IMG/VR virus record: IMGVR_UViG_3300008255_002410
Span: 1 to 61,734 of that record
Source: a virus
Lineage: Duplodnaviria; Caudoviricetes
Strand: one strand, 5' to 3'
Length of the DNA stretch: 61,734 nucleotides
How positions within the stretch are numbered: position 1 is the stretch's first letter; the number at the start of each line of letters is the position of its first letter. Positions 1 through 61,734 of this stretch are shown piece after piece. The translations under genes were made by a program, and so were the position numbers. The notes beneath the pieces are model-generated. The model was not told where the DNA came from. It was given only the letters and a program-made list of their open reading frames with translations, and searched no databases.

Positions 1-239
1 CAGCGTGTATGGAAGTCTGGATCAAACTGCCGAATGATGTTTGTACCTACTTCCTGCAGGAAGGGTCGGACGTCTTGTTCTTTATCCAGAACCACTCCGT
101 AGGCTGCTTGATGTAGTCGGTACAGGGCGTTCATGTACCCGAACTGGGTAAATCCATGATTTCGCTGGAAGCGATCAGCAAGCTCACCCTTGCCACAACG
201 AGCCCTCCCAAAGAGGACGATTACATCACGGATGTACAC
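1..239 (-). CDS. Deoxynucleoside monophosphate kinase (runs off the window edge)
   Basis: Not in the ORF track. Manual translation from GTG at 239: MYIRDVIVLFGRARCGKGELAD...RPFLQEVGTNIIRQFDPDFH. Has a P-loop GxxxxGK and the R-x-x-LQ-x-x-GT motif of phage dNMP kinases; GAGG SD upstream. Confidence 0.8.
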   Translation of the reverse strand, partial: MYIRDVIVLFGRARCGKGELADRFQRNHGFTQFGYMNALYRLHQAAYGVVLDKEQDVRPFLQEVGTNIIRQFDPDFHTR

Positions 240-576
240 TTACCTCAACTCCTTCCTGCCTTTCTTCATCCTGAAACACCCAGTCCTCCGAACACAGCTC
301 ACACAGCGTTCCCCAGCCCGGCCAGCTATTAATCTTTGAGGAGTCTGGGGCCGCGGCCCATACGCGCTGCCAGAAGAGCCACATTGTGTCGTGGTCCTGC
401 CGCTTTTTAGTTCTCTCAAGGAAGACCATCAGGGGTTCGAGCGGGTCTCCGTTTGTGCCTTGGGTCTCCTCGTGAAACTTGGACAACGGGACGCCTACGC
501 TGCAGGCTATTTGCAGCAGGTCGGCCCAGTTTTCATCAAGGGTAGTCCACCAGTTTTGTGGAGTGTTAATGCTCAT
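226..576 (-). CDS. Hypothetical Trp-rich protein
   Basis: 116-aa ORF with ATGA overlap to the upstream gene; WxxLCELCSE motif. Confidence 0.7.
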   Translation of the reverse strand: MSINTPQNWWTTLDENWADLLQIACSVGVPLSKFHEETQGTNGDPLEPLMVFLERTKKRQDHDTMWLFWQRVWAAAPDSSKINSWPGWGTLCELCSEDWVFQDEERQEGVEVSVHP

Positions 577-1052
577 GCCTCTACTTTGATTCCTTGTCCA
601 GCACAGGTGTGGTCTTGGATGGTGTAGTGCTTCTTCGGGTTCTTGTTCTCATGTAATTTCTTGAGCCTGCTGACGTGGGGTGTAAGACTTTCAATGAACT
701 CAGCGTAGTTCGTTGGAAACTGACGGTCGTCTTCCAGATTGCCGGCAGCCTGGCAGTCCACCAGGATTGCGATACAGGCCAGAATGTGAGCCAGGTGAGG
801 CAATCCACTTTTGGTGTCCAGTTCTTGACCGCTGTCCCAGAGTGCCAAGTGCCGCTGGGCTGCAGCGATGTAAGTAGAAGCTCGGGCACCCGCTGCTTTA
901 TAGTTTCCTCTGCCATACTGTAGCGCTCCATCCAGCAGTGCCAAGGACCCCAGAGCAGTAGCAGTTGCTGGCCACAAGTGCAAAGGTACCTTGTTGGCTC
1001 CAAAGTGTTCCTTCGGGTTTGTATCTTTTCCACACGGTTCTGAAGTGCCCAT
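573..1052 (-). CDS. dATP/dGTP diphosphohydrolase domain protein (DUF5664-like)
   Basis: NPK..G..K.PLHL.P, GALQYGRGNY, Y..AAQRHL..W..G.ELD..SGLPHLAH motifs; AAGGAG SD upstream. Confidence 0.8.
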   Translation of the reverse strand: MGTSEPCGKDTNPKEHFGANKVPLHLWPATATALGSLALLDGALQYGRGNYKAAGARASTYIAAAQRHLALWDSGQELDTKSGLPHLAHILACIAILVDCQAAGNLEDDRQFPTNYAEFIESLTPHVSRLKKLHENKNPKKHYTIQDHTCAGQGIKVEA

Positions 1053-1077
1053 TATCCAGGTCTCCTTTGGTTACTAC

Positions 1078-1106
1078 AATTTACATCTGATAGATGAGTC
1101 AGTCAA
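1078..1106 (-). promoter_or_regulatory. Sigma70-like promoter TTGACT-N17-TAAATT
   Basis: The minus strand reads ttgact gactcatctatcagatg taaatt, ending ~25 nt before the 1052 start. Confidence 0.6.
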
Positions 1107-1118
1107 TAGCTTTTGAGC

Positions 1119-1151
1119 GGGGGACTACCTACCGATTGCAGGTAGTCCCCC
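1119..1151 (-). terminator. GC-rich stem-loop after the GHKL gene
   Basis: gggggactacct / aggtagtccccc 12-bp inverted repeat. No U-tract, so a terminator role is uncertain. Confidence 0.45.
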
Positions 1152-1161
1152 TTAGCAGTTC

Positions 1162-2865
1162 TCAGACTATTCGGCGGAATCTGATGATTCTGGTACTTTT
1201 CCAGACGTCACCAAGGAACTTACTTGGAATACCAAGAAACTTTTTTCCTTTGCTATTGTAGGAAATAGTTCCAGAGGCCCGGCCTTCAGGCAATGTTATC
1301 GTGGCAACGAGGGAGCCATACCCAAGAATGTGCACCATCAGAGCATCCCTACTTGAGTACCACTCCGCCGATGTTACTGATGGGAGGCACAGTGAATCAG
1401 GGAGCTGTATCCTGAAATGATTCCGAAAAGGAACCACTTCGCAGGAGATACATACCTGTTTGCTGGAAATCATCAGCTTTGCCAGGTTCTGGTCTGCTTC
1501 ATCTCGGAACCGACTGCTGCCATCTCCAGCTCCAGTGACCAGGTGGTCCCGCTCGTGAACGAGAGTGGCCACGGCAACTTCCAGAACTTCCTGGTTGGTG
1601 CCTTTGAAGATCTGGGTGGACAGTCCGATAATTTTATCGACCGCCAGACCTAGAACTTCGTCCTGATGTTCCTCCAAGCAAAAGGTGCGGACCTCGTACT
1701 TGGTGATGTCTGGTATGTGAGCCTCCACAATAGCTACTGCTTCTTGGAGGAGCTCTTGATGCTTGGGCGGTAGGGATACCCACTGGATACGATCTGTTTT
1801 TGGAATCAGGTCTTCGGGAGTTTGAATTCCAGCAGCCAACAGAATCTTTTTGATCGCCCCTGGAAGTTCAGTTCCAACTACGCGGTATCCTAGTTCACGG
1901 GCTCGGAGTTCAGCATGGAAATCCTTTCCTGACAAGAGCGTTCCCTTGCACTGTCCAGGTGGGAATAACATTCTGAAACCAGCAGCCCAAAGTTTGAGCT
2001 CTTTCTCAGTCAAGTCTACAGCGTCGTATTCGGTGGCCTTGAACAAGTCCTCTTCGCTTCCGTGATTGTTGATGCTGTCAAGGAGGTCCCGGATCATGTC
2101 AACGTTGGCCATGTGTTTCAGGCCAAGGGCTATCGCGTGCTGATAGGTCCAGAGGTCCGAGATCAACCTTTCTTCGTCAAGAAGAGTGCTGTCTTTTGCG
2201 GGCCACAAGTCCACGTCGAATTTCCCGGACTTGCTAACCTGAGAGACCAGCATCCCGGAGACATAGAGGTGGGCGTTATCTCTATTACATCGGTAAGCAC
2301 GCACAGTCTCTTTACCCATAACCCAGGTGTGTACAGGTGTACCCTCGAGAAGGTATTTGTCCAGATGCTCAGCTAAGCGCTCAATCTCTCCAGTTGAATC
2401 CAAGGGAAGTAGGGTGGTGGCCCCGGCTTCTGGGTTTGGGTAAGCTTCCTGAATGACGTGGTACCCCTCGGTTTCATCCACAAGGTGGTTTTGAATCAGT
2501 TCTCGAACAGCCTTGTAGGCCCAGTTGTCATCCCCCGGGATGGGCTTGTCCCAGTTCCTGGCAGCGTCTACAGTTCCAAGTACTCCAGACGGAATGTTGT
2601 TGACGTAGACCTCAATCACGTCCTGGCTGAGTTCAAGGTCTGCCCCAGACCGGACACGGTACTCAATCCGGTAGGGCCCTTGAGTGTCATAGCCAAGGAT
2701 AGTAGGCGGGATACCTTTTCTGGTCAGGGCAATGGCAGCCAGCTTGGTTCCGGATCCGAATTTTCCCACCTTGGTGGTGTCCTGGGTCTTGGTACTAGCA
2801 CCATACACAAGGAACAGGTTCCTGGGTACGGAGACTCCTGGGTTATGAAAAACGAGGTACTTCAT
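1162..2865 (-). CDS. GHKL-type ATPase N-terminal domain protein with a C-terminal HExxH (zincin-like) motif
   Basis: N.G, GASTK...GKFGSGTK.A GHKL ATP-lid motifs; TLVHERDH; GGAGG SD. Confidence 0.65.
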   Translation of the reverse strand: MKYLVFHNPGVSVPRNLFLVYGASTKTQDTTKVGKFGSGTKLAAIALTRKGIPPTILGYDTQGPYRIEYRVRSGADLELSQDVIEVYVNNIPSGVLGTVDAARNWDKPIPGDDNWAYKAVRELIQNHLVDETEGYHVIQEAYPNPEAGATTLLPLDSTGEIERLAEHLDKYLLEGTPVHTWVMGKETVRAYRCNRDNAHLYVSGMLVSQVSKSGKFDVDLWPAKDSTLLDEERLISDLWTYQHAIALGLKHMANVDMIRDLLDSINNHGSEEDLFKATEYDAVDLTEKELKLWAAGFRMLFPPGQCKGTLLSGKDFHAELRARELGYRVVGTELPGAIKKILLAAGIQTPEDLIPKTDRIQWVSLPPKHQELLQEAVAIVEAHIPDITKYEVRTFCLEEHQDEVLGLAVDKIIGLSTQIFKGTNQEVLEVAVATLVHERDHLVTGAGDGSSRFRDEADQNLAKLMISSKQVCISCEVVPFRNHFRIQLPDSLCLPSVTSAEWYSSRDALMVHILGYGSLVATITLPEGRASGTISYNSKGKKFLGIPSKFLGDVWKSTRIIRFRRIV

Positions 2866-2874
2866 GAGACCTCC

Positions 2875-2890
2875 TTGACGCCGGCGTCAA
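2875..2890. repeat. 16-bp palindrome TTGACGCCGGCGTCAA, copy 1
   Basis: Exact match; on the minus strand it is followed directly by the GGAGG SD and the ATG at 2865. Confidence 0.95.
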
Positions 2891-2892
2891 GT

Positions 2893-2919
2893 AAAGAGAA
2901 AGGCCCCCCGGAGGGGGCC
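2893..2919 (-). terminator. Intrinsic terminator downstream of the tmRNA
   Basis: Minus strand ggccccc-tccg-gggggcc followed by tttctcttt. Confidence 0.7.
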
Positions 2920-2932
2920 AGTGATAACTATA

Positions 2933-2971
2933 GGTACCACCAGTTTGATTCACTATCAAACTGGTGGTACC
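2933..2971. repeat. Perfect 17-bp inverted repeat with a 5-nt loop
   Basis: ggtaccaccagtttgat-tcact-atcaaactggtggtacc, 13 nt past the tmRNA CCA end. Confidence 0.85.
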
Positions 2972-2984
2972 GGATCAATTGCTT

Positions 2985-3367
2985 TGGTGGATCAGCCGGG
3001 AATCGAACCCGGGTCCTGAAAGTCGCCGGAGTTCCCGAGTTACGTGCGTCGTCAGCTCAAGGCCCGTTTTCCTGGTTTAGCTGACATCACCAGGCGGTTT
3101 TTCCTCTCACGGTATTTCGGCCCGTATGAGGGTAGGCCTATCCCCTTTTTTATTACACTCGGTCCCCCTTACCAGGGGAGAGCTCGGGGGCGAGTGTGGC
3201 TTAGTTGTAAGCCAGGTGACCAGGCTGGTTGCCGCTCAGGTGAGCAGCCGCCATCCAGGCCGGGGTGCTATTGCTGTTCGCAGTTAGCGCTTGCCCGTTT
3301 TTACGTGGCCAGGCGCCACGGCACGCAGAATACTCCTAACTTCTCCCAGTCGAGGCCTTTCTGACCC
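2985..3367 (-). ncRNA. ssrA: tmRNA (transfer-messenger RNA), 383 nt
   Basis: 5' GGGTCAG pairs with 3' CTGATCC-ACCA, including the G3:U70 alanine determinant. T-arm ccggg TTCGATT cccgg; TCGAC near the 5' end. TAACT precedes resume codon GCG (3281); tag ORF 3201-3281 = ANSNSTPAWMAAAHLSGNQPGHLAYN. Confidence 0.92.
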
Positions 3368-3436
3368 GTATGCTACTTGTACCATAAGTCAGTGCTATAC
3401 TGCAATTGGGTACGAAACGTACCGAAGGAGACTCCT

Positions 3437-3850
3437 ATGCCAGAAACACTTTCTGCTGCTGCCTCTGCTTTCACTTCCATGCCCTGGGTAGTCCAGCCAG
3501 ATGACACCCTCTACAGCCTCTTGATGAAGTTTGTTTTCGGCGTCCTGTCCACGTTCGCACTGCCCTGGATGCTGAGCTTCATTCACAGGGATAACTTTCG
3601 TAGAGCGCTGTTCAAGGGTGCTGAAGCCTTCATCCGTGCAGTTTCAGAAGATCTCCTTCAAGATTCAGATTCCCAAGCTGGGTTTGCTCGACTTCTCAAA
3701 CAGTTCAGAGAGAGTCATCCACTGGCTGCTGGTGCAGACAAACTCGTAGAGCTTGCACTGCGTGCCGCGCTGAATCGACTTACGCACAAAGTCCCGGCTA
3801 GTTCTCGAGAAGCTGGAGCAACCATTCGAGTTCGTATCCCTGGAAGATGA
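3437..3850 (+). CDS. Hypothetical membrane protein
   Basis: ATG at 3437 after a GAAGGAG SD; one hydrophobic segment LLMKFVFGVLSTFALPWML. Confidence 0.65.
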   Translation: MPETLSAAASAFTSMPWVVQPDDTLYSLLMKFVFGVLSTFALPWMLSFIHRDNFRRALFKGAEAFIRAVSEDLLQDSDSQAGFARLLKQFRESHPLAAGADKLVELALRAALNRLTHKVPASSREAGATIRVRIPGR

Positions 3851-3910
3851 TGAGGTTCTTTGGCCCATCCAGGGAGCGCTCCCTGGGTGTATCCAAGGGA
3901 GGGCTGACGC

Positions 3911-4090
3911 GTGAAGAGTGGTAAGAAGAAACAACCCGTGTTTTACGAGGTATCTTCGTTTGAGCATCGAGGGAAAGACCTGGACACACTTCTGGATGAG
4001 CTGTGTGACAAGGCCAGGAAGTACCAGGTAGATGTTCAGCGTACTGCATCGAAGTACCCCACTGAACCAGGTCACTTAAAGAAGTTATAG
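3911..4090 (+). CDS. Small hypothetical protein (59 aa)
   Basis: Below the ORF-track cutoff. GTG start after GGGAGG; MKSGKKKQPVFYEVSSFEHRGKDLDTLLDELCDK... Confidence 0.5.
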   Translation: MKSGKKKQPVFYEVSSFEHRGKDLDTLLDELCDKARKYQVDVQRTASKYPTEPGHLKKL

Positions 4091-4171
4091 GGTTACCTTG
4101 GTCAGGTGTTGGAGGGGGAGGTTTTTGTGCTTCTCGTGTTAAGCTAGATTCTTACTCGAGGGCGCGTGATG

Positions 4172-4756
4172 TTACTGCTGAAGATGGTCAGCTTGAAGTT
4201 TGCTATTGGTCACCAGGGGGTGCTTCCAGGTGTGTCCTGTGATTGCTCGCCAGGCGACTTGGTGGGCAACACCGAATTCCCGACTGAGAAGAAAACAGTT
4301 TTCTCCGGAGGCGTGACGTTGCCTCATTTCAAGGACAATAGCTTCAGTCAGTTTGGCTCTTCCGTGGGCAGAGCCACGCGGGCGTGTAGCCAGATGGACT
4401 CGTGCTGGGTTGAGATCTCCACGAAGAGATCGACCTTTCTTGATCATGTCTTGCATGTTGTCCCTTGGGGTACCAAGGAAAAGATGAGAAGGGCGAACAC
4501 ACGGCGGGTTGTCACATCGGTGGAGAACATAAAGTCCTGCAGGAATAGCACCATGTCGAATTTGCCAGGCAGCTCGATGTGCGTATCGAGTGCCACCTCC
4601 AGTGAACCTGACTCTTCCGTAACCGTTGGAAGACCTGCCTGCTGTCCAGACCCAACAGCCAGGACCTTTCTTGACGTGACTCCAGAAATCTACCCATCGC
4701 ATAATCGTCCTCATTTCATCCGTGTGTCTCACACATTTATCAACACAATAGCACAT
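4172..4756 (-). CDS. Free-standing HNH (homing) endonuclease
   Basis: CWVWT...GYG...AHRAAW...VLHRCDNPPCVRPSHLFLGT..DN..DM, with an HTH-like C-terminus. The true start may be 4714 or 4702. Confidence 0.9.
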   Translation of the reverse strand: MCYCVDKCVRHTDEMRTIMRWVDFWSHVKKGPGCWVWTAGRSSNGYGRVRFTGGGTRYAHRAAWQIRHGAIPAGLYVLHRCDNPPCVRPSHLFLGTPRDNMQDMIKKGRSLRGDLNPARVHLATRPRGSAHGRAKLTEAIVLEMRQRHASGENCFLLSREFGVAHQVAWRAITGHTWKHPLVTNSKLQADHLQQ

Positions 4757-4778
4757 AAACCTAGTAACAGTCTACCAT

Positions 4779-5270
4779 ATGTCTACCGAATCTGAATCTC
4801 GGGACACTCGCGATAAAGTCATAAAGGCTCTGACTCTTTTAGATCAGGCCAGTCTTGATCAAGTCAGAATTGACCGAAAGCTCGAGGTTCATGTTCGGGA
4901 GCATCTTGAAAAGATCCAAGGTCTTGAGCGAAGCATCCTCATGTTGGACGGGAAGGCTGACACTCTAATAGCTAAGGTAGATGGTATCGAAGCTTCCATC
5001 TATGAGACAGCCCAAGCTGCTGTACAGACTGCTGTATTGAGTGCCATCACAGATGTCAACATCAGCAAGCGCGTGACTGATGCGATTGAAGTTGAGAAGC
5101 GAAATGCTAGCTGGTCCTTCAGTAAGTGGATCCTAGCTGGTATTTTGGCTGCTCTTATAGCAATTGCGGATGTTGGGTTTCACCTGGTTGTTGGTTGGGT
5201 GGATGGAGCACTCAAAAATCCTACTGGACCTAGTTCTAGTTCAAGCTCAGCAACTCGGATTACAACATGA
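4779..5270 (+). CDS. Coiled-coil protein with a C-terminal transmembrane helix
   Basis: Heptad-rich N-terminal region, then WILAGILAALIAIADVGFHLVVGW. Confidence 0.7.
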   Translation: MSTESESRDTRDKVIKALTLLDQASLDQVRIDRKLEVHVREHLEKIQGLERSILMLDGKADTLIAKVDGIEASIYETAQAAVQTAVLSAITDVNISKRVTDAIEVEKRNASWSFSKWILAGILAALIAIADVGFHLVVGWVDGALKNPTGPSSSSSSATRITT

Positions 5271-5641
5271 GTTACAAGATTCTTGTCATTGATGATAACC
5301 CGGATTACTTGGATATTCTGGCACAGGTCCTCTTGAACGAAGGGTTTATTGTTGTTGTTGCCAAGTCTGGACAAGAGGGTCTGGAGCTTCTTGAAACATC
5401 TGGGCCATTCAGGGTTGTCATTTGTGACTGGATGATGCCTGGGATGGATGGTTGCGAAGTTTGTTCACTGGTACAGCAATCTAGCCAGCTTCCAGAGGAG
5501 TTCATTTTTCTCACCGCTTATAAAAAGGCTGATACCAATACAGAGTATCCAAACTGCCGAGTTCGGTGGTTTAGCAAACCCACTAGTATTCCAGAGATCA
5601 AGGCGTTTATGCAGACCTTGAAGGCTGGTGAAAAGGTTTGA
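5267..5641 (+). CDS. Single-domain response regulator (CheY-like receiver)
   Basis: ILVIDD, phosphoacceptor D in CDWMMPGMDG, FLTA, KP; all catalytic residues present. Confidence 0.92.
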   Translation: MSYKILVIDDNPDYLDILAQVLLNEGFIVVVAKSGQEGLELLETSGPFRVVICDWMMPGMDGCEVCSLVQQSSQLPEEFIFLTAYKKADTNTEYPNCRVRWFSKPTSIPEIKAFMQTLKAGEKV

Positions 5642-5825
5642 GAGGTGTCTTGTGCCCCAACTTGCAAAATCCGCTGTTGAAGATTTTACGCTCCAAGAAG
5701 TCTCCGCCTTTCTGGATGAGGCTCATCAGTACATCAGCATGGTTCAGCACAAGTTGGATGAAGCCAGATCCGTCCTGGGGGTAATGCAACAGCAGATCAT
5801 TGACACAGATAAGAAAAAGCCGTAA
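5628..5825 (+). CDS. Small hypothetical helical protein
   Basis: 65-aa ORF overlapping the stop region of the receiver gene. Confidence 0.5.
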   Translation: MKRFERCLVPQLAKSAVEDFTLQEVSAFLDEAHQYISMVQHKLDEARSVLGVMQQQIIDTDKKKP

Positions 5826-5969
5826 GCTACCTCTGCTTTTTGGAGAAGCTTGTTAGCTCGCGCCAGGAGCTTCCCTATAGAAGGTCTGGCAGACCTTCCC
5901 GGTTTAGACCCCGGAGCCGCCGAAGCCCCCCAAGATACCCGCTCGAGGGGGGGCTTCTCTTCCACCTTC

Positions 5970-5985
5970 TTGACGCCGGCGTCAA
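5970..5985. repeat. 16-bp palindrome TTGACGCCGGCGTCAA, copy 2
   Basis: Exact match; 5 nt upstream of the AAGGAGG SD (5991) for the GTG at 6003. Confidence 0.95.
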
Positions 5986-6002
5986 CGGGAAAGGAGGGCA
6001 GT

Positions 6003-6548
6003 GTGAACATCCATCTCATCGTGCAAGGTGTAGACAAGGCCAAGACCCCGGTCTCAAATTTGAACAAGTACCTCAGGGGTCGGATGTCTCAGGTCACTCG
6101 AGAGGCATACTTCGGGGAGAAGCCCAAGCAGGCGACAGTCCAGGCGCTTAAAGGTTCTGACGGAAATCTCTATGCCCGGGACAGCGGGGACCAGTTTTTG
6201 CAAGTGACTTCCAAGCGCTTTTCTTGCCCTCGAGCCAAGTGGCGAGTTGACGCCGTGGATGAAGCCATCGAAGACCTGGCCAAGAAGCTGCCTGCTGGGA
6301 AGAAGATCACGATCCTGCAAAGCATGGAGTTCTTTCTAGGAGAGGCCGAAAAGAACATCGTGTTCTACGTGAGCGGTAAGTTCTCTTGGGCCGGCTCTTA
6401 CTACAACGCAGGAAAGATTGGTGGCAAGCACCTTGTCCTTCCCGGGGATGCCCGGCAGTTGATACAAACAACCACTAGCGAAGAGACGTCGCAGGAGAGA
6501 CCTGTGCTTCAGAATCAGACGAAGTCTGGACTGATTCTTCCCTGGTAA
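6003..6548 (+). CDS. Hypothetical protein
   Basis: In frame with track ORF 5850..6548; GTG at 6003 preferred because of the AAGGAGG SD. Confidence 0.7.
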   Translation: MNIHLIVQGVDKAKTPVSNLNKYLRGRMSQVTREAYFGEKPKQATVQALKGSDGNLYARDSGDQFLQVTSKRFSCPRAKWRVDAVDEAIEDLAKKLPAGKKITILQSMEFFLGEAEKNIVFYVSGKFSWAGSYYNAGKIGGKHLVLPGDARQLIQTTTSEETSQERPVLQNQTKSGLILPW

Positions 6549-7215
6549 CTCCTCCACAAAGTCCATTCAGCTCGGCCTCTTTGGCTTCAACCTGCTTGAT
6601 GAGGCCTGCTAGATGCGCTTGTCTTTCCTTGGTGCTTCCAGCCTTCTTCTTTCTTGAAAGTGCTTCCCATCTGTTAAGCAGGTAACCCTCCCGGTACCCA
6701 TCTCTTACAGAAGGCAGAACGCTCAATGGGGTGCGCTTCGGATCAGACATTACGAGGAACGGGCAGGTATAGACCCCAGTTTTTACTTTTTCGAAGACAG
6801 GTGGGCTTGCTACGTTTCCAGCGTGTCTCTCCGGGTTCTTGGCAGAAATTGTTATTGCGTCAAGGAATCTGAGAAACTTTACCCGCCACTTCATCCAGGG
6901 TCGGAAGTACTTTGGATCTGGCTGTCGTTTCTTTTCGAAAAAGAAGCAGGGGTTCTTTCCTTCGTACAGGCAATATCCCTGTCCCCAGTAAGGACAGGCA
7001 TGCGAAAAGCCCTGCGTCATGAGTAGAAGAAAGCAGCTTCCAGGGAAGTCTCGCCAGATGGACTGAACTCGGTTGAAGCGAGTTCTTTCGACGTTGCATA
7101 CAGGTTTCTGGCAAACCCTACACGGGTTCAGAACCTGGAGCTTCAACGATGTCCATATCTTGGTTGCTTTTTGTACCAGGTACCTTCTGAAGGAGATTGT
7201 ACTGGACCTGCTCAC
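6475..7215 (-). CDS. Hypothetical basic, Cys-rich protein
   Basis: GTGA overlap with the amidase stop; CxxC...C, CPY...C...C and CPF clusters. Confidence 0.55.
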   Translation of the reverse strand: MSRSSTISFRRYLVQKATKIWTSLKLQVLNPCRVCQKPVCNVERTRFNRVQSIWRDFPGSCFLLLMTQGFSHACPYWGQGYCLYEGKNPCFFFEKKRQPDPKYFRPWMKWRVKFLRFLDAITISAKNPERHAGNVASPPVFEKVKTGVYTCPFLVMSDPKRTPLSVLPSVRDGYREGYLLNRWEALSRKKKAGSTKERQAHLAGLIKQVEAKEAELNGLCGGVTREESVQTSSDSEAQVSPATSLR

Positions 7216-8090
7216 GAGCGGAATTTCAAGTAGATGGACCCAAGGACGTAGGCTTCCCAACTGTGAACGATTCGACTCCAGCCGCCGCCTACGTTCGCCT
7301 CGAGCACCTGGATTTCCTGCCCCTTGGTAAGACTTCCGATGATTGGGCTTCCAGTTCCCGGCCCAGCTCGCACGTTGAGTGTTCGGGAAACGTTCACTAC
7401 TGTGGCCCAGGTGATAGACTCTCCTGAGTCTTCTTCCTCTGTTACTTCTGGCCGTCCAAAGATCTTGGCTCTGATACGCTCCAAAGGAAAGGCTGGGCCC
7501 GGGTCATTCTTCCTTCTTGGAGCAATATCATCATGCCCGATAACGTCTTCAAGGCCATAAGTCTCGACCAGAAGAGTCCCAAGCTCGATGGCTTTGGCAA
7601 TCTGTTCTGACCGGTAAGCCTCCCAGTAACGTGGAGATGTTTCGTTCTTGTGCTGCAGATGAACAACCTGGGTTTTGACTTCCCTGCCAAGGTAGTTCAA
7701 GAAGCTGCCTCTCTCAGTTTTTTGTAGCGCTCCCCAGTTGCAGATTTCAATTCCTATTGAGTGTCTATTCAATCCAGAAAGGCCAAGCCAAGCACTCTTG
7801 CCGGCGTGCCAGGCCATCCTGTTGAAAGGGACCATCTGAATGGTTCGACCATTGTGTCCAATAATCACGTGGGCGCTGGCGCTGGCTCGTGGATTGAGGA
7901 ACCAATCTACGGTGTCTCGATCTGCTGTTGGAACTGATTCAGCGGCCTCTACACTACGAATGCTTCGACCTGGCGGGTCCAGGTCTCCACTTCCAGTGAA
8001 GTGGTAGACGAGGTAGCGTGGCTTGATGATGCCACCTTGGTTTTGGGTTGGGACGAATTCGGTGTTGAGCTTGTGGTTAGAGGTTTGCAT
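7212..8090 (-). CDS. Endolysin: N-acetylmuramoyl-L-alanine amidase (Amidase_2/AmpD-like) plus SH3b domain
   Basis: LVYHFT, ASAH, AWHAG.S.W, N..SIGIE, GHDDIAP.RK.DPGP.FP; C-terminal LNVRAGPGT...IG.L..G SH3b signature. Confidence 0.93.
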   Translation of the reverse strand: MQTSNHKLNTEFVPTQNQGGIIKPRYLVYHFTGSGDLDPPGRSIRSVEAAESVPTADRDTVDWFLNPRASASAHVIIGHNGRTIQMVPFNRMAWHAGKSAWLGLSGLNRHSIGIEICNWGALQKTERGSFLNYLGREVKTQVVHLQHKNETSPRYWEAYRSEQIAKAIELGTLLVETYGLEDVIGHDDIAPRRKNDPGPAFPLERIRAKIFGRPEVTEEEDSGESITWATVVNVSRTLNVRAGPGTGSPIIGSLTKGQEIQVLEANVGGGWSRIVHSWEAYVLGSIYLKFRS

Positions 8091-8117
8091 AATGTATACC
8101 AGAGAATTACAAAAAGT

Positions 8118-11042
8118 TTAGTGATCAGCGTGGGTTTCCTCTATGTACCCGTTAACATAAAGATCAATATTTCCATTGATTGCGTTCCATCCAAACTTGA
8201 TAACCCCTGCGCGAATTCCGCACAATCCTTGAACTTGAGCGCTTGTTGGATTAGCATTCGCTGCTACATTGAAAGCACGAACGGTTACAGTACTTAGTGC
8301 CCCATAAGGACCAACGGTTTCAACCCCGATTCCTCCTTGAACCAAGCCGTTTATTGCAGGGTCTACTTGAGCCAAAATAGTAAACACCCCAGTGGTACTG
8401 GTTGGGTGGATTCGTGTGGTAACATCAGTATCTACCCCACCAAACAAGCTTGTAGTGCCATCGTTGGCAACAAGCAGCTGAGGGCTTTTGTAAAGGATGG
8501 TATTCGCTGTTTGGGTTGCAGGTATCAGGTTGCCACCCCCATCTGTACGAAAGCTTCCAACGCGAAGAAACAGGTTATACGTTGCTGGAAGCGCTGGTAC
8601 TGTCAGTGCCGCCGATATGAGCCCTCTAACGTCTATGTCATTTTGGTCTTGACTTATCAAGAAAACGTAGTACCAAGTATCACTCGCGAGTGCCCCCCCG
8701 ACAACGTCTGTTGAAAGTCCGTCAACTCCCACAACAGTAGCGTTTACTGTTCTGTTAACTCCTTGGGATACTGATCTATTGACATGAGAGATCCCGTTTA
8801 CGAGTTCTGCACCCGCAGCTCTTACAATGATTTCAGTGTTGCTATTGTATTCAATGTATTTTCCACGTACAAAGCCTGCTGACCTGTTTGGAAGCCTTGA
8901 GTCATTTCCTTGTACAACAACACCTGCGCCAGTTTCTCCATCTGTAGCTAGTTCTACAGCCCCCTTTGTTGTTGTCGTTGCATCATTGATCCCAATAGCT
9001 GGTGTTACCCCACCTGTTGAAGTAATCGGGGCTGTTCCAGAAACAGAAGTTACTCCACCCCCACCACTTCCCATCGCCGCGAAGTCAATTCCGTTGTTTG
9101 AGAACTCCCAGACGTTCCCGGTGTCGTTGTACCTCAATTTAGGCTTGTTTGCGTCTGCGTTGTTCGCTTGAAGAATCTTGTTTCCAGACGCACCGTCCCC
9201 TACAGAAAAGGTGTTCTGGTTAGTTCCAGTATCCGTATTTTGGGTATGCAGTCTAGCATCATTGCCTTGACAGGCTGTACCAGATCCTGTTCCGTACACA
9301 ACAGCAAAGTTACGATTTGCTGAGAGATCTCCACCACCGGAAAGGCCAGTACTCGCAGTAATTGCTCTGGTAGTACGAACCACTGAGGCGTCTACCGCTA
9401 CAGAGTCTGCAGCAACCGAAACACCATCCCCAGCACCGACATTGAACGTCCTTCCTGTTGTCAGGTCACCGCCACCAGTCAATCCACTTCCAGCGGTCAA
9501 GACCAAGCCAGAAGAAGCGAACCCAGCGTGCCCATGATTTCCAGCAGCAACCTGAGTGGCACCAGTACCAATACTCAATGACACTGTCTTGAGACTTCCC
9601 ACTCCAGCAATCGAGATTCCATTGCCGCTGACGGCAGTCTCATGCAGCGTTCTCAGTGTGGTGCCATCGTCATATCGAAGCTTGTTGTTGGTCGAATCGA
9701 ACCAAAAGCGTCCCTTGGTTCCAGCTCCAGCAGAAGGTTCTGAAGCTGAAGCGACTTGTTCAGCTCGAACAGTAACTGCTTGAAATCCTCCAAAGCTTTG
9801 GTTCCCAGAGAACGCTCGAGCTCCGCTGACCAGGATGTACTGAGGGTGGTCGTCATCACCCAGGCCAGTGAGTGCGCCGTGATCCGTAACAACAAGCCCA
9901 TCTACATACCCCTTGGTTGTCAGGTGGGCAACATCAGTTGGGGTGACCCCACCAACAGTCCCGGAAAATGCTCGAGCTCCACTCACCAGAACGTACTGGG
10001 TGTGGTCATCATCGCCAAGACCGTTCAGGGCCAGTCCGTGATCAATCTTCCCGCCGCGGTTACTCCCACTGGCTTGATGGTCATGGTCAACCAGAGATCC
10101 CGTCAGGGTAAACGTCCTGTTTGCAGACAGGTCTTGAGCCCCTTCCCCTATGGCAAGACCAACACCACCAACAGCAACCTGCAAAGTTCTTGTATTCGGG
10201 ATGAACGCTGCGTACTCAAATGCAGTCAGGTGCTTGTAGTCTCCAGCGTTCAGGTTGGTCAGGGCATTGTGATCCTGCGTCTGCGCCTGTATTCGAAGCC
10301 ATCTCCCTGTGGGGGCGTCTCCATCCGTAGGGGCTACGATGTCCACATCATCTGCAGCACTTGAATCTCCGGATTCGAATCGAAACAAGGACCCAACACC
10401 GTCAACAAGCCTGAGTTGCTTGTCTTGCCTGCTGGCCCCTGCCACAGCCTTCAGCGCAGCGATATCTGCTACTGCAGCTGCGTAAGTTCCAGAGACAGCT
10501 GAAACTTGCTGGTCCACGTAGCTCTTGGTGGTTAGGTGGGCTGAGGTGGATGGATCTTCTCCTGATTGGGGTTGAGTGAAGACGTTGTCAATGTTCTTCC
10601 TGGCAACTGTGGAGTCCACTGCAATAGTGTCCGCTCCAACAGAAATGCCGTCACCTGGACCCACGTTCACTGTTACAGAATCTGACAGTGAAGAAGACCC
10701 TGCAAGACCAGCACCTGGAATGAGCTCGTGAACAAACGTCTTCAAGCTTCCACCACTGGTGAGGTACTTGAGGGTGCCGCTGACGTCCTTGATCTCACTG
10801 TTGACGGCAGGGTTACCAGCATCACTAGGAAGCAGCAGACTTGCTCCGGTCAGATCTTGCTGGCCCAGGATTACGTTTCCTCCAGAGAGTGCTACGAAGC
10901 GTGGAGTATCCGCCTGGTCCATGGCAACAGCCAGGTCGTTTCCCGTCTCTGCGTCTTGCTTGAATGTACCGTCCTGATTGTGACGCTTGTCGATACGAAG
11001 ACCGATGTCAGCCAGGCTCAGCTTTGTTGGGTCAAGTGGCAT
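8118..11042 (-). CDS. Tail fibre-like virion protein (974 aa)
   Basis: Gly/Ser/Thr-rich; AG.GL.GGGDL...R, HLTTK.YVD, GLGDDDH.QY and GND.RL fibre motifs. Confidence 0.8.
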   Translation of the reverse strand: MPLDPTKLSLADIGLRIDKRHNQDGTFKQDAETGNDLAVAMDQADTPRFVALSGGNVILGQQDLTGASLLLPSDAGNPAVNSEIKDVSGTLKYLTSGGSLKTFVHELIPGAGLAGSSSLSDSVTVNVGPGDGISVGADTIAVDSTVARKNIDNVFTQPQSGEDPSTSAHLTTKSYVDQQVSAVSGTYAAAVADIAALKAVAGASRQDKQLRLVDGVGSLFRFESGDSSAADDVDIVAPTDGDAPTGRWLRIQAQTQDHNALTNLNAGDYKHLTAFEYAAFIPNTRTLQVAVGGVGLAIGEGAQDLSANRTFTLTGSLVDHDHQASGSNRGGKIDHGLALNGLGDDDHTQYVLVSGARAFSGTVGGVTPTDVAHLTTKGYVDGLVVTDHGALTGLGDDDHPQYILVSGARAFSGNQSFGGFQAVTVRAEQVASASEPSAGAGTKGRFWFDSTNNKLRYDDGTTLRTLHETAVSGNGISIAGVGSLKTVSLSIGTGATQVAAGNHGHAGFASSGLVLTAGSGLTGGGDLTTGRTFNVGAGDGVSVAADSVAVDASVVRTTRAITASTGLSGGGDLSANRNFAVVYGTGSGTACQGNDARLHTQNTDTGTNQNTFSVGDGASGNKILQANNADANKPKLRYNDTGNVWEFSNNGIDFAAMGSGGGGVTSVSGTAPITSTGGVTPAIGINDATTTTKGAVELATDGETGAGVVVQGNDSRLPNRSAGFVRGKYIEYNSNTEIIVRAAGAELVNGISHVNRSVSQGVNRTVNATVVGVDGLSTDVVGGALASDTWYYVFLISQDQNDIDVRGLISAALTVPALPATYNLFLRVGSFRTDGGGNLIPATQTANTILYKSPQLLVANDGTTSLFGGVDTDVTTRIHPTSTTGVFTILAQVDPAINGLVQGGIGVETVGPYGALSTVTVRAFNVAANANPTSAQVQGLCGIRAGVIKFGWNAINGNIDLYVNGYIEETHADH

Positions 11043-11058
11043 TTTGAGCTACCTCTGT

Positions 11059-14000
11059 TTATCTTCGTCGAACGGTATACCGGAAGAAGGGGCCGACTGT
11101 GGTATTTGCTGCCAGAGCGCTACCTGCGTGGCGAATGATTATGGTCAGCGTACCGCCGGCAATTACAGTTTGTCCTGCTCTACGATCAACAGCAAATACA
11201 CCCACGGAGGCCCAAAGGTTACCAGACAGGTCATCCGCATGCTCGATGGATTGGCTGATATCAATAACCACATCTGTAAGAGCAACAATCTCAGCAGGCA
11301 GGTTTCGGACTTCAATCGTCGTCTTGCCAGCGGTCGCCCCAGACTCAGGGTCGCCTGCAATGTTTGTGTCCCAGCCAACAGGCCAGCTTGCATCAGCTAA
11401 AACTAGATCCTCTTGGAAGAGCACCGTCTTTGTTGCTGAATCATCAGCCAGCCTGTATTCGAGCTTACCTGTGTTTTCTTTGATGTCTCGAGCATTTGCT
11501 GGGGCACCTCCAGAAGGAAGCCCGAGCCGGGTACTCACGTTTACCCCGGAAGAGAACGTCTGCAGTACTGACCAAGTATTGGCAGTGTCCAACTTCAAGC
11601 CAACAGGTGTGCCGGTACGACCATCACCTGTCAAAGTAGAATCCGTGATGATCTTCTGGATAGCCGTCAGAAGAACTCGAGCTGTTCCGGCAGGGCTTTC
11701 CGATGTGACGATCCCCATACCTTCGGGGTCTGTATTGCCCTTGGCAAAGAGCGCAACCGTGGCGCCATCAACATCTGTAGAACCGTCTGTGACCTTGTTG
11801 ATTGTTCCTGGGCCAGCAGCTCCAGTGTTTACAGCAACCCGAATCACAACGCCAGCTTTGTCCTTGAATCGGAGTTCACCACTTCCAACAACACTGTCAT
11901 CAATCCAGATGTTCAGGTTGTCTGGAGTAGTTGTGTTCAACGGAAGCTTGACCTTCTTTCCGTCAGGCACAGTCAAGCCTTCAGCAAACGGGATTTGAGC
12001 AGTTGCTGTTGTGGTCCCATCTTTGTACAGGACCTTGTCAGCTTCAGCGGCTTTACCTGCAGCGCCAGCGGTGAGGTCAAGGTCAAGCGCATCTGCGGTT
12101 AGCTTGAAGGCTCCCGTGTAATCTAGCTGCAGACCAAAGCCGTCAACGCTGATAGGCGCTTGCTGTACCGTGGACAGCGTGCGTAGGGAGCCATCTAGAG
12201 AATCAGCTTCTGCAAGTCCAGTACCAGCGGTTGCCAACATCAAGGGCTGGAAGTTCACAGCATCATGCGAGAACCTTACGCGGCTGCTTCCTGCGTCCCA
12301 CTTGAGTTCGCCTGTGACGAGCTTGACCCCGTCTGAGAACGTCTGCTGTTCTGCCCAGGTGTTGATTGAGTCCAGGCGTCCGTAATCTGCATCGTGATCG
12401 TGCCCAACTGCAGAAACCAAGGCGAAGTCAACAGCCAGGGTTCCTGTTTCAGTGATTGGGTTTCCAGGGCTATCTGATCGGAGCAACCCCGAGCCAGCAG
12501 TCACGGAACGTACCGATCCAAGAATCTTCAAAGCACCTGCGGACGTTCGATACTTGAGTGGGTTTCCGGCATCTGCAGATTCCGAGATTTCCCGGTTGTC
12601 TACTGGGTCTCCTGTTGGAAGTAGCAGTACTCCAGAGGCGGGAAGGCGAATTTCAGTACCGCCAAAGAGCGCTGAGGAATGGTCGTGGGGAAGCGGGGAT
12701 CTGGCGTCCTCTAGCCGTGGATCGCTGTCTGTAGGTGCCGTTGCCTGGGAGTCTTCTAGGTCTTCTCCCTTTCGACGCTTGTTCCAGTTCTTCCCGTTCC
12801 AGATCCAGGTGTCCTGCAGTGCTTCTGCGTCAGCAAAACCACCAAACAGAAGCACACGTCCTAGTGGTGGCTGTGCAATGATTACCTGGTCAGCACGTCC
12901 TGCAGGGAGCTCCCGGGTAGAGACGATTTTCACCCAGTTTCCTGTACCTGGCCATTCCCATGTTTCTGTAGCACCACCAACAGCCGTGCCTGTAAGCACC
13001 AGGATGTTGCGAGGTATGTCGTAGGCTAGCTTGGGAGTTGAAAGCGTAGGGCTTCCAGCGCTGACTGCAGTCCAGGTTCTCGTGGACCCAGTCCAGGTCC
13101 AGGTTTCTGCGTAGTCTGCCTCAAGTGAGGTGCTGTATCCGCCAAAGACCACGGTCTTGGATATCGCAGGGAAGTAACACACCGCTGGGTCAACCCTGGC
13201 GCCTGGAGGAGTCCCAGGATTGAGCGGCAACCACCTGCGTGTAACCGGATCGAATTCCCAGATATCGTTGCCCTGGACTTCATCTCCGCTATCAGCGTCT
13301 ACGGTGATGCCCGCGAAGATGTAGAGCTTGTCTACTCCCGGGTCATGAGCCATCCCAAAGCGGCTACGCCCCTTGGGGGGCGGGTAGTACAAGACCTGAG
13401 ACCATGCAGTGCCGTTGAACGTCCAGGTGTCGTTGTTGCCTGTACCAGAGCTAGTCCATCCACCTACCAGGGTGAGGACCTCTGTGTTGATGTTGTAGAA
13501 CAGCTCGCTGCTATCTACTGGCGCAGGCTCACTCCCTGTGGGGCTATTTTGTACCCAGTTGTTCCCGTCGTATTCCCAGAGTTCATTATCCAGAGTGGAG
13601 TCGTCATTACCAAAAATCGTGACAACATTTCGGCTTGCATCGAACGCTGCAGCGTTCCTGGTCTTCTCTCCTGGGTTAGCTACAGGGGTCTTTTTTGTCC
13701 AGGTAACTCCGTCCCACTCCCAGGTCTCTGTGGAGTAGACCTTGGTGGGGGTCATGTTAATGACAGTCCATCGGAAGCCGCCGTAGAGCACAGCAACTTC
13801 TCGAGCGCTGTCGAAGACTAGAACATGCCCAGCCCGGTCGTCCGGCTTTGCTCCACCGGGAGCAAGAGCATCCCAAGTACTTCCACTGTTGTTCCACTCG
13901 TAGATAACTCCCCAGGAGAAAAGCTCAAACGTATTTGGGTCTTGATACTCTCCACCAAACAGGTAAGCCTTGTCCCTGATCGTGTCATAGACAATTCCTG

Positions 14001-17000
14001 ACCAGACAGCGGGCTTTGGAAATCTGGTGTTGTCGTGGATCTGGCGCTTTGTCCAGGTCCCGCCATCCCACTCCCAGGTATCATTTCTGGCACCCGTAGG
14101 TAGCTGAGTAGGGGCAACACCACTACTAGTGCTGCCGCCGAAGAGGCGGACTACTCCCAAGTCTGGGTCAAAGGTTAGGCTGTGTCCACCTCTCCCAAGT
14201 GGGTAGTCTACGTCAGCAGTGCCCGGCACTTGGATTTGTGCCCATTCGGCGCCGTCGAACTCCCAGGTATCCGTAAGTACAGTCCCTGTTACAGCGTCCC
14301 AGCCACCAAATAGAACTGCAACGCCACGCACGCTGTCATAGGCTACTGCATGCCCCCAGCGTGGACTAGGAAAGTTACTAGACACCACATAGCTGACGGC
14401 AGTCCAGTCAGATCCGTCCCAAGTGTAGGCATCACTGAGGAGTTCTCCTTTCACATTCCCGTACCGGCCTGCGTGCAAAAACAGTCGGTTGCGTAGCGGG
14501 TCAGTAATCAGACTAGCGGACACGCGAGCCTTGAAGCCGGCGTCAGCTTCTGCGGTTGGTATTTTTCGAAGCCAGTTGGTGCCAGACCACTCCCAAGTCT
14601 CTTTGTTGTAAGTGCCCGCTGTATTCTGCCCACCAAAAAGTACGCATCTGTTAGTCTTTGGGTGGTACGCCCCAACAGCTTGTGTTCGAGCAGAAGGGAT
14701 GCTTTCTACTTCTGGGCTTTCAGACAGATAAGCCACACCGCTAAGGTCCGCAGACGCGGTGACCAAAGGAGAGGCCGAGGGTAGTGTTGCCAGGGTTCGT
14801 AGATCACCTGCAGCAGTCTTGTACTGCAAGTCACCACTGGCAATTTCAACAATAGCTCTGTTTTCTGGAGGCGCAGCTGCTTTTGGAAAGAGCAGGATTC
14901 CACTTTCTGGCAATCTGAGGATGCTACCCCCATAACCATCGTCTGAGTGGTCGTGTATCCCAGGGAAAGCCGTAGCAATTCGAGGGTCATTATCGCTAAC
15001 TGCTGCAGGCTTCTGTCCTGCAGGAAGGTTGATCCAGGTGGTCCCGTTGTACTCCCATACAGTTTGGTTGGTTCCTCCACCATAGAGCAGCAGGCTAGTT
15101 CTAGCACTGTTGTAAACAAGTCCAGCCAGGCTTCTTGCAGTAGGTACCCCTGCACTGAAAGTCTGCTGAGTCCAGGTGCTTGTCCCTGTATTCAGAGTCC
15201 AAGTATCATTGAGGTTTCCACTGTCATTACCCCCAAAGAGTACTACCCGACTTGTACTGGGGAGGTAGGCCATCGCCACAGACATCCTGGAAGTAGGACT
15301 CGAAGCTGGGTTGAGCTGAGTCCAGACCGTACCATTCCAGGTCCAGGTGTCCGAAAAGTGGGTTCCCGGGATGTCCAGGCGTTCTCCGCCGAAGAGAACT
15401 GTCTTTCCTTGGGAAACGTCAAAGGCAAGTCCCGGGTGGTTTCTTGGCGCTGGGGATGTCTCTGGAGTTACATCAGCCCAGGTCCAAACTTGGCCATCCC
15501 AGGAGAGTTCGTAGGTCTTGGAAGCCCCTTCTTCCACACCATAGACCACGACGACTTTTCGAACAGAATCGTAAATCGCTTTATGCCCAGCCAGTGTTGG
15601 TGAGTTGACGGTGGTGACCGGGTACCAGTTGGCACCGTCCCATTCCCAAGTTTCATTTGATGGTTCTGCATGCTCGTTTTGTAACCAGCCACCATGCATG
15701 AACACCCTGTTACGCGGTGGGAAGTACAAGAATGCATGGCCAGACCTGGCATCAGGGTATGCCTCTACAAATGCCCCCTGTGCATCCCGTGGTGAAGCAT
15801 CCATCCAGGAGAAGCCGTTCCACTCCCAAACTCGCTTGTCCACCAGGACTTGACTGGTGTTCTCTCCACCGAATGAAATGTTACGCAGCCGTCTTGGGTC
15901 ATAGGCTAAACCGCCCAAAGACACGGCAGTCGGGTTCTGAGTTACCCAGGGGGTAGCTGTCAGGTAAACAATTCCCTGTACGGTGGTTGATGCAGGGACT
16001 AGGGTAACGGCGGAAATAGCCGCAAGCGTGTTCTTGTCAGCTACCGACATCAAGCCAGGGATACTGGTCGGATTGGTCGCTCCATCACCAGTGGTATCAA
16101 CGTCCGTGGGGAGGAGACGCTTATCATCAGCTCGAACGGGGAGGGCGTTTGATGCTCCACTAGCTGCGTACTCAAGTGAGAGCTGGAGGTATTCACCAGC
16201 ACCTGAGTCCGCCTTGTCAGTGGCTAGCAAACCGTTGTTTTCTAGCACCCTGACTTCTATGATTCTGCTTGGGTTCGGGGGGTTTACTGGATTTGAGGTA
16301 GCATCCCCACCAATTGTGTACTCCCAGCGCTTTGTTACCGCGTTGAAAAGGATTGAGGGGAAATACGTGGAACCTGTGTTGACGAATAGCCCAGCGGAAC
16401 CTGAGGTCCCCCAAACCATCGTGGTGGAACCAGGGCCCAGGTAGAGATTCCCGGATTCATCAACACGCAACACGTCAACCGCAGGGAGCGCAGTAACAGG
16501 TAGAGGCTGTCTTCGAAGTCGCCAGGTGTCTGTTGGGTACCGTTCGTTTTCATTGTTGATGACCGTCAGGTCCCAGAATGGTATTGCTGTAGAGTTTCGA
16601 TTCCATTCAAGGGCTGTGACGTAGGCGCCGGCTTGCTGTGTGGTTCCAACCGTCAGGAACCCATCAGAGTCTCCGCTTCCACCGAAACCAGCCTGTCCGA
16701 AGAAGACACTAGGCCCTGCTTGTGGCATCAAGAAGGACGAGATGTCAGCGAAGCTGTTCTTTCCTGTGAAGCTGTTGTCACCCTCGAGCTTTGCGTTACC
16801 AGTAAGACGAGCGTCTGTGTTATCCACTGCAGCAGGGGTGGTCACCCCGTTGCTTGAGAAAACCACTCCAAGGGGGGTCCCAACCGTTCCATCCCCGGTA
16901 AGGGAGGCATCATGGTTTGGGGCTGTTCCCGTGATCTCAAGAACTGCTGGACTTGGGACCACGCTTGACTGCTGGTAGAGTTTGACACCAGGCCCTACAA

Positions 17001-19884
17001 CCATGATGGACGGCGGGCTTGTGATGGACTCAACTTCTTCTGCGTCTCCAGGCAGGGCTTCTTTGGAAACAGATGCCACGCCCGCCCTGATGGCGACGTG
17101 TGCGGTTGCTGTGGCTTCCCCAGAACTTGAGATGCTGATGGACTCAGTTCCAGCACCCGTGAAGTTCAGAGTTGAAACCACACCCCCGTCAACAGCAACG
17201 CCTTCCTTCTTCAGCGAAAGCAGGTTTGAAAGTCGAGCGACTTCTGTAGCCCCGGCCATCCTGGGGTCCAGGCTTGTAACGAACTTGTTGGCAGCACTCG
17301 GGGTACCACTGGTGCCTACAATAGCTGCCTTCTCGTCAACAGAAAGGTGAACGATGGATGGGTTGTTATGATCAGAAATCGTGGACAGGGCCTGTGTCCC
17401 TGTATGGTTTGCACGAGCAAACAGGTTGAGAAGGCCTGTACCATTGTCCAGGTACAGGTTGCTCTCGAAGTAGACCAGCTTTCCCCCTGGAGCGGTAGAG
17501 GCAGGTAAGGCAACAGGGGCTAGTAGGACGAAGTTCGACCCAGCAAAGCCGTTAAAGTCGATAGCACCAGACATCGTGCCACCTGCACGCTGTAAGGCCC
17601 CATCAATCTTCGTTTGGTTCCCCTCAGAAACAGGCCTGGCGTCTGACAGTCTGGCATCATCACCAGCACACACGGTGCCTGCTGCTGATCCAGTCTTTGC
17701 CCCGAGTTTGCTGTTTCCGTCGATCTCAAGTCCAGAGCCCAAGTCAAGCTGAACTCCCGTAGCTCCAGCAACCAAGCCAGGCATCACCTTCACCTGGACA
17801 GATGCTACTCCGTCAGCAACGCTGGACAGAATTGTTGTATCCGTGGCCTGAACGTCTGTCAAAGTCCCGGATGCAATTTCGATATTGACGATGCTGGAAT
17901 CTTGGACATCCGCGGCGATTGAATTTACGCCACCAGAAAGTCGAATCGTGGTGAAGGGGCCAATGAGGTTTTCCTCAAGGTCATAGACTTTGAGAAGGTC
18001 TGAAAGCTTTGTTCGATCTCCTCCAGAAAGAAGCCCTGTGTCCGCTTGGGTAACGAATCTGTTTCCAGCACCTGGTACTCCCGAAGAACCCGCCAAGGCA
18101 GCTCGTTCACCAGAAGTAACATGAACGGTGGCAACGTCTCCGTGGCCTACGACACTGGCTACAGGGATTTCTCTAAGGTTCACCCAGTCAAAAGCGGTTG
18201 GACTTCCGAAGAGCAACTTCCCAGTATCGGTCGTGTAAATCAGGCGCCCGATACTGTAGCCAGGCTTGCCAGTATCGGTGAAGCCCTCAACCCGGACGTT
18301 CTTCAGGCTGCCACCGGAAAGGTTGATTCCATCAGGAAGAGTTGCGGCTTCTCCGGCAACCCCTTTGTACGCTGAAGAAAAGATTTCGTTGAATGGGATG
18401 TTAGCCGCACCAAGTGCTACGGTGGCTCCGATTTTCGGGGTCAGGCTTACCAGGAGCGTTCTGGTAGCAGAATCCACCAGTAGGTACTGCGGGTGATCGT
18501 CTGCTGTAAGCCCAGAAAGCTCTGTGTGTATGGTGATCGGCTCAGAGAGTCCGTCAAGCTTGTTCTTATCGGACACACTCATGAGTCCTGGGTGATTATC
18601 CCCTTCAGAACTTGATGCTGTGTAAGCAGGGTTCAAGCTGAAGGTGACATCCCCCTGTGCTGAAGAAACCAGAATACCGCTTCCGGCAACAGCGTTCTTA
18701 ACGAGTTCAGTCAGCCGGACGTCCAGGCCAGAAACAGCTCGAGCGGTGGTTCCGTCTGTATCGAATACCAGCCCAATTGTGACGTCCCCTTGAGCACCTG
18801 ATACAGAAGTACCTGTACCTGCTATGAGCGAGTGAACTCTGTCTGTCAGACCCGGGTCATTAGACTCGATAGGCTTGCCTGCAACAGGGGATGCCACTGT
18901 CCCGAAGGAGAGCGCAGCCGATAGATCTTTGGGACCGTCTTGTGGGCCAGAGTTTGTGAGGACTAACCCTGCAGTACTGGAGACCAGGTCCTTGACCCTC
19001 AACAGAAGTCTGCTGTCATCAGAGGCCAGAGCCTTGCCTGCGGTTGCGGCACCGTCAACCGCAAGGTCAAGCCCAAAGGTCACGTCTCCTTGACCATCCC
19101 CAATAGATCCATCAACTGTAACACCTGTACCCGCGATGGCCTTCTTGACGACTTTGACCAACCGGTCGTCCGTGCTTTCTACAGGGAGGCCTTCAACAGC
19201 AGCGTTGTTATCAGCCAGGACGAGTTCAAGGCTGAGGACGCCTTGTCCGTTAGGCAGGGAGCTGCTGATGTCGAACGCAGGACTCGTGCTCAAGAGAGAC
19301 TTGACTAGATCAGACAACCTGCTGTCTGTAGATTCGACAGCTTTTCCTACAGCAACTTCGTTATTGGCTGCGAAGTTTAGACCTACGGTCTTGCCTGATT
19401 CTTGCTCAGTGAACTTGAGTCCACCGGATGGAGTAAGCGTCAGAAAAACAAGAGGGTTCTCAGGGTCCTCGATGTTCGCACCAAGACCGTCTCCCACGGT
19501 GATACCGAGAAGTGCGCCACCACCAAGACTGACTTTGACTTGGGCCAAGCTGCCGACACGTGTGACGGTAAAGCCTGTGTTGAAGTCGATTCCAAGGAAC
19601 GGGACAGTATCGTTACCAGGCACATCCTGAGCTCCCGCTTGTACGGTGAGCAAGGCGTTGAGCTTGGCCTTGTCTGCGGGAAGAATCAACCCTGGCTTGG
19701 TGCCTGTCGAAAGTGCCAGGGCTAAGGGGCTAATGGTATTGTCTATGGCGAAAACAAGAGGGTTGTCTCCAGCCGCCTCCAAGGCGCTAGTCTGAGCAGG
19801 CGTCAGGAGAAGGTCGCTTACCTCTGTCTTCAGGTGAGTAAGTTTGATGGCGTTGTCACGGATAAATCTGGATCCGATGGGCAT
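11059..19884 (-). CDS. Giant tail fibre/adhesin (2941 aa) with Kelch-like beta-propeller blocks
   Basis: Many D(S/P/A)RL fibre repeats; two blocks of P..R.GH...YD......LFGG.......DTWEWDG repeats; AAGGA SD. Confidence 0.85.
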   Translation of the reverse strand: MPIGSRFIRDNAIKLTHLKTEVSDLLLTPAQTSALEAAGDNPLVFAIDNTISPLALALSTGTKPGLILPADKAKLNALLTVQAGAQDVPGNDTVPFLGIDFNTGFTVTRVGSLAQVKVSLGGGALLGITVGDGLGANIEDPENPLVFLTLTPSGGLKFTEQESGKTVGLNFAANNEVAVGKAVESTDSRLSDLVKSLLSTSPAFDISSSLPNGQGVLSLELVLADNNAAVEGLPVESTDDRLVKVVKKAIAGTGVTVDGSIGDGQGDVTFGLDLAVDGAATAGKALASDDSRLLLRVKDLVSSTAGLVLTNSGPQDGPKDLSAALSFGTVASPVAGKPIESNDPGLTDRVHSLIAGTGTSVSGAQGDVTIGLVFDTDGTTARAVSGLDVRLTELVKNAVAGSGILVSSAQGDVTFSLNPAYTASSSEGDNHPGLMSVSDKNKLDGLSEPITIHTELSGLTADDHPQYLLVDSATRTLLVSLTPKIGATVALGAANIPFNEIFSSAYKGVAGEAATLPDGINLSGGSLKNVRVEGFTDTGKPGYSIGRLIYTTDTGKLLFGSPTAFDWVNLREIPVASVVGHGDVATVHVTSGERAALAGSSGVPGAGNRFVTQADTGLLSGGDRTKLSDLLKVYDLEENLIGPFTTIRLSGGVNSIAADVQDSSIVNIEIASGTLTDVQATDTTILSSVADGVASVQVKVMPGLVAGATGVQLDLGSGLEIDGNSKLGAKTGSAAGTVCAGDDARLSDARPVSEGNQTKIDGALQRAGGTMSGAIDFNGFAGSNFVLLAPVALPASTAPGGKLVYFESNLYLDNGTGLLNLFARANHTGTQALSTISDHNNPSIVHLSVDEKAAIVGTSGTPSAANKFVTSLDPRMAGATEVARLSNLLSLKKEGVAVDGGVVSTLNFTGAGTESISISSSGEATATAHVAIRAGVASVSKEALPGDAEEVESITSPPSIMVVGPGVKLYQQSSVVPSPAVLEITGTAPNHDASLTGDGTVGTPLGVVFSSNGVTTPAAVDNTDARLTGNAKLEGDNSFTGKNSFADISSFLMPQAGPSVFFGQAGFGGSGDSDGFLTVGTTQQAGAYVTALEWNRNSTAIPFWDLTVINNENERYPTDTWRLRRQPLPVTALPAVDVLRVDESGNLYLGPGSTTMVWGTSGSAGLFVNTGSTYFPSILFNAVTKRWEYTIGGDATSNPVNPPNPSRIIEVRVLENNGLLATDKADSGAGEYLQLSLEYAASGASNALPVRADDKRLLPTDVDTTGDGATNPTSIPGLMSVADKNTLAAISAVTLVPASTTVQGIVYLTATPWVTQNPTAVSLGGLAYDPRRLRNISFGGENTSQVLVDKRVWEWNGFSWMDASPRDAQGAFVEAYPDARSGHAFLYFPPRNRVFMHGGWLQNEHAEPSNETWEWDGANWYPVTTVNSPTLAGHKAIYDSVRKVVVVYGVEEGASKTYELSWDGQVWTWADVTPETSPAPRNHPGLAFDVSQGKTVLFGGERLDIPGTHFSDTWTWNGTVWTQLNPASSPTSRMSVAMAYLPSTSRVVLFGGNDSGNLNDTWTLNTGTSTWTQQTFSAGVPTARSLAGLVYNSARTSLLLYGGGTNQTVWEYNGTTWINLPAGQKPAAVSDNDPRIATAFPGIHDHSDDGYGGSILRLPESGILLFPKAAAPPENRAIVEIASGDLQYKTAAGDLRTLATLPSASPLVTASADLSGVAYLSESPEVESIPSARTQAVGAYHPKTNRCVLFGGQNTAGTYNKETWEWSGTNWLRKIPTAEADAGFKARVSASLITDPLRNRLFLHAGRYGNVKGELLSDAYTWDGSDWTAVSYVVSSNFPSPRWGHAVAYDSVRGVAVLFGGWDAVTGTVLTDTWEFDGAEWAQIQVPGTADVDYPLGRGGHSLTFDPDLGVVRLFGGSTSSGVAPTQLPTGARNDTWEWDGGTWTKRQIHDNTRFPKPAVWSGIVYDTIRDKAYLFGGEYQDPNTFELFSWGVIYEWNNSGSTWDALAPGGAKPDDRAGHVLVFDSAREVAVLYGGFRWTVINMTPTKVYSTETWEWDGVTWTKKTPVANPGEKTRNAAAFDASRNVVTIFGNDDSTLDNELWEYDGNNWVQNSPTGSEPAPVDSSELFYNINTEVLTLVGGWTSSGTGNNDTWTFNGTAWSQVLYYPPPKGRSRFGMAHDPGVDKLYIFAGITVDADSGDEVQGNDIWEFDPVTRRWLPLNPGTPPGARVDPAVCYFPAISKTVVFGGYSTSLEADYAETWTWTGSTRTWTAVSAGSPTLSTPKLAYDIPRNILVLTGTAVGGATETWEWPGTGNWVKIVSTRELPAGRADQVIIAQPPLGRVLLFGGFADAEALQDTWIWNGKNWNKRRKGEDLEDSQATAPTDSDPRLEDARSPLPHDHSSALFGGTEIRLPASGVLLLPTGDPVDNREISESADAGNPLKYRTSAGALKILGSVRSVTAGSGLLRSDSPGNPITETGTLAVDFALVSAVGHDHDADYGRLDSINTWAEQQTFSDGVKLVTGELKWDAGSSRVRFSHDAVNFQPLMLATAGTGLAEADSLDGSLRTLSTVQQAPISVDGFGLQLDYTGAFKLTADALDLDLTAGAAGKAAEADKVLYKDGTTTATAQIPFAEGLTVPDGKKVKLPLNTTTPDNLNIWIDDSVVGSGELRFKDKAGVVIRVAVNTGAAGPGTINKVTDGSTDVDGATVALFAKGNTDPEGMGIVTSESPAGTARVLLTAIQKIITDSTLTGDGRTGTPVGLKLDTANTWSVLQTFSSGVNVSTRLGLPSGGAPANARDIKENTGKLEYRLADDSATKTVLFQEDLVLADASWPVGWDTNIAGDPESGATAGKTTIEVRNLPAEIVALTDVVIDISQSIEHADDLSGNLWASVGVFAVDRRAGQTVIAGGTLTIIIRHAGSALAANTTVGPFFRYTVRRR

Positions 19885-19893
19885 TGTTTTTCC

Positions 19894-19909
19894 TTGACGC
19901 CGGCGTCAA
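19894..19909. repeat. 16-bp palindrome TTGACGCCGGCGTCAA, copy 3
   Basis: Exact match; contains the TGA stop of the 19906 gene and runs into the AAGGA SD of the giant fibre gene. Confidence 0.95.
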
Positions 19910-20532
19910 CGTGCTTCGACTGGGAGCACATCGTTGAGGGCTGCAAAGTTCTGAGAGGCCCCTTTTGTGCTGTTGATTGCCTTGTAGTAGGTTCTTCCCA
20001 GATAGGTGATTCTCCAGTAAGAGCCAAGTGGCCGGATTTTATCGTTTGGCACGAGTTCGAGAGTCCAACTTCCATCAGCACCTGTTTCTGTGGAAGCTGA
20101 AGATGCCAGGTGTTCCCCGTCTACAGTACTAGGCTTGATGCCTGGAGAGTAAAGAGTTGCCTTTACGGGTATTCCAGAAACACTTGGAAGTCCACTAGGT
20201 AAGCCAACGTACCCGGTGATGATGCTGGACAGGAGTCCTGCTTCTCTGGCGATCAGTGCTGGGGAGGGACCACTCTCAACTCGAGCAGCGTTATCAAAAA
20301 ACGTATACCAGTACTCATCCCCTATCGCTGCATCGCGAATCGCCCAATACTGAGTGCCTGGTGAGATGATGACGTCCAGGTCATCAGGGTCTGGCGGGAT
20401 GCGGACCGAAGTTCCACCACGCCGTCGATACAGAAATAGATGCGTGATGCGAGGATCAAGGTCTTGATATTGAAATTCAACAACGAAGTCCATGCTAGAA
20501 CCTTGGGGCTTGGCCAACAACGGGTAAGACAC
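19906..20532 (-). CDS. Virion/baseplate-like beta-rich protein
   Basis: D.RITHL..YR...SPGT..W.IRDA.IGDEY domain shared with the upstream gene; TGADG.W...LVPN carboxypeptidase-regulatory-like segment. Confidence 0.65.
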   Translation of the reverse strand: MSYPLLAKPQGSSMDFVVEFQYQDLDPRITHLFLYRRRGGTSVRIPPDPDDLDVIISPGTQYWAIRDAAIGDEYWYTFFDNAARVESGPSPALIAREAGLLSSIITGYVGLPSGLPSVSGIPVKATLYSPGIKPSTVDGEHLASSASTETGADGSWTLELVPNDKIRPLGSYWRITYLGRTYYKAINSTKGASQNFAALNDVLPVEAR

Positions 20533-21037
20533 GGACCAGGGCGGAAGCTGGACCCAGGATCTTTCCGGGGCTATGATATGGTCTCACAAAGTATTCATCT
20601 CCGATCTTGGCGTCTGAAATGGTAAAGCTCGTAGTTCCACTAGCAACCTGTCCAGCTTGCGTGAGGGTTCCCTCTCGGTTTCTGAAAACCTGTAAGTGGG
20701 TAACCCTGGAGTCTGTTGTGGTGGATAGCCCAAGCACGATTTCACCCGTGTAGTCTTTGGCATAATGGAGGCTTGTAGGGGCTACAAGCGAGGCTTCTGC
20801 CCCCTGGGAGTAACCAGACAGGAGTCCCAGGGTTAGTGTATCACCTACGGAGGAGTCGAACAGTATCCGGATGTGTGTTGAGTCGACATCTTCGTATTGC
20901 AGCGTTGAGTAGAGAAAGACGCCGTTCAGAAGTACCAGTAATTCGTGGGTACCTGTGACATGTTGAGGCACCAAGATCAGGAACCCAGAGGTGTGAATCC
21001 CTGGGTCCAGCGCCAGGCTAGTTTCGTTACGTAGCAT
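20495..21037 (-). CDS. Virion/baseplate-like protein
   Basis: LLVLLNGV..Y repeat plus a DSRVTHL..FR..SGTTSF.ISDAKIGDEY domain. Confidence 0.65.
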   Translation of the reverse strand: MLRNETSLALDPGIHTSGFLILVPQHVTGTHELLVLLNGVFLYSTLQYEDVDSTHIRILFDSSVGDTLTLGLLSGYSQGAEASLVAPTSLHYAKDYTGEIVLGLSTTTDSRVTHLQVFRNREGTLTQAGQVASGTTSFTISDAKIGDEYFVRPYHSPGKILGPASALVRVLPVVGQAPRF

Positions 21038-21348
21038 CAGAGTAGGGCGGGTCTCTCCGGTCGAGAAAGTCCAGGGGCCGAAGCAAAGGTTGTTGGGCTT
21101 TCTAGCCAGGCAGTGGTCGCGGTGCCATCCCCGACATAGAAGAACTCCACAGTTTCAACGCCTCGAAGACGGAAGCGAAACTTTACCAGAGAGGCTCCAA
21201 CCATGTCGTAGCTCACCCCAAGGTACTGGAGTTGTCCGGAGATGCTAGCGTAGAGGCGGTTTGGATCCCCCACGACGAAACTTAGCGTGAAGAGGCTTTG
21301 GCCTACTTCGAGCTGAGGGTTAGAGCTAGGGCTGAAGATCTGTTGCAT
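21037..21348 (-). CDS. Small virion/baseplate-like protein
   Basis: One copy of the G...F.L.......L.V..SG.LQ....Y repeat; TGATG-coupled to its neighbours. Confidence 0.6.
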   Translation of the reverse strand: MQQIFSPSSNPQLEVGQSLFTLSFVVGDPNRLYASISGQLQYLGVSYDMVGASLVKFRFRLRGVETVEFFYVGDGTATTAWLESPTTFASAPGLSRPERPALL

Positions 21349-21770
21349 CAGGTTTCACGTATCTCGCCAGTTGATCCTATTGTAAAGCTGTCCGAAGCGA
21401 ATCCAGCAAACTCTATGACGTCACCTTGTTTTGGTGGCTCTACGGTGTTGATCTCTACTGTTTGGTTCGAAGGCATCTCAAACAGCCAGGGCTCCAAGAT
21501 AGCCCCGTTAACGCTGACAAGAAGTAGGGGTATGACGTAGACCTTGGTTGTTGTAAACAGCCTGCGAACCCCATTTGCAACTTCTACTGTGGTGAACTGA
21601 AAAGGCTTTAGCACTGATGGAAACGTAAAAACCCGGAGGTCTCTACTGAAGTCCAAGTCTTCTGTGACTTTGAGCCCGCCCAAGGTCACCAGGTGTGTCG
21701 GCATGTCCCCTGTACCCGGAACTGTTACAGAGAATGGAATTGAAGTAATCGTGAAAACTTGGCGAATCAT
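21348..21770 (-). CDS. Virion/baseplate-like protein
   Basis: ATGA overlap with the 946-aa gene; ANGVRRLF...LVSVNG...PP..GDV repeat. Confidence 0.65.
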   Translation of the reverse strand: MIRQVFTITSIPFSVTVPGTGDMPTHLVTLGGLKVTEDLDFSRDLRVFTFPSVLKPFQFTTVEVANGVRRLFTTTKVYVIPLLLVSVNGAILEPWLFEMPSNQTVEINTVEPPKQGDVIEFAGFASDSFTIGSTGEIRET

Positions 21771-24607
21771 AGCTTTATGTACATCGCATCGACAACATCC
21801 CCCGGTACAGCAACCCCGAGAAACTTGATTCTTCTGTTGTTCAGGATTTGTATAGGAACTGTAAGTGGTGAAGCCCAAACAGTATTCAGGAAGACCAGGA
21901 CGAATTGGGTGTTGAATTCCTGTGAAGCTTCATAGACAAGGTCGTCACCGAGGACTTGCTGATCATTCAGAACAAAGTTTGCTTCGACCAGAAGAGAAAC
22001 AGAGAAAAACATGTCTCCAGCTAACGGCGCTAAGTTGAATTTTACAAGATCAGTTCCTACCTCTTGATACCCGTCAGGGTTATCCAAGTCATCAGTGAGG
22101 AACTGCTTTAACCAGTTTTTGAAAATGGCACAGGACCCTGCAACGAAATGCTCTGTGGTGTGAAACTCTTGACGCACTCCATCGGGGGATTCAACGAGTG
22201 GCCGGTTAAACGCGATTGGGCTTAGTCCTGGAATCCAAGGTAGCGGGTTAGCAACAACAAGAATTGGGTCCAAGTTACGGCTTATTCCAACTGGGGTTGT
22301 AACTTTGATAGGGTAAACACCTGGAAGCACACCCGCGGGGATTGTAGCCAGGATCGTGGTGTTGTTTTGTATTGCAAAGACAAGACTGATTTCTCCCAAA
22401 GCTACTTGTGTAGCTCCAGAGAATTTATGCCCCTTCACCACAATCTGAGTGATTACGTTCCTGAACGTCAGATAAGGATTTACTGAGACCACGTCCAGAA
22501 CTTCTTCCTGGGCTTCCTCTGGGGGTGGTTGTGTGACTGCAAAGGTGAATGCTCTTTCAGTAATTCCCGGTGGGTTCTCTGCTACTGCCGAGAACTCAAA
22601 CACTCCAGCAGTTGTTGGTTGCCCCAAGAGTAAGCCCGCACGGTTGAGTGCTATTCCAGCGGGGAGCTCGCCCACCTTGGAAAAGTCTAAGGGTGTAGTT
22701 CCAGTAGCTACGATCTGCTTGGAGTAGTCAACCCCCAAGACAGCTTCGGGGAGTGTTGTTGTAGTAATTGTAGGAACAACGCCTGGCGTTCCTTGAACCC
22801 AGGAATTGCTATTCCAGATCCAAAGGTCATTAAGCAGCCCATTACCTACCCCGCCAGTAAGAACCACTTGACTATAGTTTGGGTCGTAAGACATTCCAGC
22901 CAGTGACCTGGGTAAGGGCCCTTCACTCAGGAGCTCAGTCCAGTTGCTACCGTCCCATTCCCAGAAGTTGCTACCGAGGAGTGTTCCGTCAGTATCTGCA
23001 CCACCAAAGAGGACTAAGGTTTCTCGAGTTTCATGCCAGACCATCCTGGCACCTTTCCGGGCTGTTGGATTAGTCACAGGGGTTCGGTTCTGCCAGGCGC
23101 CTGATGTGGTCAAGACCCATGTTTCAGCAAGGACACCTACGCCGGTTGCTCCACCAAACAGTACAATCTCAGCACGCACTGGATCATATCCAGCAGAGTA
23201 GTCAATAGTTCCACCTGTGGGGGATCCTGATGTAACTAGGTCTACCCAAGTTTGCCCATTCCAACCGCGTGCCAGGATAGAGGCATAGCCATTTCCAGCT
23301 AGACCCCCCAGATAAACAACCAGTTCACGACCAGAGTCGTAAACCATGGACCCAAACATGGAGAACCCCTCACGAGGCGAATCTCCTACCTCAAGGTGGC
23401 CTACTTTTTCTACCCAGGTTTCCCCGTCCCACTCCCAGAGGTCTGTCAATTGGTTGTGTCCACCAAACATGACAGTGACACCACGAGAAACGTCATAGGC
23501 CATGGCATGGCCATATCGACTAGGCGGTTCTGTACCTGGGTTTTGATTCACCCATCCATTTTTGTCTAGCTCCCAAGTACCGCTCAGGTTAGCCTCGGTG
23601 ATCTGTCTCTTTCCTGAAAAGATGATGTGCTTGTTTCTGGCAGAGTCATACACCATAGGTGCCCCAAATCTTGGAGTTGGTGCAACCCCGGCAATCCAGG
23701 CAGACCCATTCCAGGTAAAAGGTCTAGCTAGAGTCTCTTCAGTTCTGCTTACTCCACCAAACGTAACAATGATCTTGTTTTGAAGATCATACAGACTACA
23801 TGATCCATGAATCGTCTCAGGAGCCTTTCGAAGCTCAGTCTTTTTGACCCAGCCTTCGCCCCCGTATTCCCAGGTGTCTTGAAAGATAGCTCCATCTGAA
23901 GCTGGTCGATGCCCCCCAAAGGCCAAGAGCATGGAAGTGTCAATGTTCGTGACAAGCACAAATTCTTCACACGGAAGAGGTAGCGTAACCAGTCTTTCAG
24001 ACCAATCGTTTCCGTCCCATTCCCACATTTCCTGTGGGTAGCCTCCTCCGTCATACCCCCCGAGCAGTATTACTCGAGACCTTGCTGGGTCCCAAGCCAT
24101 CTTATGGCCTTTTCTGGGACCGGGGTGGCTTGTCTCGGGAGCGATCTCTGCCCAGGTCAGCCCCGTGGTATCGAGTTCCCAGGTATCCTCCAGGACAACT
24201 GCCCCCGCGCCAACTCCGCCATGAAGCACGACCTTGGCTCTACTTGGGTCATAGGCTATAGCAAAAGAGTGTCGAGCGGTTGGGGCAGTCTGCGGTAGCT
24301 GCTGCTCCCACGCTTCTGTAGCACCATCCCACAGCCAGGTATCCCCTAGTAAACTCCCGTCTGTGCCTACTCCACCAAAAAGCAGACTAAGTGTGTTGCT
24401 GATTGAAACCGCAGCATGATTAGTCCTGGCATCTGGAGCAACGAGCAAGTCCTTTAGACGCCACCCCAGGCTCGCGTGATGAACCCAGGTTTCATCGCTG
24501 TAGCTGTTGTTGGTAAGAAGACCACCAAACAGTACAAGCGCTGAGCCAGCGGGTGGGTAAGAAGCGGCTAAGGAGGCTCTGCGTCTAGCTGAAGGTTGCA
24601 AGTTCAA
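21767..24607 (-). CDS. Kelch-repeat virion protein with Ig-like (He_PIG, IPT/TIG-like) domains
   Basis: About 12 LFGG...TWxWDG repeats; ITTTTLP.A..G..YS...A.G..P...LPAG..L putative Ig domain; V..V.P...G..F....V TIG-like domain; PDGVRQEF repeat. Confidence 0.8.
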   Translation of the reverse strand: MNLQPSARRRASLAASYPPAGSALVLFGGLLTNNSYSDETWVHHASLGWRLKDLLVAPDARTNHAAVSISNTLSLLFGGVGTDGSLLGDTWLWDGATEAWEQQLPQTAPTARHSFAIAYDPSRAKVVLHGGVGAGAVVLEDTWELDTTGLTWAEIAPETSHPGPRKGHKMAWDPARSRVILLGGYDGGGYPQEMWEWDGNDWSERLVTLPLPCEEFVLVTNIDTSMLLAFGGHRPASDGAIFQDTWEYGGEGWVKKTELRKAPETIHGSCSLYDLQNKIIVTFGGVSRTEETLARPFTWNGSAWIAGVAPTPRFGAPMVYDSARNKHIIFSGKRQITEANLSGTWELDKNGWVNQNPGTEPPSRYGHAMAYDVSRGVTVMFGGHNQLTDLWEWDGETWVEKVGHLEVGDSPREGFSMFGSMVYDSGRELVVYLGGLAGNGYASILARGWNGQTWVDLVTSGSPTGGTIDYSAGYDPVRAEIVLFGGATGVGVLAETWVLTTSGAWQNRTPVTNPTARKGARMVWHETRETLVLFGGADTDGTLLGSNFWEWDGSNWTELLSEGPLPRSLAGMSYDPNYSQVVLTGGVGNGLLNDLWIWNSNSWVQGTPGVVPTITTTTLPEAVLGVDYSKQIVATGTTPLDFSKVGELPAGIALNRAGLLLGQPTTAGVFEFSAVAENPPGITERAFTFAVTQPPPEEAQEEVLDVVSVNPYLTFRNVITQIVVKGHKFSGATQVALGEISLVFAIQNNTTILATIPAGVLPGVYPIKVTTPVGISRNLDPILVVANPLPWIPGLSPIAFNRPLVESPDGVRQEFHTTEHFVAGSCAIFKNWLKQFLTDDLDNPDGYQEVGTDLVKFNLAPLAGDMFFSVSLLVEANFVLNDQQVLGDDLVYEASQEFNTQFVLVFLNTVWASPLTVPIQILNNRRIKFLGVAVPGDVVDAMYIKL

Positions 24608-24621
24608 GAGTATCCTGTCGC

Positions 24622-25167
24622 TTACAGATTGAGCGTGTAAGTCCAGTCCAGATCCGCTGCTTCATCAGGAGCAAAAGAAAAAAGTAACCGGGTGGTTCCT
24701 GGACCATCAGGTAAGCTAACCTCATTGGAGTGTAGAGGAAGCCCGTCATAGTGGATAAGCAACATGTCTACACTTGAGACTGGACCACCCGTGTGAAACT
24801 CTACTCGTACCCCATCCGGGAGTTCGTCTTCTTTTGGCGGCTCGTTTGTGACCCACCCCAGGTACTCAAGGGTTCCTGGCTTCATGTAAAGCCCTGTAAC
24901 TTCTTGGTCTCCCGGTGCAGCCTGGTTCAAGACAATGGTAACTCCGTCAGGAAGTTCAGTGTACGCGCTTTGAGGAAGCTTCTTGTCCCCTACATAAAAG
25001 AGTCCTTTACCAAGGATGTGCACAAAGCTGGTACGAAATTGTGTTCTACCACTTCCCTCAATTTCGATCAGCGTGTCGTTGAGCTCCCAAAAGACTGGAC
25101 CAAATAGATCTGTCTTGGTCAAGACATCATCAGGCATCTGGTAGGTAGAAATGGGGTTGTTGGACAT
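24622..25167 (-). CDS. Virion/baseplate-like protein
   Basis: Two copies of the (P)DG.R..F.T...V.G...F.FAP repeat; TAATG coupling. Confidence 0.65.
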   Translation of the reverse strand: MSNNPISTYQMPDDVLTKTDLFGPVFWELNDTLIEIEGSGRTQFRTSFVHILGKGLFYVGDKKLPQSAYTELPDGVTIVLNQAAPGDQEVTGLYMKPGTLEYLGWVTNEPPKEDELPDGVRVEFHTGGPVSSVDMLLIHYDGLPLHSNEVSLPDGPGTTRLLFSFAPDEAADLDWTYTLNL

Positions 25168-25745
25168 TAGCAAGCCTCAAGGTAGAGCAACTCTAATACT
25201 TCATCAGGGTTGGGGGCAAAAGGGAGGGTGAAGCTCTGGGGAGGAACAAAACCTACAATTTTTACAAGCACTCCGCAAACCCAGGCCCACAGATAAGGCC
25301 GAAGACCGCCTGTATTCAACCTATCGAAGAACGGTCGTGTTTTAGTGTAAAACGTCGTTGTGCTGCCATCTGGGGGGGCTGTGGGTAAAGCGTTGAATCT
25401 CCAAAGCGAGTTGTAGACGCCAAACTTCAGGAACGTGAATCTAACTGTGTCGAGTGCTTCTGGAGTAAGACTTTCAAGCACCTGGACAGTTGAGGTTTCT
25501 GGGTCTTCAGTGTATTCAGCAACAGGTGAATTTGGAGAGAGCTTGAGCTCTGAGACATACACCAAAAGCTTTCCAGACTCAAATGTTTCAGGCACAACAA
25601 AGCTTCTTTGAACCCCGTTTGGTGGAGTGAGACTTGATTGAAGAACCTTGAAGTAGCTAGCAATTGGTGGCATCACCGGCCCTAAGACTGGCGCTCTGGC
25701 AAGTTCTTCAGGAAGTTGATAGTTTTGAAGTCTGACAAGACTCAT
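25167..25745 (-). CDS. Virion/baseplate-like protein
   Basis: PPNGVQRSF...LLVYV and PPDGSTTTF...F.L.FAP repeats. Confidence 0.65.
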   Translation of the reverse strand: MSLVRLQNYQLPEELARAPVLGPVMPPIASYFKVLQSSLTPPNGVQRSFVVPETFESGKLLVYVSELKLSPNSPVAEYTEDPETSTVQVLESLTPEALDTVRFTFLKFGVYNSLWRFNALPTAPPDGSTTTFYTKTRPFFDRLNTGGLRPYLWAWVCGVLVKIVGFVPPQSFTLPFAPNPDEVLELLYLEAC

Positions 25746-26197
25746 TTTCCACCAAATACCCCTCGAATCCGATCAAGTAGGCTTCGTTCTTTTGGTTGGA
25801 CGAGTCTTTCCAGGGCCTCTATGTCACCTGCGAAAGCACGACTCACAGACGTTTCTAGCACTTCCAGGTGGCTTAGTTTTTCTCTGATGACAATCTGAGT
25901 TTGCATGTTGAATCCATGTGAAAGAGTTTTTACTGCTAGAAACAGCTCCTTGTGAATCCTGGTCATCTCAGAAAGGTGTTTATACTGTATGGCGGTTACC
26001 CTCTCGAGCCTGGAGAGTCGATCATCAAGTTGCTTTGCCCCTATACCAGAATTAGACACCCCAGCACTCCAGAGTAGGGCATCCTCAATGTGCATAGTGG
26101 TTGTCGTGGGCATGTGCTCTCCTCTTAGCTCTAGTGTTAGACCAATTGCTTTTAGCAGATCCAGTTTACCAGGAAAAAGCTTCTTGATCCCACTCAA
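25742..26197 (-). CDS. Hypothetical coiled-coil protein
   Basis: 151-aa helical ORF with ATGA overlap downstream; start uncertain. Confidence 0.55.
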   Translation of the reverse strand: MSGIKKLFPGKLDLLKAIGLTLELRGEHMPTTTTMHIEDALLWSAGVSNSGIGAKQLDDRLSRLERVTAIQYKHLSEMTRIHKELFLAVKTLSHGFNMQTQIVIREKLSHLEVLETSVSRAFAGDIEALERLVQPKERSLLDRIRGVFGGK

Positions 26198-26218
26198 ACA
26201 TGGAGATACGCTTGGAAG

Positions 26219-26716
26219 ATGCCTACTTCAGATCCATCTGCGTTACCTCTGATCATTCAGCTTATCCAAAACGCAACGCCCAGGACTATCCTTGATGTGG
26301 GTTGTGGTTATGGAAAGCTGGGAGTTCTCGTTAGAGAGTACCTCGAGCCATCATCCTCAGAGGGTAAGCAGCTAAGAACTCTTCGAGTCGATGCTGTGGA
26401 AGTTTTTCAAAACTACTTGGGGCCCTTGCATGCTGCAGTCTACGACAGCGTGTATTTGGGGGATGTGAGAAAGCTCGAGATTCTAGGAGCCTATGACCTG
26501 GTCATCTTGGCAGACGTGATCGAGCATTTTACCAGAGAAGAAGGGCTTCTCCTCTTGAGTCGAGTACAGAAGTATTTGATCACAACTCCTGCCGGCGAGT
26601 ACCCACAGGGAGCTGTCTACGGTAACGAACATGAGAGACATCTCTCTCGGTGGTTTCCGAAAGATTTCAAAACCTCCCAGATCGTTGGCAGCGTCTTAGT
26701 GGGTTGGAACTTCTAG
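26219..26716 (+). CDS. Class I SAM-dependent methyltransferase
   Basis: ILDVGCGYG motif I, DAVE, YDLVILADVIEHF, HE.H.S.W. Confidence 0.88.
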   Translation: MPTSDPSALPLIIQLIQNATPRTILDVGCGYGKLGVLVREYLEPSSSEGKQLRTLRVDAVEVFQNYLGPLHAAVYDSVYLGDVRKLEILGAYDLVILADVIEHFTREEGLLLLSRVQKYLITTPAGEYPQGAVYGNEHERHLSRWFPKDFKTSQIVGSVLVGWNF

Positions 26717-28669
26717 CGGTTTCCAAACGGGAAGTCCCGAGGACTTCGTTTTGAGCACATCCAGGGAAACTCCACAGACTTGATCATGCATTGGGTCTTT
26801 TTTGCGCCGAAACAGGGCCAGGTAGGTTTCACTGCGATCCCCTACACGGAAGCCCACCCACTCCATTCCGAAGTCATCCATGAACTTTTCCAAACCTGAC
26901 TTCGAGACAATCTGTCTGTTTTGTCCAGGGTAGTAGGTCACAAGCCAGGGAGACTGTACGTAACCGTGGTCCTTGATGGCATCAGCAGAAATACCCAAAA
27001 ATGCCAAGATTCCACCCTTAGCCAAGTAGGGCAACAGTTTTTCTATGAGCGATTTTGGGTCTCGTGCCTTTTCTAAAAATTCGTTTAGCAGGATGCTTTC
27101 GTACTTGATTTCACCCTCGAGAGGTTCTACTTCTATGTCCCCTTGGGACAAGGTCACAAGACCCAGCTTTTCCTGACCATGTCTTACCAGAAATTCACTG
27201 ATCTCTATACCTGTGACTTGCCAGCCTAACTGTAGATACTCAAGAAGAAAATGGCCAGCCCGGGACCCAATTTCCAAGAGGTTTCCTTTATGCTTCAGGA
27301 ATTCTCCTAGAGTATCAGACACGGTCTTCGCTGTAGTTTTGATGTCAGCTTGTTTCTTTGTCGCTCTCTCGATAACAGAGTAATCTGAGTTCACAAGAAT
27401 CTGTTCGGAGGGGTTCATGGCAAGAACAGACCCACACCCAGAGCAGGCTCGGTAGACTATTGAGGACTTCATGCCCACGATTTCTTCTCCCCATTGGCCA
27501 CAAAAGGGACATCTACGTCTACGCTCTATTCCTGACGTTGAACAGGGGTTCTTGATTTCTACAAGGCCTTCTTCCTTGTTGAGTACTTTAGAGAAAGCTG
27601 CTAGAACTTGCTCCGGGGAAAGATTCGTGGCATCAAGACACGGGGTGGCGCTAATTACCCTGGAGTACCCTTCGTCCTCCATTCTGGGGCAGATATCCAC
27701 GTGTTGATGGCAGGGCACACATCTTCGGGTGCTTTGTACGGCGATGCAGTTTCGAAAATGTTCTACCCTGAGCCGTGCGTCAAATGCTCCGAAAAGTGCC
27801 ACCTGACGAATTCCCAGCGCCTGAGCGACGTGAAGAAAAGCACTGTCCACTGTTATAGCAGTTTTGCAGTGAGAGAGAATTGCAGCAGACACTCTGAAGG
27901 GGAATCGGGTTGGGCCTGGTGACCAGAGTGGGGCTTTGGACAAGCCAGAGAACCGAGTGTCCCCCAAAATCACGCACTGGTACCCCTGAAGAATAAGCTG
28001 ATTCAGTACGACCTGAGCAGGATCAACTCCGTAGGTTCTGTTTCTTGCTGAAGCTTGCAGGTGTAAAGCAATGATTGGCTTGTTCAGATCGAACCCTGCA
28101 TGTTGAAGTTCCAGAGCTCCACGGACAGACTCTTCTTGTGTCAGTACAAAGCGAGGAGCAAGGTCTTCCGGAACTTTCATCCTGCAGAGCTTGAACGGGA
28201 TTTCGTAGGCATTTCGGATTTCCGCTTCTGCATGACACTCAATGGAGTGGGTCAGACTGACCGCGTCATCGTACAGCTTGGCCTCGAGAAGATAATCTTC
28301 CGCGACATGGCTATACACAGTGTCTGGAGCATCTGGGTGGTGGTCGAAGATATCGTGGTAGGTGTTAAGGTGGGGGGTTGCCAGGGTGATTTTCACCCCG
28401 GGCCAGAGATTTCTGAGATGCCGCAAAAACGGGGTGATCATTAGAAGATCGCCAAGTGCACCTGTCCTGATAACAAAAAAAGAACACCTGTGACGGGCCA
28501 GGTTCTCTTGCACCATGTCATCCGGGGTGATGTCTCTAAACCCTCGCTTCTGTAAGTATCTTCTTTCGAGCAAAGAATCAACCTGGGCTATACCGTCTCG
28601 AATGGGGAAGTAGCCAAGCGTTCCTGTAGTCGTGTATTCAGGGGTATTTGCTTTCAGGAGCCAGGACAT
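26696..28669 (-). CDS. GT9 (heptosyltransferase-like) glycosyltransferase fused to a Zn-ribbon class I methyltransferase
   Basis: RTGALGDLLMITP, VDSAFLHVAQALG, LFG, C.PC...C...PCL; then CPFCG/CSGCG and LLEIGSRAG, GIEIS. Confidence 0.85.
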   Translation of the reverse strand: MSWLLKANTPEYTTTGTLGYFPIRDGIAQVDSLLERRYLQKRGFRDITPDDMVQENLARHRCSFFVIRTGALGDLLMITPFLRHLRNLWPGVKITLATPHLNTYHDIFDHHPDAPDTVYSHVAEDYLLEAKLYDDAVSLTHSIECHAEAEIRNAYEIPFKLCRMKVPEDLAPRFVLTQEESVRGALELQHAGFDLNKPIIALHLQASARNRTYGVDPAQVVLNQLILQGYQCVILGDTRFSGLSKAPLWSPGPTRFPFRVSAAILSHCKTAITVDSAFLHVAQALGIRQVALFGAFDARLRVEHFRNCIAVQSTRRCVPCHQHVDICPRMEDEGYSRVISATPCLDATNLSPEQVLAAFSKVLNKEEGLVEIKNPCSTSGIERRRRCPFCGQWGEEIVGMKSSIVYRACSGCGSVLAMNPSEQILVNSDYSVIERATKKQADIKTTAKTVSDTLGEFLKHKGNLLEIGSRAGHFLLEYLQLGWQVTGIEISEFLVRHGQEKLGLVTLSQGDIEVEPLEGEIKYESILLNEFLEKARDPKSLIEKLLPYLAKGGILAFLGISADAIKDHGYVQSPWLVTYYPGQNRQIVSKSGLEKFMDDFGMEWVGFRVGDRSETYLALFRRKKDPMHDQVCGVSLDVLKTKSSGLPVWKPLEVPTH

Positions 28670-29382
28670 AGCAGCTCAGCCTCTTCTCGATTACCCAGGA
28701 AATTGTAAGCTCTGGCAATCATGGGGTGATATAAAGTTGACTCCGCGCCTATATGCTGCACGTAGCTATCTAGCGTGATCAGGTACCCGTCTGTACGTTG
28801 CTTGAAAAGGAGATCATGCAAGTAGAGATCATCGGGTACACCTAATGGGAAGATGCCGCCAAGCTCTTGCAGGAAGCCTTTTCTGAAGATCAAGTTACAG
28901 CCCGTACCATAACGATTTCGAAATACAGGTACTCCACAAGAAGAAAAAATATCGGGTGCTTGCCCCTTATAGAAGTAGTTAAACAGGCTGACTATTTTGA
29001 CTCCAGCCAAGACGTTCACCGGGTCCAGTACGAGTCTGGTTCCCAGGTTAAGCCAGCCCGGAGCGTAGACAACATCATTATCCGCCAGGACTAAGACTTC
29101 TCCGCGAGCAGCATAAATCCCCATGTTGTTTGCATGGGATACGCCTTTCGGTTCATCCGAATTCGTTACCGTTTGAACAAAGATCCCTTGGTCTGGCTGG
29201 TTATGCTTTTGACAAAGCGCGTGAAGCACGCTCTTTGTTTCTTGGTTGCTACCGTCATCACACAGCAGCACCTGTACAGGTGTGTATCGGACTTGCTGAA
29301 GAAGCGACTCTACTGACTTCCAGGTCAGTTTGGGACGGTTGAAAACGGAAACAATGACAGAAACAAGAGGATTCTTTTGCAT
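28654..29382 (-). CDS. GT2 family glycosyltransferase
   Basis: VSVIVSVFNR, CDDGS, G.SHA.N.G, DND (DxD motif). Confidence 0.88.
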   Translation of the reverse strand: MQKNPLVSVIVSVFNRPKLTWKSVESLLQQVRYTPVQVLLCDDGSNQETKSVLHALCQKHNQPDQGIFVQTVTNSDEPKGVSHANNMGIYAARGEVLVLADNDVVYAPGWLNLGTRLVLDPVNVLAGVKIVSLFNYFYKGQAPDIFSSCGVPVFRNRYGTGCNLIFRKGFLQELGGIFPLGVPDDLYLHDLLFKQRTDGYLITLDSYVQHIGAESTLYHPMIARAYNFLGNREEAELLCPGS

Positions 29383-29385
29383 AAG

Positions 29386-29419
29386 AAGACGCCCCGGACA
29401 TTATGCCACGGGGCGTCTT
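29386..29419 (-). terminator. Stem-loop between the repeat protein and GT2
   Basis: aagacgccccg / cggggcgtctt 11-bp inverted repeat ending 3 nt before the GT2 ATG. Confidence 0.45.
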
Positions 29420-29442
29420 TGACTTCAACGATCTTTTGTAGA

Positions 29443-30093
29443 TTAGCTGAGGTACATGTACTGAACGGTGAACGGGTCTCCCTCCATGGGGTACGCCTGA
29501 CTTCCAGAGGTGCACCAGACTGTGGCGCCATCCAGAGCCCAGCGAGATTGTTCCTGCGGCACATCGGCGGTAACGAGGAACGCACTGGCCTGGTTGACCG
29601 GGATGTTAGACAAGACCCAGGCTGTTCCGCTGGTACTCACATACGTGGAGTTCAGGACCTCGAAGGCCCAGACAGGGGGGTTGGTGAGTTTCGAGTAGGC
29701 CAGCCCTGAGACGTGGGCATCGTCGACGGCACCTGCGGTGATGTGCGCAGAATCAACAGCGTTGTTCGCTAGCTTGGCTCCTGTGACTGCAGCGGCACCT
29801 AGTGCGGTCGTATCCACGGCCCCTGCAGCGAAGTGCTCGGCGTCGATTGACCCGGCAGCGTAATGTTCGGAATCGATGGCATCGTTAGCCACGTGGGTTC
29901 CGAGGATGTCACCCGGTGCCAAAGCTCCAGAAACAGCTCCCACAGCGAGGTGTGCGGCATCAATTGATCCAGCAACGTAGTGTTCGGAATCAATGGCAGT
30001 GTTGGCGATCTTCGTTCCCGTGACAACCCCATTGCCAAGAAGTCCGGTGCCAATGGATCCAACTAAACCTTGTGTACCCAATCTGATTGCCAT
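29443..30093 (-). CDS. Virion decoration/fibre protein with ~10-residue A(V/I)D..H/AVT..K.A repeats
   Basis: AIDSEHY.AGSIDA.H occurs twice; AVTGAKLA; C-terminal baseplate-type repeat domain; GAGG SD. Confidence 0.75.
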   Translation of the reverse strand: MAIRLGTQGLVGSIGTGLLGNGVVTGTKIANTAIDSEHYVAGSIDAAHLAVGAVSGALAPGDILGTHVANDAIDSEHYAAGSIDAEHFAAGAVDTTALGAAAVTGAKLANNAVDSAHITAGAVDDAHVSGLAYSKLTNPPVWAFEVLNSTYVSTSGTAWVLSNIPVNQASAFLVTADVPQEQSRWALDGATVWCTSGSQAYPMEGDPFTVQYMYLS

Positions 30094-30230
30094 GGAGATT
30101 ACCTCTCTTTGATATCCGAGTTAGCTGTAGGCTGCTTTCCAGTGTCCCAGCTAGAGCCAACTAGAGTTTACCATAAAACTAGAAATCAAAGAGGCCTACT
30201 GGTACCCTTGTAAAAAAGGAGGCTCCCTGT

Positions 30231-30881
30231 ATGAAAAAGTCACAATTCCCGTTCTACACTCCACCTGAGGAAGAGCTGTGCAAGAAGCTTGGCGCTATCA
30301 GTGTTACCCTTCGCCAGGTAGTTTTGTGTCGCGATGTTCCGCATCTCAACATGCGGGTCCGGGTTCTCTGGCTTCTCATGAATCCCGACATCGGGGGGGT
30401 ATGGCGGCGACATCCTAACCCGCCTACGTCCTGGCTGCTTGCGATTAGCGGCAAAACCTATACTTTGATTCAGGAAGGCGTCAGCCTGGAAGCTGGGAAC
30501 TCCGCCACAGATCCAACCACAGCAGCTGCTCTTTTGATTGGCCAACAGACGCTTCATCTTGGGTACTTGGCCGAATCAGACCCAGACGCCTTGCCTGATG
30601 CCCTTCGAGAGGCCGCCCCCATGAATGAGGTTGAAGAGATCCTTGACGCCGGCGTCAAGGAAGAAGAGGAGGATGATCAAGTGGTTGCATCTACAGCTGG
30701 CGAAGATGGAGAGCCTGTTAATGAAGAGGCATTCTCTGAAGAGCCCGGACAGATCGACGGGCAAGAGATTGTGATCGAGTCAGCGGATGACTTCGTGTTC
30801 GAAAACGAAGAGGAAGCGGTCCCTGAGCTTCCCCCTCCGCCGCCCAAGAGGGGCGGACGGAGAGGAAAGAACAAGGCCTAG
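30231..30881 (+). CDS. Hypothetical protein with acidic and Pro/basic tail
   Basis: AAGGAGG SD; Glu/Asp-rich C-terminal half ending PPPPPKRGGRRGKNKA. Confidence 0.75.
   Translation: MKKSQFPFYTPPEEELCKKLGAISVTLRQVVLCRDVPHLNMRVRVLWLLMNPDIGGVWRRHPNPPTSWLLAISGKTYTLIQEGVSLEAGNSATDPTTAAALLIGQQTLHLGYLAESDPDALPDALREAAPMNEVEEILDAGVKEEEEDDQVVASTAGEDGEPVNEEAFSEEPGQIDGQEIVIESADDFVFENEEEAVPELPPPPPKRGGRRGKNKA
30640..30661. repeat. Palindrome copy 4, extended to 22 bp (TCCTTGACGCCGGCGTCAAGGA)
   Basis: Exact core at 30643-30658, inside a CDS (encodes LDAGVK). Confidence 0.95.
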
Positions 30882-32914
30882 TCGTCCAGGCCATCCACAT
30901 ACTCGATATTCTCTTGGGTTGCTTCTTCTTTGAAGCTTGCTTTCTGCTCGATTTCTTCGTCACTGCGAACTCTGGGGACATACCCCTTGTTGGCAGCTTT
31001 GATCAATTCCTTGGCATTCTCAATCGCCTTGGCTGCTGTTTTTTCTCCTAGAACTCCCTCGAGCTGTTGTCGGTTAGCTCTTAGGAGATCCTGTAGGGTC
31101 TTGATTCCAGCTCGCCACAGCACCACGGCTCGTTTACCTCCAATGCCGTCGATGGTGCAGAGGTCAACTAGACCATCCTTTACGCCGTACTTGACCCTGA
31201 GTGCAATTCTCTTGGGGTCCACAACGATGCTGCAAGCTTGTCTGACGGCGTGTAGAAACGTGCCCGTTCTTTCGATATCAGCACGTATTCCGTAAACCAG
31301 AGGACCAAAGTTCCACTCTCTTGGGTCTACGTTCAAGGACTCGATGTAGGCAGAAGCCACTTTGGCAACTCCACCAGACCCATACTGGACCCGAAGTTTG
31401 TACTGATCTGTTGAGGAAATAAAACCATCTTGGTTTGACTTGACGTCAGCTAGAGCAATTGCGATCTCTTCGTCTCTGGCATCCTCTTGAAGACGGCGGA
31501 AGTTCTTCACCCAGCCATAGGCATCATGGACGTCCATGTACAACTTTGAGGCTGTCTGTCCCAGAAAGGTGGCAGTCCATGGGCAGGTTTTGTGGACCAT
31601 CCCATACTGAACAAGCTGAGCTACGGCAGCCTCCAAGACATCCCAGTCCACAGTATTCTGAAACCTGGCAAAGGTATGTTCGTACCAGTCTTGCAAGCTC
31701 TCTTCATCCATGACCTCTTCGGCGACGATGCTGGCCAGGATGTGGAAGGCCAGCTGTTTAGATATCTGAGAGTTCACGTAGCAAGGTCCGGCGAGCTGAC
31801 GCTCGATGGCCCGCTTCTTATCGGGCACGCAAAAGATGTGGACGTACCCCTTCTTGTGATACTGAGGACGGCCAGCTCGACCAGCCATTTGCCGGCGGAT
31901 ACTTTGGCCCATGGGAGTAATACCCAGCTTTTCATGGACAATTGCCACATGCTCCGCGGGTAGGTTGCAGCCAATAGCCAGTGTTGTGGTGGCGGCAATG
32001 GCTCCCAGAGAGCCTTCCCTGAATCGCTGCTCCACACTCTTTCTCTCTGACCTGTCTCGATCTGCGTTATGAATGCCAACTTCAACATCAAGTCCCGCTT
32101 TTTGGACACGCTTGACGAACTTGGTACACCACATCTTATTACCTGAGAAGAACAAGCACTGAGCCTCACCCAGACTTTCCAGGAGGTCAACAGCTGCGTC
32201 AAGCCGGGCGTTCTCTTCGACCCAGTAGCTCCCGTTTGGGATGGTATGCCAGATGTACTCGAGTTTGACGGCCCGCCACTTCGAGGTGTAAGTCTTGGTG
32301 AGTCTTCCGGTCACCTCGTCCAGCCATGCCTTGATATTGCTGACATTGTCCATTGTGGCTGAGAGCGCCAGGATACGGCAACCATGAATGTTCTTGCCAA
32401 ACCGCATGATAGCTGCCTCGAGTTTGTCTCCACGACTTGGGTCATCAATCGTGTGAAACTCGTCAATGATCCAGGCGCCACCTTGGAACAACCAGGCGTT
32501 GTTTTCTGAACTACGGTTTCGAATCCTGGCGTCCATCATTTCTGGAGTCATCAGAACGATGTCAGCCTTATCTAGACTCATTTTCTTTCTCTCGGAAATA
32601 GTGTAGTCCCCTGTGAGGACTTCCACTTTTGCGTCAGGAAAGAAGGCTCGGCACTCATCAAGCTTCTCTTCCACCAGGGCCTTCAGAGGCCCCGTGTAAA
32701 AGACCTTTCGCCTGGGGCCCTCAAGCGGGTTGAGGGTCATGGCGATCAGAGCTAACATGAGTTCTGTCTTACCACTACCAGTCTCGGCGCAGACAACCAG
32801 GTTGGAGTCTATGTCCTCGAGAACCAGCGGGATGGCTCCCGACTGCATCTCGTTATACTCGGAGTAGGGCCGAGTCAGCCCGTAAGGCGATACAACTTTT
32901 GTCGAAAGTCCCAC
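30878..32914 (-). CDS. Ski2-like SF2 helicase (Hel308/Hjm-like) with C-terminal HhH
   Basis: AETGSGKT, PLKAL..EK, TGD, TPE..D, IIDEFH....RG..LE, LSATM.N, WR.V.L, ATTTLA.G.NLPA, QMAGRAGRP, IDGIG.KRA..L..AG. Confidence 0.88.
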   Translation of the reverse strand: MGLSTKVVSPYGLTRPYSEYNEMQSGAIPLVLEDIDSNLVVCAETGSGKTELMLALIAMTLNPLEGPRRKVFYTGPLKALVEEKLDECRAFFPDAKVEVLTGDYTISERKKMSLDKADIVLMTPEMMDARIRNRSSENNAWLFQGGAWIIDEFHTIDDPSRGDKLEAAIMRFGKNIHGCRILALSATMDNVSNIKAWLDEVTGRLTKTYTSKWRAVKLEYIWHTIPNGSYWVEENARLDAAVDLLESLGEAQCLFFSGNKMWCTKFVKRVQKAGLDVEVGIHNADRDRSERKSVEQRFREGSLGAIAATTTLAIGCNLPAEHVAIVHEKLGITPMGQSIRRQMAGRAGRPQYHKKGYVHIFCVPDKKRAIERQLAGPCYVNSQISKQLAFHILASIVAEEVMDEESLQDWYEHTFARFQNTVDWDVLEAAVAQLVQYGMVHKTCPWTATFLGQTASKLYMDVHDAYGWVKNFRRLQEDARDEEIAIALADVKSNQDGFISSTDQYKLRVQYGSGGVAKVASAYIESLNVDPREWNFGPLVYGIRADIERTGTFLHAVRQACSIVVDPKRIALRVKYGVKDGLVDLCTIDGIGGKRAVVLWRAGIKTLQDLLRANRQQLEGVLGEKTAAKAIENAKELIKAANKGYVPRVRSDEEIEQKASFKEEATQENIEYVDGLDD

Positions 32915-33888
32915 TGTGGAATCCTCCCGCTTGCCAGGTGAGCATAGACCCGCCGGTCTATGAGCATGGCATGTTCTTTCCTCTCCCTGACAATTGCCTG
33001 GGGGGTATCATTAGCGTCCTTGAGTTCTACTCGGCCAAGTCGTGTTGGTAGGGGGGCAATGCGTACTTCAATATCGTGAGCCCAAAGCTCATCAATCTGA
33101 CGAATCAAGTCTTTGGGTGATAGGCCCCGGTTGTCGGGGATGAGACAAACTTGTTTCACCCCGGCTTGTAACATGAGTCGGACCTGAGCAAAGTGGATTT
33201 TCTTACCAAAGACACAGACCGCAGTAGGTCCAACCCAGATAGCATCAAACACACCCTCTAACAGTTCGACACGACCATTGCCTGCTGTTGTTGCAGCTTC
33301 CAGGTTAAAAACTGTAGTACTAGCAACTTTTGGGCTGATAGCAGCAACTGAGTTGTAATACTTGTTTGGCTGCTTTCCGGTGATGTCTCTTCCCACAAAG
33401 TAGACACACCGACCCTGTTCAAAGATAGGGACCATGACTCTATCGAAAATCTTGGTTCGCCACTTGGGTTGTCCCTCATGTTGAGCGAATCGGATTCGAT
33501 AGTGGCGTATTACTTTTGCTGAAAACCCTCTACCTAGTAGATAGGCAAGAGCATCCGCATGTCGGAAGATGTCATCAAAGAGTTTCTCCCAGGCAAAGAA
33601 GGGGAGCTTTCTTGGAACCCACTTCTTGTTCGTGACAACAAGGTCTGATTTGGCGAGTTCCTGGGCCTCATCATCAGTGTACCCAAGAACTTCACGTAGG
33701 TATCCTCGGACTGTGTTCTGGGGCCAAGAAAGGTGTCCCTTGAAGCAATGGACTCTGCCTGTCTTCAGGTTGAAGCCAAGTTTTGGGGAGTCTCCTCCAC
33801 ATTGAGGGCAGACTGCGTTGAACCAGTCCCCAGAGCGTCCTTGAACATCAAGCCTTTCAAGAGCTTTCGGGACGTGCTGGATGCTCAT
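32875..33888 (-). CDS. DNA primase (DnaG-type, Zn finger plus Toprim)
   Basis: CPQCG...HCF; YL..RG; R.MVPI......F.GR; EGVFDA; PDN; KDAND. Confidence 0.88.
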   Translation of the reverse strand: MSIQHVPKALERLDVQGRSGDWFNAVCPQCGGDSPKLGFNLKTGRVHCFKGHLSWPQNTVRGYLREVLGYTDDEAQELAKSDLVVTNKKWVPRKLPFFAWEKLFDDIFRHADALAYLLGRGFSAKVIRHYRIRFAQHEGQPKWRTKIFDRVMVPIFEQGRCVYFVGRDITGKQPNKYYNSVAAISPKVASTTVFNLEAATTAGNGRVELLEGVFDAIWVGPTAVCVFGKKIHFAQVRLMLQAGVKQVCLIPDNRGLSPKDLIRQIDELWAHDIEVRIAPLPTRLGRVELKDANDTPQAIVRERKEHAMLIDRRVYAHLASGRIPQWDFRQKLYRLTG

Positions 33889-34223
33889 CTATTCGGGGTT
33901 CGTCCAGCACGGAGCCTGGACATCCACTGGTCTACTGTTTCTCCACGCCGTAACTGGTCCTCGCGTCGTGATCGTTGAGGCTTAGTTCGTGGTTGCAATA
34001 CTTTGGCTTCAACGGCATCCTGTTCCAAAGACATGAGCAAGTCAGTCCGGTTCAACTTTCCTTGAGGGGACACGTTCCTGTATTTTTCCTTTGGTTTCTC
34101 CGCCCGAAATTCCTTGGGCAGAGTTTTTTCTCCGTCTTGCTCTGTTTCACAAGCGTAGCAAAGCCCTGTATAGCTATCACTTGGAGCTTCTTCCTCGTTG
34201 CATATCCAGCAGATCGCTGCCAT
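33885..34223 (-). CDS. Hypothetical Zn-finger protein
   Basis: CWIC...CYAC; AAGGAG SD; ATGA overlap with the primase. Confidence 0.65.
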   Translation of the reverse strand: MAAICWICNEEEAPSDSYTGLCYACETEQDGEKTLPKEFRAEKPKEKYRNVSPQGKLNRTDLLMSLEQDAVEAKVLQPRTKPQRSRREDQLRRGETVDQWMSRLRAGRTPNR

Positions 34224-34229
34224 TTTCAG

Positions 34230-34553
34230 CTACTCCTTGAACTTGAGCTTCCCAGACTGAACAGCTGTATCAAGCGCCTTGTCGATTTCCTTTGGGCTGT
34301 GCTTGTCAGGAAAGCGTGTAAGGACCTCTCTGCGGAACTCTTCTCTCGTAAGCAACTCAGGCTGGCTGTCAAGACACGCCTCTGGCTGCTGCAGGTGTGT
34401 CCGAATCTTGGTTGCGTTGATCAACACCCTATCCAGAAGCATCTTCTGGTCCAAACTCAAGTGCTTGGCAATTTCTGAGTTCTGTTCCAGAGACATCAAG
34501 AAGTTGGCCTGGTCCAAAACCAGGGTATAAAACAAGTCATCAAAGTTGCTCAT
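34230..34553 (-). CDS. Hypothetical protein
   Basis: 107-aa ORF with ATGA overlap to the DnaB stop. Confidence 0.65.
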   Translation of the reverse strand: MSNFDDLFYTLVLDQANFLMSLEQNSEIAKHLSLDQKMLLDRVLINATKIRTHLQQPEACLDSQPELLTREEFRREVLTRFPDKHSPKEIDKALDTAVQSGKLKFKE

Positions 34554-35977
34554 TCAGATCTTCTCCGTATGATGTCACGAACATCCTTCTCTGCCCAAGT
34601 GCTGATGGCGTTGTAAGCACTGATCAGCAGTTCCTTCTGCCGAGCAGGGTTGTCTCGGTTCTTTCCCAGGAATAGGCGGGCCTGGGAAGGGATGTTCTTT
34701 TCTGGAATCCCCATCTGGTACTCAATCAGGGACTGGCAGAAAAAGATAACCACATCTGCGATGTGTGCCTTCTTGAAAGAGTCTCCAAGATCATCCAGGT
34801 CCAGCTTGTCTTTGTTTAATGCTGCTCTGATTGACTGAGAAGCAGTCCAGCATGGAATCTCTAGTTCTTGACAAAGATCAAAGATGTCTTGGTAGATGTC
34901 TCCAATCAGGTCATAGTTGGAATCAATTCTTCTGGCCAGCACGGGCCGCATCTTGTCGGCGTAGTCAATGACCAATAAGTCGGTCTTAAAGCCATCTCTA
35001 CTCTCCATCAAACGAATATCTGCCAGCAAGTCCTCTGCGTTGCAGGGTTTCTTGTACTTCTTGAAGCGTATCTTGGCCTTGGTACTACCATAGAGGCTGT
35101 TCCAGCGTTCGATGGTGCTGCGTGGCTTTAGCTCGAGCCACTTTCTAGATCCCGGAAAAACCCATGGGGTAACTGCCCCTTCTTTGACTGGTTGGCCCAG
35201 CAGACAACTGTCCATCTTGGTTCCGATCTTTTCAAAGTTTTGCTCTCTGGAAACGTAGAACACGCTTCGGTTGGATAGCAGCACTGCATTGATCGTGAAT
35301 TGCACCAGACCTGTTGTCTTCCCTCGTGATGGTCCTGCAGTGATGACCCCAAGTTCCCCAGGGCCAAGACCCCCACCGAGCCAGGTATCCAAGGTAGGTA
35401 GACCAGTTGGGACTTTGATGTCAGGAAGCTGCTTTCGCCAGTTATGTCGGAGCAGAACCTCGTTTCTTGAGCCAATGTCCCTGGGGTGATCCTCATCCCC
35501 AACACCCACCTCAACAGCTTCCTTCATTGCCTTCTTGATTTCATCTATCTTTCCGGCGGGTAAGAGTTCAGTCTGGATTTTTATAGCTGCTAGTTCAATA
35601 GCTCTAGCTTGGATGAACTCTAAGTAAGAGGTTCGAAGATGTCCGGTTTGACCTGTCAGATCTGTAGAAGCTGCTTGCTTAGCTTTTGCAACAACTTCCG
35701 CATAGAAATCACTGTCTTCTAGCTGACTGAACTTTTTGGAAGCTCTAAGTCGATGGATACTCTCAATCAGGGTATCTTGCCGCGGTAGTACTTGGTGCCT
35801 TTTCCACCAGTCAAGGATGGCCCGGCAGACAAATTGCTGTGGAGCACTTCGGTAATACTCAGGCTTGATTCTACTGCTGTAACATCTGAGGAAGTCCTTG
35901 TCCTGACAGAGGAAGGCAAGGGATTCCATGGTGTAAGCTGAGCTCCAGGGGAGCGTTTGCGTTCCTCGCAAGTCCAT
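34550..35977 (-). CDS. dnaB: Replicative SF4 helicase (DnaB-like)
   Basis: PTG...LD..L.GG..PGEL....AGPSRGKT, SRE, IDYAD, TASQ, KNR. Start placed at 35977 (MDLRG). Confidence 0.9.
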   Translation of the reverse strand: MDLRGTQTLPWSSAYTMESLAFLCQDKDFLRCYSSRIKPEYYRSAPQQFVCRAILDWWKRHQVLPRQDTLIESIHRLRASKKFSQLEDSDFYAEVVAKAKQAASTDLTGQTGHLRTSYLEFIQARAIELAAIKIQTELLPAGKIDEIKKAMKEAVEVGVGDEDHPRDIGSRNEVLLRHNWRKQLPDIKVPTGLPTLDTWLGGGLGPGELGVITAGPSRGKTTGLVQFTINAVLLSNRSVFYVSREQNFEKIGTKMDSCLLGQPVKEGAVTPWVFPGSRKWLELKPRSTIERWNSLYGSTKAKIRFKKYKKPCNAEDLLADIRLMESRDGFKTDLLVIDYADKMRPVLARRIDSNYDLIGDIYQDIFDLCQELEIPCWTASQSIRAALNKDKLDLDDLGDSFKKAHIADVVIFFCQSLIEYQMGIPEKNIPSQARLFLGKNRDNPARQKELLISAYNAISTWAEKDVRDIIRRRSE

Positions 35978-36567
35978 ACCTGTCTCCAAAGTGCAGTTAG
36001 ACGTTGTCTTAGTGCTGGATTTTCTTTCAGGTCCCACCAGGCTCGTCGAAGCCAACTTTCTTCAGGGGGATCTTTTTCGAGTATCCTGGAAACTTGATCC
36101 GGGTCCGATAGAATGAAGTATGAAGAAAGTTTCAGCCCAGCCGACTCGTAGACCTCATGCTTTTTCAATCCCAAGTTCAAGTAGGCTTGTAACAGCTTAG
36201 CTGATTGTACAAACGGCATCGTGTACTGTGCTTCAAGAGTGAGCTGATAGTCAGCTTTTCCAGTATGGTACTGCCGGTGTTCAAAGAACCGAGACTGCTG
36301 GTACCTATAGCCCGCCTTAGCCCCAGACAGTTGTTGCGGTGTAGGTAGGCCAAGGGTCAGGAATTGTACTCCAATGAACTGCTCTGGGTCAGCTTCCATC
36401 CTCCGAATGGTTTCAGCCGCTCGAGCAAAGTGATTCCAGGACTTACACGCAGAAGGGTTACCTGGATTCCACCCCATGTATTGTCTTCCAGTTTTTCTCT
36501 CTATGTTCTTAGAGTAGAGCTGGATTATTTGAACAATCTGCTCGTGGATCTCCTTGTCAGAAAACAT
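35767..36567 (-). CDS. Hypothetical protein (possible replication accessory)
   Basis: GGAGG SD and TAATG coupling with the helicase gene; its tail overlaps dnaB by ~211 nt. Confidence 0.65.
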   Translation of the reverse strand: MFSDKEIHEQIVQIIQLYSKNIERKTGRQYMGWNPGNPSACKSWNHFARAAETIRRMEADPEQFIGVQFLTLGLPTPQQLSGAKAGYRYQQSRFFEHRQYHTGKADYQLTLEAQYTMPFVQSAKLLQAYLNLGLKKHEVYESAGLKLSSYFILSDPDQVSRILEKDPPEESWLRRAWWDLKENPALRQRLTALWRQVWTCEERKRSPGAQLTPWNPLPSSVRTRTSSDVTAVESSLSITEVLHSNLSAGPSLTGGKGTKYYRGKIP

Positions 36568-39176
36568 TACTCCTCCAGGAGAGTTAGAGGCTCATCCACT
36601 CTGTGGATGACTGCAACCTTGGTGCTTCTGTAGATGTGTTCTCTCCGGATGCTGTGCTCCAAAAGCTTGTAGTTCCATCGGTTTTTGAAGTCCGTTACGT
36701 AATAGGTGTTGCTTCCACTCTTTACCATCTGCCCCCGACCAAGAATCTGAAGAAGCTCGTCAATTGCTTTTCCGCCACCAGCCGGGATGATAGCCTTCAG
36801 ACTTGGAAAGTCGATTCCGACATTGAAGATCGGGGTAGAGATCAGAATCGCTCTCTTCCCTTCATTGAAAGCTTTCCTTTCAGCTGTTCTCGTAGCGACC
36901 TTATCATCTCTATCCAGGAAGACCGCATCAAAGTCTCCGAGCAAGTTCAGAAGCTTCAGTCCATGCCGCTTCGTGTCCACAGGAATCCAGGTAGGAAACT
37001 TTTGCTCAACGTACCACTCGCAGTCGTTTCTGATAATCCACTTGACGTAGGGGTTATTTTCTACCCCCCAGAGGAATGCCCACTGGTAGTAAGCCAGTCG
37101 AAGCTTGTTCCTCTGCCGCATGATTGCCCTGGCCTTGAAGAAGTCCAGGTCCTTCAGATCGTGGTCCCCTTTGAACGTAAACGGGTTTCCGGGAGGTGGA
37201 TGCGCCAGGACCTCCTCATCTGTTGCAGGTGGGATGCTTCGGGGAAAGATATGTGCGGTAGAAATCCTACCAGCTTTTTTTAACTCAGCAGAAGTTACTG
37301 TGGAGATGGTGTAGCCAGAAAGGCCAATTGCAACGCTGTTGCGGTACTCGTCCTTATTGAGTGGGGTTCCAGAAAGGAAAATACGGTGCCTGGTTGGAAT
37401 CTTTTCAAGGACTTTGCTGACGCTCTCCGCTGAGGCGCATTGGCAATTATGTACTAGAATCCCGTTAGCAAAATAGTTGTTGTTATCTGCTACTTCGAGA
37501 TTATAGACAAAACTTGGACCAGACAGCTTTGGAGGTTGTTTAAGACCTCCGAGTTCTTGAATCTCAATACTTTCCACCCAAGTCCAGCCAAGGCAGAGTC
37601 TTTCTTCTTGTCTGCTGCCTTCCGGGAGTAATGGCTGCCCCCATCCACTTCGATTGCAACTTTGAGGCTTGTGTTTCCAATGTCTATTTTGTAGTATGTT
37701 GGGTAACCCGGTCTTCTCGGTCCCAGCGATACAGGGACCTCCATTTTCCAGCCCAGTGCAGAGGCCAGAAGGAGCTGCGCTGTGGTAGGTCCTTTTCCAT
37801 TTCCCCCACGAACAAGAGGCTTCCACTCTCCAAGGCGCCTTTTGGTAGCGATTTTCTCCTTCACACCCAAGATGTGTATAGGGTTGGCCCGTGTCATTTT
37901 CTCGGACAGTATCTTTTTGTGCCTGTCTGTAAGTTTCCGACTTCGTCTTTCTTGATCCATCCATAAGTCCCGATGTGTGGTAGAGCAATAGGCCCGATTT
38001 GATCGAACTCTTTCTCTGGAAAATAGGCCTTTTTGTCCATGTAATTGGACCTGTTTCTGGCATATGATACAAGGCAGTGTTACTGTCTGTGCCCGGCTTT
38101 TCCGTTGTGCAGTTTCGCAAGGCTTGGAACAGGTCTTCCTGGGAGAACTGCTTGTAAATAGTTTCTGGCACTGAAGACAGGTTGCCTGCCAAGTGTTGTT
38201 GATAAACATGCTTTTCTCCTTGCAGTGGCACTCTGGTAATCAGAATACTACCACAAGTAAGATTCTCCGAAGTAATATACTTGGACCTGTTTCCTATCTT
38301 TACAAGGATTGGGTGATTAGGGGTACAGGAAAGCGATGTTCCATTAGCTAGTTGTAGACGAATGAGTCTTGAGGCATGGCGCTTGAAAACCCGGAGAACA
38401 GTTTTCTTTTCAATTTGCCCTGTTTGATGATTTATTGATTCAACAAAGTCTCCGGAGACATATGTCTCAATTGCCTTGTTTCCAACGAGAGTCCCTGCTG
38501 GCAAACATTCATCAAGCATCACTACGCCTGTCTTTTCAGCAAGTTCTTCGAACTTCGGCTTGTAGCGGTACTTGTAGAGAGTCTGAACCATTGCCACAGT
38601 AACTCGCTTCTCATCCCATTTCGACCAGCCTCGGATACTCCCCAAGGGCTCCTGTAGGTGCTTGGTTATTTCCTCCACAAGCTGATCAAATAGATCACTT
38701 GAATTGACCAGAATGAGGATGCTCTTGTTATGGTGGAACTTGGCCAGTGCCGACATGACCCGGGTTTTTCCAGATCGGGTAGCTCCCTTCAGGATGCCTC
38801 GGGTATCCGCCCGAAGTGCGGCTTCAATCATTCGGATCTGCCAAGGAAATAAAGACACCCCGTCGTTGAGGTAGTTTGCCGGAATTGGTGTCGTTGTCCC
38901 GCAGGGCTCAGGTGTCCCCTCTACCTGGATTACCAGGTCATGTAAGTTTCCCTGAGCCTGTAGTCTTGGAAGCAGTCCCGTGAGAAAACGACCATGCTCG
39001 GAAACAAGGCTCTTGTACCCGTCCCAGAGCCTGTTGCCTTCTGCATCCCGCATCTTGTAGCGGGGATTGAACTGGTAGCCTGCCGGATAGGCACGAAGGA
39101 TCCTACGAGCGATTTTCTCCTCCTCGTCAGATGCCTCGACAGCCTGGCAGAACACAGGACCCCACTTGATTCGCAT
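36567..39176 (-). CDS. UvsW-like SF2 helicase containing an intein
   Basis: Y..G.WDG N-terminus, ATRSGKT, motif II LDE|CQ split by the intein, LSGTP, G.D.P.L, Q.LGR. Confidence 0.88.
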   Translation of the reverse strand: MRIKWGPVFCQAVEASDEEEKIARRILRAYPAGYQFNPRYKMRDAEGNRLWDGYKSLVSEHGRFLTGLLPRLQAQGNLHDLVIQVEGTPEPCGTTTPIPANYLNDGVSLFPWQIRMIEAALRADTRGILKGATRSGKTRVMSALAKFHHNKSILILVNSSDLFDQLVEEITKHLQEPLGSIRGWSKWDEKRVTVAMVQTLYKYRYKPKFEELAEKTGVVMLDECLPAGTLVGNKAIETYVSGDFVESINHQTGQIEKKTVLRVFKRHASRLIRLQLANGTSLSCTPNHPILVKIGNRSKYITSENLTCGSILITRVPLQGEKHVYQQHLAGNLSSVPETIYKQFSQEDLFQALRNCTTEKPGTDSNTALYHMPETGPITWTKRPIFQRKSSIKSGLLLYHTSGLMDGSRKTKSETYRQAQKDTVRENDTGQPYTHLGCEGENRYQKAPWRVEASCSWGKWKRTYHSAAPSGLCTGLENGGPCIAGTEKTGLPNILQNRHWKHKPQSCNRSGWGQPLLPEGSRQEERLCLGWTWVESIEIQELGGLKQPPKLSGPSFVYNLEVADNNNYFANGILVHNCQCASAESVSKVLEKIPTRHRIFLSGTPLNKDEYRNSVAIGLSGYTISTVTSAELKKAGRISTAHIFPRSIPPATDEEVLAHPPPGNPFTFKGDHDLKDLDFFKARAIMRQRNKLRLAYYQWAFLWGVENNPYVKWIIRNDCEWYVEQKFPTWIPVDTKRHGLKLLNLLGDFDAVFLDRDDKVATRTAERKAFNEGKRAILISTPIFNVGIDFPSLKAIIPAGGGKAIDELLQILGRGQMVKSGSNTYYVTDFKNRWNYKLLEHSIRREHIYRSTKVAVIHRVDEPLTLLEE
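37446..38507 (-). mobile_element. Intein (354 aa) in helicase motif II
   Basis: Block A CLPAGTLV, block B CTPNHP, blocks F/G VYNLEVADNNNYFANGILVHN|C. Confidence 0.93.
37490..38209 (-). CDS. Nested out-of-frame Vsr/DUF559 (EDxHD-type) endonuclease inside the intein
   Basis: AAGGAG SD 6 nt before the ATG; CxxC Zn-type repeats; IDIG......AIEVDG.SH......D..KD..L...GW.VLRF.N catalytic signature; frame shifted by 1 relative to the intein. Confidence 0.88.
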   Translation of the reverse strand: MFINNTWQATCLQCQKLFTSSSPRKTCSKPCETAQRKSRAQTVTLPCIICQKQVQLHGQKGLFSRERVRSNRAYCSTTHRDLWMDQERRSRKLTDRHKKILSEKMTRANPIHILGVKEKIATKRRLGEWKPLVRGGNGKGPTTAQLLLASALGWKMEVPVSLGPRRPGYPTYYKIDIGNTSLKVAIEVDGGSHYSRKAADKKKDSALAGLGWKVLRFKNSEVLNNLQSCLVQVLSIISK

Positions 39177-39221
39177 TTGATCTCCAACCCTGGCCGGCGT
39201 CGGCCAGGGTGGTTGTTCAAG

Positions 39222-39647
39222 TTACTGTCCGGTAGCCCGTTGAAACTGGTCTGAACCCATGGCGTGGACATCCTCTTCCGGACGCTGCTTGAGCATGTCT
39301 CGGATCTGATGACATTTCCCCGGGCACGCACAGGCGTCCGCTGACCGGCCTCTTTTGTGATCAGGCGAACAGCGAAAGCAGCACGGAATCGTGGGGTAGT
39401 ATTCATCCGTGTTTGCAGCCAGCAACGTATCCAGCATTTCATACAGGTCAGCGCCTGCTTCGGCGGGCATGCACAGCTTCTGGAACTGGTCATCTTTCAT
39501 GATGACAGGCTTGTCCTCGGCCTTTCCCAGGCCGGTAACGGCCCAGTGGCCCGGGGGCACCGAAAGCGCTCCTGAAGGGCCACGGATTTGACCTGTTAGG
39601 TTCTGCTCTGCGTGAACGATGAGGGGACGCAGTCTATACTTGGACAT
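39222..39647 (-). CDS. Hypothetical protein
   Basis: KYR.RP..V.A.Q N-terminus and Cys-rich C-terminus; SD present. Confidence 0.65.
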   Translation of the reverse strand: MSKYRLRPLIVHAEQNLTGQIRGPSGALSVPPGHWAVTGLGKAEDKPVIMKDDQFQKLCMPAEAGADLYEMLDTLLAANTDEYYPTIPCCFRCSPDHKRGRSADACACPGKCHQIRDMLKQRPEEDVHAMGSDQFQRATGQ

Positions 39648-39655
39648 GATGATTC

Positions 39656-40576
39656 CTATTCTCCTAGCATCCTTGAAGCCACACGATCAAAGTAGGGCAA
39701 TGCGCCCAAAACTTCTGATAGCAGGCCTGGGTTATCACTGAGAGCATCCTGGATTGATCCAACAGAAATCTCTCCAACTCCCTCGAGTACCAATGTCATG
39801 ACTTGGCTTTGGAGCTCAGCTGTTGATCCTTCACCATGAGAAAGATCCATCAGCTCCAAATTTCGTATCAGTTTTTCTATTGCTTGAGGTAAGAACACCA
39901 GTTTGAAGTCTGGGTCTTTTCTGAACTCTTCCCTCCTTTTGAAGAGATCCCCAAGATCTCTGCATTTGGCCAGAATTGGCCAGATTCTTCCTTCGCCTGG
40001 CTTCTTGCCGCTAATCCCCCCAATTCCAGGAATGTTGTCAGAACTGTCTCCTGTGATTAGCCGCTTTAGCAAGAACTGAGCTCCGGACTTCACATGCAGA
40101 AGATCCCGGACTGTGCGTTCACTAATGACTTTGACTTCACCGGAAAGATCCAGGATGACAGATACAGTAGGGCTTACCAACTGGACGAAGTCTTGGTCGG
40201 TACTGAGGATGATGGTGCTGTCATCTACAAATACCTGACAGGCAGCGTAGATCAAGTCATCCCCTTCGTGCCCCTCCACCCAAACCTGGGGGATACCTAA
40301 GGCAGGAAAAACTTTAAGTCTGAGCAAGCTCATCTGCTGGTAGATTGCTTCGGTTTCTACAAGACCTTTTTTCTTGCTTCTGTTGGCCTTGTACGTTGGC
40401 AAAAGCGCCAGTCTTCGTGCGCTTTTCTTGGCATCCCAAAAGATTGCCAAGCGGTCTACACTGATGTTCTTCAGCCGTTTAATGAGATGCTGTAGAAACG
40501 GGCCTACTATGTCTGGCTCTCCCCGGATGTGAGCAAATTTCCAGGCAAGAGAGGGACCGTCTACCCAGAGGTTCAT
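39656..40576 (-). CDS. 5'-3' exonuclease / flap endonuclease (T4 RNase H-like)
   Basis: VDG, WD...S..R....P.YKANR, EGDD, STDQDF.QL, GDSSDNIPGI.GI. Confidence 0.92.
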   Translation of the reverse strand: MNLWVDGPSLAWKFAHIRGEPDIVGPFLQHLIKRLKNISVDRLAIFWDAKKSARRLALLPTYKANRSKKKGLVETEAIYQQMSLLRLKVFPALGIPQVWVEGHEGDDLIYAACQVFVDDSTIILSTDQDFVQLVSPTVSVILDLSGEVKVISERTVRDLLHVKSGAQFLLKRLITGDSSDNIPGIGGISGKKPGEGRIWPILAKCRDLGDLFKRREEFRKDPDFKLVFLPQAIEKLIRNLELMDLSHGEGSTAELQSQVMTLVLEGVGEISVGSIQDALSDNPGLLSEVLGALPYFDRVASRMLGE

Positions 40577-41967
40577 TCAAGTACCGCACCTTCAGGGGGA
40601 CTCTCAGAGTTTTCCTTGACGCCGGCGTCAACTCCCTTAACCTCTGGAATGTCCCCGTCATCCTCACACTCGATAGCCTCGAGACCGAGGTCAGAGCCAG
40701 TCATTGTTTCTCGGGTCATCCTCAAAACGTCTGCCCACTGCCTGGCGTTGCTCCGCTGTTGGAAGTACCAGGCCAAGTCAAAGAGATTCTTGTCCTCAAC
40801 TATCGTTCCGTCAGGCAAAGTAATTCTTGGGTTCTTGAATCCAGGCTCGAATCCTGTACCTTCCTTCTTCCCATCACACTTGACTCGGCCCTGTTCGGCC
40901 AAGTAAGTCAGTACGCTTTCATAGTCGTTGAACCCAGTATGGAATCTCCCTACGTCTTGGTAGTAGTACGTGTAGGGGAAATTCGAGTAGGCACCACCGA
41001 AGCGACTCTTGGCCAGGATCAGTCGACCTCTAATACCTACCGGAATTTTGCGTTGTCCTTGCTTGAGGTGAATCTTCCCTTTCCGCATGAACTGAAGCTG
41101 AAAGCTTTCGGCGTAGTCCTTAGCCTTGCCTGATGTTCCAACAACCCTGTCCTCCTCAGCCATGTACTTGGCCTTCATCATGTTGTGCTCAATCTTAGCT
41201 ACCATCTGATTGATCAGGATTACTGTGCCATGACCCTTGATGAGTGCCCCACCGAACTTCCGGATACAGGAGGCTACGACCTTAGACCTGGCGTAATTGT
41301 CCTGCTTGGCATAGTCCGGTGAGAGGTCAGCCCGGATTGGCGTTGCCGCAATTGAATCCCAAGTAAGAAGAAAGGGGACGTGCGGAAGTCCAGCCATGTA
41401 AATCAGGGCACGATCTGCCTGATCGAATACTCCTTCAATACAGGGGTTTCGAATTCCGATCCAGCCTCGGTCTACAACAACATGAAGCTTCTTGGCCATT
41501 CCTGTGTGCATGGCCTTCTCTTGGTCAAAGTGGGCAACCTTTCCACCCATTTCTTGTATAGCTGCTTCCAGGCACAGGAGAAAGGCGGTTTTGCCATCAC
41601 TAGAACCACCATTGGCCTCTACAACCCTTCCTTGGGGGATACCCCCGTTTTTGATGAATACCTTCCCAGAAGCTTCGTCAAAGACGACTTCTCCTCCGGA
41701 GGCCAGATTCACCAGGGATAACGGAGTAGGGATGAACCCGGGAACGTCCATCTCATAAACACCAAGGACTGTTGCTTCTTTGGGGCTTGTTAAGTTCGGT
41801 ACTTTCCAGCCCTTTGGGGGAGCTGAAGGAGCAGCCCCTGTTGCTCCATAGTAGACCTGTGATGTTGTATCAGCCTTTTTCAGAATGTCCGTCAGTTCAT
41901 AAAAGAGAAACTCATCCAGTTCGTCCCGGGAATACGTCACCACAGCTTTCTTTTGCTTCCTTGCCAT
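40573..41967 (-). CDS. recA: RecA/UvsX recombinase
   Basis: GGIPQGRVVE..G.SSDGKT, FDQE.A, WDSIAA, LINQ, G.SG.A..Y, KSR. Confidence 0.85.
   Translation of the reverse strand: MARKQKKAVVTYSRDELDEFLFYELTDILKKADTTSQVYYGATGAAPSAPPKGWKVPNLTSPKEATVLGVYEMDVPGFIPTPLSLVNLASGGEVVFDEASGKVFIKNGGIPQGRVVEANGGSSDGKTAFLLCLEAAIQEMGGKVAHFDQEKAMHTGMAKKLHVVVDRGWIGIRNPCIEGVFDQADRALIYMAGLPHVPFLLTWDSIAATPIRADLSPDYAKQDNYARSKVVASCIRKFGGALIKGHGTVILINQMVAKIEHNMMKAKYMAEEDRVVGTSGKAKDYAESFQLQFMRKGKIHLKQGQRKIPVGIRGRLILAKSRFGGAYSNFPYTYYYQDVGRFHTGFNDYESVLTYLAEQGRVKCDGKKEGTGFEPGFKNPRITLPDGTIVEDKNLFDLAWYFQQRSNARQWADVLRMTRETMTGSDLGLEAIECEDDGDIPEVKGVDAGVKENSESPPEGAVLE
40616..40631. repeat. 16-bp palindrome TTGACGCCGGCGTCAA, copy 5
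   Basis: Exact match in the recA 3' end (VDAGVK), 39 nt upstream of the flap nuclease ATG. Confidence 0.95.
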
Positions 41968-41984
41968 TTCGCTCCTTGGGGGGC

Positions 41985-42008
41985 GGGGGCCAGGCGAACC
42001 TGGCCCCC
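41985..42008 (-). promoter_or_regulatory. 10-bp GC stem with UUCG loop between SSB and recA
   Basis: Minus strand gggggccagg-ttcg-cctggccccc; no U-tract. Confidence 0.5.
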
Positions 42009-42015
42009 AATGAGG

Positions 42016-43293
42016 TCACTTCTTGGCGACAGACCTCAGCGGTGGTCTGACACCAGCCGAACGGACCGCCGGCTTGGACGCAACTGCTGTGAGTTTTGGT
42101 TTGGCCGCAGCGGCTGCTTTCGCTGCCTGGGCCTGGGCTCGCTTCTGCTCTTCCTTGAGCATGGCGTCAAGCTGGGCCTTGCTCGGCAAAGCTGTTGCTT
42201 CCTCGGCAACTGGATTGCTTTCTTCCTCGAGCTCGTAGGTAGGCTCATCTTCCGGAAGCAGTTCGTCTTGGAGAGCCTCTTCCTCACCTGTCTGAAGCTC
42301 TCCCCCATTCTCAGCTTCCTCAGTGTAAGGCTCATCTTCCGGGACGAGGTCCTCTCCACCGTCACTGGCAAGTGCTTCCTCTTCAGAGGTCTGGCCTTCA
42401 TCCGGGTCTAGAGGCTCCTCCGCACCCTCGATGATTCCGCCATCGTCATCTATGATGGCTGCTTCTTCCTCCGTCCCGGGTCCTTCACTCAGGATTGCAA
42501 GTGCTCTATCATAGGCATCTCGCACCGCAGCTTTGTACTTGGGAGGAATCTTGAACGTGTCCGCAAGATCCGAGGGGCTCTTGATCGGGATGACCTTGCC
42601 AGGGGACGGAGAGGAAGCGATGAGCTCCTGCACCCACTCTTCATCAGCCCCTGCAAAGCCTGCCAATCCAGGAGGGACCTTCTCGATGAGGACTTTGCCG
42701 TCAGCGCCAACGATCTTGTTACCATTGGCATCCTTCTTTACCCGCCGAGTCACGAGCTGGAAGTTGTCATAGACTGTGCGCTTGTCTTCCTTGTCCGGGT
42801 CATAGTCGAACGCAACCCCATAGGAAGTCTCGACATCACCCAGCGTGAAGCCGTTCACAGCGAGCTTGCCCAACTTCTTGAATTGAGAAGGGCTCATTGC
42901 CCAGGTGTGAACCCCCTCCTCACCCCTGATGTAGGCCCAGATGAGGTTGTTCATCTTGGGCTCGAGTGAACCCGCAAGCTCCAGCGCCAGGCCCTGTCCT
43001 TCACGCTCAAGGGCAGCCCGGTAGACACAGGCCACGCAAGGCACAGGCCGTTTGATTCTGGTTTGCGGATCGATATAGGAGTGTGTCATCCGATTACAGA
43101 TGGCTGCTCGGTACTCTTTTCCTTTGAGCTCATGCTTGCCTTGTGGCAGGAAAGGCTTGCCAGGATGGCCGGGAATCGGCAGGGGGAAGAAGAAATACTT
43201 TCCTTTCTTCTTTGGCTTCCAATTCCTTCCCGTATTCGACCGGGCGAAGAATTCTTCGGATTCTCGTTCTGCGTCTTCTGATGTCCAACCCAT
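42016..43293 (-). CDS. Single-stranded DNA-binding protein (gp32-like) with a long acidic tail
   Basis: AAGGAG SD; H...C.......C..C putative Zn ligands in the N-terminal domain; very acidic C-terminal region; lies between the polymerase and recA. Confidence 0.6.
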   Translation of the reverse strand: MGWTSEDAERESEEFFARSNTGRNWKPKKKGKYFFFPLPIPGHPGKPFLPQGKHELKGKEYRAAICNRMTHSYIDPQTRIKRPVPCVACVYRAALEREGQGLALELAGSLEPKMNNLIWAYIRGEEGVHTWAMSPSQFKKLGKLAVNGFTLGDVETSYGVAFDYDPDKEDKRTVYDNFQLVTRRVKKDANGNKIVGADGKVLIEKVPPGLAGFAGADEEWVQELIASSPSPGKVIPIKSPSDLADTFKIPPKYKAAVRDAYDRALAILSEGPGTEEEAAIIDDDGGIIEGAEEPLDPDEGQTSEEEALASDGGEDLVPEDEPYTEEAENGGELQTGEEEALQDELLPEDEPTYELEEESNPVAEEATALPSKAQLDAMLKEEQKRAQAQAAKAAAAAKPKLTAVASKPAVRSAGVRPPLRSVAKK

Positions 43294-43304
43294 GAGGACT
43301 CCTT

Positions 43305-46300
43305 TTATTTGGTCCCGTAGTAGTTCATGTCCTTCGGATCCCCCCATGTTTTACAAGCCCTGATATCCACTTTCGTAGGAACTTGCATCCAGGTGGGAGC
43401 GTCTTCCATGATAGTCTTTTGTATCTGGTATACCTGATCCCTTTCTTTTGGGGGGCACTCAGTTCCAATGTCGTCATGCACCAAAAGAATGGGCCTGGCC
43501 TTGAACCCGTGTTTTTCCAGAAAGTTCCAGAGTCTTACTATCGCTTTGAGTGTGATATCTGACGCAGGTCCTTGTACCTCATGATTGAAGCCTTCTCTGA
43601 AGGCTGCGTTTATAAGACTTTGCTTGTTGGACCAAACACCAGGGAACTTTCGAATACGCCCATCTACATTTTGTACGTACCCGTTCTTTCGGATGAACTC
43701 GTGGCATGCCTCGATGTAGTACTTGACCTCAGGATAACGGGCAAAGATCCCCATTACAATCTTTGCTGCTTCTCGATCACTGATTTCCAGAGCAAGTGCC
43801 AATCCGTGAACTGTCTTTCCGTAGATGATGGAAAACAAAGCTGTTTTGGCGCGTTGCCGCATCTCATATGTGACTTTCTCCGGTGGTATACCAAAGATGG
43901 TTGAGGCGGTCATCCTGTGGACATCCCCCTTGCCGGTTATCAGATCAAGAATGAGTTGACGACACTTCGTGATGGACGCCAGTACCCGAAGCTCAATACC
44001 TGCATAGTCAGCATCAACGATGTAACCACCTTCCCAAGATGAGATGAACATCTTCTTGAGGGTGATCCCTTTTCGAAGAGTTCCATCTTTCAATAGAACG
44101 TAATCACACCCAGGTTCATGGAAAATCTCCATGGGCTCACCATGATTTCTGTCATCGTCCTTTCTGGTGAAACCTAGACAAACAAGCTGCTCCTCCCCGA
44201 GCTCTTGTTCGAGACTGGTAAACTCGCTCTTTGTCAGTTCAAAGAAGTAGGGCCTGGAAGGAATGTTCATCAGGTTAGGATCCCTGGAGGCCAACCTTCC
44301 TGTTCTTGGGCCTGCAGCAGTGAAACTGGTATGGACCTTTCCATCCCACTGGATATGCCCGTCTTCTGAATCCAGGAAAGAGTCGACAAAGGTTCCCTTT
44401 GCCGTACCTACCTTGCTCCACTTGAGGAGTAACCTTGGTAGCCCTTTGTGCTTGTGCGCCAGGTTCTCCAAAGCTACGGCGTCTGTCGAGTAATCCTTCC
44501 AGGAGAGCTTGTCCAAGGGGAGAAGCCCACTGGTTATCTTCTTTTGACCTCCTTCAGTCAGTCGGAAACCACCTGTCTCTTCATATTCCTTACCAGAGAG
44601 ACGATAGCCCAACCTTCCGTATAGCAACTCTGCAACTTGAGCCCCGGAATCTGGGTTAAACTCGGGCCAGTCATTGAGTTCTGGCTTCTTCAGGATGTCA
44701 GCTCGTAGTCGGTCCAACTCTTGTTGAAAGTGCCCTTGAGCGTAAGTGAGAAACAACCTGTCAACTTGGACTCCTCGAGCCATCATCTTGGACAGCACTG
44801 AGAAGGCGGGCTCCAAGGTCTCCTCATACACCTGCATTGTTCCCCGCTTCAAAACTGCGGGCGTTTCAAACTTCTCCTCCAGCCAGCGTGTTGCGTGGGC
44901 GTCAACACCATTGTACATGGCCAATCCACCAACAACTTCACAGGTATCTCGAGTTATTGGCGCCGGCTTGATCGGTTTCTTGTGAACGGTTTTCTCTCCG
45001 GTCTTGGTCGTCTCTGTCCACTGACTTGCTCGCACTGCCTTTACCAACAGCTCTTTAATCTTGGCCTGTGCTGCTTCAGTCGCCTGGTTGAAATCTTGAG
45101 TAGCTTTGAATACCTTCCGGAGATAGCGCCTTCCACTTTCAAGTGCCTTCGTCTGAAGGGGTGCCAGGTATTCGCTCAAGTCCTGAGAGTAAGCAACATT
45201 GACTTCCCTTGTCTTTTCTACATCCAGCTCCTGCTGATACACGATAAGCGGAATATCTCCGTACCTACGGTCTTTTTTCTTGAGTCCTCGGAGATACGTC
45301 TCTGAAAGCTCTTTCCAGCCCCGGTAAGGTGTTTTCCAGGAGAGAAGTTCCAGGTTATGTCGAACTGTTTCATCTCTTTGTGCGTCCAGGTGCAGTGTGT
45401 CCAGAACACGTCCAGCCAACTCCACTCCAAGGTGAGACCACAACACCTGATACTCGTAGTAGACGTTGTGCACTACCTTGGTGAGATGCTCGGCACGAGC
45501 AAACTCCCTGATGTATTCGAGGGCCTCTTCCCTCTCTGAAACTGTTAATGGAGACTGCTGATGAAAAAGCGGAACGACAAAGGTTCGGTAGGGTAGATCA
45601 TCAACAGGAGGCCCATAACCTTCTCCCCAGGAGAAGCCACAAGAAAGAACTTGAAAGCCAGGCTTTTCTGGCCGTAGCCCGGTAGCCTCAAAGTCAAAGG
45701 CTACCTTCTTTGGGGTAGCATCCAACATCAAGGCCATCTCCTGCCGGACCTCATCTATTGTCACGCAGATATGGACGTTGTCCGGAAGAACGACTTTTGG
45801 TGCCCCGTTTCTTGAAATCTCCAGAACGGTGTTCAAGTCATCGGCAAATTCGCCTAGACTTTGTGGGTTCTTTTCTCGTAGAAGCTTTGCTGGATGCCAG
45901 GTTGGAACATAGTAAACACCCCTCCGCTCAAACCATTTTCCTCGGTTGTTTGCAACGGAACTACCTTTTCCAATTGATCTAAGCGCTGTAGCTCCAGCTA
46001 GCAAGACAACCTTTGGTCTGGCCGTCTTGATTTCTGCAGCCAGGGCAGGTGAGCAAGCCTTGATAACTGCTTCGTCAGGGGTGTTGTTGTTTGGTGGACG
46101 ACACCTTACCGCATAAGTGTAACGAACCCTGGAGCGGTCGAAACCTACTTTTTCCAAAGCGTTCTCGAGGGCATCCCCGGAATCGCCACAGTTGTGAACT
46201 ACAAATCCGTTGGCAAGGAAAGTTCCAGTCGTTGTCTTGACATCTACAACAAGTTTGGGTCCTGCGGGGTAGATACTTTGTACTTTGGCCTTGGCTCTAA

Positions 46301-47183
46301 CTGTACCCCGAATTTGCATCGGATTTCTTTGGAGTACAGACTCAAAGTCTGAAATGAGTCTTTGGGCTGGGCAAAGTGAGAGGAGTCTAATTGCTTCTTG
46401 TGGTCCCCCCTTAACTCCAACTCTTCCACAAGTGTTGTCTTTGTACCTAGCCTCTTCTCGAACTCTGAGTTCGAAGCCACGCTCCTTGAGTAGAGTCTCT
46501 GCTCGATCAAGTAGGGGACCTAGATTCTGGGAAAAACCGATGTGGCCTCTTGAGTGGATGTTGTCTTTCTTTGACCCAAGAATATGACCCTCCTCGTCAA
46601 GAAAACCAGCAAGCCAACCGGCGTCAAAAGAGGGTTCAATATGTGTAGGAGGGACTAGGTAGATTAGAGAGGATGCTCTCTTTGTGGTGTTCCTTGACTT
46701 GTTCTTTCGCCACAGTGACTGCAACTGATCAAGACGAAGCCACTCGGCCTTTCTTGTTCCTTTGGTAAGAACTCGGTGTTCCGGGGTTCCAGTAAGGTGT
46801 CTCTGCTCTGTGGCTACAGTCCAGCATTGAGCTGCTCGGTGGTGAACTTCTAGTATTTCAGAAATCCTCCACCTTCTGGGTTGGAACTTGCTTGCTCCTG
46901 AAGTACTGGGTCGGCAATGTTCGTCTACTGCAATGAGACGATCTCCGACTTTTGCTTCTCCAAGAGGTTTCCACTTCAAGTCTGCGTAGAGAATTAGAGT
47001 ACTCTCCTCTAGGCAGAACGGTTTTCCCTGGGCATCCTCACGATCTCCAGGAGCTTCTCCGACAACCAAAAGATCCGGTTGGTCCAGAGGACCCCGGCCT
47101 TTCATCTTGGGGGAGTGACAACCAGTATCCCGAAGGGGACACTCGGGACACTTCGCCCAGCTCGCGAATGGGCGAACAATCAT
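43305..47183 (-). CDS. polA: Family A DNA polymerase with N-terminal family-4 UDG-like domain, 3'-5' exonuclease and an intein
   Basis: CxxC, GEAPG..ED, CRPP.N, HPA (UDG); DFEATG, HN..YE, YNGVDA (exonuclease); TGRLAS.DPNL.NIP, ADYAGIELR, R..AK...F..IYG, LVHD (polymerase); GGAGG SD. Confidence 0.93.
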   Translation of the reverse strand: MIVRPFASWAKCPECPLRDTGCHSPKMKGRGPLDQPDLLVVGEAPGDREDAQGKPFCLEESTLILYADLKWKPLGEAKVGDRLIAVDEHCRPSTSGASKFQPRRWRISEILEVHHRAAQCWTVATEQRHLTGTPEHRVLTKGTRKAEWLRLDQLQSLWRKNKSRNTTKRASSLIYLVPPTHIEPSFDAGWLAGFLDEEGHILGSKKDNIHSRGHIGFSQNLGPLLDRAETLLKERGFELRVREEARYKDNTCGRVGVKGGPQEAIRLLSLCPAQRLISDFESVLQRNPMQIRGTVRAKAKVQSIYPAGPKLVVDVKTTTGTFLANGFVVHNCGDSGDALENALEKVGFDRSRVRYTYAVRCRPPNNNTPDEAVIKACSPALAAEIKTARPKVVLLAGATALRSIGKGSSVANNRGKWFERRGVYYVPTWHPAKLLREKNPQSLGEFADDLNTVLEISRNGAPKVVLPDNVHICVTIDEVRQEMALMLDATPKKVAFDFEATGLRPEKPGFQVLSCGFSWGEGYGPPVDDLPYRTFVVPLFHQQSPLTVSEREEALEYIREFARAEHLTKVVHNVYYEYQVLWSHLGVELAGRVLDTLHLDAQRDETVRHNLELLSWKTPYRGWKELSETYLRGLKKKDRRYGDIPLIVYQQELDVEKTREVNVAYSQDLSEYLAPLQTKALESGRRYLRKVFKATQDFNQATEAAQAKIKELLVKAVRASQWTETTKTGEKTVHKKPIKPAPITRDTCEVVGGLAMYNGVDAHATRWLEEKFETPAVLKRGTMQVYEETLEPAFSVLSKMMARGVQVDRLFLTYAQGHFQQELDRLRADILKKPELNDWPEFNPDSGAQVAELLYGRLGYRLSGKEYEETGGFRLTEGGQKKITSGLLPLDKLSWKDYSTDAVALENLAHKHKGLPRLLLKWSKVGTAKGTFVDSFLDSEDGHIQWDGKVHTSFTAAGPRTGRLASRDPNLMNIPSRPYFFELTKSEFTSLEQELGEEQLVCLGFTRKDDDRNHGEPMEIFHEPGCDYVLLKDGTLRKGITLKKMFISSWEGGYIVDADYAGIELRVLASITKCRQLILDLITGKGDVHRMTASTIFGIPPEKVTYEMRQRAKTALFSIIYGKTVHGLALALEISDREAAKIVMGIFARYPEVKYYIEACHEFIRKNGYVQNVDGRIRKFPGVWSNKQSLINAAFREGFNHEVQGPASDITLKAIVRLWNFLEKHGFKARPILLVHDDIGTECPPKERDQVYQIQKTIMEDAPTWMQVPTKVDIRACKTWGDPKDMNYYGTK
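46191..47015 (-). mobile_element. Intein (275 aa) with a LAGLIDADG motif in the UDG domain
   Basis: PF|CLEESTLI ... TPEHRV ... WLAGFLDEEG ... TGTFLANGFVVHN|CG. Confidence 0.92.
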
Positions 47184-47194
47184 TTTCATCCTCC

Positions 47195-47229
47195 AGGTGG
47201 GGCGGTGGCTAAGAAGCCCCGCCCCACCT
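47195..47229 (-). promoter_or_regulatory. GC stem-loop abutting the polA SD
   Basis: aggtggggcgg...ccgccccacct inverted repeat. Confidence 0.45.
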
Positions 47230-47236
47230 TAGGTTA

Positions 47237-48415
47237 TCAGTCTTCGAGAACCGCCTCGGTTGGAGCAGCCTTGTCGGCCTTCTTCGGAGCCTTGCCAGCC
47301 TTGCTGATCAGCAGCTCCACAGCATCGGCAGCAGCCCGGAGCTGAGCTGGCAGAGGCTTGAGCTCCTGAAGGTCATCAACTCCAATCTCACCGTGCTTGG
47401 CCTTCTTCGCGACTTCTTTGAGCGTGGCCAGGTTGTCGTGAAGGGGCTTTCCGATCCGCCGAACCACAGGCATCGGCTTGGCCTTGCTTTCGGAAGCCGC
47501 GACGTCCCTTCCAGTCTTCCGGGGGGCGTTAGCAGACTTCACGCCCGGCGCAGCCTTGAGCGCCACAGGGATCTCCCGCTTTGAGAGCTCGGCAAGCTTC
47601 TTGGTGACCTTCTTCCCGGAAGTGTCCATGAAGGTCACTTCACCCTTGCGAGCCAGGGCGATTGGATCGTCAGCCTTGCATACCTCGAAGAGATTCTCCT
47701 GGCTACCGCAGTTCTCCACGAGCTGGAGTGCCTCGGCACTAGGCAGGTGACCGAACTTTTCCTGAACCCTGACGAAGCGCATCAGGTGCCGGTACCCGAT
47801 GTTCAGGTACTTCTGGCCCGCAGCCTCGAACGTCTCTCGGGTCAGGTTCTTGTAGAGAGCGCTGGCGATCTCAGCGATCTGCAGTGTGGGGCGCTCGAGC
47901 ACTCGCTCGGCTTCTGCTCTTGCTGTGTTCAGGATCTCCTTGATGCGAAGGAATCCAGCGGCATAGCCGTCTTCCCCGTCCTTCTTGATGAGGTCCTTTT
48001 TTGGGTGAGCGCTCTGCTGAATCAAGATCTCACCCGGCTTGCTTGCAGCCTCGGTCTTGGTGCTGCAGGGCGTTCGAAGCAAGCACGCCTGGGTTTCTTC
48101 CGAGCACTCTGGAGCTTTGGGATCGTGGCTTTTGCCAAAGCAGGGAGGGTTACCCTGACCCTGGAAGTACTCAACGCCTTCGACGGTCTTGGCGCCTTTG
48201 ACTGCAGTCCTGGCAGGAGCCTTGACTGCGGGAGGGGTGACCTTGGTTGTCGAAGCAGATGCCTTCGGCTTCGTGGCAGCAACCTTCTTCGCAGGCGGGG
48301 GAGTGACCTTGGTCGTCAAGGTCGAAGCTACCTTCTTGGCCGGGACGGCCTTCGAGGGGGCAGGCAGGGCTTTTCTGGGCTCTGCTGTGGGGGTGGGAGG
48401 GGTGACTGTTGCCAT
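47237..48415 (-). CDS. Putative DNA-binding protein: Lys/Ala/Pro-rich N-terminus, 4-Cys motif and DUF3102-like HTH
   Basis: ST.TKVTPP..K repeats; CFG......C......C....C; IAEI...LY......F.......L.I..R...RF.RV..KF resembles DUF3102; AAGGAG SD. Confidence 0.55.
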   Translation of the reverse strand: MATVTPPTPTAEPRKALPAPSKAVPAKKVASTLTTKVTPPPAKKVAATKPKASASTTKVTPPAVKAPARTAVKGAKTVEGVEYFQGQGNPPCFGKSHDPKAPECSEETQACLLRTPCSTKTEAASKPGEILIQQSAHPKKDLIKKDGEDGYAAGFLRIKEILNTARAEAERVLERPTLQIAEIASALYKNLTRETFEAAGQKYLNIGYRHLMRFVRVQEKFGHLPSAEALQLVENCGSQENLFEVCKADDPIALARKGEVTFMDTSGKKVTKKLAELSKREIPVALKAAPGVKSANAPRKTGRDVAASESKAKPMPVVRRIGKPLHDNLATLKEVAKKAKHGEIGVDDLQELKPLPAQLRAAADAVELLISKAGKAPKKADKAAPTEAVLED

Positions 48416-49182
48416 TGGGATGTGTTCTCCTTTCCGATTTGGTTTGGGTGGGTAGTGGGATAGTAATCCGTATCCGGACAGGCTGCAATAGGTTTGTTAG
48501 TACTTGTCGATTTTTTCTTGCTAACTCTGCTTACGACCGGGAGATGAAGGGACACCCGTACCAGGATGTTATGGTCCTTCTTCAGCTTCAGGAACAGTGC
48601 AAGTTCTCGAACGAAATCTTCCTTAGGCTTTCCTAGAACTTGACTTCTTCTTCGATCCAAAGCAATTGTAAGGTAGAGCTGATCCGGGGAAGGGGTAGCC
48701 CAACTGACCAGAGTAAAGGGGAGGCGCTCTCGAAGTTCCCCCACAACCCCCGCCCAAGTAAACTCCTCATGCCGAGCCTCCAGAAAAGCCTCAAATGGTA
48801 AATTCGAGTTTAAGTCATGAAAGGGGGCGTCAGTTAGGAGGTATTGCGAGGCCGTGTTCCACAGTTGTGCTTGAGCCTCATCAAGTGAAATGGACTCTTC
48901 CTGAACACGGTTGAGCAAGTCTCTGAACTGGGTAGCCACTAACCAAAGCCGCTCTGATGCCGTCACGGGGCGTTTGCCCAAGATCAGCCCGCGAAGAGCC
49001 ATGATGCCGTGGCCCCGGCAGTACATAAGGGGTGTGGGGTTCCGTTCTGGGCAGGCATCTACCAGACAAGGAAAGTCCCCCCGCTTTCGTAGGAGGACTT
49101 TTGCCTGTTTCTTGGCAGCCCTTGCAGTTCGGTGTAGCCCGGTTCCGGTTGCGGGTGCTTCAGTTACTGGGATCTTCGGCAC
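48328..49182 (-). CDS. Hypothetical protein
   Basis: Long ORF with a C...C.........C..H Zn-like motif; start uncertain (GTG at 49182 chosen). Confidence 0.55.
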   Translation of the reverse strand: MPKIPVTEAPATGTGLHRTARAAKKQAKVLLRKRGDFPCLVDACPERNPTPLMYCRGHGIMALRGLILGKRPVTASERLWLVATQFRDLLNRVQEESISLDEAQAQLWNTASQYLLTDAPFHDLNSNLPFEAFLEARHEEFTWAGVVGELRERLPFTLVSWATPSPDQLYLTIALDRRRSQVLGKPKEDFVRELALFLKLKKDHNILVRVSLHLPVVSRVSKKKSTSTNKPIAACPDTDYYPTTHPNQIGKENTSQWQQSPLPPPQQSPEKPCLPPRRPSRPRR

Positions 49183-49558
49183 GAGCTGGGGCAATCCCTT
49201 CCGAAGTTTGCACGGTGTGCCTGACCTCGGGGCTCGCGTCCTGGGCGTAGGCGTGTTGTAGAACGGTATTGCCCTGTTGCACCCCATTCCGCAGGACGGC
49301 CACATGATTCGTCAGGAGCTGAGCCGCAGCCATCAGCTTCGGTGCCGCGACCTCTTCACCAGAAAGAATCCTGGAATTCAGCTCGCCAATCAGATCGGTG
49401 AAGATATCAGCGTAGTTGCTGAGTCGAATGAGAGCCTTGGCCATCTCACTGGTGTCCCATTTGCGGGGCTCTTCTGCGAGGTGCTGCTGCACCTGGTTGA
49501 AAAGCGCTGTTGCCCGGCGGAATACCACCGAGGACTCGAGAAAATTCATCGTCTGCAC
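49160..49558 (-). CDS. Hypothetical protein
   Basis: Helical 132-aa ORF after an AAGGAG SD. Confidence 0.6.
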   Translation of the reverse strand: MQTMNFLESSVVFRRATALFNQVQQHLAEEPRKWDTSEMAKALIRLSNYADIFTDLIGELNSRILSGEEVAAPKLMAAAQLLTNHVAVLRNGVQQGNTVLQHAYAQDASPEVRHTVQTSEGIAPARAEDPSN

Positions 49559-49810
49559 CTATTTCTCCTTTGCCCAAGAACCAATGTCTACAGGTTCCAG
49601 GTCTGTTCCATTGTGAACGTACTGATATTGTTCAGTTTTCAAGTTCTCATAAATCTCAGCCTGGTTACCGTACACAATGAGGTATCCAAGTAGAGCGAAT
49701 TCAGCACGAACAGGCGGAGGTCTTGGGCTCTTGATCTGGTGAGCCTCAAGATGCCGCTGTAAATCACACTTGAGGATGGAGACCTCCGCTTTGTCTAGTT
49801 TCCGTTTCAT
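49559..49810 (-). CDS. Hypothetical protein
   Basis: 83 aa; ATGA overlap upstream and abuts the next gene. Confidence 0.6.
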   Translation of the reverse strand: MKRKLDKAEVSILKCDLQRHLEAHQIKSPRPPPVRAEFALLGYLIVYGNQAEIYENLKTEQYQYVHNGTDLEPVDIGSWAKEK

Positions 49811-50025
49811 AACCTAGTCTTGTCCAGATCGATGTCGGTTCCGAGTACTATCAAATCCGGAACTTGTCCGGGTCCACAGCACCGTTCACACCGTTTGACC
49901 TTTCCAGCGGCCATGTACTGATTCGTGCCCACCGTACATGGGAGTGGTGGAGAGATTCTTACGATGTCTCTTCCACATTCCTGGCAGGTGATAAGAGTAT
50001 CGGGGTTTGAGCAGCTACTCCGCAC
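49807..50025 (-). CDS. Small Zn-ribbon protein
   Basis: AAGGAGGAG SD before GTG at 50025; CQECG...CERC. Confidence 0.55.
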   Translation of the reverse strand: MRSSCSNPDTLITCQECGRDIVRISPPLPCTVGTNQYMAAGKVKRCERCCGPGQVPDLIVLGTDIDLDKTRL

Positions 50026-50180
50026 AGCTCCTCCTTTTGATTCCAGAAGCCACACTCTTGCCGGTCGCAAGCGTCCTCGGCAGAGATGGCGCCCTCCATT
50101 AAAAATGTCCTGACTTCCTCTCGGCCCAGAATGCGGGCCAGATCTGTGAGCCCCTTCTTGATAGGGCAATAGGTAATCAT
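49959..50180 (-). CDS. Small Cys-containing protein
   Basis: ATGA overlap; YCP...C....C.FW......C pattern. Confidence 0.55.
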   Translation of the reverse strand: MITYCPIKKGLTDLARILGREEVRTFLMEGAISAEDACDRQECGFWNQKEELCGVAAQTPILLSPARNVEETS

Positions 50181-50575
50181 TCGAACCCGTCGAGTTTCTT
50201 GGTCTTCGTCAGAGTGTTTGGTGCTGGCATGTCGGGAGGCATCTGACCAGTGTAACCTTGGGAGTTGAAGTTGGTCTGTGGTCCCTCCCATTGGTCTTTG
50301 TACATCGACGGACGGTGGGGCTTTTCTTTGCTCCGAAGCCTTCGTTGGTCTCTACCTGCCGGGTGTAGTCCCTCAGTAGGGCCCATTGAGGTTAGGATGG
50401 ACTTCCCATCGGAACATTGCTCCTTCCACCTAATGATGGCTGTCGCTGACCAGGTTCGCCGGATACAGACTGCTCCGCAGTAGGGACAGTTGTACGGCTT
50501 ATCCCGATCTGCAATCAGCCGGATCTCATCTGTGAGGGATTTGCACTGACTACAATCGAATTCGAATAGGGGCAT
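50177..50575 (-). CDS. FmdB-family zinc-ribbon protein
   Basis: MPLFEFDCSQC...CPYCG......S signature. Confidence 0.8.
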   Translation of the reverse strand: MPLFEFDCSQCKSLTDEIRLIADRDKPYNCPYCGAVCIRRTWSATAIIRWKEQCSDGKSILTSMGPTEGLHPAGRDQRRLRSKEKPHRPSMYKDQWEGPQTNFNSQGYTGQMPPDMPAPNTLTKTKKLDGFE

Positions 50576-50623
50576 TAACCTAGGATACCAGGGGGGTGTA
50601 ACTGAAGACAAGAATTTCTTAGG

Positions 50624-50652
50624 AAAAACTGGAATCCCAGAAGGGACTCCAG
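50624..50652 (-). terminator. Intrinsic terminator
   Basis: Minus strand ctggagtccc-ttct-gggattccag-ttttt. Confidence 0.7.
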
Positions 50653-50670
50653 CTCCAGACTACCAGGTAG

Positions 50671-51303
50671 TTAGATCTGGATTTCCTGAATCGCTGATAC
50701 AAAGCGACTCTGGTTCTTCTGCATGAGGGCGAGCCCCTCTTCACCGCAGAATAGCCAGGTTGCTTGTCGGCCACCGTTCTTGTTTGGATTCCAGCAGGGG
50801 AGGATCACCCCCTGCAGGTTGCTATCATTCCGGGGGGTCGGGTGGGTCTTGGCGTAGCCATGGACCACCGTTTCCACGAACCTACCCTGTCGATCCCGGA
50901 CGACCTCCACTACGGGAATCTCATCCCCGAAATAGGTCTCCAGTCCTATTGGCAGGGTGTATCCACCGGCCCGCCGCCCGTGGTTACTGCTGTCCACTTG
51001 GTGGATCCTGCACAGAAGTGCCCGCTCCTTTCCGATGTTGAGGATCGGGGGCAGCTTAAGATCCTCATCGTCCTCTCCTACGAACTTGGGGGTGTGTTTC
51101 CGTCCCACAACCGCCTCCACCACGGGGGCGGTATCAAACACCGACCGGGACACAGCCCGGTAAATCGGTGTTTGGAGCTCTGCTCCGCTGAAAAACTTCT
51201 CAGCAAGGAAGAGCCGCTCATCCGATGTATCTCCCCTGAGCTGTCCAGTGACCAGAAACGCTCTACCACCAGAGAACAGCACCGCCTGTCCAAGGAACCC
51301 CAT
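50671..51303 (-). CDS. Hypothetical protein
   Basis: Strong AAGGAGG SD; 210 aa. Confidence 0.75.
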   Translation of the reverse strand: MGFLGQAVLFSGGRAFLVTGQLRGDTSDERLFLAEKFFSGAELQTPIYRAVSRSVFDTAPVVEAVVGRKHTPKFVGEDDEDLKLPPILNIGKERALLCRIHQVDSSNHGRRAGGYTLPIGLETYFGDEIPVVEVVRDRQGRFVETVVHGYAKTHPTPRNDSNLQGVILPCWNPNKNGGRQATWLFCGEEGLALMQKNQSRFVSAIQEIQI

Positions 51304-51517
51304 GATTCCCTCCTTTCCTGATTGCAGCCCTCAGTCGTTGTCAGCCCCTTGTCGACTGATGGTTGCAATCCTTTCCAGTACAAAGATGCCCACTCCCAAC
51401 GTGAAGTAGAGTCCCATGGACCCTCCTCTTGAGAACGGGTGGCCGACATCCTTCTTGTACCTCGAAAAATGCTCCCTAACAGTGTATCCTGGAGAACACG
51501 CTCCTACTCAACTTGAT

Positions 51518-51533
51518 TTGACGCCGGCGTCAA
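51518..51533. repeat. 16-bp palindrome TTGACGCCGGCGTCAA, copy 6
   Basis: Exact match overlapping the AAGGA SD of the RNAP ATG at 51542. Confidence 0.95.
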
Positions 51534-51541
51534 GGAACCAA

Positions 51542-54500
51542 ATGCCAAAAGACGATCCCTCTCAGGAGCCTGCCAAGCTGGTCCAGCATAAGGACATCTT
51601 TCAGCAGATCCAAAAGTCTGTTACTTCTGGCTACGAAAGTCTCTTCCCCATAATAGGAAGAAACCGAGAACTTCGCGCCCATAAGATCTGGGTAGAGGAT
51701 GATAAGGACCCTCACGACTACAAGGGCCAAGAATCCACCAAGCTCAACGGGGGTACCTGGGGTGTTCCCGTCTACGGAGACTTTGAGCTGGTAGACAAGG
51801 GTACAGGGCAGACGGTTGACCGGAAAGAAAGAGTCAAGTTTGCAACCCTGCCAAAACTGACCCCAAGGTACTCCTTTATCGTCAAAGGAAGTGAGTACCA
51901 GGTTTCCCACCAGATGCGGAGAAAACCTGGGGCTTACACCCGCATCGGAACTGATGGCAACATTGAGGCGATGTTTAACTCGAGCATCGGCTCCAACTTC
52001 AAAATGCTCCTTGACAAGGACTCTGGTAAGTTGCACCTGAACGTGGGTTCATCGAATACCAGACTCTATCCCATACTCAAGCACTTGGGCGTGAGTGAAC
52101 AGGAAATGGTCGACCATTTTGGTCCTGAAGTCGTGGAGGTCAACAGGAGAGCTGTAGGTCATCCGGACAACGAGATTCGGGACGTATTAAAGCTCTACAA
52201 GAACCTTCATTTCAACAAGGAGCCTGAAAGCTTTGAGCATGCTGTAGAAGGTTTGAAGACTTACTTTCACGGGAACACGGCCTTTGATCCTGACGTCACC
52301 CACATCAACTTTGGAGAAGCGCACACGAACGCTAACCCGAAGCTTCTCCTGCTTGTGGGCAAGAAGCTGCTCAACATATCAAGAGGCACAGAGGAACCAG
52401 ATGATCAGGAGTCTGTTATTTACAAGACTCTGCATGGAGTAGACGACTTTCTAAGAGAGCGAATCGGTCTTCGGTCCGAGAGACAAAGACTTCACAAGAA
52501 GGTCATGAACACCCTGGATCGAAGAGACTCGATCTCGGACATCATCAACCACCAGATCTTCACTCACCCTGTTGAGAGCCTCTTCACCCAGACCGAGCTT
52601 GCTAATCTGGAAGATCAGACAAACCCACTTTCGATGCTAGGCCGAGCCCACCAGGTAACGATCCATGGTCCTGGCGGAATCTCAGATGAGCACCAGGTCA
52701 GCACTGAAGCTCGAGGTGTTCATCCTTCGCATCTTGGGTTTCTTGACGTTCTTCAGACCCCTGAATCCCATCAAGTCGGGGCCGTCATGAGGCTTCCGCT
52801 CGGATCAGTAAAAGACGGAAATGTCTGGAAGACGGAGCTTGTCAACCACTCTACTGGACAACGGGAGCATCTCACTGCCAAGCAGGCACATGACCACACA
52901 GTGGCTTTTGCTGATGACTTCTACCCAAACAAGGATGGAAGCGTTAGACCAGTTGCTGCCAATGGTCTGGTCAGAGCACTACGTCAAGGGAAGTTCGTTG
53001 AAGTAAGACCTGATGAGGTGGATTACAGAATTCCAACGCCCAGGTCGATGTACGGGCTTTCGTCCAACATGTCCCCGTTCCTGTCCAGCAATTCAGGGAA
53101 GCGGGGAATCATGATGGCCAAGATGGCGGAGCAAGCTTTGCCCCTGGTCAATCGGGAAGTCCCGTTGGTTCAGGTTGTAGCGGGCCCTGGGGGGCAGACT
53201 TACGAGGCCTTGGTTGGCCAAGGATTCACAACCAGAGCACCAACCAATGGGACCGTGATTCATGTCGGAGACGGGGAGATTCATATCCAGTCAGGGGGGA
53301 AGGTTCACAAGGTTCAGTACTACGACAACTTCCCTCTGAACGCGAAGCACTTCTTTCATTCAGAGCCCACGGTAAAGCCTGGTGACGTGGTTCAGAAAGA
53401 TCAATTGCTTGCCGAGCTTTCTCATACGCGAGACGGGGTTCTTTCATTAGGTGTCAATGCACGGGTTGGGTATCTCAACTACAAAGGCGTCAACATTGAA
53501 GACGGTCATGTTGTAAGAGAGGGCTTTGCCAGGGAGCAGTTGAAGTCCTCTCACCTGCACAAGGAAAGCTTTCTAGCAGGGGATAAAACACTTCTGGACG
53601 TGAAGAAGTTTCGTGCCCACCACCCGCTACATCTGACAGAAGAGCAGGCCAGGAAGCTGGATGACAGAGGCATTGTTCGAATCGGAGAGACTGTTCATCC
53701 AGGAGACACCGTCATCGCGGGTATGACCCCCAACGTGCCGAAGGTGGAGGACCAGGTCCTCAAGAACCTACACAGGTCTTTAGTGAAGCCTTGGAGCAAT
53801 GCTGCAGTGACCTGGGACCACCATACCTCAGGCAAGGTCGTCAAGATTGGTCGACATGGAAAGAGAATTGATGTCTACGTGCGGACTGAGGAGCCACTGG
53901 TTGAAGCTGACAAGATTGTAGGTCGTTTTGCGAATAAGGGTGTTGTAGTAAAACTAATCCCAGACCACGAAATGCCACACACCGCTGATGGTCGTCCTCT
54001 TGATGTTCTCTTCAATCCGCACGGCCTTCCATCCCGACTGAACACCGGACAGATCCACGAAACCCTGGCTGGCAAGATTGCTGAGAAGACTGGAAAACCT
54101 TTTTTGGTAGAGAATTTCAAGGCGGGTCTGGACTACAAGAAGTGGATTGACGACGAACTCACCAAACACGGACTTTCAGACACTGAGGAAGTCTTTGACC
54201 CAACAGACGGTAGTTCCCTGGGTCAGATTCTGACGGGTCGTCAGTACATCATGAAGCTGGACCATTCGGTCTCCAAGAAGTTCAATACGAGAGACCGGGC
54301 CGGGTACACGATGGACAGGACTCCGGTTCGTGGATCAGACGAAGGGGCGCAGGCTATCGATCCTCTGACGTTGTATGGGATGCTCTCTCACAATGCTAGA
54401 ACACTGATGTGGGAGCAGGCCGCGTTAAAGTGCTTAGTTGGACACATGAAGGTATGTACCGATCAGGGAGACTTGACCATTAGTAGGATCGTTCGAGGAA

Positions 54501-57500
54501 GACTTCCTGTTAAAGTGCTTTCTATGCAAAAAGACGGCACTTTTGCTTGGAGGAGGGTTGTTGACTATTTCAGGTACCGTACAGACCATGCTACTCGTCG
54601 GGTTGAGGTTACTTCTTCTGAGCTGCTAGACCTTGGGTACTCTACTGGGTACAATGAGGACCGCCATTTGGTTTGTACTCCAGAGCATAAGATCCTTACT
54701 CCCGTGGGAAAGGTCAGATCTGCAGATTTGTTTGTTGGTGACTTGGTTCTAGTTAAAGCAACTACGCCATCACCAACACAAGAAGCAGTCCTGGTAGGTA
54801 CACTACTTGGTGACAGCTCTCTACGTCCAAGATCCCCACTAAGCTATATATCCATCTGTCACGGTGAAGACCAAATCCAGTACCTTTGTTGGAAAATGTC
54901 TTTGCTTTCCGGCCTGTTTGGAGAAAAAGCAATTGGTGTTTCCAAACCTGCGGGGTACGGAGTAAAGAATGGTAAACCTGTGTTCCATGCCAGAAGCATG
55001 TCGCTACCGTGGTTTGCTGAACTAGAAGAGCAGCTTTATTCCTCAGACTCACAGGATATCAAGTGGCTGCCAAAGTATAGAAAGCGAAGAAAGGTAATTA
55101 CCAAAGCCTTCCTAGACCGGTTAGACCTTAGGTCTCTTGCGTTCTTTTATATGGATGATGGGTGCTCCTCTTATAAACGATCAACACTAAGAGGGAAAAC
55201 CAAACGCTGGTATACCAACGACAAGCTTGCAGACGGCTATGTTGAGGTCAGGTTTTGTGTTGGGGAGATAACCCTAAAGGAGATTGACCTTCTTAGAAAA
55301 AGAATGGGGGAGATTATCGGGATTACTCCATCTGCACCAAAGTTCATAAACGGCGTCAGGCTAGCCTACATCGGGTATCGAGGAGCAGCTGCTTTAGAAT
55401 TTCTTTTTGCTGTTGCGCCATATATACATCCTTCAATGTCCTACAAGATGAAGGCAGCTACGCCAAAGGTCCAAGAAGCGCTGCTTTTACTTGTTGGTTC
55501 CAAGATGAAGGAGCTTGAGTCTAAAGCTGAAGTTAGAGCATGCCAAGTCAGACTTACTTCAATTAAGCCGACTACAATTGGTAAACGCACCAGAGATGCC
55601 AAGTTTGTATACGACTTGGAAGTCGAGGAGACACATAACTACGTTTCCCAAGGCCTAATAGTAAGCAACTCAGAGCGGAACGATGACATCTGGAGGGCTA
55701 TTCAGACAGGTTCTCCACTTCCTCCACCGAAGCCGACCTTCGTTTGGGACAAGTTCATGGCGCTGCTTCAAGGCATGGGCCTAGATGTAAAAAGGGAGGG
55801 CTCAAGACTCAAGCTCTTGCCTACTACAGACCAGCAAGTTCTTTCCAGATCAAAAGGTGCCATACGGCTGCCGTTTACACTCCGAGCCAAGGACCTGGCG
55901 CCTATGGAAGGTGGCCTCCTTGACCCGGAGCTAACTGGTGGAATTGGGGGATCGTCCTTCAATCACATCGAGCTTCACCAGCCGTTTCCTAACCCAGTCT
56001 TTGAAAAGCCGATCAAGGCAATTCTCGGGCTTACAGGCCCTCAGTTCGACAGCCTATTGGCTGGTACCTCTTCTGTTGTTGATGGACAGCTCGTGCCGCA
56101 TGCCGGCGGAAAGGTGGCAGGTGAAGGCCTGCAGGAACTGCTTGCCAGGATCGACCCCAAGCTGCACCTGGACCAGACACTGGCTCAAGCAAAAACAGCT
56201 CGAGCCAATGACCTGGACAGGCTTAACAGGAAGGCCAGATACCTGAAGGCTCTGGTTGACAACGACATCCGCCCGGAAGCTGCTTACCTGAATTCAGTCA
56301 TCCCAGTTGTGCCCCCAAAGTTCAGGCCAATCCACCCGATGGCGGATGGCTCTCTCTACACGGCAGATCTCAACTACATCTACAAGAACTTGATGATCGG
56401 GGCAGAACAGCTTGGTGAAGGAAAAGACATCCTTCCGCAGAAGCATCTGGCCCCGCTTCGCCAGGAGATTTACCATCACCTGAAGGGCCTGGCGGGCCTG
56501 GAGCCCCTGGCGTCAGCTCAGGACGGAAGAGAGTACCACGGGATATTAACGGACATCCGTGGCAAAGGAGCCCCGAAGGAGGGAATTTTCCAGTCCAAGC
56601 TCATTGGTAGAAGACAAGACCTCTCTGCTCGCTCCACAATTATCTCTGGCCCAGAACTAGGTCCACACGAAGTTGGCCTTCCCAGAGAGATGCTGAAGAC
56701 CCTCTTCCGGCCATTCATTATCCGAAGACTTTTCGGAATGGGTGTACCCCCTCTTCGAGCCCAAGAGATGATTGATCAGGAAGACCCTGTTGCTGTGAAG
56801 GCCCTGGAACAAGAAGCCAAGGAACGTCCTGTGATTCTTGGAAGAGCGCCTAATCTTCACAAGTTCAGTGAACTGGCTTTTTACCCGGTGCCTGTGGACG
56901 GGCTGGCAATCAAAGTGCATCCGCTAGTTTTACCTGGAATGGGCGCCGATTTTGACGGCGACTCGGCGTCAATTCATGTCCCAGTAACTCCAGCTGGAGT
57001 AGCAGAATCCAAGCGTCTCCTGGCCACACACTCAGACAACCTCAGAAACCCAGGAACCGGAAAGCTCATGATTCTTCCCATGCGGGAGCATGTCCTGGGT
57101 CTGTACCGTCTGACCCTTCCGGGAGAGAAGACCAACCTCTCGTTCTCCAATTTTGGCGAAGCCAGAGAAGCCCTCAAGAAGAAGCAGATTCACTACAACG
57201 ACGTGGTCAACATCGGGGGGCAGAAAACCTCAGTTGGCCGTGCTCTGGTCAACGCGCTTCTTCCAGAAGAACATCGCGATCATAACCGGGTCTTTGATTC
57301 CAGGGGTATCAGAGAGGTTGCTAGCAAGATTGCTAACACACATCCACATGATTTTGGTCGGATCATGAATGACCTGAAGGACCTGGGTGCCAACCATGCC
57401 TACAAGAGTGGAGCTACGATAACCTTCAAGGACCTTGAGCCCTTTCGAAAAGAGCGAGACCAGATCTTGGATGTTGCCAAGAAAAAGGTACGCTTGGCGA

Positions 57501-58936
57501 AGTTTGATGACCGACTGTCTGAAGACCAGAAGGAGCAGGCTACCATTGAGGCTTACACAGAAGCCTCCAAACAAATTGACCGTATGCTGCAGGAGAAGGT
57601 GCCGGCGTCCAACAGCCTGGCCGAGATGGTTCGCTCTGGATCAATTGGTTCATGGCAGCAGCTTCGTCAAGTCCTGGCTGCTCCAGTCCTCATGGAAGGG
57701 ATGGGGGGCAAACCCATCCCGATTCCAGTAACCAAGTCCTACGCTGAGGGACTGTCCTCGGCTGAGTACTTCATCCAGAGCTTCGGTGCCAGGAAGGGTG
57801 CTGTTGACAAGTCCAAGCAGACATCAGTTCCTGGGTACTTCGCCAAGCAGCTGGTCAATTCCATGATCAACCTGGTTGCTGAGGATCACCCATCTGAAGA
57901 TGAAGGTCCTGTCCCAGGAATCAAGCTTGGAATAGACGACCCTGACATCCACGATCGATATCTGGCTCAAGACGTTCGGGATGTAGCTAGTGCTGGAGAA
58001 CTTATAACTCCAGACCTTCTCAGGAGAGCCAGAAACTCTGGGCATCAGGAGCTCGAGGTGCGTTCTCCGCTCACCAGTCTAGCTGCTCATGGTATCTACC
58101 CAAAAGACTACGGGCTGCTTCCGGGCGGGAAACCGATTTCTGCTGGGGATAACGTGGGCGTGATGGTGGCGCAGGCGATGAGTGAACCTGCCACACAAAT
58201 GTCGTTCAAATTAGCGCACGGCGGAGGAGCCGTTGGAGCACAAACCCTTTCCGGTTTCCGAAGAATCGAGCAACTCTTCAACATCAACGAGAACCTACCT
58301 GGGCGAGGGGTCCTTTCTGAAGTTCCTGGTGTTGTTGAGTCCATCACGCCTGCTCCGACAGGTGGCCACGTTGTGGTGATCTCTGGGGTTCCTCATCGAG
58401 TTTCCTCAGGGCTGAACCTGAGCGTTAAGCCAGGGGATACAGTTGAGGTCGGGCAGGCTCTCTCTGATGGTATTACTCACCCCAGAGACCTGCTCCGGTT
58501 GAAGGGACTTAGACCTGCTCAGGACTATCTGGTAAACGAGATTCTCAAGGCTTACCATGAGCAGGGCTTCAAGCTGAAGCGGGTCATCGTTGAAGCCGCG
58601 GTCAGGTCAATGACAAATTTGACGCATATCACAGACCCGGGAGAGGACCCGGACTATGTTCCTGGAGACTATGCACCCATCTCGATGGTGGAGCACAAGA
58701 ACCGCAACGGTGGAACCATCCGGCATACCCCTGTACTCAAGGGCATCCACAGCCTGCCGTTGTATCGAGACGAATGGGTTTCTAACTTGAACTTCGAAAA
58801 CTTGAAGGAAACGATTCTCGAGGCTGCAGCCAAAGGTCGATCCGAGGACATCCATGGTTATAATCCATTGGTGGCTTACGCACATGGGTCTGAGTTCGGA
58901 AGAGTGCCTAAGCACGCAAAGAAAGGTGTTTATTGA
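51542..58936 (+). CDS. Fused beta-beta' DNA-directed RNA polymerase (2464-aa precursor, ~2051 aa after splicing)
   Basis: Beta motifs: FIVKG.E, R.VHPSH.G, TPE, QA.PL, N.ED, DK..GR..NKGVV, NP.G.PSR.N.GQ, YIMKL.H. Beta' motifs: PV.PP..RP, DLN..Y, G.R.D.S.R, RAP.LH, GADFDGD, GARKG..D....T...GY, AQ...EP.TQ. Confidence 0.95.
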   Translation: MPKDDPSQEPAKLVQHKDIFQQIQKSVTSGYESLFPIIGRNRELRAHKIWVEDDKDPHDYKGQESTKLNGGTWGVPVYGDFELVDKGTGQTVDRKERVKFATLPKLTPRYSFIVKGSEYQVSHQMRRKPGAYTRIGTDGNIEAMFNSSIGSNFKMLLDKDSGKLHLNVGSSNTRLYPILKHLGVSEQEMVDHFGPEVVEVNRRAVGHPDNEIRDVLKLYKNLHFNKEPESFEHAVEGLKTYFHGNTAFDPDVTHINFGEAHTNANPKLLLLVGKKLLNISRGTEEPDDQESVIYKTLHGVDDFLRERIGLRSERQRLHKKVMNTLDRRDSISDIINHQIFTHPVESLFTQTELANLEDQTNPLSMLGRAHQVTIHGPGGISDEHQVSTEARGVHPSHLGFLDVLQTPESHQVGAVMRLPLGSVKDGNVWKTELVNHSTGQREHLTAKQAHDHTVAFADDFYPNKDGSVRPVAANGLVRALRQGKFVEVRPDEVDYRIPTPRSMYGLSSNMSPFLSSNSGKRGIMMAKMAEQALPLVNREVPLVQVVAGPGGQTYEALVGQGFTTRAPTNGTVIHVGDGEIHIQSGGKVHKVQYYDNFPLNAKHFFHSEPTVKPGDVVQKDQLLAELSHTRDGVLSLGVNARVGYLNYKGVNIEDGHVVREGFAREQLKSSHLHKESFLAGDKTLLDVKKFRAHHPLHLTEEQARKLDDRGIVRIGETVHPGDTVIAGMTPNVPKVEDQVLKNLHRSLVKPWSNAAVTWDHHTSGKVVKIGRHGKRIDVYVRTEEPLVEADKIVGRFANKGVVVKLIPDHEMPHTADGRPLDVLFNPHGLPSRLNTGQIHETLAGKIAEKTGKPFLVENFKAGLDYKKWIDDELTKHGLSDTEEVFDPTDGSSLGQILTGRQYIMKLDHSVSKKFNTRDRAGYTMDRTPVRGSDEGAQAIDPLTLYGMLSHNARTLMWEQAALKCLVGHMKVCTDQGDLTISRIVRGRLPVKVLSMQKDGTFAWRRVVDYFRYRTDHATRRVEVTSSELLDLGYSTGYNEDRHLVCTPEHKILTPVGKVRSADLFVGDLVLVKATTPSPTQEAVLVGTLLGDSSLRPRSPLSYISICHGEDQIQYLCWKMSLLSGLFGEKAIGVSKPAGYGVKNGKPVFHARSMSLPWFAELEEQLYSSDSQDIKWLPKYRKRRKVITKAFLDRLDLRSLAFFYMDDGCSSYKRSTLRGKTKRWYTNDKLADGYVEVRFCVGEITLKEIDLLRKRMGEIIGITPSAPKFINGVRLAYIGYRGAAALEFLFAVAPYIHPSMSYKMKAATPKVQEALLLLVGSKMKELESKAEVRACQVRLTSIKPTTIGKRTRDAKFVYDLEVEETHNYVSQGLIVSNSERNDDIWRAIQTGSPLPPPKPTFVWDKFMALLQGMGLDVKREGSRLKLLPTTDQQVLSRSKGAIRLPFTLRAKDLAPMEGGLLDPELTGGIGGSSFNHIELHQPFPNPVFEKPIKAILGLTGPQFDSLLAGTSSVVDGQLVPHAGGKVAGEGLQELLARIDPKLHLDQTLAQAKTARANDLDRLNRKARYLKALVDNDIRPEAAYLNSVIPVVPPKFRPIHPMADGSLYTADLNYIYKNLMIGAEQLGEGKDILPQKHLAPLRQEIYHHLKGLAGLEPLASAQDGREYHGILTDIRGKGAPKEGIFQSKLIGRRQDLSARSTIISGPELGPHEVGLPREMLKTLFRPFIIRRLFGMGVPPLRAQEMIDQEDPVAVKALEQEAKERPVILGRAPNLHKFSELAFYPVPVDGLAIKVHPLVLPGMGADFDGDSASIHVPVTPAGVAESKRLLATHSDNLRNPGTGKLMILPMREHVLGLYRLTLPGEKTNLSFSNFGEAREALKKKQIHYNDVVNIGGQKTSVGRALVNALLPEEHRDHNRVFDSRGIREVASKIANTHPHDFGRIMNDLKDLGANHAYKSGATITFKDLEPFRKERDQILDVAKKKVRLAKFDDRLSEDQKEQATIEAYTEASKQIDRMLQEKVPASNSLAEMVRSGSIGSWQQLRQVLAAPVLMEGMGGKPIPIPVTKSYAEGLSSAEYFIQSFGARKGAVDKSKQTSVPGYFAKQLVNSMINLVAEDHPSEDEGPVPGIKLGIDDPDIHDRYLAQDVRDVASAGELITPDLLRRARNSGHQELEVRSPLTSLAAHGIYPKDYGLLPGGKPISAGDNVGVMVAQAMSEPATQMSFKLAHGGGAVGAQTLSGFRRIEQLFNINENLPGRGVLSEVPGVVESITPAPTGGHVVVISGVPHRVSSGLNLSVKPGDTVEVGQALSDGITHPRDLLRLKGLRPAQDYLVNEILKAYHEQGFKLKRVIVEAAVRSMTNLTHITDPGEDPDYVPGDYAPISMVEHKNRNGGTIRHTPVLKGIHSLPLYRDEWVSNLNFENLKETILEAAAKGRSEDIHGYNPLVAYAHGSEFGRVPKHAKKGVY
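54431..55669 (+). mobile_element. Intein (413 aa) with a two-motif LAGLIDADG endonuclease in the RNAP beta C-terminal region
   Basis: ALK|CLVGHMKV ... CTPEHK ... LVGTLLGDSSL ... LAFFYMDDG ... VYDLEVEETHNYVSQGLIVSN|SE. Confidence 0.93.
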
Positions 58937-59622
58937 TGGACAATCTGAGCTGGTTGAAAGTTGCTGATGATGACCCAAGCTTTCGAAGTAGGTTTTCAGG
59001 GAAACTTGCTAACGCTCTGGACGACGTCAAGAGCTACTTGACATCAGGGTCTGGTTTAGCTCCTCTGATGAATTCAGACTTATCTGCGGGGGAGCGTATA
59101 CAAAAGACATTTGCTGACTCGACGGCTGCTGGGAACCTGCTTCGAGATGCTGTGGAACGTAATCTACGTGCACAACCGGGAGCCTCAGGTATCTCGGACT
59201 TCCGTAGAACCCTACTTGGGCTTGCTAATCCTGAAACCATTGCTCAAGAACTGCCGTTTAAGAGTCTTGGGGGGGCTTTTTGGGGAGCACCTCAAGGGAT
59301 GAGAGAATTCAATGACTTGTCAACAAGAAATATTATTGGAAATCTAGGAGCTACTCTTGGCTCGGGTAGCCTTACCACAGCAATTTCTGGTTCTCCTCTT
59401 GCCGGTCTGGCCTCCTCAGCCCTCCCACTTCTGGCAGCTCATCAAGGCTACAATCCAGCAGCAGCAGCTCTCATTGGACCTGCTGCAGCTGGGCTTGTCA
59501 GGCTCCTCACTCCGAAGCCAAAGCCTCGAGAAGACGAGGATGAGTACCAGCGTTGGCGAGAGCGTACTGGAAAGACCTCAAGCTTGAGACAAGACCCGTT
59601 TGCCTGGCTGTTTTCGAGGTAG
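58936..59622 (+). CDS. Hypothetical Gly/Ala-rich, Cys-free protein with hydrophobic helices
   Basis: TGATG coupling to the RNAP gene; glycine-zipper-like segments. Confidence 0.75.
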   Translation: MDNLSWLKVADDDPSFRSRFSGKLANALDDVKSYLTSGSGLAPLMNSDLSAGERIQKTFADSTAAGNLLRDAVERNLRAQPGASGISDFRRTLLGLANPETIAQELPFKSLGGAFWGAPQGMREFNDLSTRNIIGNLGATLGSGSLTTAISGSPLAGLASSALPLLAAHQGYNPAAAALIGPAAAGLVRLLTPKPKPREDEDEYQRWRERTGKTSSLRQDPFAWLFSR

Positions 59623-59625
59623 CTC

Positions 59626-61734
59626 ATGGCGTTCAAGCCAGACGTTGTTCTTCAGGGACATCAGGCCCGTATCGGGCAAAAGGTAGTAGCCAACAAGGGT
59701 ACTGCGCTTCTGGGCTGGGCAATCGGCTCAGGTAAGACTCTCGGATCCCTGGCTGCTCATCATGCACTCAAAGACGCAGGCATGGGAAGCCGGTCTCTGA
59801 TTGTTGTCCCAGCCAAGCTTCGACGTAACTTTGCTGACGACATCAAGAAGTTCACGGACGACAAGTACGTCATCTACGGGAACAAGGAAGAGCAGTCCTC
59901 TGGGCTTTACTCAGGAATTGATGACCCTATTCAGGAAGCAGACCACCACCTGGTCAGCTACGACCTTTTTCGGCAGGACCCCCACAAGTGGATTGAAAGG
60001 GTCAAGCCTGACACTCTGATTTTTGATGAGTTACATCGGGCCAAGAATGAGTATGGCGTGACCCATGAGGCCATTAAGAACGTCCGGCCCAAGGTCAAGA
60101 ACGCCATAGGTTTGTCGGCCTCGTTCGTCGGAAATTCCCCTGCAGATGTGGTCGGAATCCTCAATGCCATAGTCCCGACCGAATCTCCTGGCTGGTTCTT
60201 CCCCAGGAAGCGTGAAGACTTCGAAAGAAAGTTCCTCGAGCCCGTCAAGGGTGGCTTCGAGCTGAAGAACCATGAAGAGCTGGGGCAGCTCCTTTCCAAG
60301 TTCGTGGATTACCATGGGCCAGGAGCCAAGGGCTACGGGCAACGAGGGGTAGTCCCGGAGAAGAGAATCCAGGAAGTCAAGGTTGAGATGTCTCCTCGCC
60401 AGGAACAGCTCATGAGGTATGTCTTTGACCAGCTCCCACCTCTTGTGAAGTGGAAGCTCAAGAAGAACGTAGAAGGACTCTCCGACAAGGAAATCCGACA
60501 CGTCTTTTCCAAGATCACTGCAGCCCGGCAAGTATCGAATTCCATCCACACCCTGGACCCTTCCATCTCACCGATGCAAGCAGCTCGAGAGACACCAAAG
60601 GTCAGGAAGGTCCTGGACGATGTCGAGCAGCATCTGAAAGAGACTCCTGATGGACAGGTACTCCTTGTTAGCCACCTGATTCACGGTGGGGCTGACGTGC
60701 TTCATGCTGGTCTTGAAGACCGTGGCATCTCACATGGGATGTTCCTCGGGGCTGGAAGGCTTGGCCTCAAGGAAGAGGAAGCTCATCAAGCCGTAGCTGA
60801 CTATAACGCCAAAAAGAAGAAAGTGCTGATCATTTCAGACGCCGGAGCCGAGGGGTTGAATCTTCCTGATACTACTTTCATTGGCGTTCTTGACGGACAC
60901 TTCAACCCGGAGCGTATCAACCAAATTGAAGGGCGTGGTATTCGCACTGGAGGTCAGCCTCATCGGCCAGAAAATCAGCGAGAGGTAATGGTTCGCCGGT
61001 ACATGACCTCCACTCCAGGAGGAATCAGGCGGATGCTCTCCAACTTTGCCAAGCGCCTGGTTCCTTTTGGGTTAGCTGGCAGCCCCGATAACACACGAGC
61101 AGTGGACCGCTGGATCTATGACGCAGCAAAGATGAAGGATGCAGCCAACACTAAGGTACGGCAAGCTCTGGCCAAGCTTGGTGAGGAACCACTGCTGAGA
61201 GCCCCAAACGAGGTTACTAAACAGCGTGAGAATGAGGCTGCTCTATATACCATGGAAACGGCCAGAAAGTTTCATGGGCTATCTCGAGACGTGGACGTAA
61301 TTACCGCTGGACTAGCAGGCAAGCCAATCAGTCTTCCAAGTATGCCTGGTTTCTCCATCGGAGGTGGCCTACTTGGAGGAACCCTCCCGATAGCCGAAGC
61401 GGCTGCAGGGGAGGCTGGAGCCTATCTTGGAGACCCGAAGAGTTACTCGGGGAACTTCTTGGAAAATATCAAGAGGCAAACCTCCTGGCCAATGGTTTCA
61501 GGCGGATTAACTGCTGGCCTGATGGGACCAACTCCGTCGGGACTCGCTGCAGGCATCTACCCAAGCTTACGCGAAAACGCACATTGGGCAGAACCCCCGC
61601 TTATTGGGATGGCTGCGAAGCTAACGACATTGTACCCAGCTAAGACCTTACCAACACTTGTTGGTGCTGCCGGCCTTGAGCTAGGCGCCAGATTGTCTCC
61701 TTGGAATCGAGAAAACACTGGATTCTTGGACCAG
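59626..61734 (+). CDS. SNF2/NPH-I-like SF2 ATPase/helicase with Gly-rich C-terminal extension (runs off the window edge)
   Basis: Not in the ORF track because it has no stop in the window. Manual translation: L..HQ, GSGKT, VPA.L, SYD, FDELH, LSAS, SDAGAEGLNL, FNP....Q..GR.IR. Confidence 0.88.
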   Translation, partial: MAFKPDVVLQGHQARIGQKVVANKGTALLGWAIGSGKTLGSLAAHHALKDAGMGSRSLIVVPAKLRRNFADDIKKFTDDKYVIYGNKEEQSSGLYSGIDDPIQEADHHLVSYDLFRQDPHKWIERVKPDTLIFDELHRAKNEYGVTHEAIKNVRPKVKNAIGLSASFVGNSPADVVGILNAIVPTESPGWFFPRKREDFERKFLEPVKGGFELKNHEELGQLLSKFVDYHGPGAKGYGQRGVVPEKRIQEVKVEMSPRQEQLMRYVFDQLPPLVKWKLKKNVEGLSDKEIRHVFSKITAARQVSNSIHTLDPSISPMQAARETPKVRKVLDDVEQHLKETPDGQVLLVSHLIHGGADVLHAGLEDRGISHGMFLGAGRLGLKEEEAHQAVADYNAKKKKVLIISDAGAEGLNLPDTTFIGVLDGHFNPERINQIEGRGIRTGGQPHRPENQREVMVRRYMTSTPGGIRRMLSNFAKRLVPFGLAGSPDNTRAVDRWIYDAAKMKDAANTKVRQALAKLGEEPLLRAPNEVTKQRENEAALYTMETARKFHGLSRDVDVITAGLAGKPISLPSMPGFSIGGGLLGGTLPIAEAAAGEAGAYLGDPKSYSGNFLENIKRQTSWPMVSGGLTAGLMGPTPSGLAAGIYPSLRENAHWAEPPLIGMAAKLTTLYPAKTLPTLVGAAGLELGARLSPWNRENTGFLDQ

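Follow-up and report, generated by a model that had tools for sequence, protein, structure and literature searches.

Six identical copies of a 16-base palindrome, TTGACGCCGGCGTCAA, occur in the DNA of an uncultured groundwater phage that encodes its own RNA polymerase. We propose, from the sequence and with a probability of about 0.45, that the palindrome and a gene-proximal GGA(A) form a transcription signal at the DNA level, most likely the core of a second, phage-specific class of promoter. The window, that is, the whole stretch of 61,734 nucleotides that was analysed, is the entire virus record and represents about 34% of a genome of roughly 180 kb. Exact matches to the palindrome were found at 2875, 5970, 19894, 30643, 40616, and 51518, against 0 in 100 dinucleotide-preserving shuffles; with up to three mismatches allowed there were seven matches (shuffle mean 0.12), the seventh being a copy with two mismatches at 14531. 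This motif search, with its shuffle control, recovered all the copies at the coordinates claimed in an earlier note on this DNA. The same is true of the GGA on one side of five of the six copies (1, 3, 4, 5, and 6), the extension of copy 4 to a 22-bp palindrome (TCCTTGACGCCGGCGTCAAGGA at 30640), and the gaps separating the last four copies (10749, 9973, and 10902 bp). The earlier note also raised the doubt that the copies might be assembly artefacts. Three of them, however, recur in contigs from other sequencing runs: copy 1 is covered in X6 (2600-3093) with 0 differences, copy 2 also in X6 (5579-6348), and copy 3 in X4 (19516-20556). None of the differences listed between these contigs and the record lies inside any covered copy, and therefore the copies are not assembly artefacts.

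The copies and their neighbouring elements are the following:

2875..2890, minus strand: copy 1, followed by GGAGGTCTC and then by the ATG at 2865 of gene 1162-2865
2902..2919, minus strand: intrinsic terminator with 7 G-C pairs and the tail TTTCTCTTTA, 11 nt ahead of copy 1
5922..5957, plus strand: hairpin upstream of copy 2, with a 10-bp stem (GAAGCCCCCC / GGGGGGCTTC) and a 16-nt loop
5970..5985, plus strand: copy 2, followed by CGGGAAAGGAGGGCAGT and then by the GTG at 6003 of gene 6003-6548
14531..14546, minus strand: degenerate copy with 2 mismatches, within the giant Kelch-repeat gene
19894..19909, minus strand: copy 3, followed by GGAAAAACA and then by the ATG at 19884 of the Kelch-repeat fibre gene (2941 aa)
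30640..30661, no strand (symmetric): copy 4, a perfect 22-bp palindrome inside the plus-strand ORF 30231-30881
40616..40631, minus strand: copy 5, in the 3' tail of the UvsX-like recombinase gene (..VDAGVKENSES..)
51518..51533, plus strand: copy 6, followed by GGAACCAA and then by the ATG at 51542 of the fused beta-beta' RNA polymerase (RNAP) gene
51542..58936, plus strand: fused beta-beta' multisubunit RNAP of 2464 aa with a LAGLIDADG intein

From the end of the motif to the next start codon there are 9, 17, 9, 549, 39, and 8 nt at copies 1 to 6, respectively. A start follows within 20 nt of the end of four of the six copies (binomial P 9.6e-7) and within 40 nt of five (P 1.6e-7), relative to 47 starts called by a simple in-house caller that rewards SD-like words, GGA included. 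At 2865, 19884, and 40576 the called start is the first possible start codon of the ORF, and residue 1 of the RNAP (start 51542) aligns to residue 1 of the RNAP of Salmonella phage Arash; the start of gene 6003 is the only one that rests on the SD alone. The observation that four copies adjoin an SD and a start was borne out for copies 1, 2, 3, and 6, but the name "GHKL" given to the gene after copy 1 was not, as its product had no match to any Pfam or NCBIfam family and its PHROG matches were all of unknown function. The copy noted 39 nt ahead of the flap-nuclease start (40576) is indeed copy 5, where the motif is followed by GGAAAAC. At copies 1, 3, 5, and 6 the GGA(A) faces the gene, and at copy 5 it cannot serve as an SD because of its distance from the start. 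Copy 3 is not simply intergenic, since it supplies, through the TGA of its TTGACG, the stop codon of gene 19906-20493 upstream; the fibre gene at this copy is first in a series of fibre, tail-fibre-like, and amidase genes with the same direction, and this series we read as one operon. Copy 6 is located within the divergent intergenic region 51304-51541 and heads the RNAP operon. As noted earlier, the peptide DAGVK is encoded at two copies, copy 4, in the acidic tail of ORF 30231-30881 (..ILDAGVKEEEE..), and copy 5, as part of the recombinase's acidic C-terminal tail. The degenerate copy at 14531 is probably a chance match or a decayed site.

The terminator ahead of copy 1 closes the tmRNA gene 2985-3367, while the hairpin ahead of copy 2, which the terminator scan did not list because its loop exceeds 8 nt, is followed by a pyrimidine tract, TCTTCCACCTTC, that runs up to the palindrome. 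The gaps of 11 nt (after the scored terminator) and 12 nt that separate these hairpins from copies 1 and 2 leave no room for another promoter, and the palindrome is the sole conserved element between hairpin and SD, so that the downstream genes have no other visible promoter. No conserved sequence was found upstream across the six copies. No sigma-70-type promoter is formed at any of the copies. Over 60 kb, 21 sigma-70-like sites were listed, fewer than the summed shuffle means (31.8), and the copies coincide with none of them; nor does the T-run of a terminator follow any of the six. A different kind of motif, asymmetric and of the CATAAR type, stands at other operon heads in the window:

about 45-53 nt before starts 3437, 30231, and 26219, plus strand: CATAAR-type motifs TACCATAAG, TTTACCATAAA, and GTTTACCAGGAAA, respectively

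This motif resembles TGG(C/T)ATAAG, a promoter-like sequence common to distant relatives, present in 12 of 59 upstream regions of the relative G002 and intergenic in all 18 of its copies in Salmonella phage Arash. There are therefore at least two classes of signal in equivalent places. The earlier note had proposed scanning relatives for the palindrome, which turned up in none of the four relatives' genomes examined; the RNAP genes of distant relatives are instead preceded by unique, single-copy palindromes of their own, 14-23 nt before the gene.

A promoter read by the phage RNAP, one of four alternatives in the earlier note, is the reading we prefer. The palindrome would mark the 5' boundary of a subset of the phage transcription units, and we infer that transcription starts at the copies. 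With initiation at the GGA(A) or immediately behind it, leaders would be only about 8-40 nt long. The reader would be the phage's own machinery, with the fused beta-beta' RNAP as the candidate enzyme, probably assisted by a specificity factor that would bind the dyad as a dimer; no such factor or sigma was found in the window. Duplex DNA would be what is recognized: the central CCGG is also self-complementary, which in a hairpin loop has a chance of 1 in 16 and favours DNA over RNA recognition. Unique hairpins elsewhere in the genome have UUCG- or ACG-type loops rather than CCGG. Identity of copies over 16 bp is typical of the promoters of phage polymerases of the T7 type and not of degenerate operators. 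T7-type promoters likewise occur as near-identical copies of about 17-23 bp directly before genes, followed by a purine-rich start region, some within the 3' end of the preceding gene or immediately past terminators; the T7 promoter spans −17 to +6 (PMC4496689). They are, however, asymmetric and read by a single-subunit enzyme, whereas here we find a GC-rich perfect palindrome and a beta-beta' fusion as the only polymerase seen. Promoters of the multisubunit RNAPs of jumbo phages (phiKZ, AR9) are also phage-specific motifs upstream of operons that can be found bioinformatically, but those described in PMC7598289 are all short and AT-rich (a motif of about 10 nt with its centre close to −10, TATG at the start site, or AACA-N6-TA/G), and a GC-rich 16-bp dyad is not among them.

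A promoter does not need a perfect palindrome, which is the classic signature of the operator of a dimeric regulator. In the manner of KorB or of a stoperator repressor, a phage-encoded homodimer might occupy every palindrome in duplex DNA and repress or gate transcription, either where the downstream gene starts or as a roadblock inside operons; sites remote from a promoter, copy 4 among them, would act at a distance. The suggestion of a phage-wide regulon is thus viable, even if we consider it rather unlikely: the dyad is perfect through its centre, CCGG included, over 16 bp (22 bp at copy 4), as suits a dimeric binder, gene-proximal and intragenic sites are mixed and scattered every 3-14 kb, and the copy ahead of the RNAP gene is a natural target of feedback control, a position that the relatives' palindromes share. 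Plasmid RK2 similarly carries identical short palindromes, the OB sites (reportedly 12), over a replicon of about 60 kb, at promoters or far from them. These are bound by KorB, which silences promoters up to 1.5 kb away (PMC11790492). However, KorB is a dimeric global regulator of the ParB family, and the window yielded no gene of this family; OB and the palindrome are unrelated in sequence, and neither the gene-facing GGA(A) nor the 8-9-nt distance to the start is a KorB feature. The stoperators of Cluster A mycobacteriophages are repressor sites of one short sequence scattered in many copies over the genome and acting within operons, but they are described as asymmetric and bound by a monomeric repressor (PMC9283540), in contrast to the perfect dyad found here. 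Moreover, an operator still requires a promoter, and copies 1 and 2 lie directly past a terminator or hairpin with nothing conserved upstream. A one-sided GGA(A) that always faces the gene is not expected of a symmetric binder, and operator sets usually vary, whereas the six copies are identical. No HTH, ParB, or other DNA-binding domain was detected in the 36 ORF products scanned against Pfam (E <= 0.01), which come from a window of about 34% of the genome, nor does the window contain any sign of a temperate lifestyle.

The motif could also act as RNA, folding at the 5' border of the ribosome-binding site into a hairpin with a 6-bp stem and the loop CCGG, which would stabilize the 5' end after processing, serve as a processing site, or bind a translational regulator. 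The hairpin forms in five of the seven folded contexts of exact copies, and at copies 1, 3, and 6 the final AA of the motif and the GGA make an SD-like AAGGA, 4-6 nt before the start. GC-rich hairpins adjoining SDs are common in this genome: in 8 of 47 genes a perfect stem of 7 bp or more ends no further than 30 nt from the start, versus 2.5% of random places. Among repeats linked to starts, the closest precedent is offered by the SAS/ESAS of Cluster K mycobacteriophages, which lie a few bases before starts, overlap the SD, and sometimes hold the upstream stop codon, ESAS adding inverted repeats; their function is given as still unknown (PMC3203893). SAS is nevertheless described as a non-palindromic 13-mer 3-7 bp from the start, in tens of varying copies (PMC3203893), against six identical palindromes here, two of them far from any start. 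Folding in context is unremarkable (z-scores from −1.5 to +1.1 in six of seven contexts), and the minimum-energy fold at copy 5 lacks the hairpin. At that copy, cleavage would sever the recombinase mRNA 15 codons ahead of its stop codon. Such a role, although possible, is weaker and appears improbable to us: the copies 39 and 549 nt from a start are unlike a translation signal, an RNA structure needs neither identical sequence nor a self-complementary loop, and, all copies being identical, there are no G-U or compensatory variants that would show selection for pairing. The two other proposals fare worse. A parS-like or other genome-organizing site, through which a ParB- or SMC-type system would segregate or condense the DNA or anchor its loops, would fit the 16-bp size, the symmetry, and the even spacing of the last four copies (10.7, 10.0, and 10.9 kb; three consecutive gaps so even arose in 0.5% of simulated sets of six random points, a post hoc test). 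Yet the first three copies are 3.1 and 13.9 kb apart, parS sites usually cluster close to parAB, none of the 36 scanned products of this partial genome has a ParB domain, and this role predicts neither the tight link to start codons nor the gene-facing GGA(A), all of which makes it highly improbable. The analogy to N4, in which the palindrome would extrude under supercoiling as a DNA hairpin read as single-stranded DNA, is the part of the promoter proposal that did not stand. N4 virion-RNAP promoters do contain inverted repeats in a conserved element of about 18 nt (−17 to +1) that ends at the start site (PMC4496689), comparable to the 16-19 conserved nt ending by a purine start here, and the single-stranded hairpin of the motif has −4.5 to −9.1 kcal/mol. 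But the N4 enzyme is a T7-like single-subunit polymerase and the RNAP here is multisubunit, N4 hairpins have an unusually stable 3-nt loop with specific purines where the even palindrome gives a 4-nt CCGG loop, and the copies spread over 49 kb instead of one genome end (N4 features as described in PMC4496689). Differing in enzyme class, loop, and distribution, an N4-type promoter is hardly credible.

The promoter reading should itself be approached cautiously. Copy 4 is intragenic with symmetric flanks, and the next start, on the minus strand, is 549 nt away. The genes behind the copies differ in function (fibre and lysis, flap nuclease, RNAP itself) and form no obvious temporal class, and leaders of 8-9 nt would be unusually short. 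The single-copy palindromes before the relatives' RNAP genes could equally mean a structural (RNA) or autoregulatory role there. If the palindrome is nonetheless a promoter of this phage's own polymerase and the RNAP gene behind copy 6 needs its own enzyme, either the polymerase would have to be packaged or a second promoter would be required.

The palindrome TTGACGCCGGCGTCAA stands in six exact copies in the window, at 2875, 5970, 19894, 30643, 40616 and 51518 (copies 1 to 6), where the earlier note had placed them, and it appeared in none of 100 dinucleotide-preserving shuffles. Permitting up to three mismatches raised the count to seven (shuffle mean 0.12), the sole addition being the 2-mismatch copy at 14531, which had likewise been claimed. 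No other long word of the window is repeated nearly as often, and no other perfect palindrome of 12 bp or more recurs; copy 4 does extend, as described, to a perfect palindrome of 22 bp. Copies 1, 2 and 3 are covered by contigs of other sequencing runs with no listed difference within the copies, so the copies are not the assembly or adapter artefacts that the earlier note had thought worth checking for. Four DNA runs contain strains of about 99% identity, which vary at 34 places in 20 kb; none of these places is among the 64 bases within copies, where about 0.1 would be expected. A contig of run X10 matches positions 5966-6000 only, that is, copy 2 and the first 15 bases downstream, and differs on both sides; this suggests a further copy beyond the window, from the rest of this genome or from a relative.

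The anatomy of each copy was read toward the nearest gene.

Copies of the palindrome and their surroundings
2875, minus strand: copy 1, preceded by a terminator (2919-2902) and 11 nt, followed by GGAGGTCTC and the ATG at 2865
5970, plus strand: copy 2, preceded by a hairpin with a 10-bp stem (5922-5957) and a 12-nt pyrimidine tract, followed by CGGGAAAGGAGGGCAGT and the GTG at 6003
19894, minus strand: copy 3, whose own TGA is the stop of gene 19906-20493, followed by GGAAAAACA and the ATG at 19884 (giant fibre gene)
30643: copy 4, within the plus-strand ORF 30231-30881, with GGA on both sides and the next minus-strand start 549 nt away
40616, minus strand: copy 5, within the last 20 codons of the recombinase, followed by GGAAAAC, with the flap-nuclease ATG (40576) at 39 nt
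51518, plus strand: copy 6, in the divergent region 51304-51541, followed by GGAACCAA and the ATG at 51542 (RNA polymerase, RNAP)

The claim that the copies are mostly joined to gene starts held against the 47 called starts: four of the six end within 20 nt of one (P 9.6e-7) and five within 40 nt (P 1.6e-7), with the reservation that the gene caller scores SD-like words favourably and could be biased toward starts near copies. Three of the five copy-linked starts are the first start codon of their ORF, and at the RNAP start residue 1 aligns to residue 1 of the RNAP of the cultured Salmonella phage Arash (OQ632216.1), a distant relative. When the six copies were aligned, no conserved sequence was found upstream of them, and GGA was found downstream of five. 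The flank reads GGAA in four of the seven aligned GGA-type flanks, two of which belong to copy 4 and one to the minus side of copy 2. This GGA(A) points toward the gene in copies 1, 3, 5 and 6, including copy 5, where it is too distant to be an SD; copy 4 stands apart with its two flanks. Placement at the head of a unit was seen at copies 1 and 2, which come 11-12 nt after a terminator or hairpin, and at copy 6, which heads an operon within its divergent region; the direction of the flank gives a fixed orientation, copy 4 being the exception.

According to the IMG/VR estimate, the record is 34% complete, which corresponds to a genome of about 180 kb. The phage is present in groundwater and aquifer DNA runs from 13 studies, runs X1-X3 containing 0.90-0.99 of the sampled words, and our run search found no RNA runs in which it occurs.

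Polymerase and tmRNA genes of the window
51542-58936, plus strand: RNAP of 2464 aa with fused beta and beta' domains (Rpb2 and Rpb1 domains)
2985-3367, minus strand: tmRNA (Rfam RF00023, 118.6 bits; ARAGORN concurs)

The polymerase carries a LAGLIDADG intein at about residues 1037-1376, between its beta and beta' parts. Its nearest relatives are eight loci in uncultured contigs (35-40% identity), and the cultured ones, at about 31%, are Arash and the Vibrio phages D69, D148 and D181, whose genomes measure 181-188 kb. In two of the uncultured contigs, G001 and G002, the enzyme is an intein-less fusion of 2054 and 2114 aa, respectively, and in Arash it is split into at least two genes. To judge from domain content and the 31-40% identity, the window RNAP resembles that of the mReC phages, Caudovirales with a multisubunit RNAP (PMC7481178). 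In three runs, contigs from other organisms match the 3′ end of the tmRNA (2983-3016), and this accounts for the loose ends found there. Other genes encode a PolA-UDG fusion, an SNF2 helicase, a UvsX-like recombinase, a flap nuclease, a primase, and DnaB and other helicases, and the gene for a 2941-aa Kelch-repeat protein adjoins tail-fibre-like and amidase genes. Between copies 1 and 2 lie a free-standing HNH endonuclease gene (4172-4702, minus strand) and a gene for a stand-alone CheY-like receiver domain (5267-5641, plus strand; PF00072, E 7.5e-18). The product of 573-1052 (minus strand) matches the N-terminal domain of a dATP/dGTP diphosphohydrolase (PF18909, E 1.5e-22), a family associated with phages that replace adenine in their DNA.

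The scan of relatives proposed in the earlier note reached distant ones, with RNAPs at most 40% identical to that of the window, and no repeated palindrome was found in G001, G002, a third uncultured contig (G004) or Arash. Only the RNAP, the SNF2 helicase after it and part of PolA are common to the window and these four (G001 has no match to the helicase, and G002 none to PolA). With no repeated palindrome in the relatives' contigs, these offer no orthologous sites to compare. The recombinase, used as a protein query, returned no relatives in IMG/VR and three metagenome loci at 23-27% identity.

Several familiar kinds of element were tried and rejected. A sigma-70 promoter would have a -10-like hexamer 16-18 nt after a -35-like one, but no copy lies at any of the 21 promoter-like sites of this type in 60 kb, and inspection by eye revealed no consistent -10 beyond either TTGACG arm; the 21 sites are fewer than the 31.8 obtained by summing the shuffle means, so that host-type promoters show no enrichment. 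Nor is any copy an intrinsic terminator: no T-run comes after it in either direction, the adjoining 10 nt containing four T at most, and the terminator scans listed none of the copies. The element is not a half-site system, as none of the eight extra GTCAAGGA words in the window is near a start, and restriction-site avoidance gave nothing notable (GCCGGC, 20 observed vs. 11.6 expected). The palindrome is not a common host or phage motif, since among the matches listed it occurs elsewhere only as single copies. The exact 16-mer was found in 22 other IMG/VR contigs, one copy each and in unrelated coding contexts, and in at least 120 stretches of the genomes of 185,579 species, with one site at each of the 120 loci listed; the 12 cellular-genome flanks inspected have a coding-like appearance. 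A relaxed pattern, TTGACG-N4-CGTCAAGGA, has at least 116 stretches in IMG/VR, and 79 of the 80 listed are single-site, the remaining one being a two-strand overlap at one place. The start-associated sequence (SAS) of Cluster K is an asymmetric repeat that includes the SD and stands 3-7 bp ahead of start codons (PMC3203893). The window element differs from it in being palindromic and in its distances from the start (8-17 nt at four copies, 39 and 549 nt at the other two), and its SD-like part is confined to the AA+GGA edge.

A second signal class, asymmetric and related to TGG(C/T)ATAAG (here the CATAAR class), emerged in the relatives. GGCATAA is present in 12 of the 59 upstream regions of G002 (0.26 expected); of its 14 copies there, 12 are between genes, all 12 at 9-77 nt before a start, and the sites align as G(C/A)AAA-N15-GGCATAAGAAyAnTGAAGG. 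G001 has four such sites and G004 one. Arash holds 18 occurrences of TGGTATAAG, all intergenic, on a single strand and mostly 16-40 nt before a start, and it encodes an annotated RpoS-like sigma factor (gp196), which found no match in the window (best E 4.4). As far as its sequence goes, TGG(C/T)ATAAG looks like a lineage-wide, asymmetric promoter of extended -10 type. Weak counterparts, too few for statistics, occur in the window.

Weak counterparts of the CATAAR motif in the window
3379-3388, plus strand: TACCATAAG, 48 nt before 3437
26164-26176, plus strand: GTTTACCAGGAAA, about 45 nt before 26219
29394-29402, minus strand: TGGCATAAT, before 29382
30166-30178, plus strand: TTTACCATAAA (also as GTTTACCATAAA), 53 nt before 30231

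The plus-strand "island" units have these counterparts without the palindrome, and palindrome-headed units are without the CATAAR motif. As the two are mutually exclusive, they form two signals at equivalent unit-head positions, the pattern expected of two promoter classes, and the CATAAR counterparts may be the first promoter class of this phage. Arash also carries five intergenic elements, each of two inverted arms (..CAAACGTTGTAACC..ACCCCACCTCAAGAC..) 142 bp apart, at 26630/26772, 66377/66519, 100133/100275, 138480/138622 and 173254/173396, spaced 34-40 kb.

We favor the view that the palindrome is a transcription signal at the DNA level, most likely the core element of promoters that form a phage-specific class and serve the phage's own machinery, with a probability of roughly 0.45. 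It would initiate transcription at unit heads and would be read by the beta-beta' enzyme. Four observations point this way: the two arrangements of hairpin, motif, SD and start leave room for no other promoter, the GGA(A) flank faces the gene, the copies are exactly identical, and the palindrome and the CATAAR class exclude each other. Narrow-specificity phage polymerases impose exact identity on their promoters. The central CCGG is self-complementary, which a hairpin loop does not need, suggesting recognition on DNA and not on RNA; the genome's other hairpins have UUCG or ACG loops, which are not self-complementary. A more specific version, which we offer as speculation and think unlikely in its full form, has a symmetric and GC-rich core promoter, to which a dimeric specificity factor other than a sigma would direct the fused beta-beta' polymerase. 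Direction would then come from GGA(A) alone, the mRNAs would be near-leaderless, and copy 6, perhaps also copy 4, may fire both ways. To our knowledge, symmetric promoter recognition through a dimeric non-sigma factor is undescribed for any bacterial-type multisubunit RNAP. Our search for a specificity factor or regulator covered the window, about 34% of the genome, and such a gene may lie in the other two thirds. Structures predicted from single sequences for two candidates, the 181-aa product encoded after copy 2 and the 228-aa one encoded after the RNAP, were unusable (mean pLDDT 31.8 and 42.3), and a protein atlas look-up for candidate factors gave no usable lead.

If the palindrome were the operator of a dimeric global regulator, a rather less probable reading, this would also account for its perfect symmetry as a dyad, for the 22-bp copy within a gene and for the site at the RNAP gene; good precedents are the dispersed palindromic operators of KorB and the stoperators (PMC11790492 and PMC9283540, respectively). 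An operator, however, leaves the promoters of copies 1 and 2 unaccounted for and the one-sided flank unexplained. That the signal acts instead as an RNA hairpin bordering the ribosome-binding site seems doubtful to us: it suits copies 1, 3 and 6 but is a poor fit to copies 4 and 5, and the folds are not outstanding in their context. Such hairpins are nevertheless a habit of this genome, as one precedes the start in 8 of the 47 window genes compared with 2.5% of random places, and the SAS/ESAS elements (PMC3203893) offer a precedent. Unique GC-rich hairpins without T-runs at 39177-39221, 41968-42015 and 47106-47236 (minus strand) adjoin the SDs of gene 39176, the recombinase gene and the PolA gene, respectively; one SD-adjoining hairpin has a UUCG loop (GGGGGCCAGG-TTCG-CCTGGCCCCC), and GACGCCGGC is common to the palindrome and one such hairpin. 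Two of the distant relatives have single-copy palindromes of their own 14-23 nt before the RNAP start, GAGAGTCTTGGGACTCTC in G001 (loci L027/L028) and, in a divergent intergenic region of G002 (L029), GAGGCGGCCCGCCTC followed by AAGGA; these are compatible with both the operator and the RNA hairpin.

A parS-like site, also proposed in the earlier note, is very improbable. Like parS and the KorB operator OB, the element is a short perfect palindrome in several identical copies, and besides this symmetry the last four copies (19894-51533) are evenly spaced, with gaps of 10749, 9973 and 10902 bp; three consecutive gaps that even arose in 0.5% of random 6-point sets in a simulation made post hoc (P about 0.005). 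A Pfam scan of 36 ORF products, from a record of about 34% of the genome, detected no ParB domain. We give least credence of all to a hairpin promoter of N4 type, the analogy that the note had drawn, as it fails on enzyme class, loop and distribution. N4 promoters have a stem of 5-7 bp and a 3-nt loop with specific purines, are used by a T7-like single-subunit virion RNAP, and belong to an early region at one genome end (PMC4496689). In contrast, the sole RNAP of the window (about 34% of the genome) has the multisubunit Rpb2/Rpb1 domains, the palindrome, of an even length of 16 bp, forms a stem of 6-7 bp closed by a CCGG loop of 4 nt, and the copies span 2875-51533.

Genome-wide short repeats at phage gene starts are of an already known kind. 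What is new here is that the repeat is a GC-rich 16-mer of perfect symmetry, that its flank gives it a direction, that it adjoins ribosome-binding sites, and that it occurs in a lineage whose multisubunit RNAP is fused. The multisubunit polymerases of these phages are deeply diverged. The word "promoter" does not occur in the paper that defined the lineage (PMC7481178), and our literature search found no account of its promoters or transcription signals, although this is not proof of absence. A short, exactly repeated element at gene starts offers a defined template for transcription in vitro and a bait for the specificity factor. TGG(C/T)ATAAG, which distant members have in common, among them a Salmonella phage in culture, lends itself to bench experiments and is perhaps of wider use. 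Should the palindrome prove to be a promoter, a symmetric one would be new among those of bacterial-type RNAPs; should it prove to be an operator, it would define a phage-wide regulon with the polymerase gene itself among its members.

Follow-up and report, generated by a model that had tools for sequence, protein, structure and literature searches.

Inteins whose endonuclease is not read in the frame of the host protein have been described before. Gosselin et al. (2025, bioRxiv, 10.1101/2025.01.02.630785) reported actinophage inteins with an EndoVII-like endonuclease in frame 3, or with an antisense LAGLIDADG or VSR-like endonuclease; the VSR-like ones are antisense and, in the available text of that preprint, sit in genes for DNA polymerase, minor capsid, terminase and thymidylate synthase, with no helicase among the hosts named. 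Phillips et al. (2026, bioRxiv, 10.64898/2026.09.14.751524) described a cyanobacterial dnaX intein with a LAGLIDADG endonuclease in the +2 frame, and both preprints cite Gorbalenya (1998) for an out-of-frame or antisense intein endonuclease. In the “fractured genes” of Dassa et al. (2009, PMC2677866), a free-standing gene for a Vsr-like or GIY-YIG endonuclease lies between the halves of a split intein, and at 15 loci the nuclease gene runs at its 3′ end 6 to 69 bp into the coding region of the intein C-part. Endonucleases hidden in another frame of an insertion left open in the host frame were reported in 2025 (PMC11855218). Taylor et al. (2011, PMC3239194) define the EDxHD motif and describe a homing endonuclease that bears it, I-Bth0305I (PDB 3r3p), encoded by a group I intron within recA of phage 0305phi8-36. 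A first-pass annotation of the locus analyzed here, made from the sequence alone, had taken its architecture to be undescribed, a claim that the out-of-frame and antisense inteins in the available texts of Gosselin et al. and Phillips et al., and that of Gorbalenya as they cite it, overturn.

The locus lies in a 61,734-nucleotide stretch of viral DNA (Duplodnaviria; Caudoviricetes; IMG/VR record IMGVR_UViG_3300008255_002410), the whole of which is called the window, and its features are listed in Table 1. Intact splicing blocks (CLPAGT..., TPNHP and VYNLEV...VHN|C, with DE|CQ as the insertion point) were found as annotated, and Intein_splicing (PF14890) matched helicase residues 240 to 577 with 47.2 bits in the whole open reading frame (ORF) and 50.2 bits in the intein alone (cut-off 35.8), alongside a match of 33.4 to 35.9 bits to PT-HINT (cut-off 27.7). 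Class-1 inteins carry Cys or Ser at position 1, TxxH in block B, a C-terminal His-Asn and Cys, Ser or Thr at +1; across 50 related inteins C1, T62, H65 and N354 were invariant and H353 nearly so. The centre of the intein was said to be motif-less, and a Pfam scan of the host frame indeed gave no family match there. AlphaFold2 modelled the N-lobe at pLDDT 95 to 98 and the C-lobe at ~86 to 98, around a centre at 41 to 61 in which the linker has almost no predicted secondary structure. An intein-less orthologue, P0051 (517 aa), reads ...LLLDE|CQCASS..., with the host motif continuous and the alignment gap exactly at the intein site.

Table 1. Features of the helicase intein locus, in window coordinates
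Feature	Coordinates	Strand	Remarks
SF2 helicase precursor ORF	36567..39176	minus	869 aa; ResIII and Helicase_C; reads through the intein
N-extein	38508..39176	minus	C-terminal end ...VVMLDE (helicase motif II); 65% identity with intein-less P0051
Class-1 intein, 354 aa	37446..38507	minus	C1, T62xxH65, H353-N354, +1 Cys; helicase residues 224-577
Hint N-lobe	38223..38507	minus	intein residues 1-95; pLDDT 95-98
Host-frame linker	37608..38210	minus	intein residues ~100-300; stop-free; without Pfam family; pLDDT 41-61
Hint C-lobe	37446..37607	minus	intein residues 301-354; blocks F and G, VHN
C-extein	36570..37445	minus	N-terminal start CQCASAES...; 77% identity with P0051
Predicted RNA hairpin	38215..38262	minus	3′ arm pairs with Shine-Dalgarno; z -2.7; window only
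AAGGAG Shine-Dalgarno	38216..38221	minus	6 nt before ATG at 38209
Nested gene, putative homing endonuclease	37490..38209	minus	+1 frame; 239 aa plus TAG
Zinc-finger-like Cys-rich modules	37970..38209	minus	nuclease residues 1-80; C11/C14, C27/C31, C47/C50, C75
DUF559/EDxHD catalytic core	37493..37783	minus	nuclease residues 143-239; E187, D189, H193, D200, K203, GWKVLRF
Doubly constrained stretch, ~36 codons	37493..37600	minus	structured and conserved in both frames

The nested ORF and its Shine-Dalgarno (SD) sequence were reproduced in coordinates and frame, and the assignment of its product to the EDxHD/Vsr-like nucleases was borne out by DUF559 (PF04480; 53.1 bits, 3.3e-14, cut-off 20.6), a family present in 49 of 49 database relatives of the nuclease. 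In the nuclease alignment (A1) E187, D189, D200 and K203 were invariant and H193 nearly so, and in a sequence profile the E/D/H/D catalytic residues lined up with those of 3hrl and 3r3p, 3hrl being matched at 3.4e-11 and 3r3p more weakly at 0.012. The nuclease frame was well folded by AlphaFold2 (pLDDT 88.9). The top Foldseek match of the model was I-Bth0305I (3r3p; E = 1.4e-3, probability 1.00, with a modest TM of 0.55 on the target), followed by the DUF559 structure 3hrl. Alignment positions C47, C50, C75 and C79 of the N-terminal part were invariant or nearly so (the window has His at 79), and this part weakly matched the MYM-type zinc finger (E = 0.015). Its profile match and catalytic residues mark the nested ORF as an intact nuclease of the Vsr-like/EDxHD type.

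The two genes share 720 nt of the same strand. Across the intein the host frame has no stop codon, the +1 frame has seven (all outside the nested ORF) and the third frame has 16. Not one of the 66 nuclease codons that precede AA, AG or GA ends in T, against 46 of the remaining 173. That an intein frame this open would not arise by chance had been argued from a rough per-codon estimate, and simulation bore this out: the host frame stayed open in 0 of 20,000 synonymous permutations of the nuclease (mean 11.1 stops) and in 0 of 20,000 resamplings with the codon usage of the window (mean 13.3 stops). The intein DNA is dual-coded, far beyond chance. At the 3′ end of the nuclease gene the overlap reaches into structured parts of the intein, where nuclease G211-N219 overlies intein W310-E318 and, as the annotation had noted of block F, nuclease residues 234 to 239 and the TAG share their DNA with intein F333-V339. 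Selection for a hydrophilic linker beyond the avoidance of stops was considered and rejected: linker hydropathy was -1.03, the null value being -1.025 (P = 0.53), shifts in composition were tiny, and the composition is the one predicted from the nuclease sequence plus stop avoidance. Nor does hydropathy account for the +1 phase, as the third frame is similar (-0.95). With a mean of 13.0 stops per 196 codons, the third frame also serves as a natural control for the open host frame.

To establish how far the layout is conserved, a classification was made of 164 loci, namely the 80 best viral relatives (of 405), the 80 best genomic ones (of 402), three phage records and the window. These relatives came from alignment-based scans, whereas single-protein scans of viral contigs with the nuclease or the C-extein recovered none. 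In 128 of the 164 loci the match to the nuclease extended well beyond the catalytic core (the full-length set), and in 121 of these the nuclease lay at +1 with the host helicase frame stop-free across the whole nuclease ORF, a proportion that describes the closest relatives only, since loci were picked by nuclease similarity. The double-open frames that the annotation had proposed as a check are thus conserved. The other seven comprised four loci cut by contig ends, one split locus and two free-standing genes, with none in frame. Both Hint lobes fell within one host ORF at 107 of the 121 loci (92 distinct intein DNA sequences), where insertion was almost always at DE|CH or DE|CQ; among ten of the other 14 loci, taken by no stated selection rule, a Pfam scan found Hint and Helicase_C in eight. 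The +1 layout occurs in isolate phages (Vibrio phages K391 and CP-T1 and Corynebacterium phage phi673), and the clade as a whole spans phages, bacteria and a few archaeal bins. The split locus (L121) carries 23 host-frame stops within its nuclease ORF; because the host frame fills with stops once the intein is split, this locus is a clean internal control for the overlap. The free-standing genes (L118 and L123) likewise have many host-frame stops. The remaining 36 loci, which matched the DUF559 core only, lie in bacterial genomes outside inteins. That the nuclease family is exclusively out of frame was rejected, as related DUF559 inteins in UvrD-type helicases (P0052 and P0053) carry the nuclease in frame.

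Selection was compared between frames in four independent pairs of relatives. Within the overlap dN/dS was 0.06 to 0.21 in the nuclease frame and 1.2 to 2.4 in the host frame, whereas in the flanks the host frame gave 0.04 to 0.21 (three pairs with unsaturated dS); these values come from four pairs only and from a method not designed for overlapping genes, and the window itself lacks a relative close enough for pairing. Column entropy in the overlap tracked the codon positions of the nuclease. In these pairs purifying selection bears on the nuclease frame within the overlap and on the host frame in the flanks, and host-frame selection inside the overlap is for the absence of stops only. The selection on both frames proposed by the first-pass annotation therefore stands for the nuclease frame, and for the intein frame it reduces to stop avoidance.

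Two open frames, stop avoidance, a conserved layout, frame-specific selection, the folds and an empty allele very probably reflect a mobile intein of a non-canonical, dual-coded kind, inserted at DE|CQ in motif II of a phage SF2 helicase, with the +1-frame nuclease as its homing endonuclease. We infer splicing, internal initiation and cleavage with homing along the following lines. Ribosomes would read straight through the helicase frame, giving a Hint N-lobe (~95 aa) and C-lobe (~54 aa) bridged by a hydrophilic, disordered linker of ~200 aa, which would simply be the nuclease gene read in the -1 frame and held open. The lobes would dock and the class-1 intein (Cys1, TxxH, His-Asn, +1 Cys) would splice itself out to leave a helicase of ~515 aa with its DECQ motif intact. 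On the same mRNA other ribosomes would initiate internally at AAGGAG-N6-ATG (38209) in the +1 frame, and the 239-aa product would begin with zinc-finger modules, continue through a helical connector and end in an EDxHD/DUF559 (Vsr-like, PD-(D/E)xK-type) nuclease. This enzyme would cut intein-less helicase alleles at or near DE|CQ, and repair would copy intein and nuclease together into the cut allele.

The homing cycle itself predicts that an endonuclease decays once it is fixed, so the window copy might be a fossil, no longer made or active, with only the intein and its long spacer functional. The SD of the window also lies inside the predicted hairpin, which would lower initiation. We regard such decay as improbable, since the window nuclease retains every residue invariant in A1, its start, its SD and its full length, the nuclease frame of its relatives is under the purifying selection described above (dN/dS 0.06 to 0.21), and targets for homing remain, as the intein-less orthologue exists. 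The hairpin was also considered as a conserved regulator that sequesters the SD, and rejected, as no such conserved feature was found across 88 loci.

Since both frames lie on one mRNA, programmed +1 ribosomal frameshifting could instead yield the nuclease as a fusion to the N-extein and Hint N-lobe. The conservation of the SD, another check that the annotation had named, was partial, the motif being present in the window and strong in just 46 of 92 distinct loci by a crude rule, and this too would suit a frameshift. Start codons, in contrast, were found in 88 of the 92 loci (ATG in 84). In the window a TGA stands 10 codons upstream of the nuclease ATG with no further start in between, and across loci the nearest upstream in-frame stop lies a median of 39 nt from the first HMM-aligned nuclease codon, so that there is hardly any space for a shift. 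RNA near the nuclease starts was less structured than the rest of the same genes (mean z +0.57, P = 2e-6, 88 loci), as at genuine initiation sites. Frameshifting is accordingly very unlikely, and translation of the nuclease from its own start is the best reading of these sequence signals. The annotation had gone further, to a separately translated and separately regulated nuclease with a weak extended -10 upstream. Its own start is consistent with the first part; regulation found no promoter support, as a simple promoter scan gave no site near the nuclease start and two sites region-wide against 2.0 expected.

DUF559 proteins are common outside inteins, as the 36 core-only loci illustrate, and the nuclease could have been recruited for a job other than homing, such as cleavage of host DNA or of the DNA of competing phages, or control of helicase production. 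This we also hold to be quite unlikely, given that the clade is tightly tied to one insertion site in helicase motif II and that presence/absence polymorphism occurs at exactly that site. An assembly artefact, in which two compensating indels in a metagenome-derived contig of low depth (~2-6x in the contigs compared) shifted the frame of an ordinary bifunctional intein, is scarcely credible, as the same +1 phase recurs across 121 loci including isolate phage genomes, contigs from three independent metagenome runs, none of them marked as a possible source of this DNA (X3, X4 and X5), span both frame-switch points with no gaps and at most one differing letter, and errors would not generate the avoidance of T before AA, AG or GA codons.

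As a probable dual-coded mobile intein, the locus shows a long, functional same-strand overlap (720 nt) that is maintained in more than 100 diverged loci. The layout is rare in print yet already published, and it is widespread here for one nuclease family among its closest relatives. With about even confidence, we suggest that a clade of zinc-finger plus EDxHD endonucleases is almost obligately overprinted at +1 in motif-II helicase inteins, with nuclease and splicing domain welded together. If so, the unit would be hard to separate or to bring in frame, as GWKVLRF, the most conserved motif of the nuclease, and the nuclease stop are co-encoded with the conserved strand of the C-lobe and block F, and overprinting would be a stable and common outcome, not a rare accident. 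The split L121, the in-frame P0052 and P0053 and the free-standing L118 and L123 would then form a living series for the entry of endonucleases into inteins, which would also illustrate the origin of fractured genes. Overprinted endonucleases go unannotated because gene callers annotate the helicase only; in the phage records inspected, the nuclease match falls under a “putative helicase” feature. The ~200-aa unconstrained linker offers a gauge of how much unstructured insert this Hint domain tolerates, useful for intein engineering, and the nuclease, fronted by modular zinc fingers, is a candidate for a site-specific enzyme.

Compared with canonical bifunctional inteins, the endonuclease likewise lies between the Hint N- and C-lobes and is directed at a conserved catalytic motif, but it is offset by +1 and forms no part of the intein polypeptide. 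Among known structures the catalytic core comes closest to I-Bth0305I, with a modest match, and the E..D...H......D..K pattern aligns; unlike that intron-encoded enzyme, however, the nuclease of the window resides in an intein, and the sequence similarity is weak (E = 0.012). The insertions of PMC11855218, as described there, have no splicing domain and are thought to remain in the protein as a loop, whereas in the window an intact intein would remove the insertion by splicing.

With the non-canonical inteins, as far as the available texts of Gosselin et al. (2025) and Phillips et al. (2026) describe them, the window shares a host-frame splicing domain, a poorly structured centre without stops, and a complete endonuclease ORF in another reading with its own start and under purifying selection. 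It differs from those accounts in that it has a sense-strand, +1-frame nuclease of the EDxHD/DUF559 (Vsr-like) type in a helicase; in that the layout, rare there, dominates its clade (121 of 128 full-length loci); and in the ~36 codons at the 3′ end constrained in both frames. A search for inteins with alternative-frame or overprinted genes returned nothing relevant among the matches listed, and helicase inteins with a sense-strand EDxHD nuclease at +1, on the scale seen here, were absent from the literature searched. The fractured genes, on the available account of Dassa et al. (2009), resemble the window in having a Vsr-like nuclease on the same strand between the N- and C-parts of inteins in genes of DNA metabolism, helicases included, and in the overlap of the nuclease 3′ end with the coding region of the intein C-part. 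Unlike those, the two parts in the window lie on one uninterrupted 869-aa ORF, and because the frame is unbroken a single polypeptide would splice in cis. The model in the available text of that study (PMC2677866) provides for “fracture” or “in-frame insertion” only, the overprinted state being absent from it. Overprinting would add a third outcome beside the fracture or in-frame landing of an invading endonuclease gene, one that these loci suggest is common for one nuclease family, and L121, which matches the split layout described there, is the fractured version of the element in the window.

The first-pass annotation had described a dual-coded intein with a complete nuclease gene out of frame inside it, and this observation was confirmed: the helicase reading frame (host frame) crosses the intein with no stop codon, and the nested ORF is a DUF559 protein (Pfam, E = 3.3e-14). 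Pfam Intein_splicing covers helicase residues 240-577, scoring 47.2 bits when the entire helicase ORF is searched and 50.2 bits with the intein alone (cut-off 35.8 bits), and the Pfam scan matched no family in the intein centre. Across the intein, seven stops occur in the +1 frame, all outside the nested ORF, and 16 in the third frame. The frame of the nested ATG is closed by a TGA 10 codons further upstream, with no alternative start codon in the interval.

Coordinates of the features discussed (window positions, except the last row, which refers to its own locus)
Feature	Positions	Strand	Remarks
SF2 helicase ORF, 869 aa	36567-39176	minus	ResIII and Helicase_C domains
Intein, 354 aa	37446-38507	minus	after ...VVMLDE; helicase resumes CQCASAES
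Nested nuclease ORF, 239 aa, +1 phase	37490-38209	minus	AAGGAG-N6-ATG ahead; DUF559
Predicted hairpin	38215-38262	minus	pairs with nuclease Shine-Dalgarno
RNA polymerase-like ORF, 2506 aa	51416-58936	plus	beta-like (Rpb2) and beta'-like (Rpb1) domains fused
Second intein, in RNA polymerase-like ORF	about 54650-55669		Intein_splicing 1079-1418; LAGLIDADG_2 in frame, residues 1125-1255
Family A DNA polymerase, 1294 aa	43305-47189	minus	uracil-DNA-glycosylase-superfamily domain, residues 335-452
Kelch-repeat protein, 2941 aa	11059-19884	minus
Kelch-repeat protein, 946 aa	21767-24607	minus
L121 split element, Lacinutrix bin	2193-4484		Hint-N ORF end 2777; nuclease ORF 2671-3438; Hint-C ORF start 3303

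For the host frame to acquire a stop, a nuclease codon whose last base is T must be followed by one that begins with AA, AG or GA. In the window, 66 nuclease codons stand before AA, AG or GA and none of them ends in T, versus 46 of the 173 others. Neither 20,000 synonymous permutations (mean 11.1 stops) nor 20,000 resamplings with window codon usage (mean 13.3 stops) produced a single case with an open host frame. As to compensating indel errors, Logan contigs from three sequencing runs (X3, X4 and X5), none of them flagged as a possible source of the window, of low depth and possibly from one sampling campaign, covered both frame-switch points with no gaps and at most one differing letter. 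Conservation among relatives is the stronger argument against error.

The nested protein matched 40 phage records by tblastn, listed under “helicase” features; in Vibrio phages K391 and CP-T1 and in Corynebacterium phage phi673, the gene annotated as helicase reads through an intein and has the match in its +1 frame. In Proteus phage PM2 (MF001355.1, 101251-103686) the window helicase matched as two pieces, annotated “DNA helicase (x2)” and “hypothetical protein”, and this gene could be interrupted in another way. Relatives were sought with a 23-sequence nuclease alignment (A1) in IMG/VR (405 found, best 80 kept) and species-representative genomes (402 found, best 80 kept), and 164 loci (from these sets, three phage records and the window; L004 was dropped as identical with the window) were sorted with small HMMs, built from four seeds, for the two Hint parts (N and C). 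A core-only match in 36 loci marked ordinary bacterial DUF559 genes; in the other 128 the nuclease matched well past the catalytic core. A single unbroken host ORF holding both Hint parts, and the nuclease in its +1 frame, was seen in 107 of these (92 distinct intein DNA sequences), and the host frame was likewise stop-free over the entire nuclease ORF in 13 “N-only” loci and L125, so that homologues kept the double-open frames in 121/128 cases. Pfam, run on 10 of those 14 additional loci (selection rule unstated), found Hint and Helicase_C in eight, helicase domains only in L050 and nothing in L125. The remainder comprised four loci cut by contig ends (host frame open as far as the sequence runs), one split and two free-standing, and none of these 128 best-scoring relatives had the nuclease in frame with the intein. 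Insertion was at DE/CH(H) in nearly all loci (DE/CQ in the window), with a few slightly further along the same motif. By record title, hosts in the genome set include Chloroflexi, Cyanobacteria, Verrucomicrobia, Ktedonobacter racemifer, candidate-phyla bacteria and two archaeal bins. In three loci (L048, L052 and L097) the element lies in proteins that fuse a helicase with an N6/N4 methylase; one of them, L052, shows an additional Hint_2 match (residues 989-1032) that may be a second intein.

Frame-specific dN/dS was calculated (Nei-Gojobori) for four independent pairs of relatives with 71-95% nucleotide identity, chosen greedily from seven candidate pairs. In the overlap it was 0.06-0.21 in the nuclease frame versus 1.2-2.4 in the host frame, from few pairs and a method not designed for overlapping genes; in the flanks the host frame gave 0.04-0.21 (three pairs; dS saturated in the fourth). 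Column entropy in the overlap (92 sequences) was highest at nuclease codon position 3 (1.65 bits versus 1.22 and 1.11), a pattern that the host frame repeats in the flanks. Linker hydropathy (-1.03) matched the value predicted by the nuclease protein together with stop avoidance (-1.025, p = 0.53), so the host frame in the intein centre is selected only for staying open.

AlphaFold2, run with an alignment of 50 related inteins (A2), gave pLDDT 95-98 for host-frame intein residues 1-95, about 86-98 (one weak block) for residues 301-354, and 41-61 with nearly no secondary structure for residues 100-300. The nuclease (AlphaFold2 model with A1, mean pLDDT 88.9) comprises two small beta-hairpin cysteine modules, a long helical connector and an alpha/beta core; its top Foldseek matches were the I-Bth0305I catalytic domain (3r3p, E = 1.4e-3, probability 1.00) and DUF559 protein 3hrl, and the A1 profile matched 3hrl (3.4e-11), 3r3p (0.012) and a MYM-type zinc finger (0.015). 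Invariant in A1 are E187, D189, D200, K203 and G211-W-x-VLRF-x-N219, with H193 nearly so. Nuclease residues 204-239 and intein residues 303-339 share DNA: the invariant GWKVLRF overlies intein strand W310-E318 (V311 nearly invariant), and residues 234-239 plus the TAG overlie block F, F333-V339 (V334 invariant; Y335, N336, E338 and V339 nearly so). This stretch is under constraint in both frames. The overlap between nuclease ORF and Hint-C match has a median length of 61 nt across loci, and the nuclease stop codon is TAG in 79/106.

The split locus L121, which looks like a “fractured gene”, has separate Hint-N and Hint-C ORFs, the first ending and the second starting around the nuclease gene; inside the nuclease ORF the former host frame contains 23 stops. 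The free-standing L118 and L123 also have many stops in the host-frame phase, and in the 92 distinct loci the third frame has on average 13.0 stops per 196 codons (minimum 2). Selection thus keeps the host frame open only as long as the intein is contiguous. In-frame relatives do exist in the database: the UvrD-type helicases P0052 and P0053 hold Intein_splicing and DUF559 within one ORF (core identity to the window nuclease 41-53%), and P0053 has a second intein with LAGLIDADG_3. A 517-aa helicase orthologue, P0051 (extein identities 65% and 77%), reads continuously ...LLLDECQCASS..., an empty site.

A start codon lies near the aligned nuclease N-terminus in 88/92 distinct loci (ATG in 84), in-frame stops precede the first HMM-aligned nuclease codon by a median of 39 nt, and RNA structure at the starts is weaker than in other same-gene windows (mean z +0.57, p = 2e-6, 88 loci). 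The Shine-Dalgarno is strong, by a crude rule, in 46 of the 92 loci. Together these points favour internal initiation rather than frameshifting. The hairpin predicted to pair with the Shine-Dalgarno in the window (z -2.7) has a paired probability of 0.87, within the top 2% of gene windows, and showed no conservation across 88 loci; the promoter claimed earlier was not recovered, with no promoter-like site near the nuclease start in the window.

The phage contig is 34% complete (CheckV). Its RNA polymerase-like ORF contains a second intein (31 bits, under cut-off) with LAGLIDADG_2 in frame, so this phage carries a canonical intein as well as an overprinted one. RecA-like, 5'-3' exonuclease, DnaB-like and second DEAD-box helicase genes lie near the family A DNA polymerase and form a replication module with it, and two very large Kelch-repeat proteins are encoded elsewhere.

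The reading as a dual-coded intein and nuclease holds in substance and fails on promoter and novelty: the architecture was called undescribed, and out-of-frame and antisense endonucleases in inteins are published. Gosselin et al. 2025 (10.1101/2025.01.02.630785) report inteins of actinophages whose endonuclease is either EndoVII-like in frame 3 or an antisense LAGLIDADG or VSR-like one, in DNA polymerase, minor capsid, terminase and thymidylate synthase genes, and propose that free-standing endonuclease genes invade inteins. Phillips et al. 2026 (10.64898/2026.09.14.751524) report a dnaX intein with a +2-frame LAGLIDADG which, like the window intein, has a disordered in-frame centre, a Shine-Dalgarno and frame-specific dN/dS; both cite Gorbalenya 1998. 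In Dassa et al. 2009 (PMC2677866), a Vsr-like family occurs in split inteins, the nuclease gene overlapping the intein-C coding region, and the model there comprises fracture or in-frame insertion and nothing else. Supplements aside, we found in the literature searched no account of helicase inteins with an EDxHD/DUF559 endonuclease in the +1 frame of the sense strand, nor of how widespread such an endonuclease is. The window element is a fresh variant within an already published element type, to which our analysis adds that the overprinted layout is the dominant state across a whole nuclease clade.

Follow-up and report, generated by a model that had tools for sequence, protein, structure and literature searches.

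Are the proteins of a phage transcription operon that contains no cysteine carried in the virus particle, and what would they do once inside a host? The question is raised by positions 51542 to 61734 of a 61,734-nt stretch of viral DNA (the window), where a gene for a fused multisubunit-type RNA polymerase (RNAP) is followed by genes for a 228-aa protein and an Snf2-type ATPase. The initial annotation had described a probable virion-packaged, ejected early-transcription machine with an NPH-I-like ATPase. The features of the locus are as follows.

51304..51541, no strand assigned: intergenic region between divergent genes, ahead of the RNAP operon, with an AGGA ribosome-binding site just 5' of the ATG at 51542
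51542..54430, + strand: RNAP extein 1, beta-like (Rpb2 domains 3 and 6), 963 aa, no Cys, aligning with E. coli beta
54431..55669, + strand: 413-aa intein carrying a LAGLIDADG homing-endonuclease domain, 8 Cys; Cys1, C-terminal Asn, +1 Ser
55670..58936, + strand: RNAP extein 2, by alignment to E. coli the last part of beta joined to a complete beta'-like part, 1088 aa, no Cys
56945-56962, + strand: catalytic ADFDGD of extein 2
57890..58108, + strand: degenerate beta' zinc site II, with P/E, S, Y and D in place of E. coli beta' C814, C888, C895 and C898
58934-58936, + strand: RNAP stop codon TGA
58936..59622, + strand: 228-aa Cys-free orphan protein with Gly/Ala-rich, moderately hydrophobic segments at ~59344-59514
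59626..61734, + strand: first 703 codons of the Snf2 fusion protein, ~1660 aa in full, the rest lying beyond the window end
Residues 1-520 of the Snf2 fusion: Snf2-type ATPase core
~61324-61569, + strand: Gly/Pro-rich, low-confidence linker of the Snf2 fusion

The polymerase is a single-chain bacterial-type beta-beta' fusion matured by protein splicing. Its ORF spans 51416-58936, and the real start is M43 (51542), which matches the N-termini of all 83 homologues aligned and has an AGGA 8 nt upstream in the sequence; a sigma-70 consensus scan of 51304..51541 returned no promoter-like site. The three genes are tightly coupled, with the ATG of the 228-aa gene overlapping the RNAP stop codon (TGATG) and a 3-nt gap before the Snf2 gene. 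A replication module directly adjoins the operon, whereas the structural block does not.

The window is part of a ~180-kb uncultured tailed phage of a known fused-RNAP lineage, probably the multimeric-RNAP-encoding Caudovirales or mReC (97 contigs; Weinheimer & Aylward 2020, PMC7481178). Like the window, an IMG/VR record, the mReC are uncultured Caudovirales from metagenomes and IMG/VR; their beta and beta' readily align with cellular RNAP, and their contigs reach ~200 kb with capsid, terminase and tail genes (PMC7481178). The window RNAP has hundreds of fused homologues, also on contigs of up to ~200 kb. The main text of the mReC paper is confined to phylogeny, with virion, helicase, sigma, cysteine and intein mentioned nowhere in it (PMC7481178). 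All five near-complete relatives encode a single RNAP.

Cysteine content of the operon and its homologues

A recount of Cys per ORF had been named beforehand as a check on the initial annotation, and the Cys-free operon holds: there is no Cys in the 2982 aa encoded by the three genes. The RNAP ORF as read from its first codon has Cys at residues 19, 1006, 1014, 1087, 1148, 1158, 1250, 1281 and 1376. The first lies upstream of M43 and the other eight all fall in the intein (residues 1006-1418), as claimed a Cys-rich element, whose +1 residue is Ser, so that splicing leaves 2051 aa with no Cys. None occurs either in the 228-aa neighbour or in the 703 Snf2 codons inside the window, while the replication proteins, also described as Cys-rich, carry 106 Cys in 6540 aa (1.62%). 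At that rate, the probability of finding no Cys in 2982 aa is ~7e-22, and at the window mean rate it is ~6e-15. Chance or a compositional effect of the window sequence, for which the only argument is that phage proteins in general contain modest amounts of Cys, is refuted by these values, by the frequency of TGY codons in the two other frames (62 and 125, vs 0 in frame), and by the persistence of the Cys-poor pattern in hundreds of homologues.

The ordinary tail proteins of the window are also low in Cys. The tail/structural block has 11 Cys in 6170 aa (0.18%), a rate at which the probability of a Cys-free operon is ~5e-3. Low Cys thus marks the virion generally, not ejection specifically.

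The initial annotation would have been undercut by homologues of normal Cys content, and they turned out to be purged down to four zinc ligands. Among the matches listed, 70 of the 83 homologues of intein-free size have exactly four Cys, compared with 7 in E. coli beta and 15 in beta'. Of the 84 rows, 79-82 keep each of the four columns, which correspond to C814/C888/C895/C898 of the zinc site in E. coli beta'; the subclade of the window's RNAP is without even these. The Snf2 family follows a similar pattern, with no Cys in 76 of 96 proteins, 0.087% overall, and 0-6 Cys in the long fusion forms of 916-2631 aa.

Loss of Cys might have causes other than carriage in a virion, for example protection against oxidative or thiol-reactive stress in the host, or drift in the lineage once the zinc site was lost, and the RNAP and Snf2 fusion could then be ordinary intracellular enzymes of middle/late transcription and repair. 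The position of the operon beside replication genes fits such a role, as does the single RNAP per genome, which must also act inside the cell. We nevertheless regard this reading as unlikely: 1.6% of residues are Cys in the genome's own replication and repair enzymes, and the RNAP purge is kept across homologues only 36-48% identical, sparing just the zinc ligands. Packaging has its own points to answer: the exteins of the nearest relative's RNAP (76% identical) contain 3 scattered Cys, and 2 are present in the Snf2 fusion at full length.

Orthologues in the virions of a distant relative

Salmonella phage Arash (OQ632216), for which virion mass spectrometry has been published (PMC10585845, Table 2), encodes the same RNAP, a related Snf2 protein and a sigma factor of the same family (32% identical) in a genome of the same size class, 181 kb. 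It is a distant relative, with identities to the window proteins of 31% (RNAP) and 27% (Snf2), which weakens any transfer of its results to the window's phage. Its RNAP comes as two proteins, gp206 (1525 aa) and gp216 (606 aa), encoded with nine genes between them and spanning residues 1-1479 and 1486-2040 of the window enzyme, with gp206 aligning residue 1 to residue 1. Unlike the window enzyme, which has an intein and has lost the zinc site, the Arash RNAP has no intein and keeps the site. The Snf2 orthologue, gp217 (E 4e-45), is short (472 aa) and without repair domains, whereas the window's phage has the long fusion. Cys counts are 1 + 4 in the RNAP, 0 in Snf2 and 0 in the virion sigma.

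In Table 2, gp206 is the most-detected protein with 128 unique peptides, followed by gp216 with 40, gp217 with 38, gp218 with 36 and the sigma factor gp10 with 24; the portal has 32, the major capsid protein 30, and the replication helicases and primase 2 (PMC10585845). Spectra per residue are ~2 for all five RNAP-associated proteins, and the RNAP gene comes after the portal gene. The packaged sigma gp10 has 0 Cys, whereas gp196, a sigma absent from the tabulated virion proteins, has 3. A gp10-type sigma is encoded in all four near-complete relatives considered and beside the Snf2 gene of the window's phage, in every case with 0 Cys.

The Arash signal could be carry-over of abundant intracellular proteins, an alternative that its authors themselves raise; 116 of 252 proteins in the preparation are listed as 'structural', with ribonucleotide reductase, kinases and ligases among them (PMC10585845). 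Some proteins missing from the reported virion set are also Cys-poor (ribonucleotide reductase beta, 1 Cys in 380 aa). Over 109 Arash CDSs, Cys content by detection class is 0.32% (at least 20 peptides), 0.81%, 1.30% and 1.20% (not reported), and its correlation with detection is weak (Spearman -0.27, p = 0.05, n = 52). The peptide counts of the RNAP against those of the replication enzymes, and the purge of the virion-found sigma but not the virion-absent one, argue against carry-over. By analogy with Arash, packaging of the operon proteins in the window's phage is well supported. The text deposited as PMC10585845 draws no connection to mReC or to cysteine content.

The Snf2 fusion and the 228-aa protein

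The Snf2 ORF leaves the window, whose last 2861 bases are overlapped by a near-identical contig with 2 mismatches. In full, the fusion has 1667 aa in contig L096, with Cys at residues 843 and 1194, and 1653 aa in the database copy P0247. Beyond the window it contains a 2H phosphoesterase, a LigD-like phosphoesterase and an ATP-dependent ligase. Here the phosphoesterase-ligase follows the Snf2 part, in L011 it precedes it, and in L005, L051, L056 and L062 it is a Cys-free protein of its own encoded next to Snf2; across the family, the fusion partners that recur belong to end repair and other effector functions and do not include modules for binding RNAP. Poxviruses package NPH-I-type ATPases with their RNAP, a parallel that underlay the initial label. 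Like the window protein, NPH-I and bacterial RapA have a Snf2-superfamily ATPase core and are linked to an RNA polymerase, but specific likeness in sequence or fold was not found: 13 PDB sequence hits and the 50 best Foldseek hits include neither, and the NCBIfam RapA model, whose cut-off is 576 bits, scores 19.9. The label "NPH-I-like" is therefore dropped, and the ATPase is described as a generic Snf2-type dsDNA translocase.

The full-length protein resembles the polyvalent proteins, including DarB of phage P1, which are large multidomain proteins combining an SWI2/SNF2 ATPase with effectors such as 2H phosphoesterases, and which are packaged in the head, injected and act on incoming DNA (Iyer et al. 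2017, PMC5512222). It differs in having a LigD-like phosphoesterase-ligase as partner and no adenine methylase; polyvalent 2H domains are never found with RNA ligases according to that paper, whose PMC text has no mention of cysteine content (PMC5512222). With its 2H phosphoesterase and LigD-like phosphoesterase-ligase, the protein is no less likely to act on the ends of incoming DNA or RNA than to serve as a transcription factor.

The RNAP could instead be packaged and ejected with Snf2 as its dedicated, polymerase-bound cofactor, acting like NPH-I or RapA in termination, release or recycling. Beyond the tight coupling in the window, 31 of the 54 loci with sufficient flank have RNAP no more than 10 kb upstream of Snf2 in the same orientation, the spectra per residue of gp206, gp216 and gp217 are alike, and phiKZ-type phages also pair Swi2/Snf2 with RNAP genes, where a RapA-like role has been proposed (PMC7824862). 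Yet only 4 of those 31 loci have the two genes less than 1.5 kb apart, a distance of 45 kb or more separates them in two of five near-complete genomes, and Vibrio phage D69 has the RNAP and no clear Snf2 orthologue; together with the domain partners and the poor match to RapA, this makes the scenario improbable. In relatives, the large terminase gene closely follows the RNAP-Snf2 block on the same strand.

Gly-rich hydrophobic helices had been proposed in both downstream proteins. Two segments do occur in the 228-aa protein, at Kyte-Doolittle values of 1.33 and 1.44, under the classical cut-off of 1.6. The helicase linker is weaker, with uncharged Gly/Pro-rich runs, pLDDT below 50 in the model and no 19-residue window reaching 1.2. 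The evidence for membrane segments is weak, and the operon proteins might cross a membrane.

Packaged polymerases and a proposed role

The closest functional precedent is the virion RNAP of coliphage N4, cited in the initial annotation as Cys-free and indeed with 0 Cys in 3500 aa of the deposited genome, as are gp51 and gp52. N4 and Pseudomonas phage DEV package and eject a giant polymerase that, like the ejection proteins encoded beside it, has no Cys; hydrophobic segments are predicted within it, and Cys suppression is a conserved mark of the ejection operon, explained as avoidance of disulfide formation in the periplasm (PMC11445570). However, the N4 enzyme is single-subunit and T7-like, of unrelated fold, without sigma or Snf2 partner, and these phages are 70-kb podoviruses rather than ~180-kb phages. 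The resemblance is functional, not by descent.

phiKZ shows that packaging does not demand the signature. Its virion RNAP subunits have 16 Cys in 2614 aa, half as Cys-rich as the non-virion set (33 in 2850 aa, its subunits other than gp55 being assigned by GenBank product names), yet not Cys-free; a Cys-free composition is thus not necessary for packaging, nor sufficient alone. In phiKZ and AR9, a multisubunit-type (two-barrel) RNAP is packaged at ~10 copies per virion, and phiKZ has two sets of 4-5 polypeptides each without sigma (PMC7598289, PMC10612078, PMC7824862). A Swi2/Snf2 gene is linked to the RNAP genes (PMC7824862), but phiKZ gp75 has 7 Cys, adjoins a non-virion RNAP gene (gp74), and has no relation to the window protein detected outside the Walker A region.

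The interpretation in the initial annotation is thus partly supported, by its N4 premise and by the purged homologues and well-detected Arash orthologues, and falls in its NPH-I-like label. The explanation we favour, at somewhat better than even confidence, is that the operon proteins are built into the virion of a ~180-kb phage and probably delivered to the host with its DNA, as an RNAP and a co-packaged polyvalent Snf2 fusion. The RNAP, the only one encoded in the lineage, probably pairs with a divergent, Cys-free sigma-28-like factor encoded just beyond the window, and would transcribe early genes without host RNAP. The Snf2 fusion has about an even chance of being a polyvalent early protein that translocates along the genome as it enters, healing or sealing the ends of nucleic acids through its 2H phosphoesterase, LigD-like 3'-phosphoesterase and ATP-dependent ligase; less readily, and rather doubtfully, it may be a dedicated RNAP cofactor. 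Near-total removal of Cys, including loss of the structural zinc site of beta', would be an adaptation against disulfide cross-links, letting large proteins reside in a particle outside the cell, pass unfolded through the tail and get across an oxidising envelope. Near-absence of Cys would then be a chemical signature of proteins carried in the virus particle and injected into the host.

Cysteine content of the operon and its surroundings

The features at the start of the operon are:

51416-58936, plus strand: RNAP open reading frame, 2506 aa, 9 Cys
54431-55669, plus strand: intein, 413 aa, with the 8 Cys of that frame that remain after residue 19
58936 (ATG), plus strand: 228-aa open reading frame, 0 Cys, its start overlapping the RNAP stop (TGATG)

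The Cys at residue 19 of the RNAP frame lies upstream of Met43, which is the true start. All 83 aligned homologues have their N-terminus at this position, the alignment with gp206 of Salmonella phage Arash (OQ632216), a distant cultured relative, starts 1:1 at this residue, and an AGGA stands upstream of it. The intein has Cys1, a terminal Asn and a +1 Ser, matches LAGLIDADG_2 (E 2e-11), and has boundaries that agree with intein-free homologues. The spliced RNAP is 2051 aa long with 0 Cys, as expected from the initial annotation, which had described a Cys-rich intein whose +1 Ser leaves a Cys-free enzyme. The RNAP, its 228-aa neighbor and the 703 visible codons of the Snf2 gene had been read by eye as lacking Cys, and a recount gave 0 in all three. 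In-frame TGT and TGC number 0 across the 2982 codons of the operon; the two alternative frames contain 62 and 125. The replication block, also correctly described as Cys-rich, holds 106 Cys in 6540 aa (1.62%), and the tail block 11 in 6170 aa (0.18%). The probability of finding 0 Cys in the operon is ~7e-22 at the replication-block rate and ~5e-3 at the tail-block rate. The Cys count is correct and is not a product of chance.

The record is linear (61,734 bases) with a CheckV completeness of 34%, implying a genome of ~180 kb. Its minus-strand replication block encodes a DnaB-like helicase, a primase, SF2 helicases, a RecA-like protein, a 5'-3' exonuclease and a family A polymerase with a UDG domain, and the RNAP-Snf2 operon is transcribed divergently from it. 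An amidase endolysin is encoded as well. Other large genes in the window are:

11059-19884, minus strand: giant Kelch-repeat protein, 2941 aa, 3 Cys
21767-24607, minus strand: giant Kelch-repeat protein with a TIG domain, 946 aa, 3 Cys
26696-29382, minus strand: glycosyltransferase-9 and methyltransferase fusion, 657 aa, 16 Cys
36567-39176 and 43305-47189, both minus strand: SF2 helicase with a second intein, and family A DNA polymerase, 1294 aa

The two giant Kelch-repeat proteins are presumably fibers or receptor-binding proteins. [quoted passage not shown] A GT2 glycosyltransferase gene adjoins the glycosyltransferase-9/methyltransferase fusion gene, and these two glycosyltransferase-type proteins may modify DNA or a surface structure.

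The RNA polymerase family and its zinc site

Pfam places Rpb2 domains 3 and 6 and then Rpb1 domains 1-5 along the RNAP chain. Rpb2_6 matches at E 6.5e-50; Rpb1_5, Rpb1_2 and Rpb2_3 exceed their cut-offs, and Rpb1_1, Rpb1_3 and Rpb1_4 fall under theirs. By BLASTP the chain is collinear with E. coli beta (E 4e-37) and then beta' (E 1e-74). The catalytic ADFDGD is intact at window 56945-56962; this Asp triad motif is known as the NADFDGD type. Descent from the N4 vRNAP family was considered and rejected, as the T7-like single-subunit fold is absent and Pfam shows only multisubunit RNAP domains; the likeness to N4 is one of function alone.

The protein database holds 513 RNAP relatives at E <= 0.001, and the best 120 of these are nearly all ~2030-2080 aa, or longer with inteins, on contigs of up to ~200 kb. 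As a single-protein query against viral contigs the RNAP returned no relative, and related loci were gathered by an alignment-based scan of viral contigs with the helicase. The only named phages matching at least 80% of the beta part are Vibrio phages D69, D181 and D148 and Salmonella phage Arash, at ~32% identity. The RNAP fits the mReC lineage described in PMC7481178, whose Caudovirales carry beta and beta' of cellular type; the words virion, helicase, sigma, cysteine and intein do not occur in the main text there. Each of the five near-complete relatives (177-202 kb) encodes a single beta barrel and a single beta' active-site region, both within one open reading frame, so the lineage has one RNAP and no virion/non-virion pair. 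The T7-like RNAP profile PF00940 gave 0 matches in five genomes, an uninformative result because the control also gave 0. Among homologues P0004-P0123 the RNAP is an intein hotspot with at least five distinct insertion sites (boundaries approximate), including the interior of the DFDGD motif and the interior of the zinc site; clean junctions mostly have a +1 Ser or Thr.

A count of Cys in homologues, proposed earlier as a check, found them strongly Cys-poor, with four zinc ligands kept. The best 120 homologues listed comprise 83 of intein-free size and 37 bearing inteins, the window protein included. Exactly 4 Cys occur in 70 of the 83; the others have 5 (seven proteins), 6 (two), 7 (one), 1 (two) or 0 (one). 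The four Cys fall in four alignment columns, with Cys in 79-82 of 84 rows, and they align with E. coli beta' C814, C888, C895 and C898. Since E. coli beta has 7 Cys and beta' 15, the family has lost every Cys but those of one four-Cys zinc site. After rough masking of inteins, 16 of the 37 intein-bearing homologues show 4 extein Cys, with higher values where masking is incomplete.

In the window RNAP this beta' four-Cys zinc site II is itself absent, with P/E, S, Y and D in place of the four Cys. The rest of its subclade has lost the site too: P0009 is free of Cys, a single vestigial ligand persists in each of P0006 and P0007, and P0005 (76% identical) has D, S, Y and D at the zinc positions and 3 scattered extein Cys, one of which is the +1 residue of another intein. 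Loss of the zinc site is subclade-specific and compatible with membership of the fused beta-beta' clade.

The Snf2 fusion protein and its neighbors

A metagenome contig, L096, overlaps the last 2861 window bases with 2 mismatches and makes the whole Snf2 gene visible:

L096:753-5756, continuing window 59626-61734: Snf2 fusion gene, full length, 1667 aa, 2 Cys

After the Snf2 core come a Gly/Pro-rich linker, four short peptide repeats in tandem, a 2H (LigT-like) phosphoesterase, a LigD-type 3'-phosphoesterase and a putative ATP-dependent ligase with an OB domain; the families found are SNF2, 2_5_RNA_ligase2/LigT, LigD_N and ligase NTase/OB. LigD_N scores 41.4 bits (cut-off 31.1), and DNA_ligase_A_M (17.6 bits) and OB_2 (26.9 bits) are under their cut-offs. 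NCBIfam LigD models match at E 3e-22, yet far under curated cut-offs, and a KxDG-type motif was spotted by eye. The four repeats, between the Gly-rich linker and the 2H domain, are ~14 aa each. A database copy of the fusion is 1653 aa long against 1667 aa in L096; near-identical strains probably differ in how many repeats they carry.

In the visible Snf2 part, Pfam SNF2-rel_dom (46 bits) and Helicase_C (39 bits) both exceed their cut-offs, and from these N-lobe and helicase C-lobe matches the protein is predicted to be a Snf2-family dsDNA translocase. From a 29-sequence alignment, AlphaFold2 gives high confidence over residues 1-520 and low confidence over 550-670 (pLDDT <50). The Foldseek top 50 for the core are ISWI, SNF2h, INO80, CHD1, CSB and Mot1, with TM-scores by target of up to 0.83, to SNF2h and INO80. 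A phmmer search of the PDB with the core gave 13 matches, all to ISWI, CHD1L, SsoRad54 and similar proteins. The initial annotation had proposed an NPH-I-like ATPase; NPH-I and RapA are absent from both the 13 PDB matches and the Foldseek top 50. With the NCBIfam RapA model the protein reaches 19.9 bits, where the cut-off is 576, and phiKZ gp75, another Snf2 protein, shows no relation beyond the Walker A region. We therefore regard an NPH-I/RapA-type RNAP cofactor as unlikely.

Gene order bears on the same proposal. The RNAP, 228-aa and Snf2 genes are tightly coupled in the window, and RNAP lies upstream of Snf2 on the same strand in 31 of the 54 related loci whose upstream flank spans at least 9 kb. 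The gap is under 1.5 kb in only 4 of those 31, with mostly 6-7 kb of unannotated genes between. In two of the five near-complete genomes, at least 45 kb separates the two genes, and Vibrio phage D69 encodes the RNAP without any clear orthologue to the window Snf2. A large terminase gene lies 2-2.5 kb downstream of Snf2 on the same strand at L005:13928-16909 and L046:13668-15386, the former split by an intein. The Arash RNAP gene comes immediately after the portal gene. No PHROG matched the genes that separate RNAP from Snf2 in relatives, and promoter and terminator consensus scans were at or under shuffle expectation.

The phosphoesterase-ligase is a separate Cys-free gene adjoining Snf2 in four loci (L005, L051, L056 and L062) and is fused N-terminally to Snf2 in L011. 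BLASTP finds it in 6 of 80 loci, making it a subclade feature. Other long Snf2 forms carry GNAT, NlpC/P60-like and pyrophosphatase domains, with 0-6 Cys in 916-2631 aa. In P0254 and P0255, relatives from the wider Snf2 family, the cores are joined to GNAT acetyltransferase, NlpC/P60-like and inorganic pyrophosphatase domains, with 1-2 Cys in 916-1331 aa. The close Snf2 family, 96 of the 120 homologues listed, has 59 Cys in 67,969 aa (0.087%), and 76 members have 0. Judged from sequence, the predicted architecture of the Snf2 fusion is that of polyvalent proteins, in which several unrelated enzymatic domains include a SWI2/SNF2 ATPase. Polyvalent proteins are described as packaged, injected and multidomain, with SWI2/SNF2 modules, and have P1 DarB as archetype (PMC5512222). 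Unlike the DarB type, with its adenine methylase-helicase dyad, the Snf2 fusion has no methylase domain in Pfam or NCBIfam.

The 228-aa protein has no Pfam or PHROG match, no phmmer match among locus ORFs, and one true homologue among 1.8 billion representatives, also Cys-free. Its Atlas model is poor (pLDDT 0.52). A lead to P22 gp16 (rank-30 cluster, score 0.87, 17% of members) was too weak and was dropped. Gly-rich hydrophobic helices had been claimed for both proteins downstream of the RNAP. The claim is borne out in part: the 228-aa protein has two Gly/Ala-rich stretches with hydropathies of 1.33 and 1.44, below the classical 1.6, and in the helicase linker no 19-residue window reaches 1.2. 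Values of 1.6-1.7 occur in relatives, in small proteins adjoining the Snf2 gene (L046, L062) and in Snf2 tails (L005). Internal putative transmembrane helices have been described in the ejected DEV polymerase (PMC11445570). Membrane-type segments in the 228-aa and Snf2 proteins are a lead, not a finding.

Putative sigma factor, virion proteomics and implications

Beyond the window, L096 carries a further gene of interest:

L096:5938-6777, minus strand: divergent sigma-28-like factor, 279 aa, 0 Cys, ~4.2 kb past the window end and convergent with the fusion gene

The 279-aa protein is homologous to Arash gp10 (E 1e-21), which in turn matches FliA/WhiG sigma models (E 7e-12). Direct family evidence for a putative sigma is sub-threshold: Sigma70_r3 scores 23.9 bits against a cut-off of 25.3, a sigma-28 model gives E 0.0019, and the best PDB matches are to RpoS (E 0.15). 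Pfam Sigma70_r2 gave one sub-threshold match in five records. All four near-complete relatives searched have gp10 orthologues, of 229-291 aa and all with 0 Cys. Relatives yielded no second sigma like Arash gp196 beyond 1 marginal match in 5 (E 0.009), leaving a two-sigma cascade unsupported outside Arash. The putative L096 sigma gene sits downstream of two others, encoding 189 aa and 852 aa, neither with a PHROG match; the 189-aa product is weakly homologous to Arash gp6, so the gene order parallels the gp6-gp8-gp10 block of Arash. Across RNAP, its sigma and the Snf2 fusion proteins, the Cys purge is strong, family-wide and conserved, and the window count is its local tip.

Together, Arash gp206 and gp216 span the window RNAP; the orthologue of Snf2 is gp217. 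In Table 2 of the Arash virion mass spectrometry study (PMC10585845), gp206 is the top-detected protein, with 128 unique peptides and 3516 spectra. Unique peptides number 40 for gp216, 38 for gp217, 36 for the neighboring gp218 and 24 for sigma gp10, compared with 32 for the portal, 30 for the major capsid protein and 2 for primase and replication helicases (PMC10585845). By the rough measure of spectra per residue, gp206, gp216, gp217, gp218 and gp10 all come to ~2, which would fit comparable molar amounts in Arash virions. Of the other Arash proteins searched for, gp6 alone has a homologue, and gp4, gp8, gp13, gp14, gp204 and gp218 have no detectable one in the window or the loci. One of these is itself prominent in the virion:

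L085:2528-5821 (locus carrying Arash gp4): gp4, 1097 aa, 0 Cys, no Pfam family; second most detected virion protein, 60 unique peptides

It is a candidate for a further ejection or inner-head protein.

The possibility that these are purely intracellular enzymes has to be weighed against those data. The Arash study called 116 proteins structural, metabolic enzymes among them, and its authors note possible carry-over of abundant proteins (PMC10585845). Cys content follows detection: over 109 of 252 Arash CDSs it is 0.32% at 20 or more peptides, 0.81% at 7-19, 1.30% at 2-6 and 1.20% where none are reported; by rank, Cys content and detection correlate weakly (rho -0.27, p = 0.05, n = 52). Among individual proteins, gp206 has 1 Cys, gp216 4 (the zinc site), gp217 and gp10 0, and the virion-undetected sigma gp196 3. 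We consider a purely intracellular role improbable.

Controls from other phages set the value of the Cys signal. The premise drawn from N4 stands: its vRNAP (3500 aa), gp51 and gp52 have 0 Cys, and its replication proteins gp42 and gp43 have 4 and 8. For phiKZ we take gp68, gp71, gp73, gp74 and gp123 to be non-virion subunits, going by GenBank product names. The phiKZ Snf2 protein gp75 has 7 Cys in 537 aa. The phiKZ virion RNAP subunits gp80, gp149, gp178 and gp180 hold 16 Cys in 2614 aa and the non-virion set 33 in 2850 aa, a depletion in the right direction but not absolute; PMC10612078 gives the virion identities and gp55 as a non-virion subunit. Across 191 N4-like phages the vRNAP has 0.00075% Cys against 0.865% for the proteome, a loss attributed to passage through the disulfide-forming periplasm (PMC11445570). 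A packaged protein thus need not be Cys-free, and a Cys-free one need not be packaged. What the window RNAP displays is the measure used for N4-like phages, a Cys content suppressed in comparison with the remaining proteome.

By analogy with the Arash orthologues, we lean towards the operon encoding a packaged, probably injected bacterial-type transcription apparatus together with a polyvalent Snf2-repair protein. A bolder version of this reading is one we put forward as speculative and rather doubtful. A complete bacterial-type holoenzyme, single-chain beta-beta' with a sigma-28-like factor, purged of Cys and zinc, would be injected and serve as sole RNAP throughout the cycle. Travelling with it, a Snf2 motor that carries a LigD-like repair module, anchored at the envelope through Gly-rich segments or the small orphan protein, would reel in the DNA and heal or circularize it.

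The ingredients have each been published already: mReC, the Arash proteome, N4-like Cys suppression and polyvalent proteins. Our literature search found no paper joining the four, none reporting the zinc-site loss or the Snf2-LigD fusion, and none linking Cys content to this phage lineage; for a fused beta-beta' virion RNAP with sigma it returned only reviews and the mReC and Arash papers. Counting Cys suggests itself as a cheap and general predictor of injected phage proteins; in the present case sigma factors and Snf2 polyvalent proteins stand out by it.

Three forms of packaged RNAP are known: T7-like (N4), split multisubunit (phiKZ) and RNAi-like (crAss-like phages). If the holoenzyme reading were true, a near-cellular beta-beta' with sigma would be a fourth, an enzyme rebuilt for extracellular survival and tail threading that has given up a structural zinc site of cellular RNAPs, and biochemistry would be offered a natural zinc-free, Cys-free multisubunit RNAP. 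The widespread mReC lineage, so far purely phylogenetic, would gain a function, and the puzzling proteome of Arash would be explained. These ~180-kb phages would then be independent of the host RNAP, in the manner of poxviruses.
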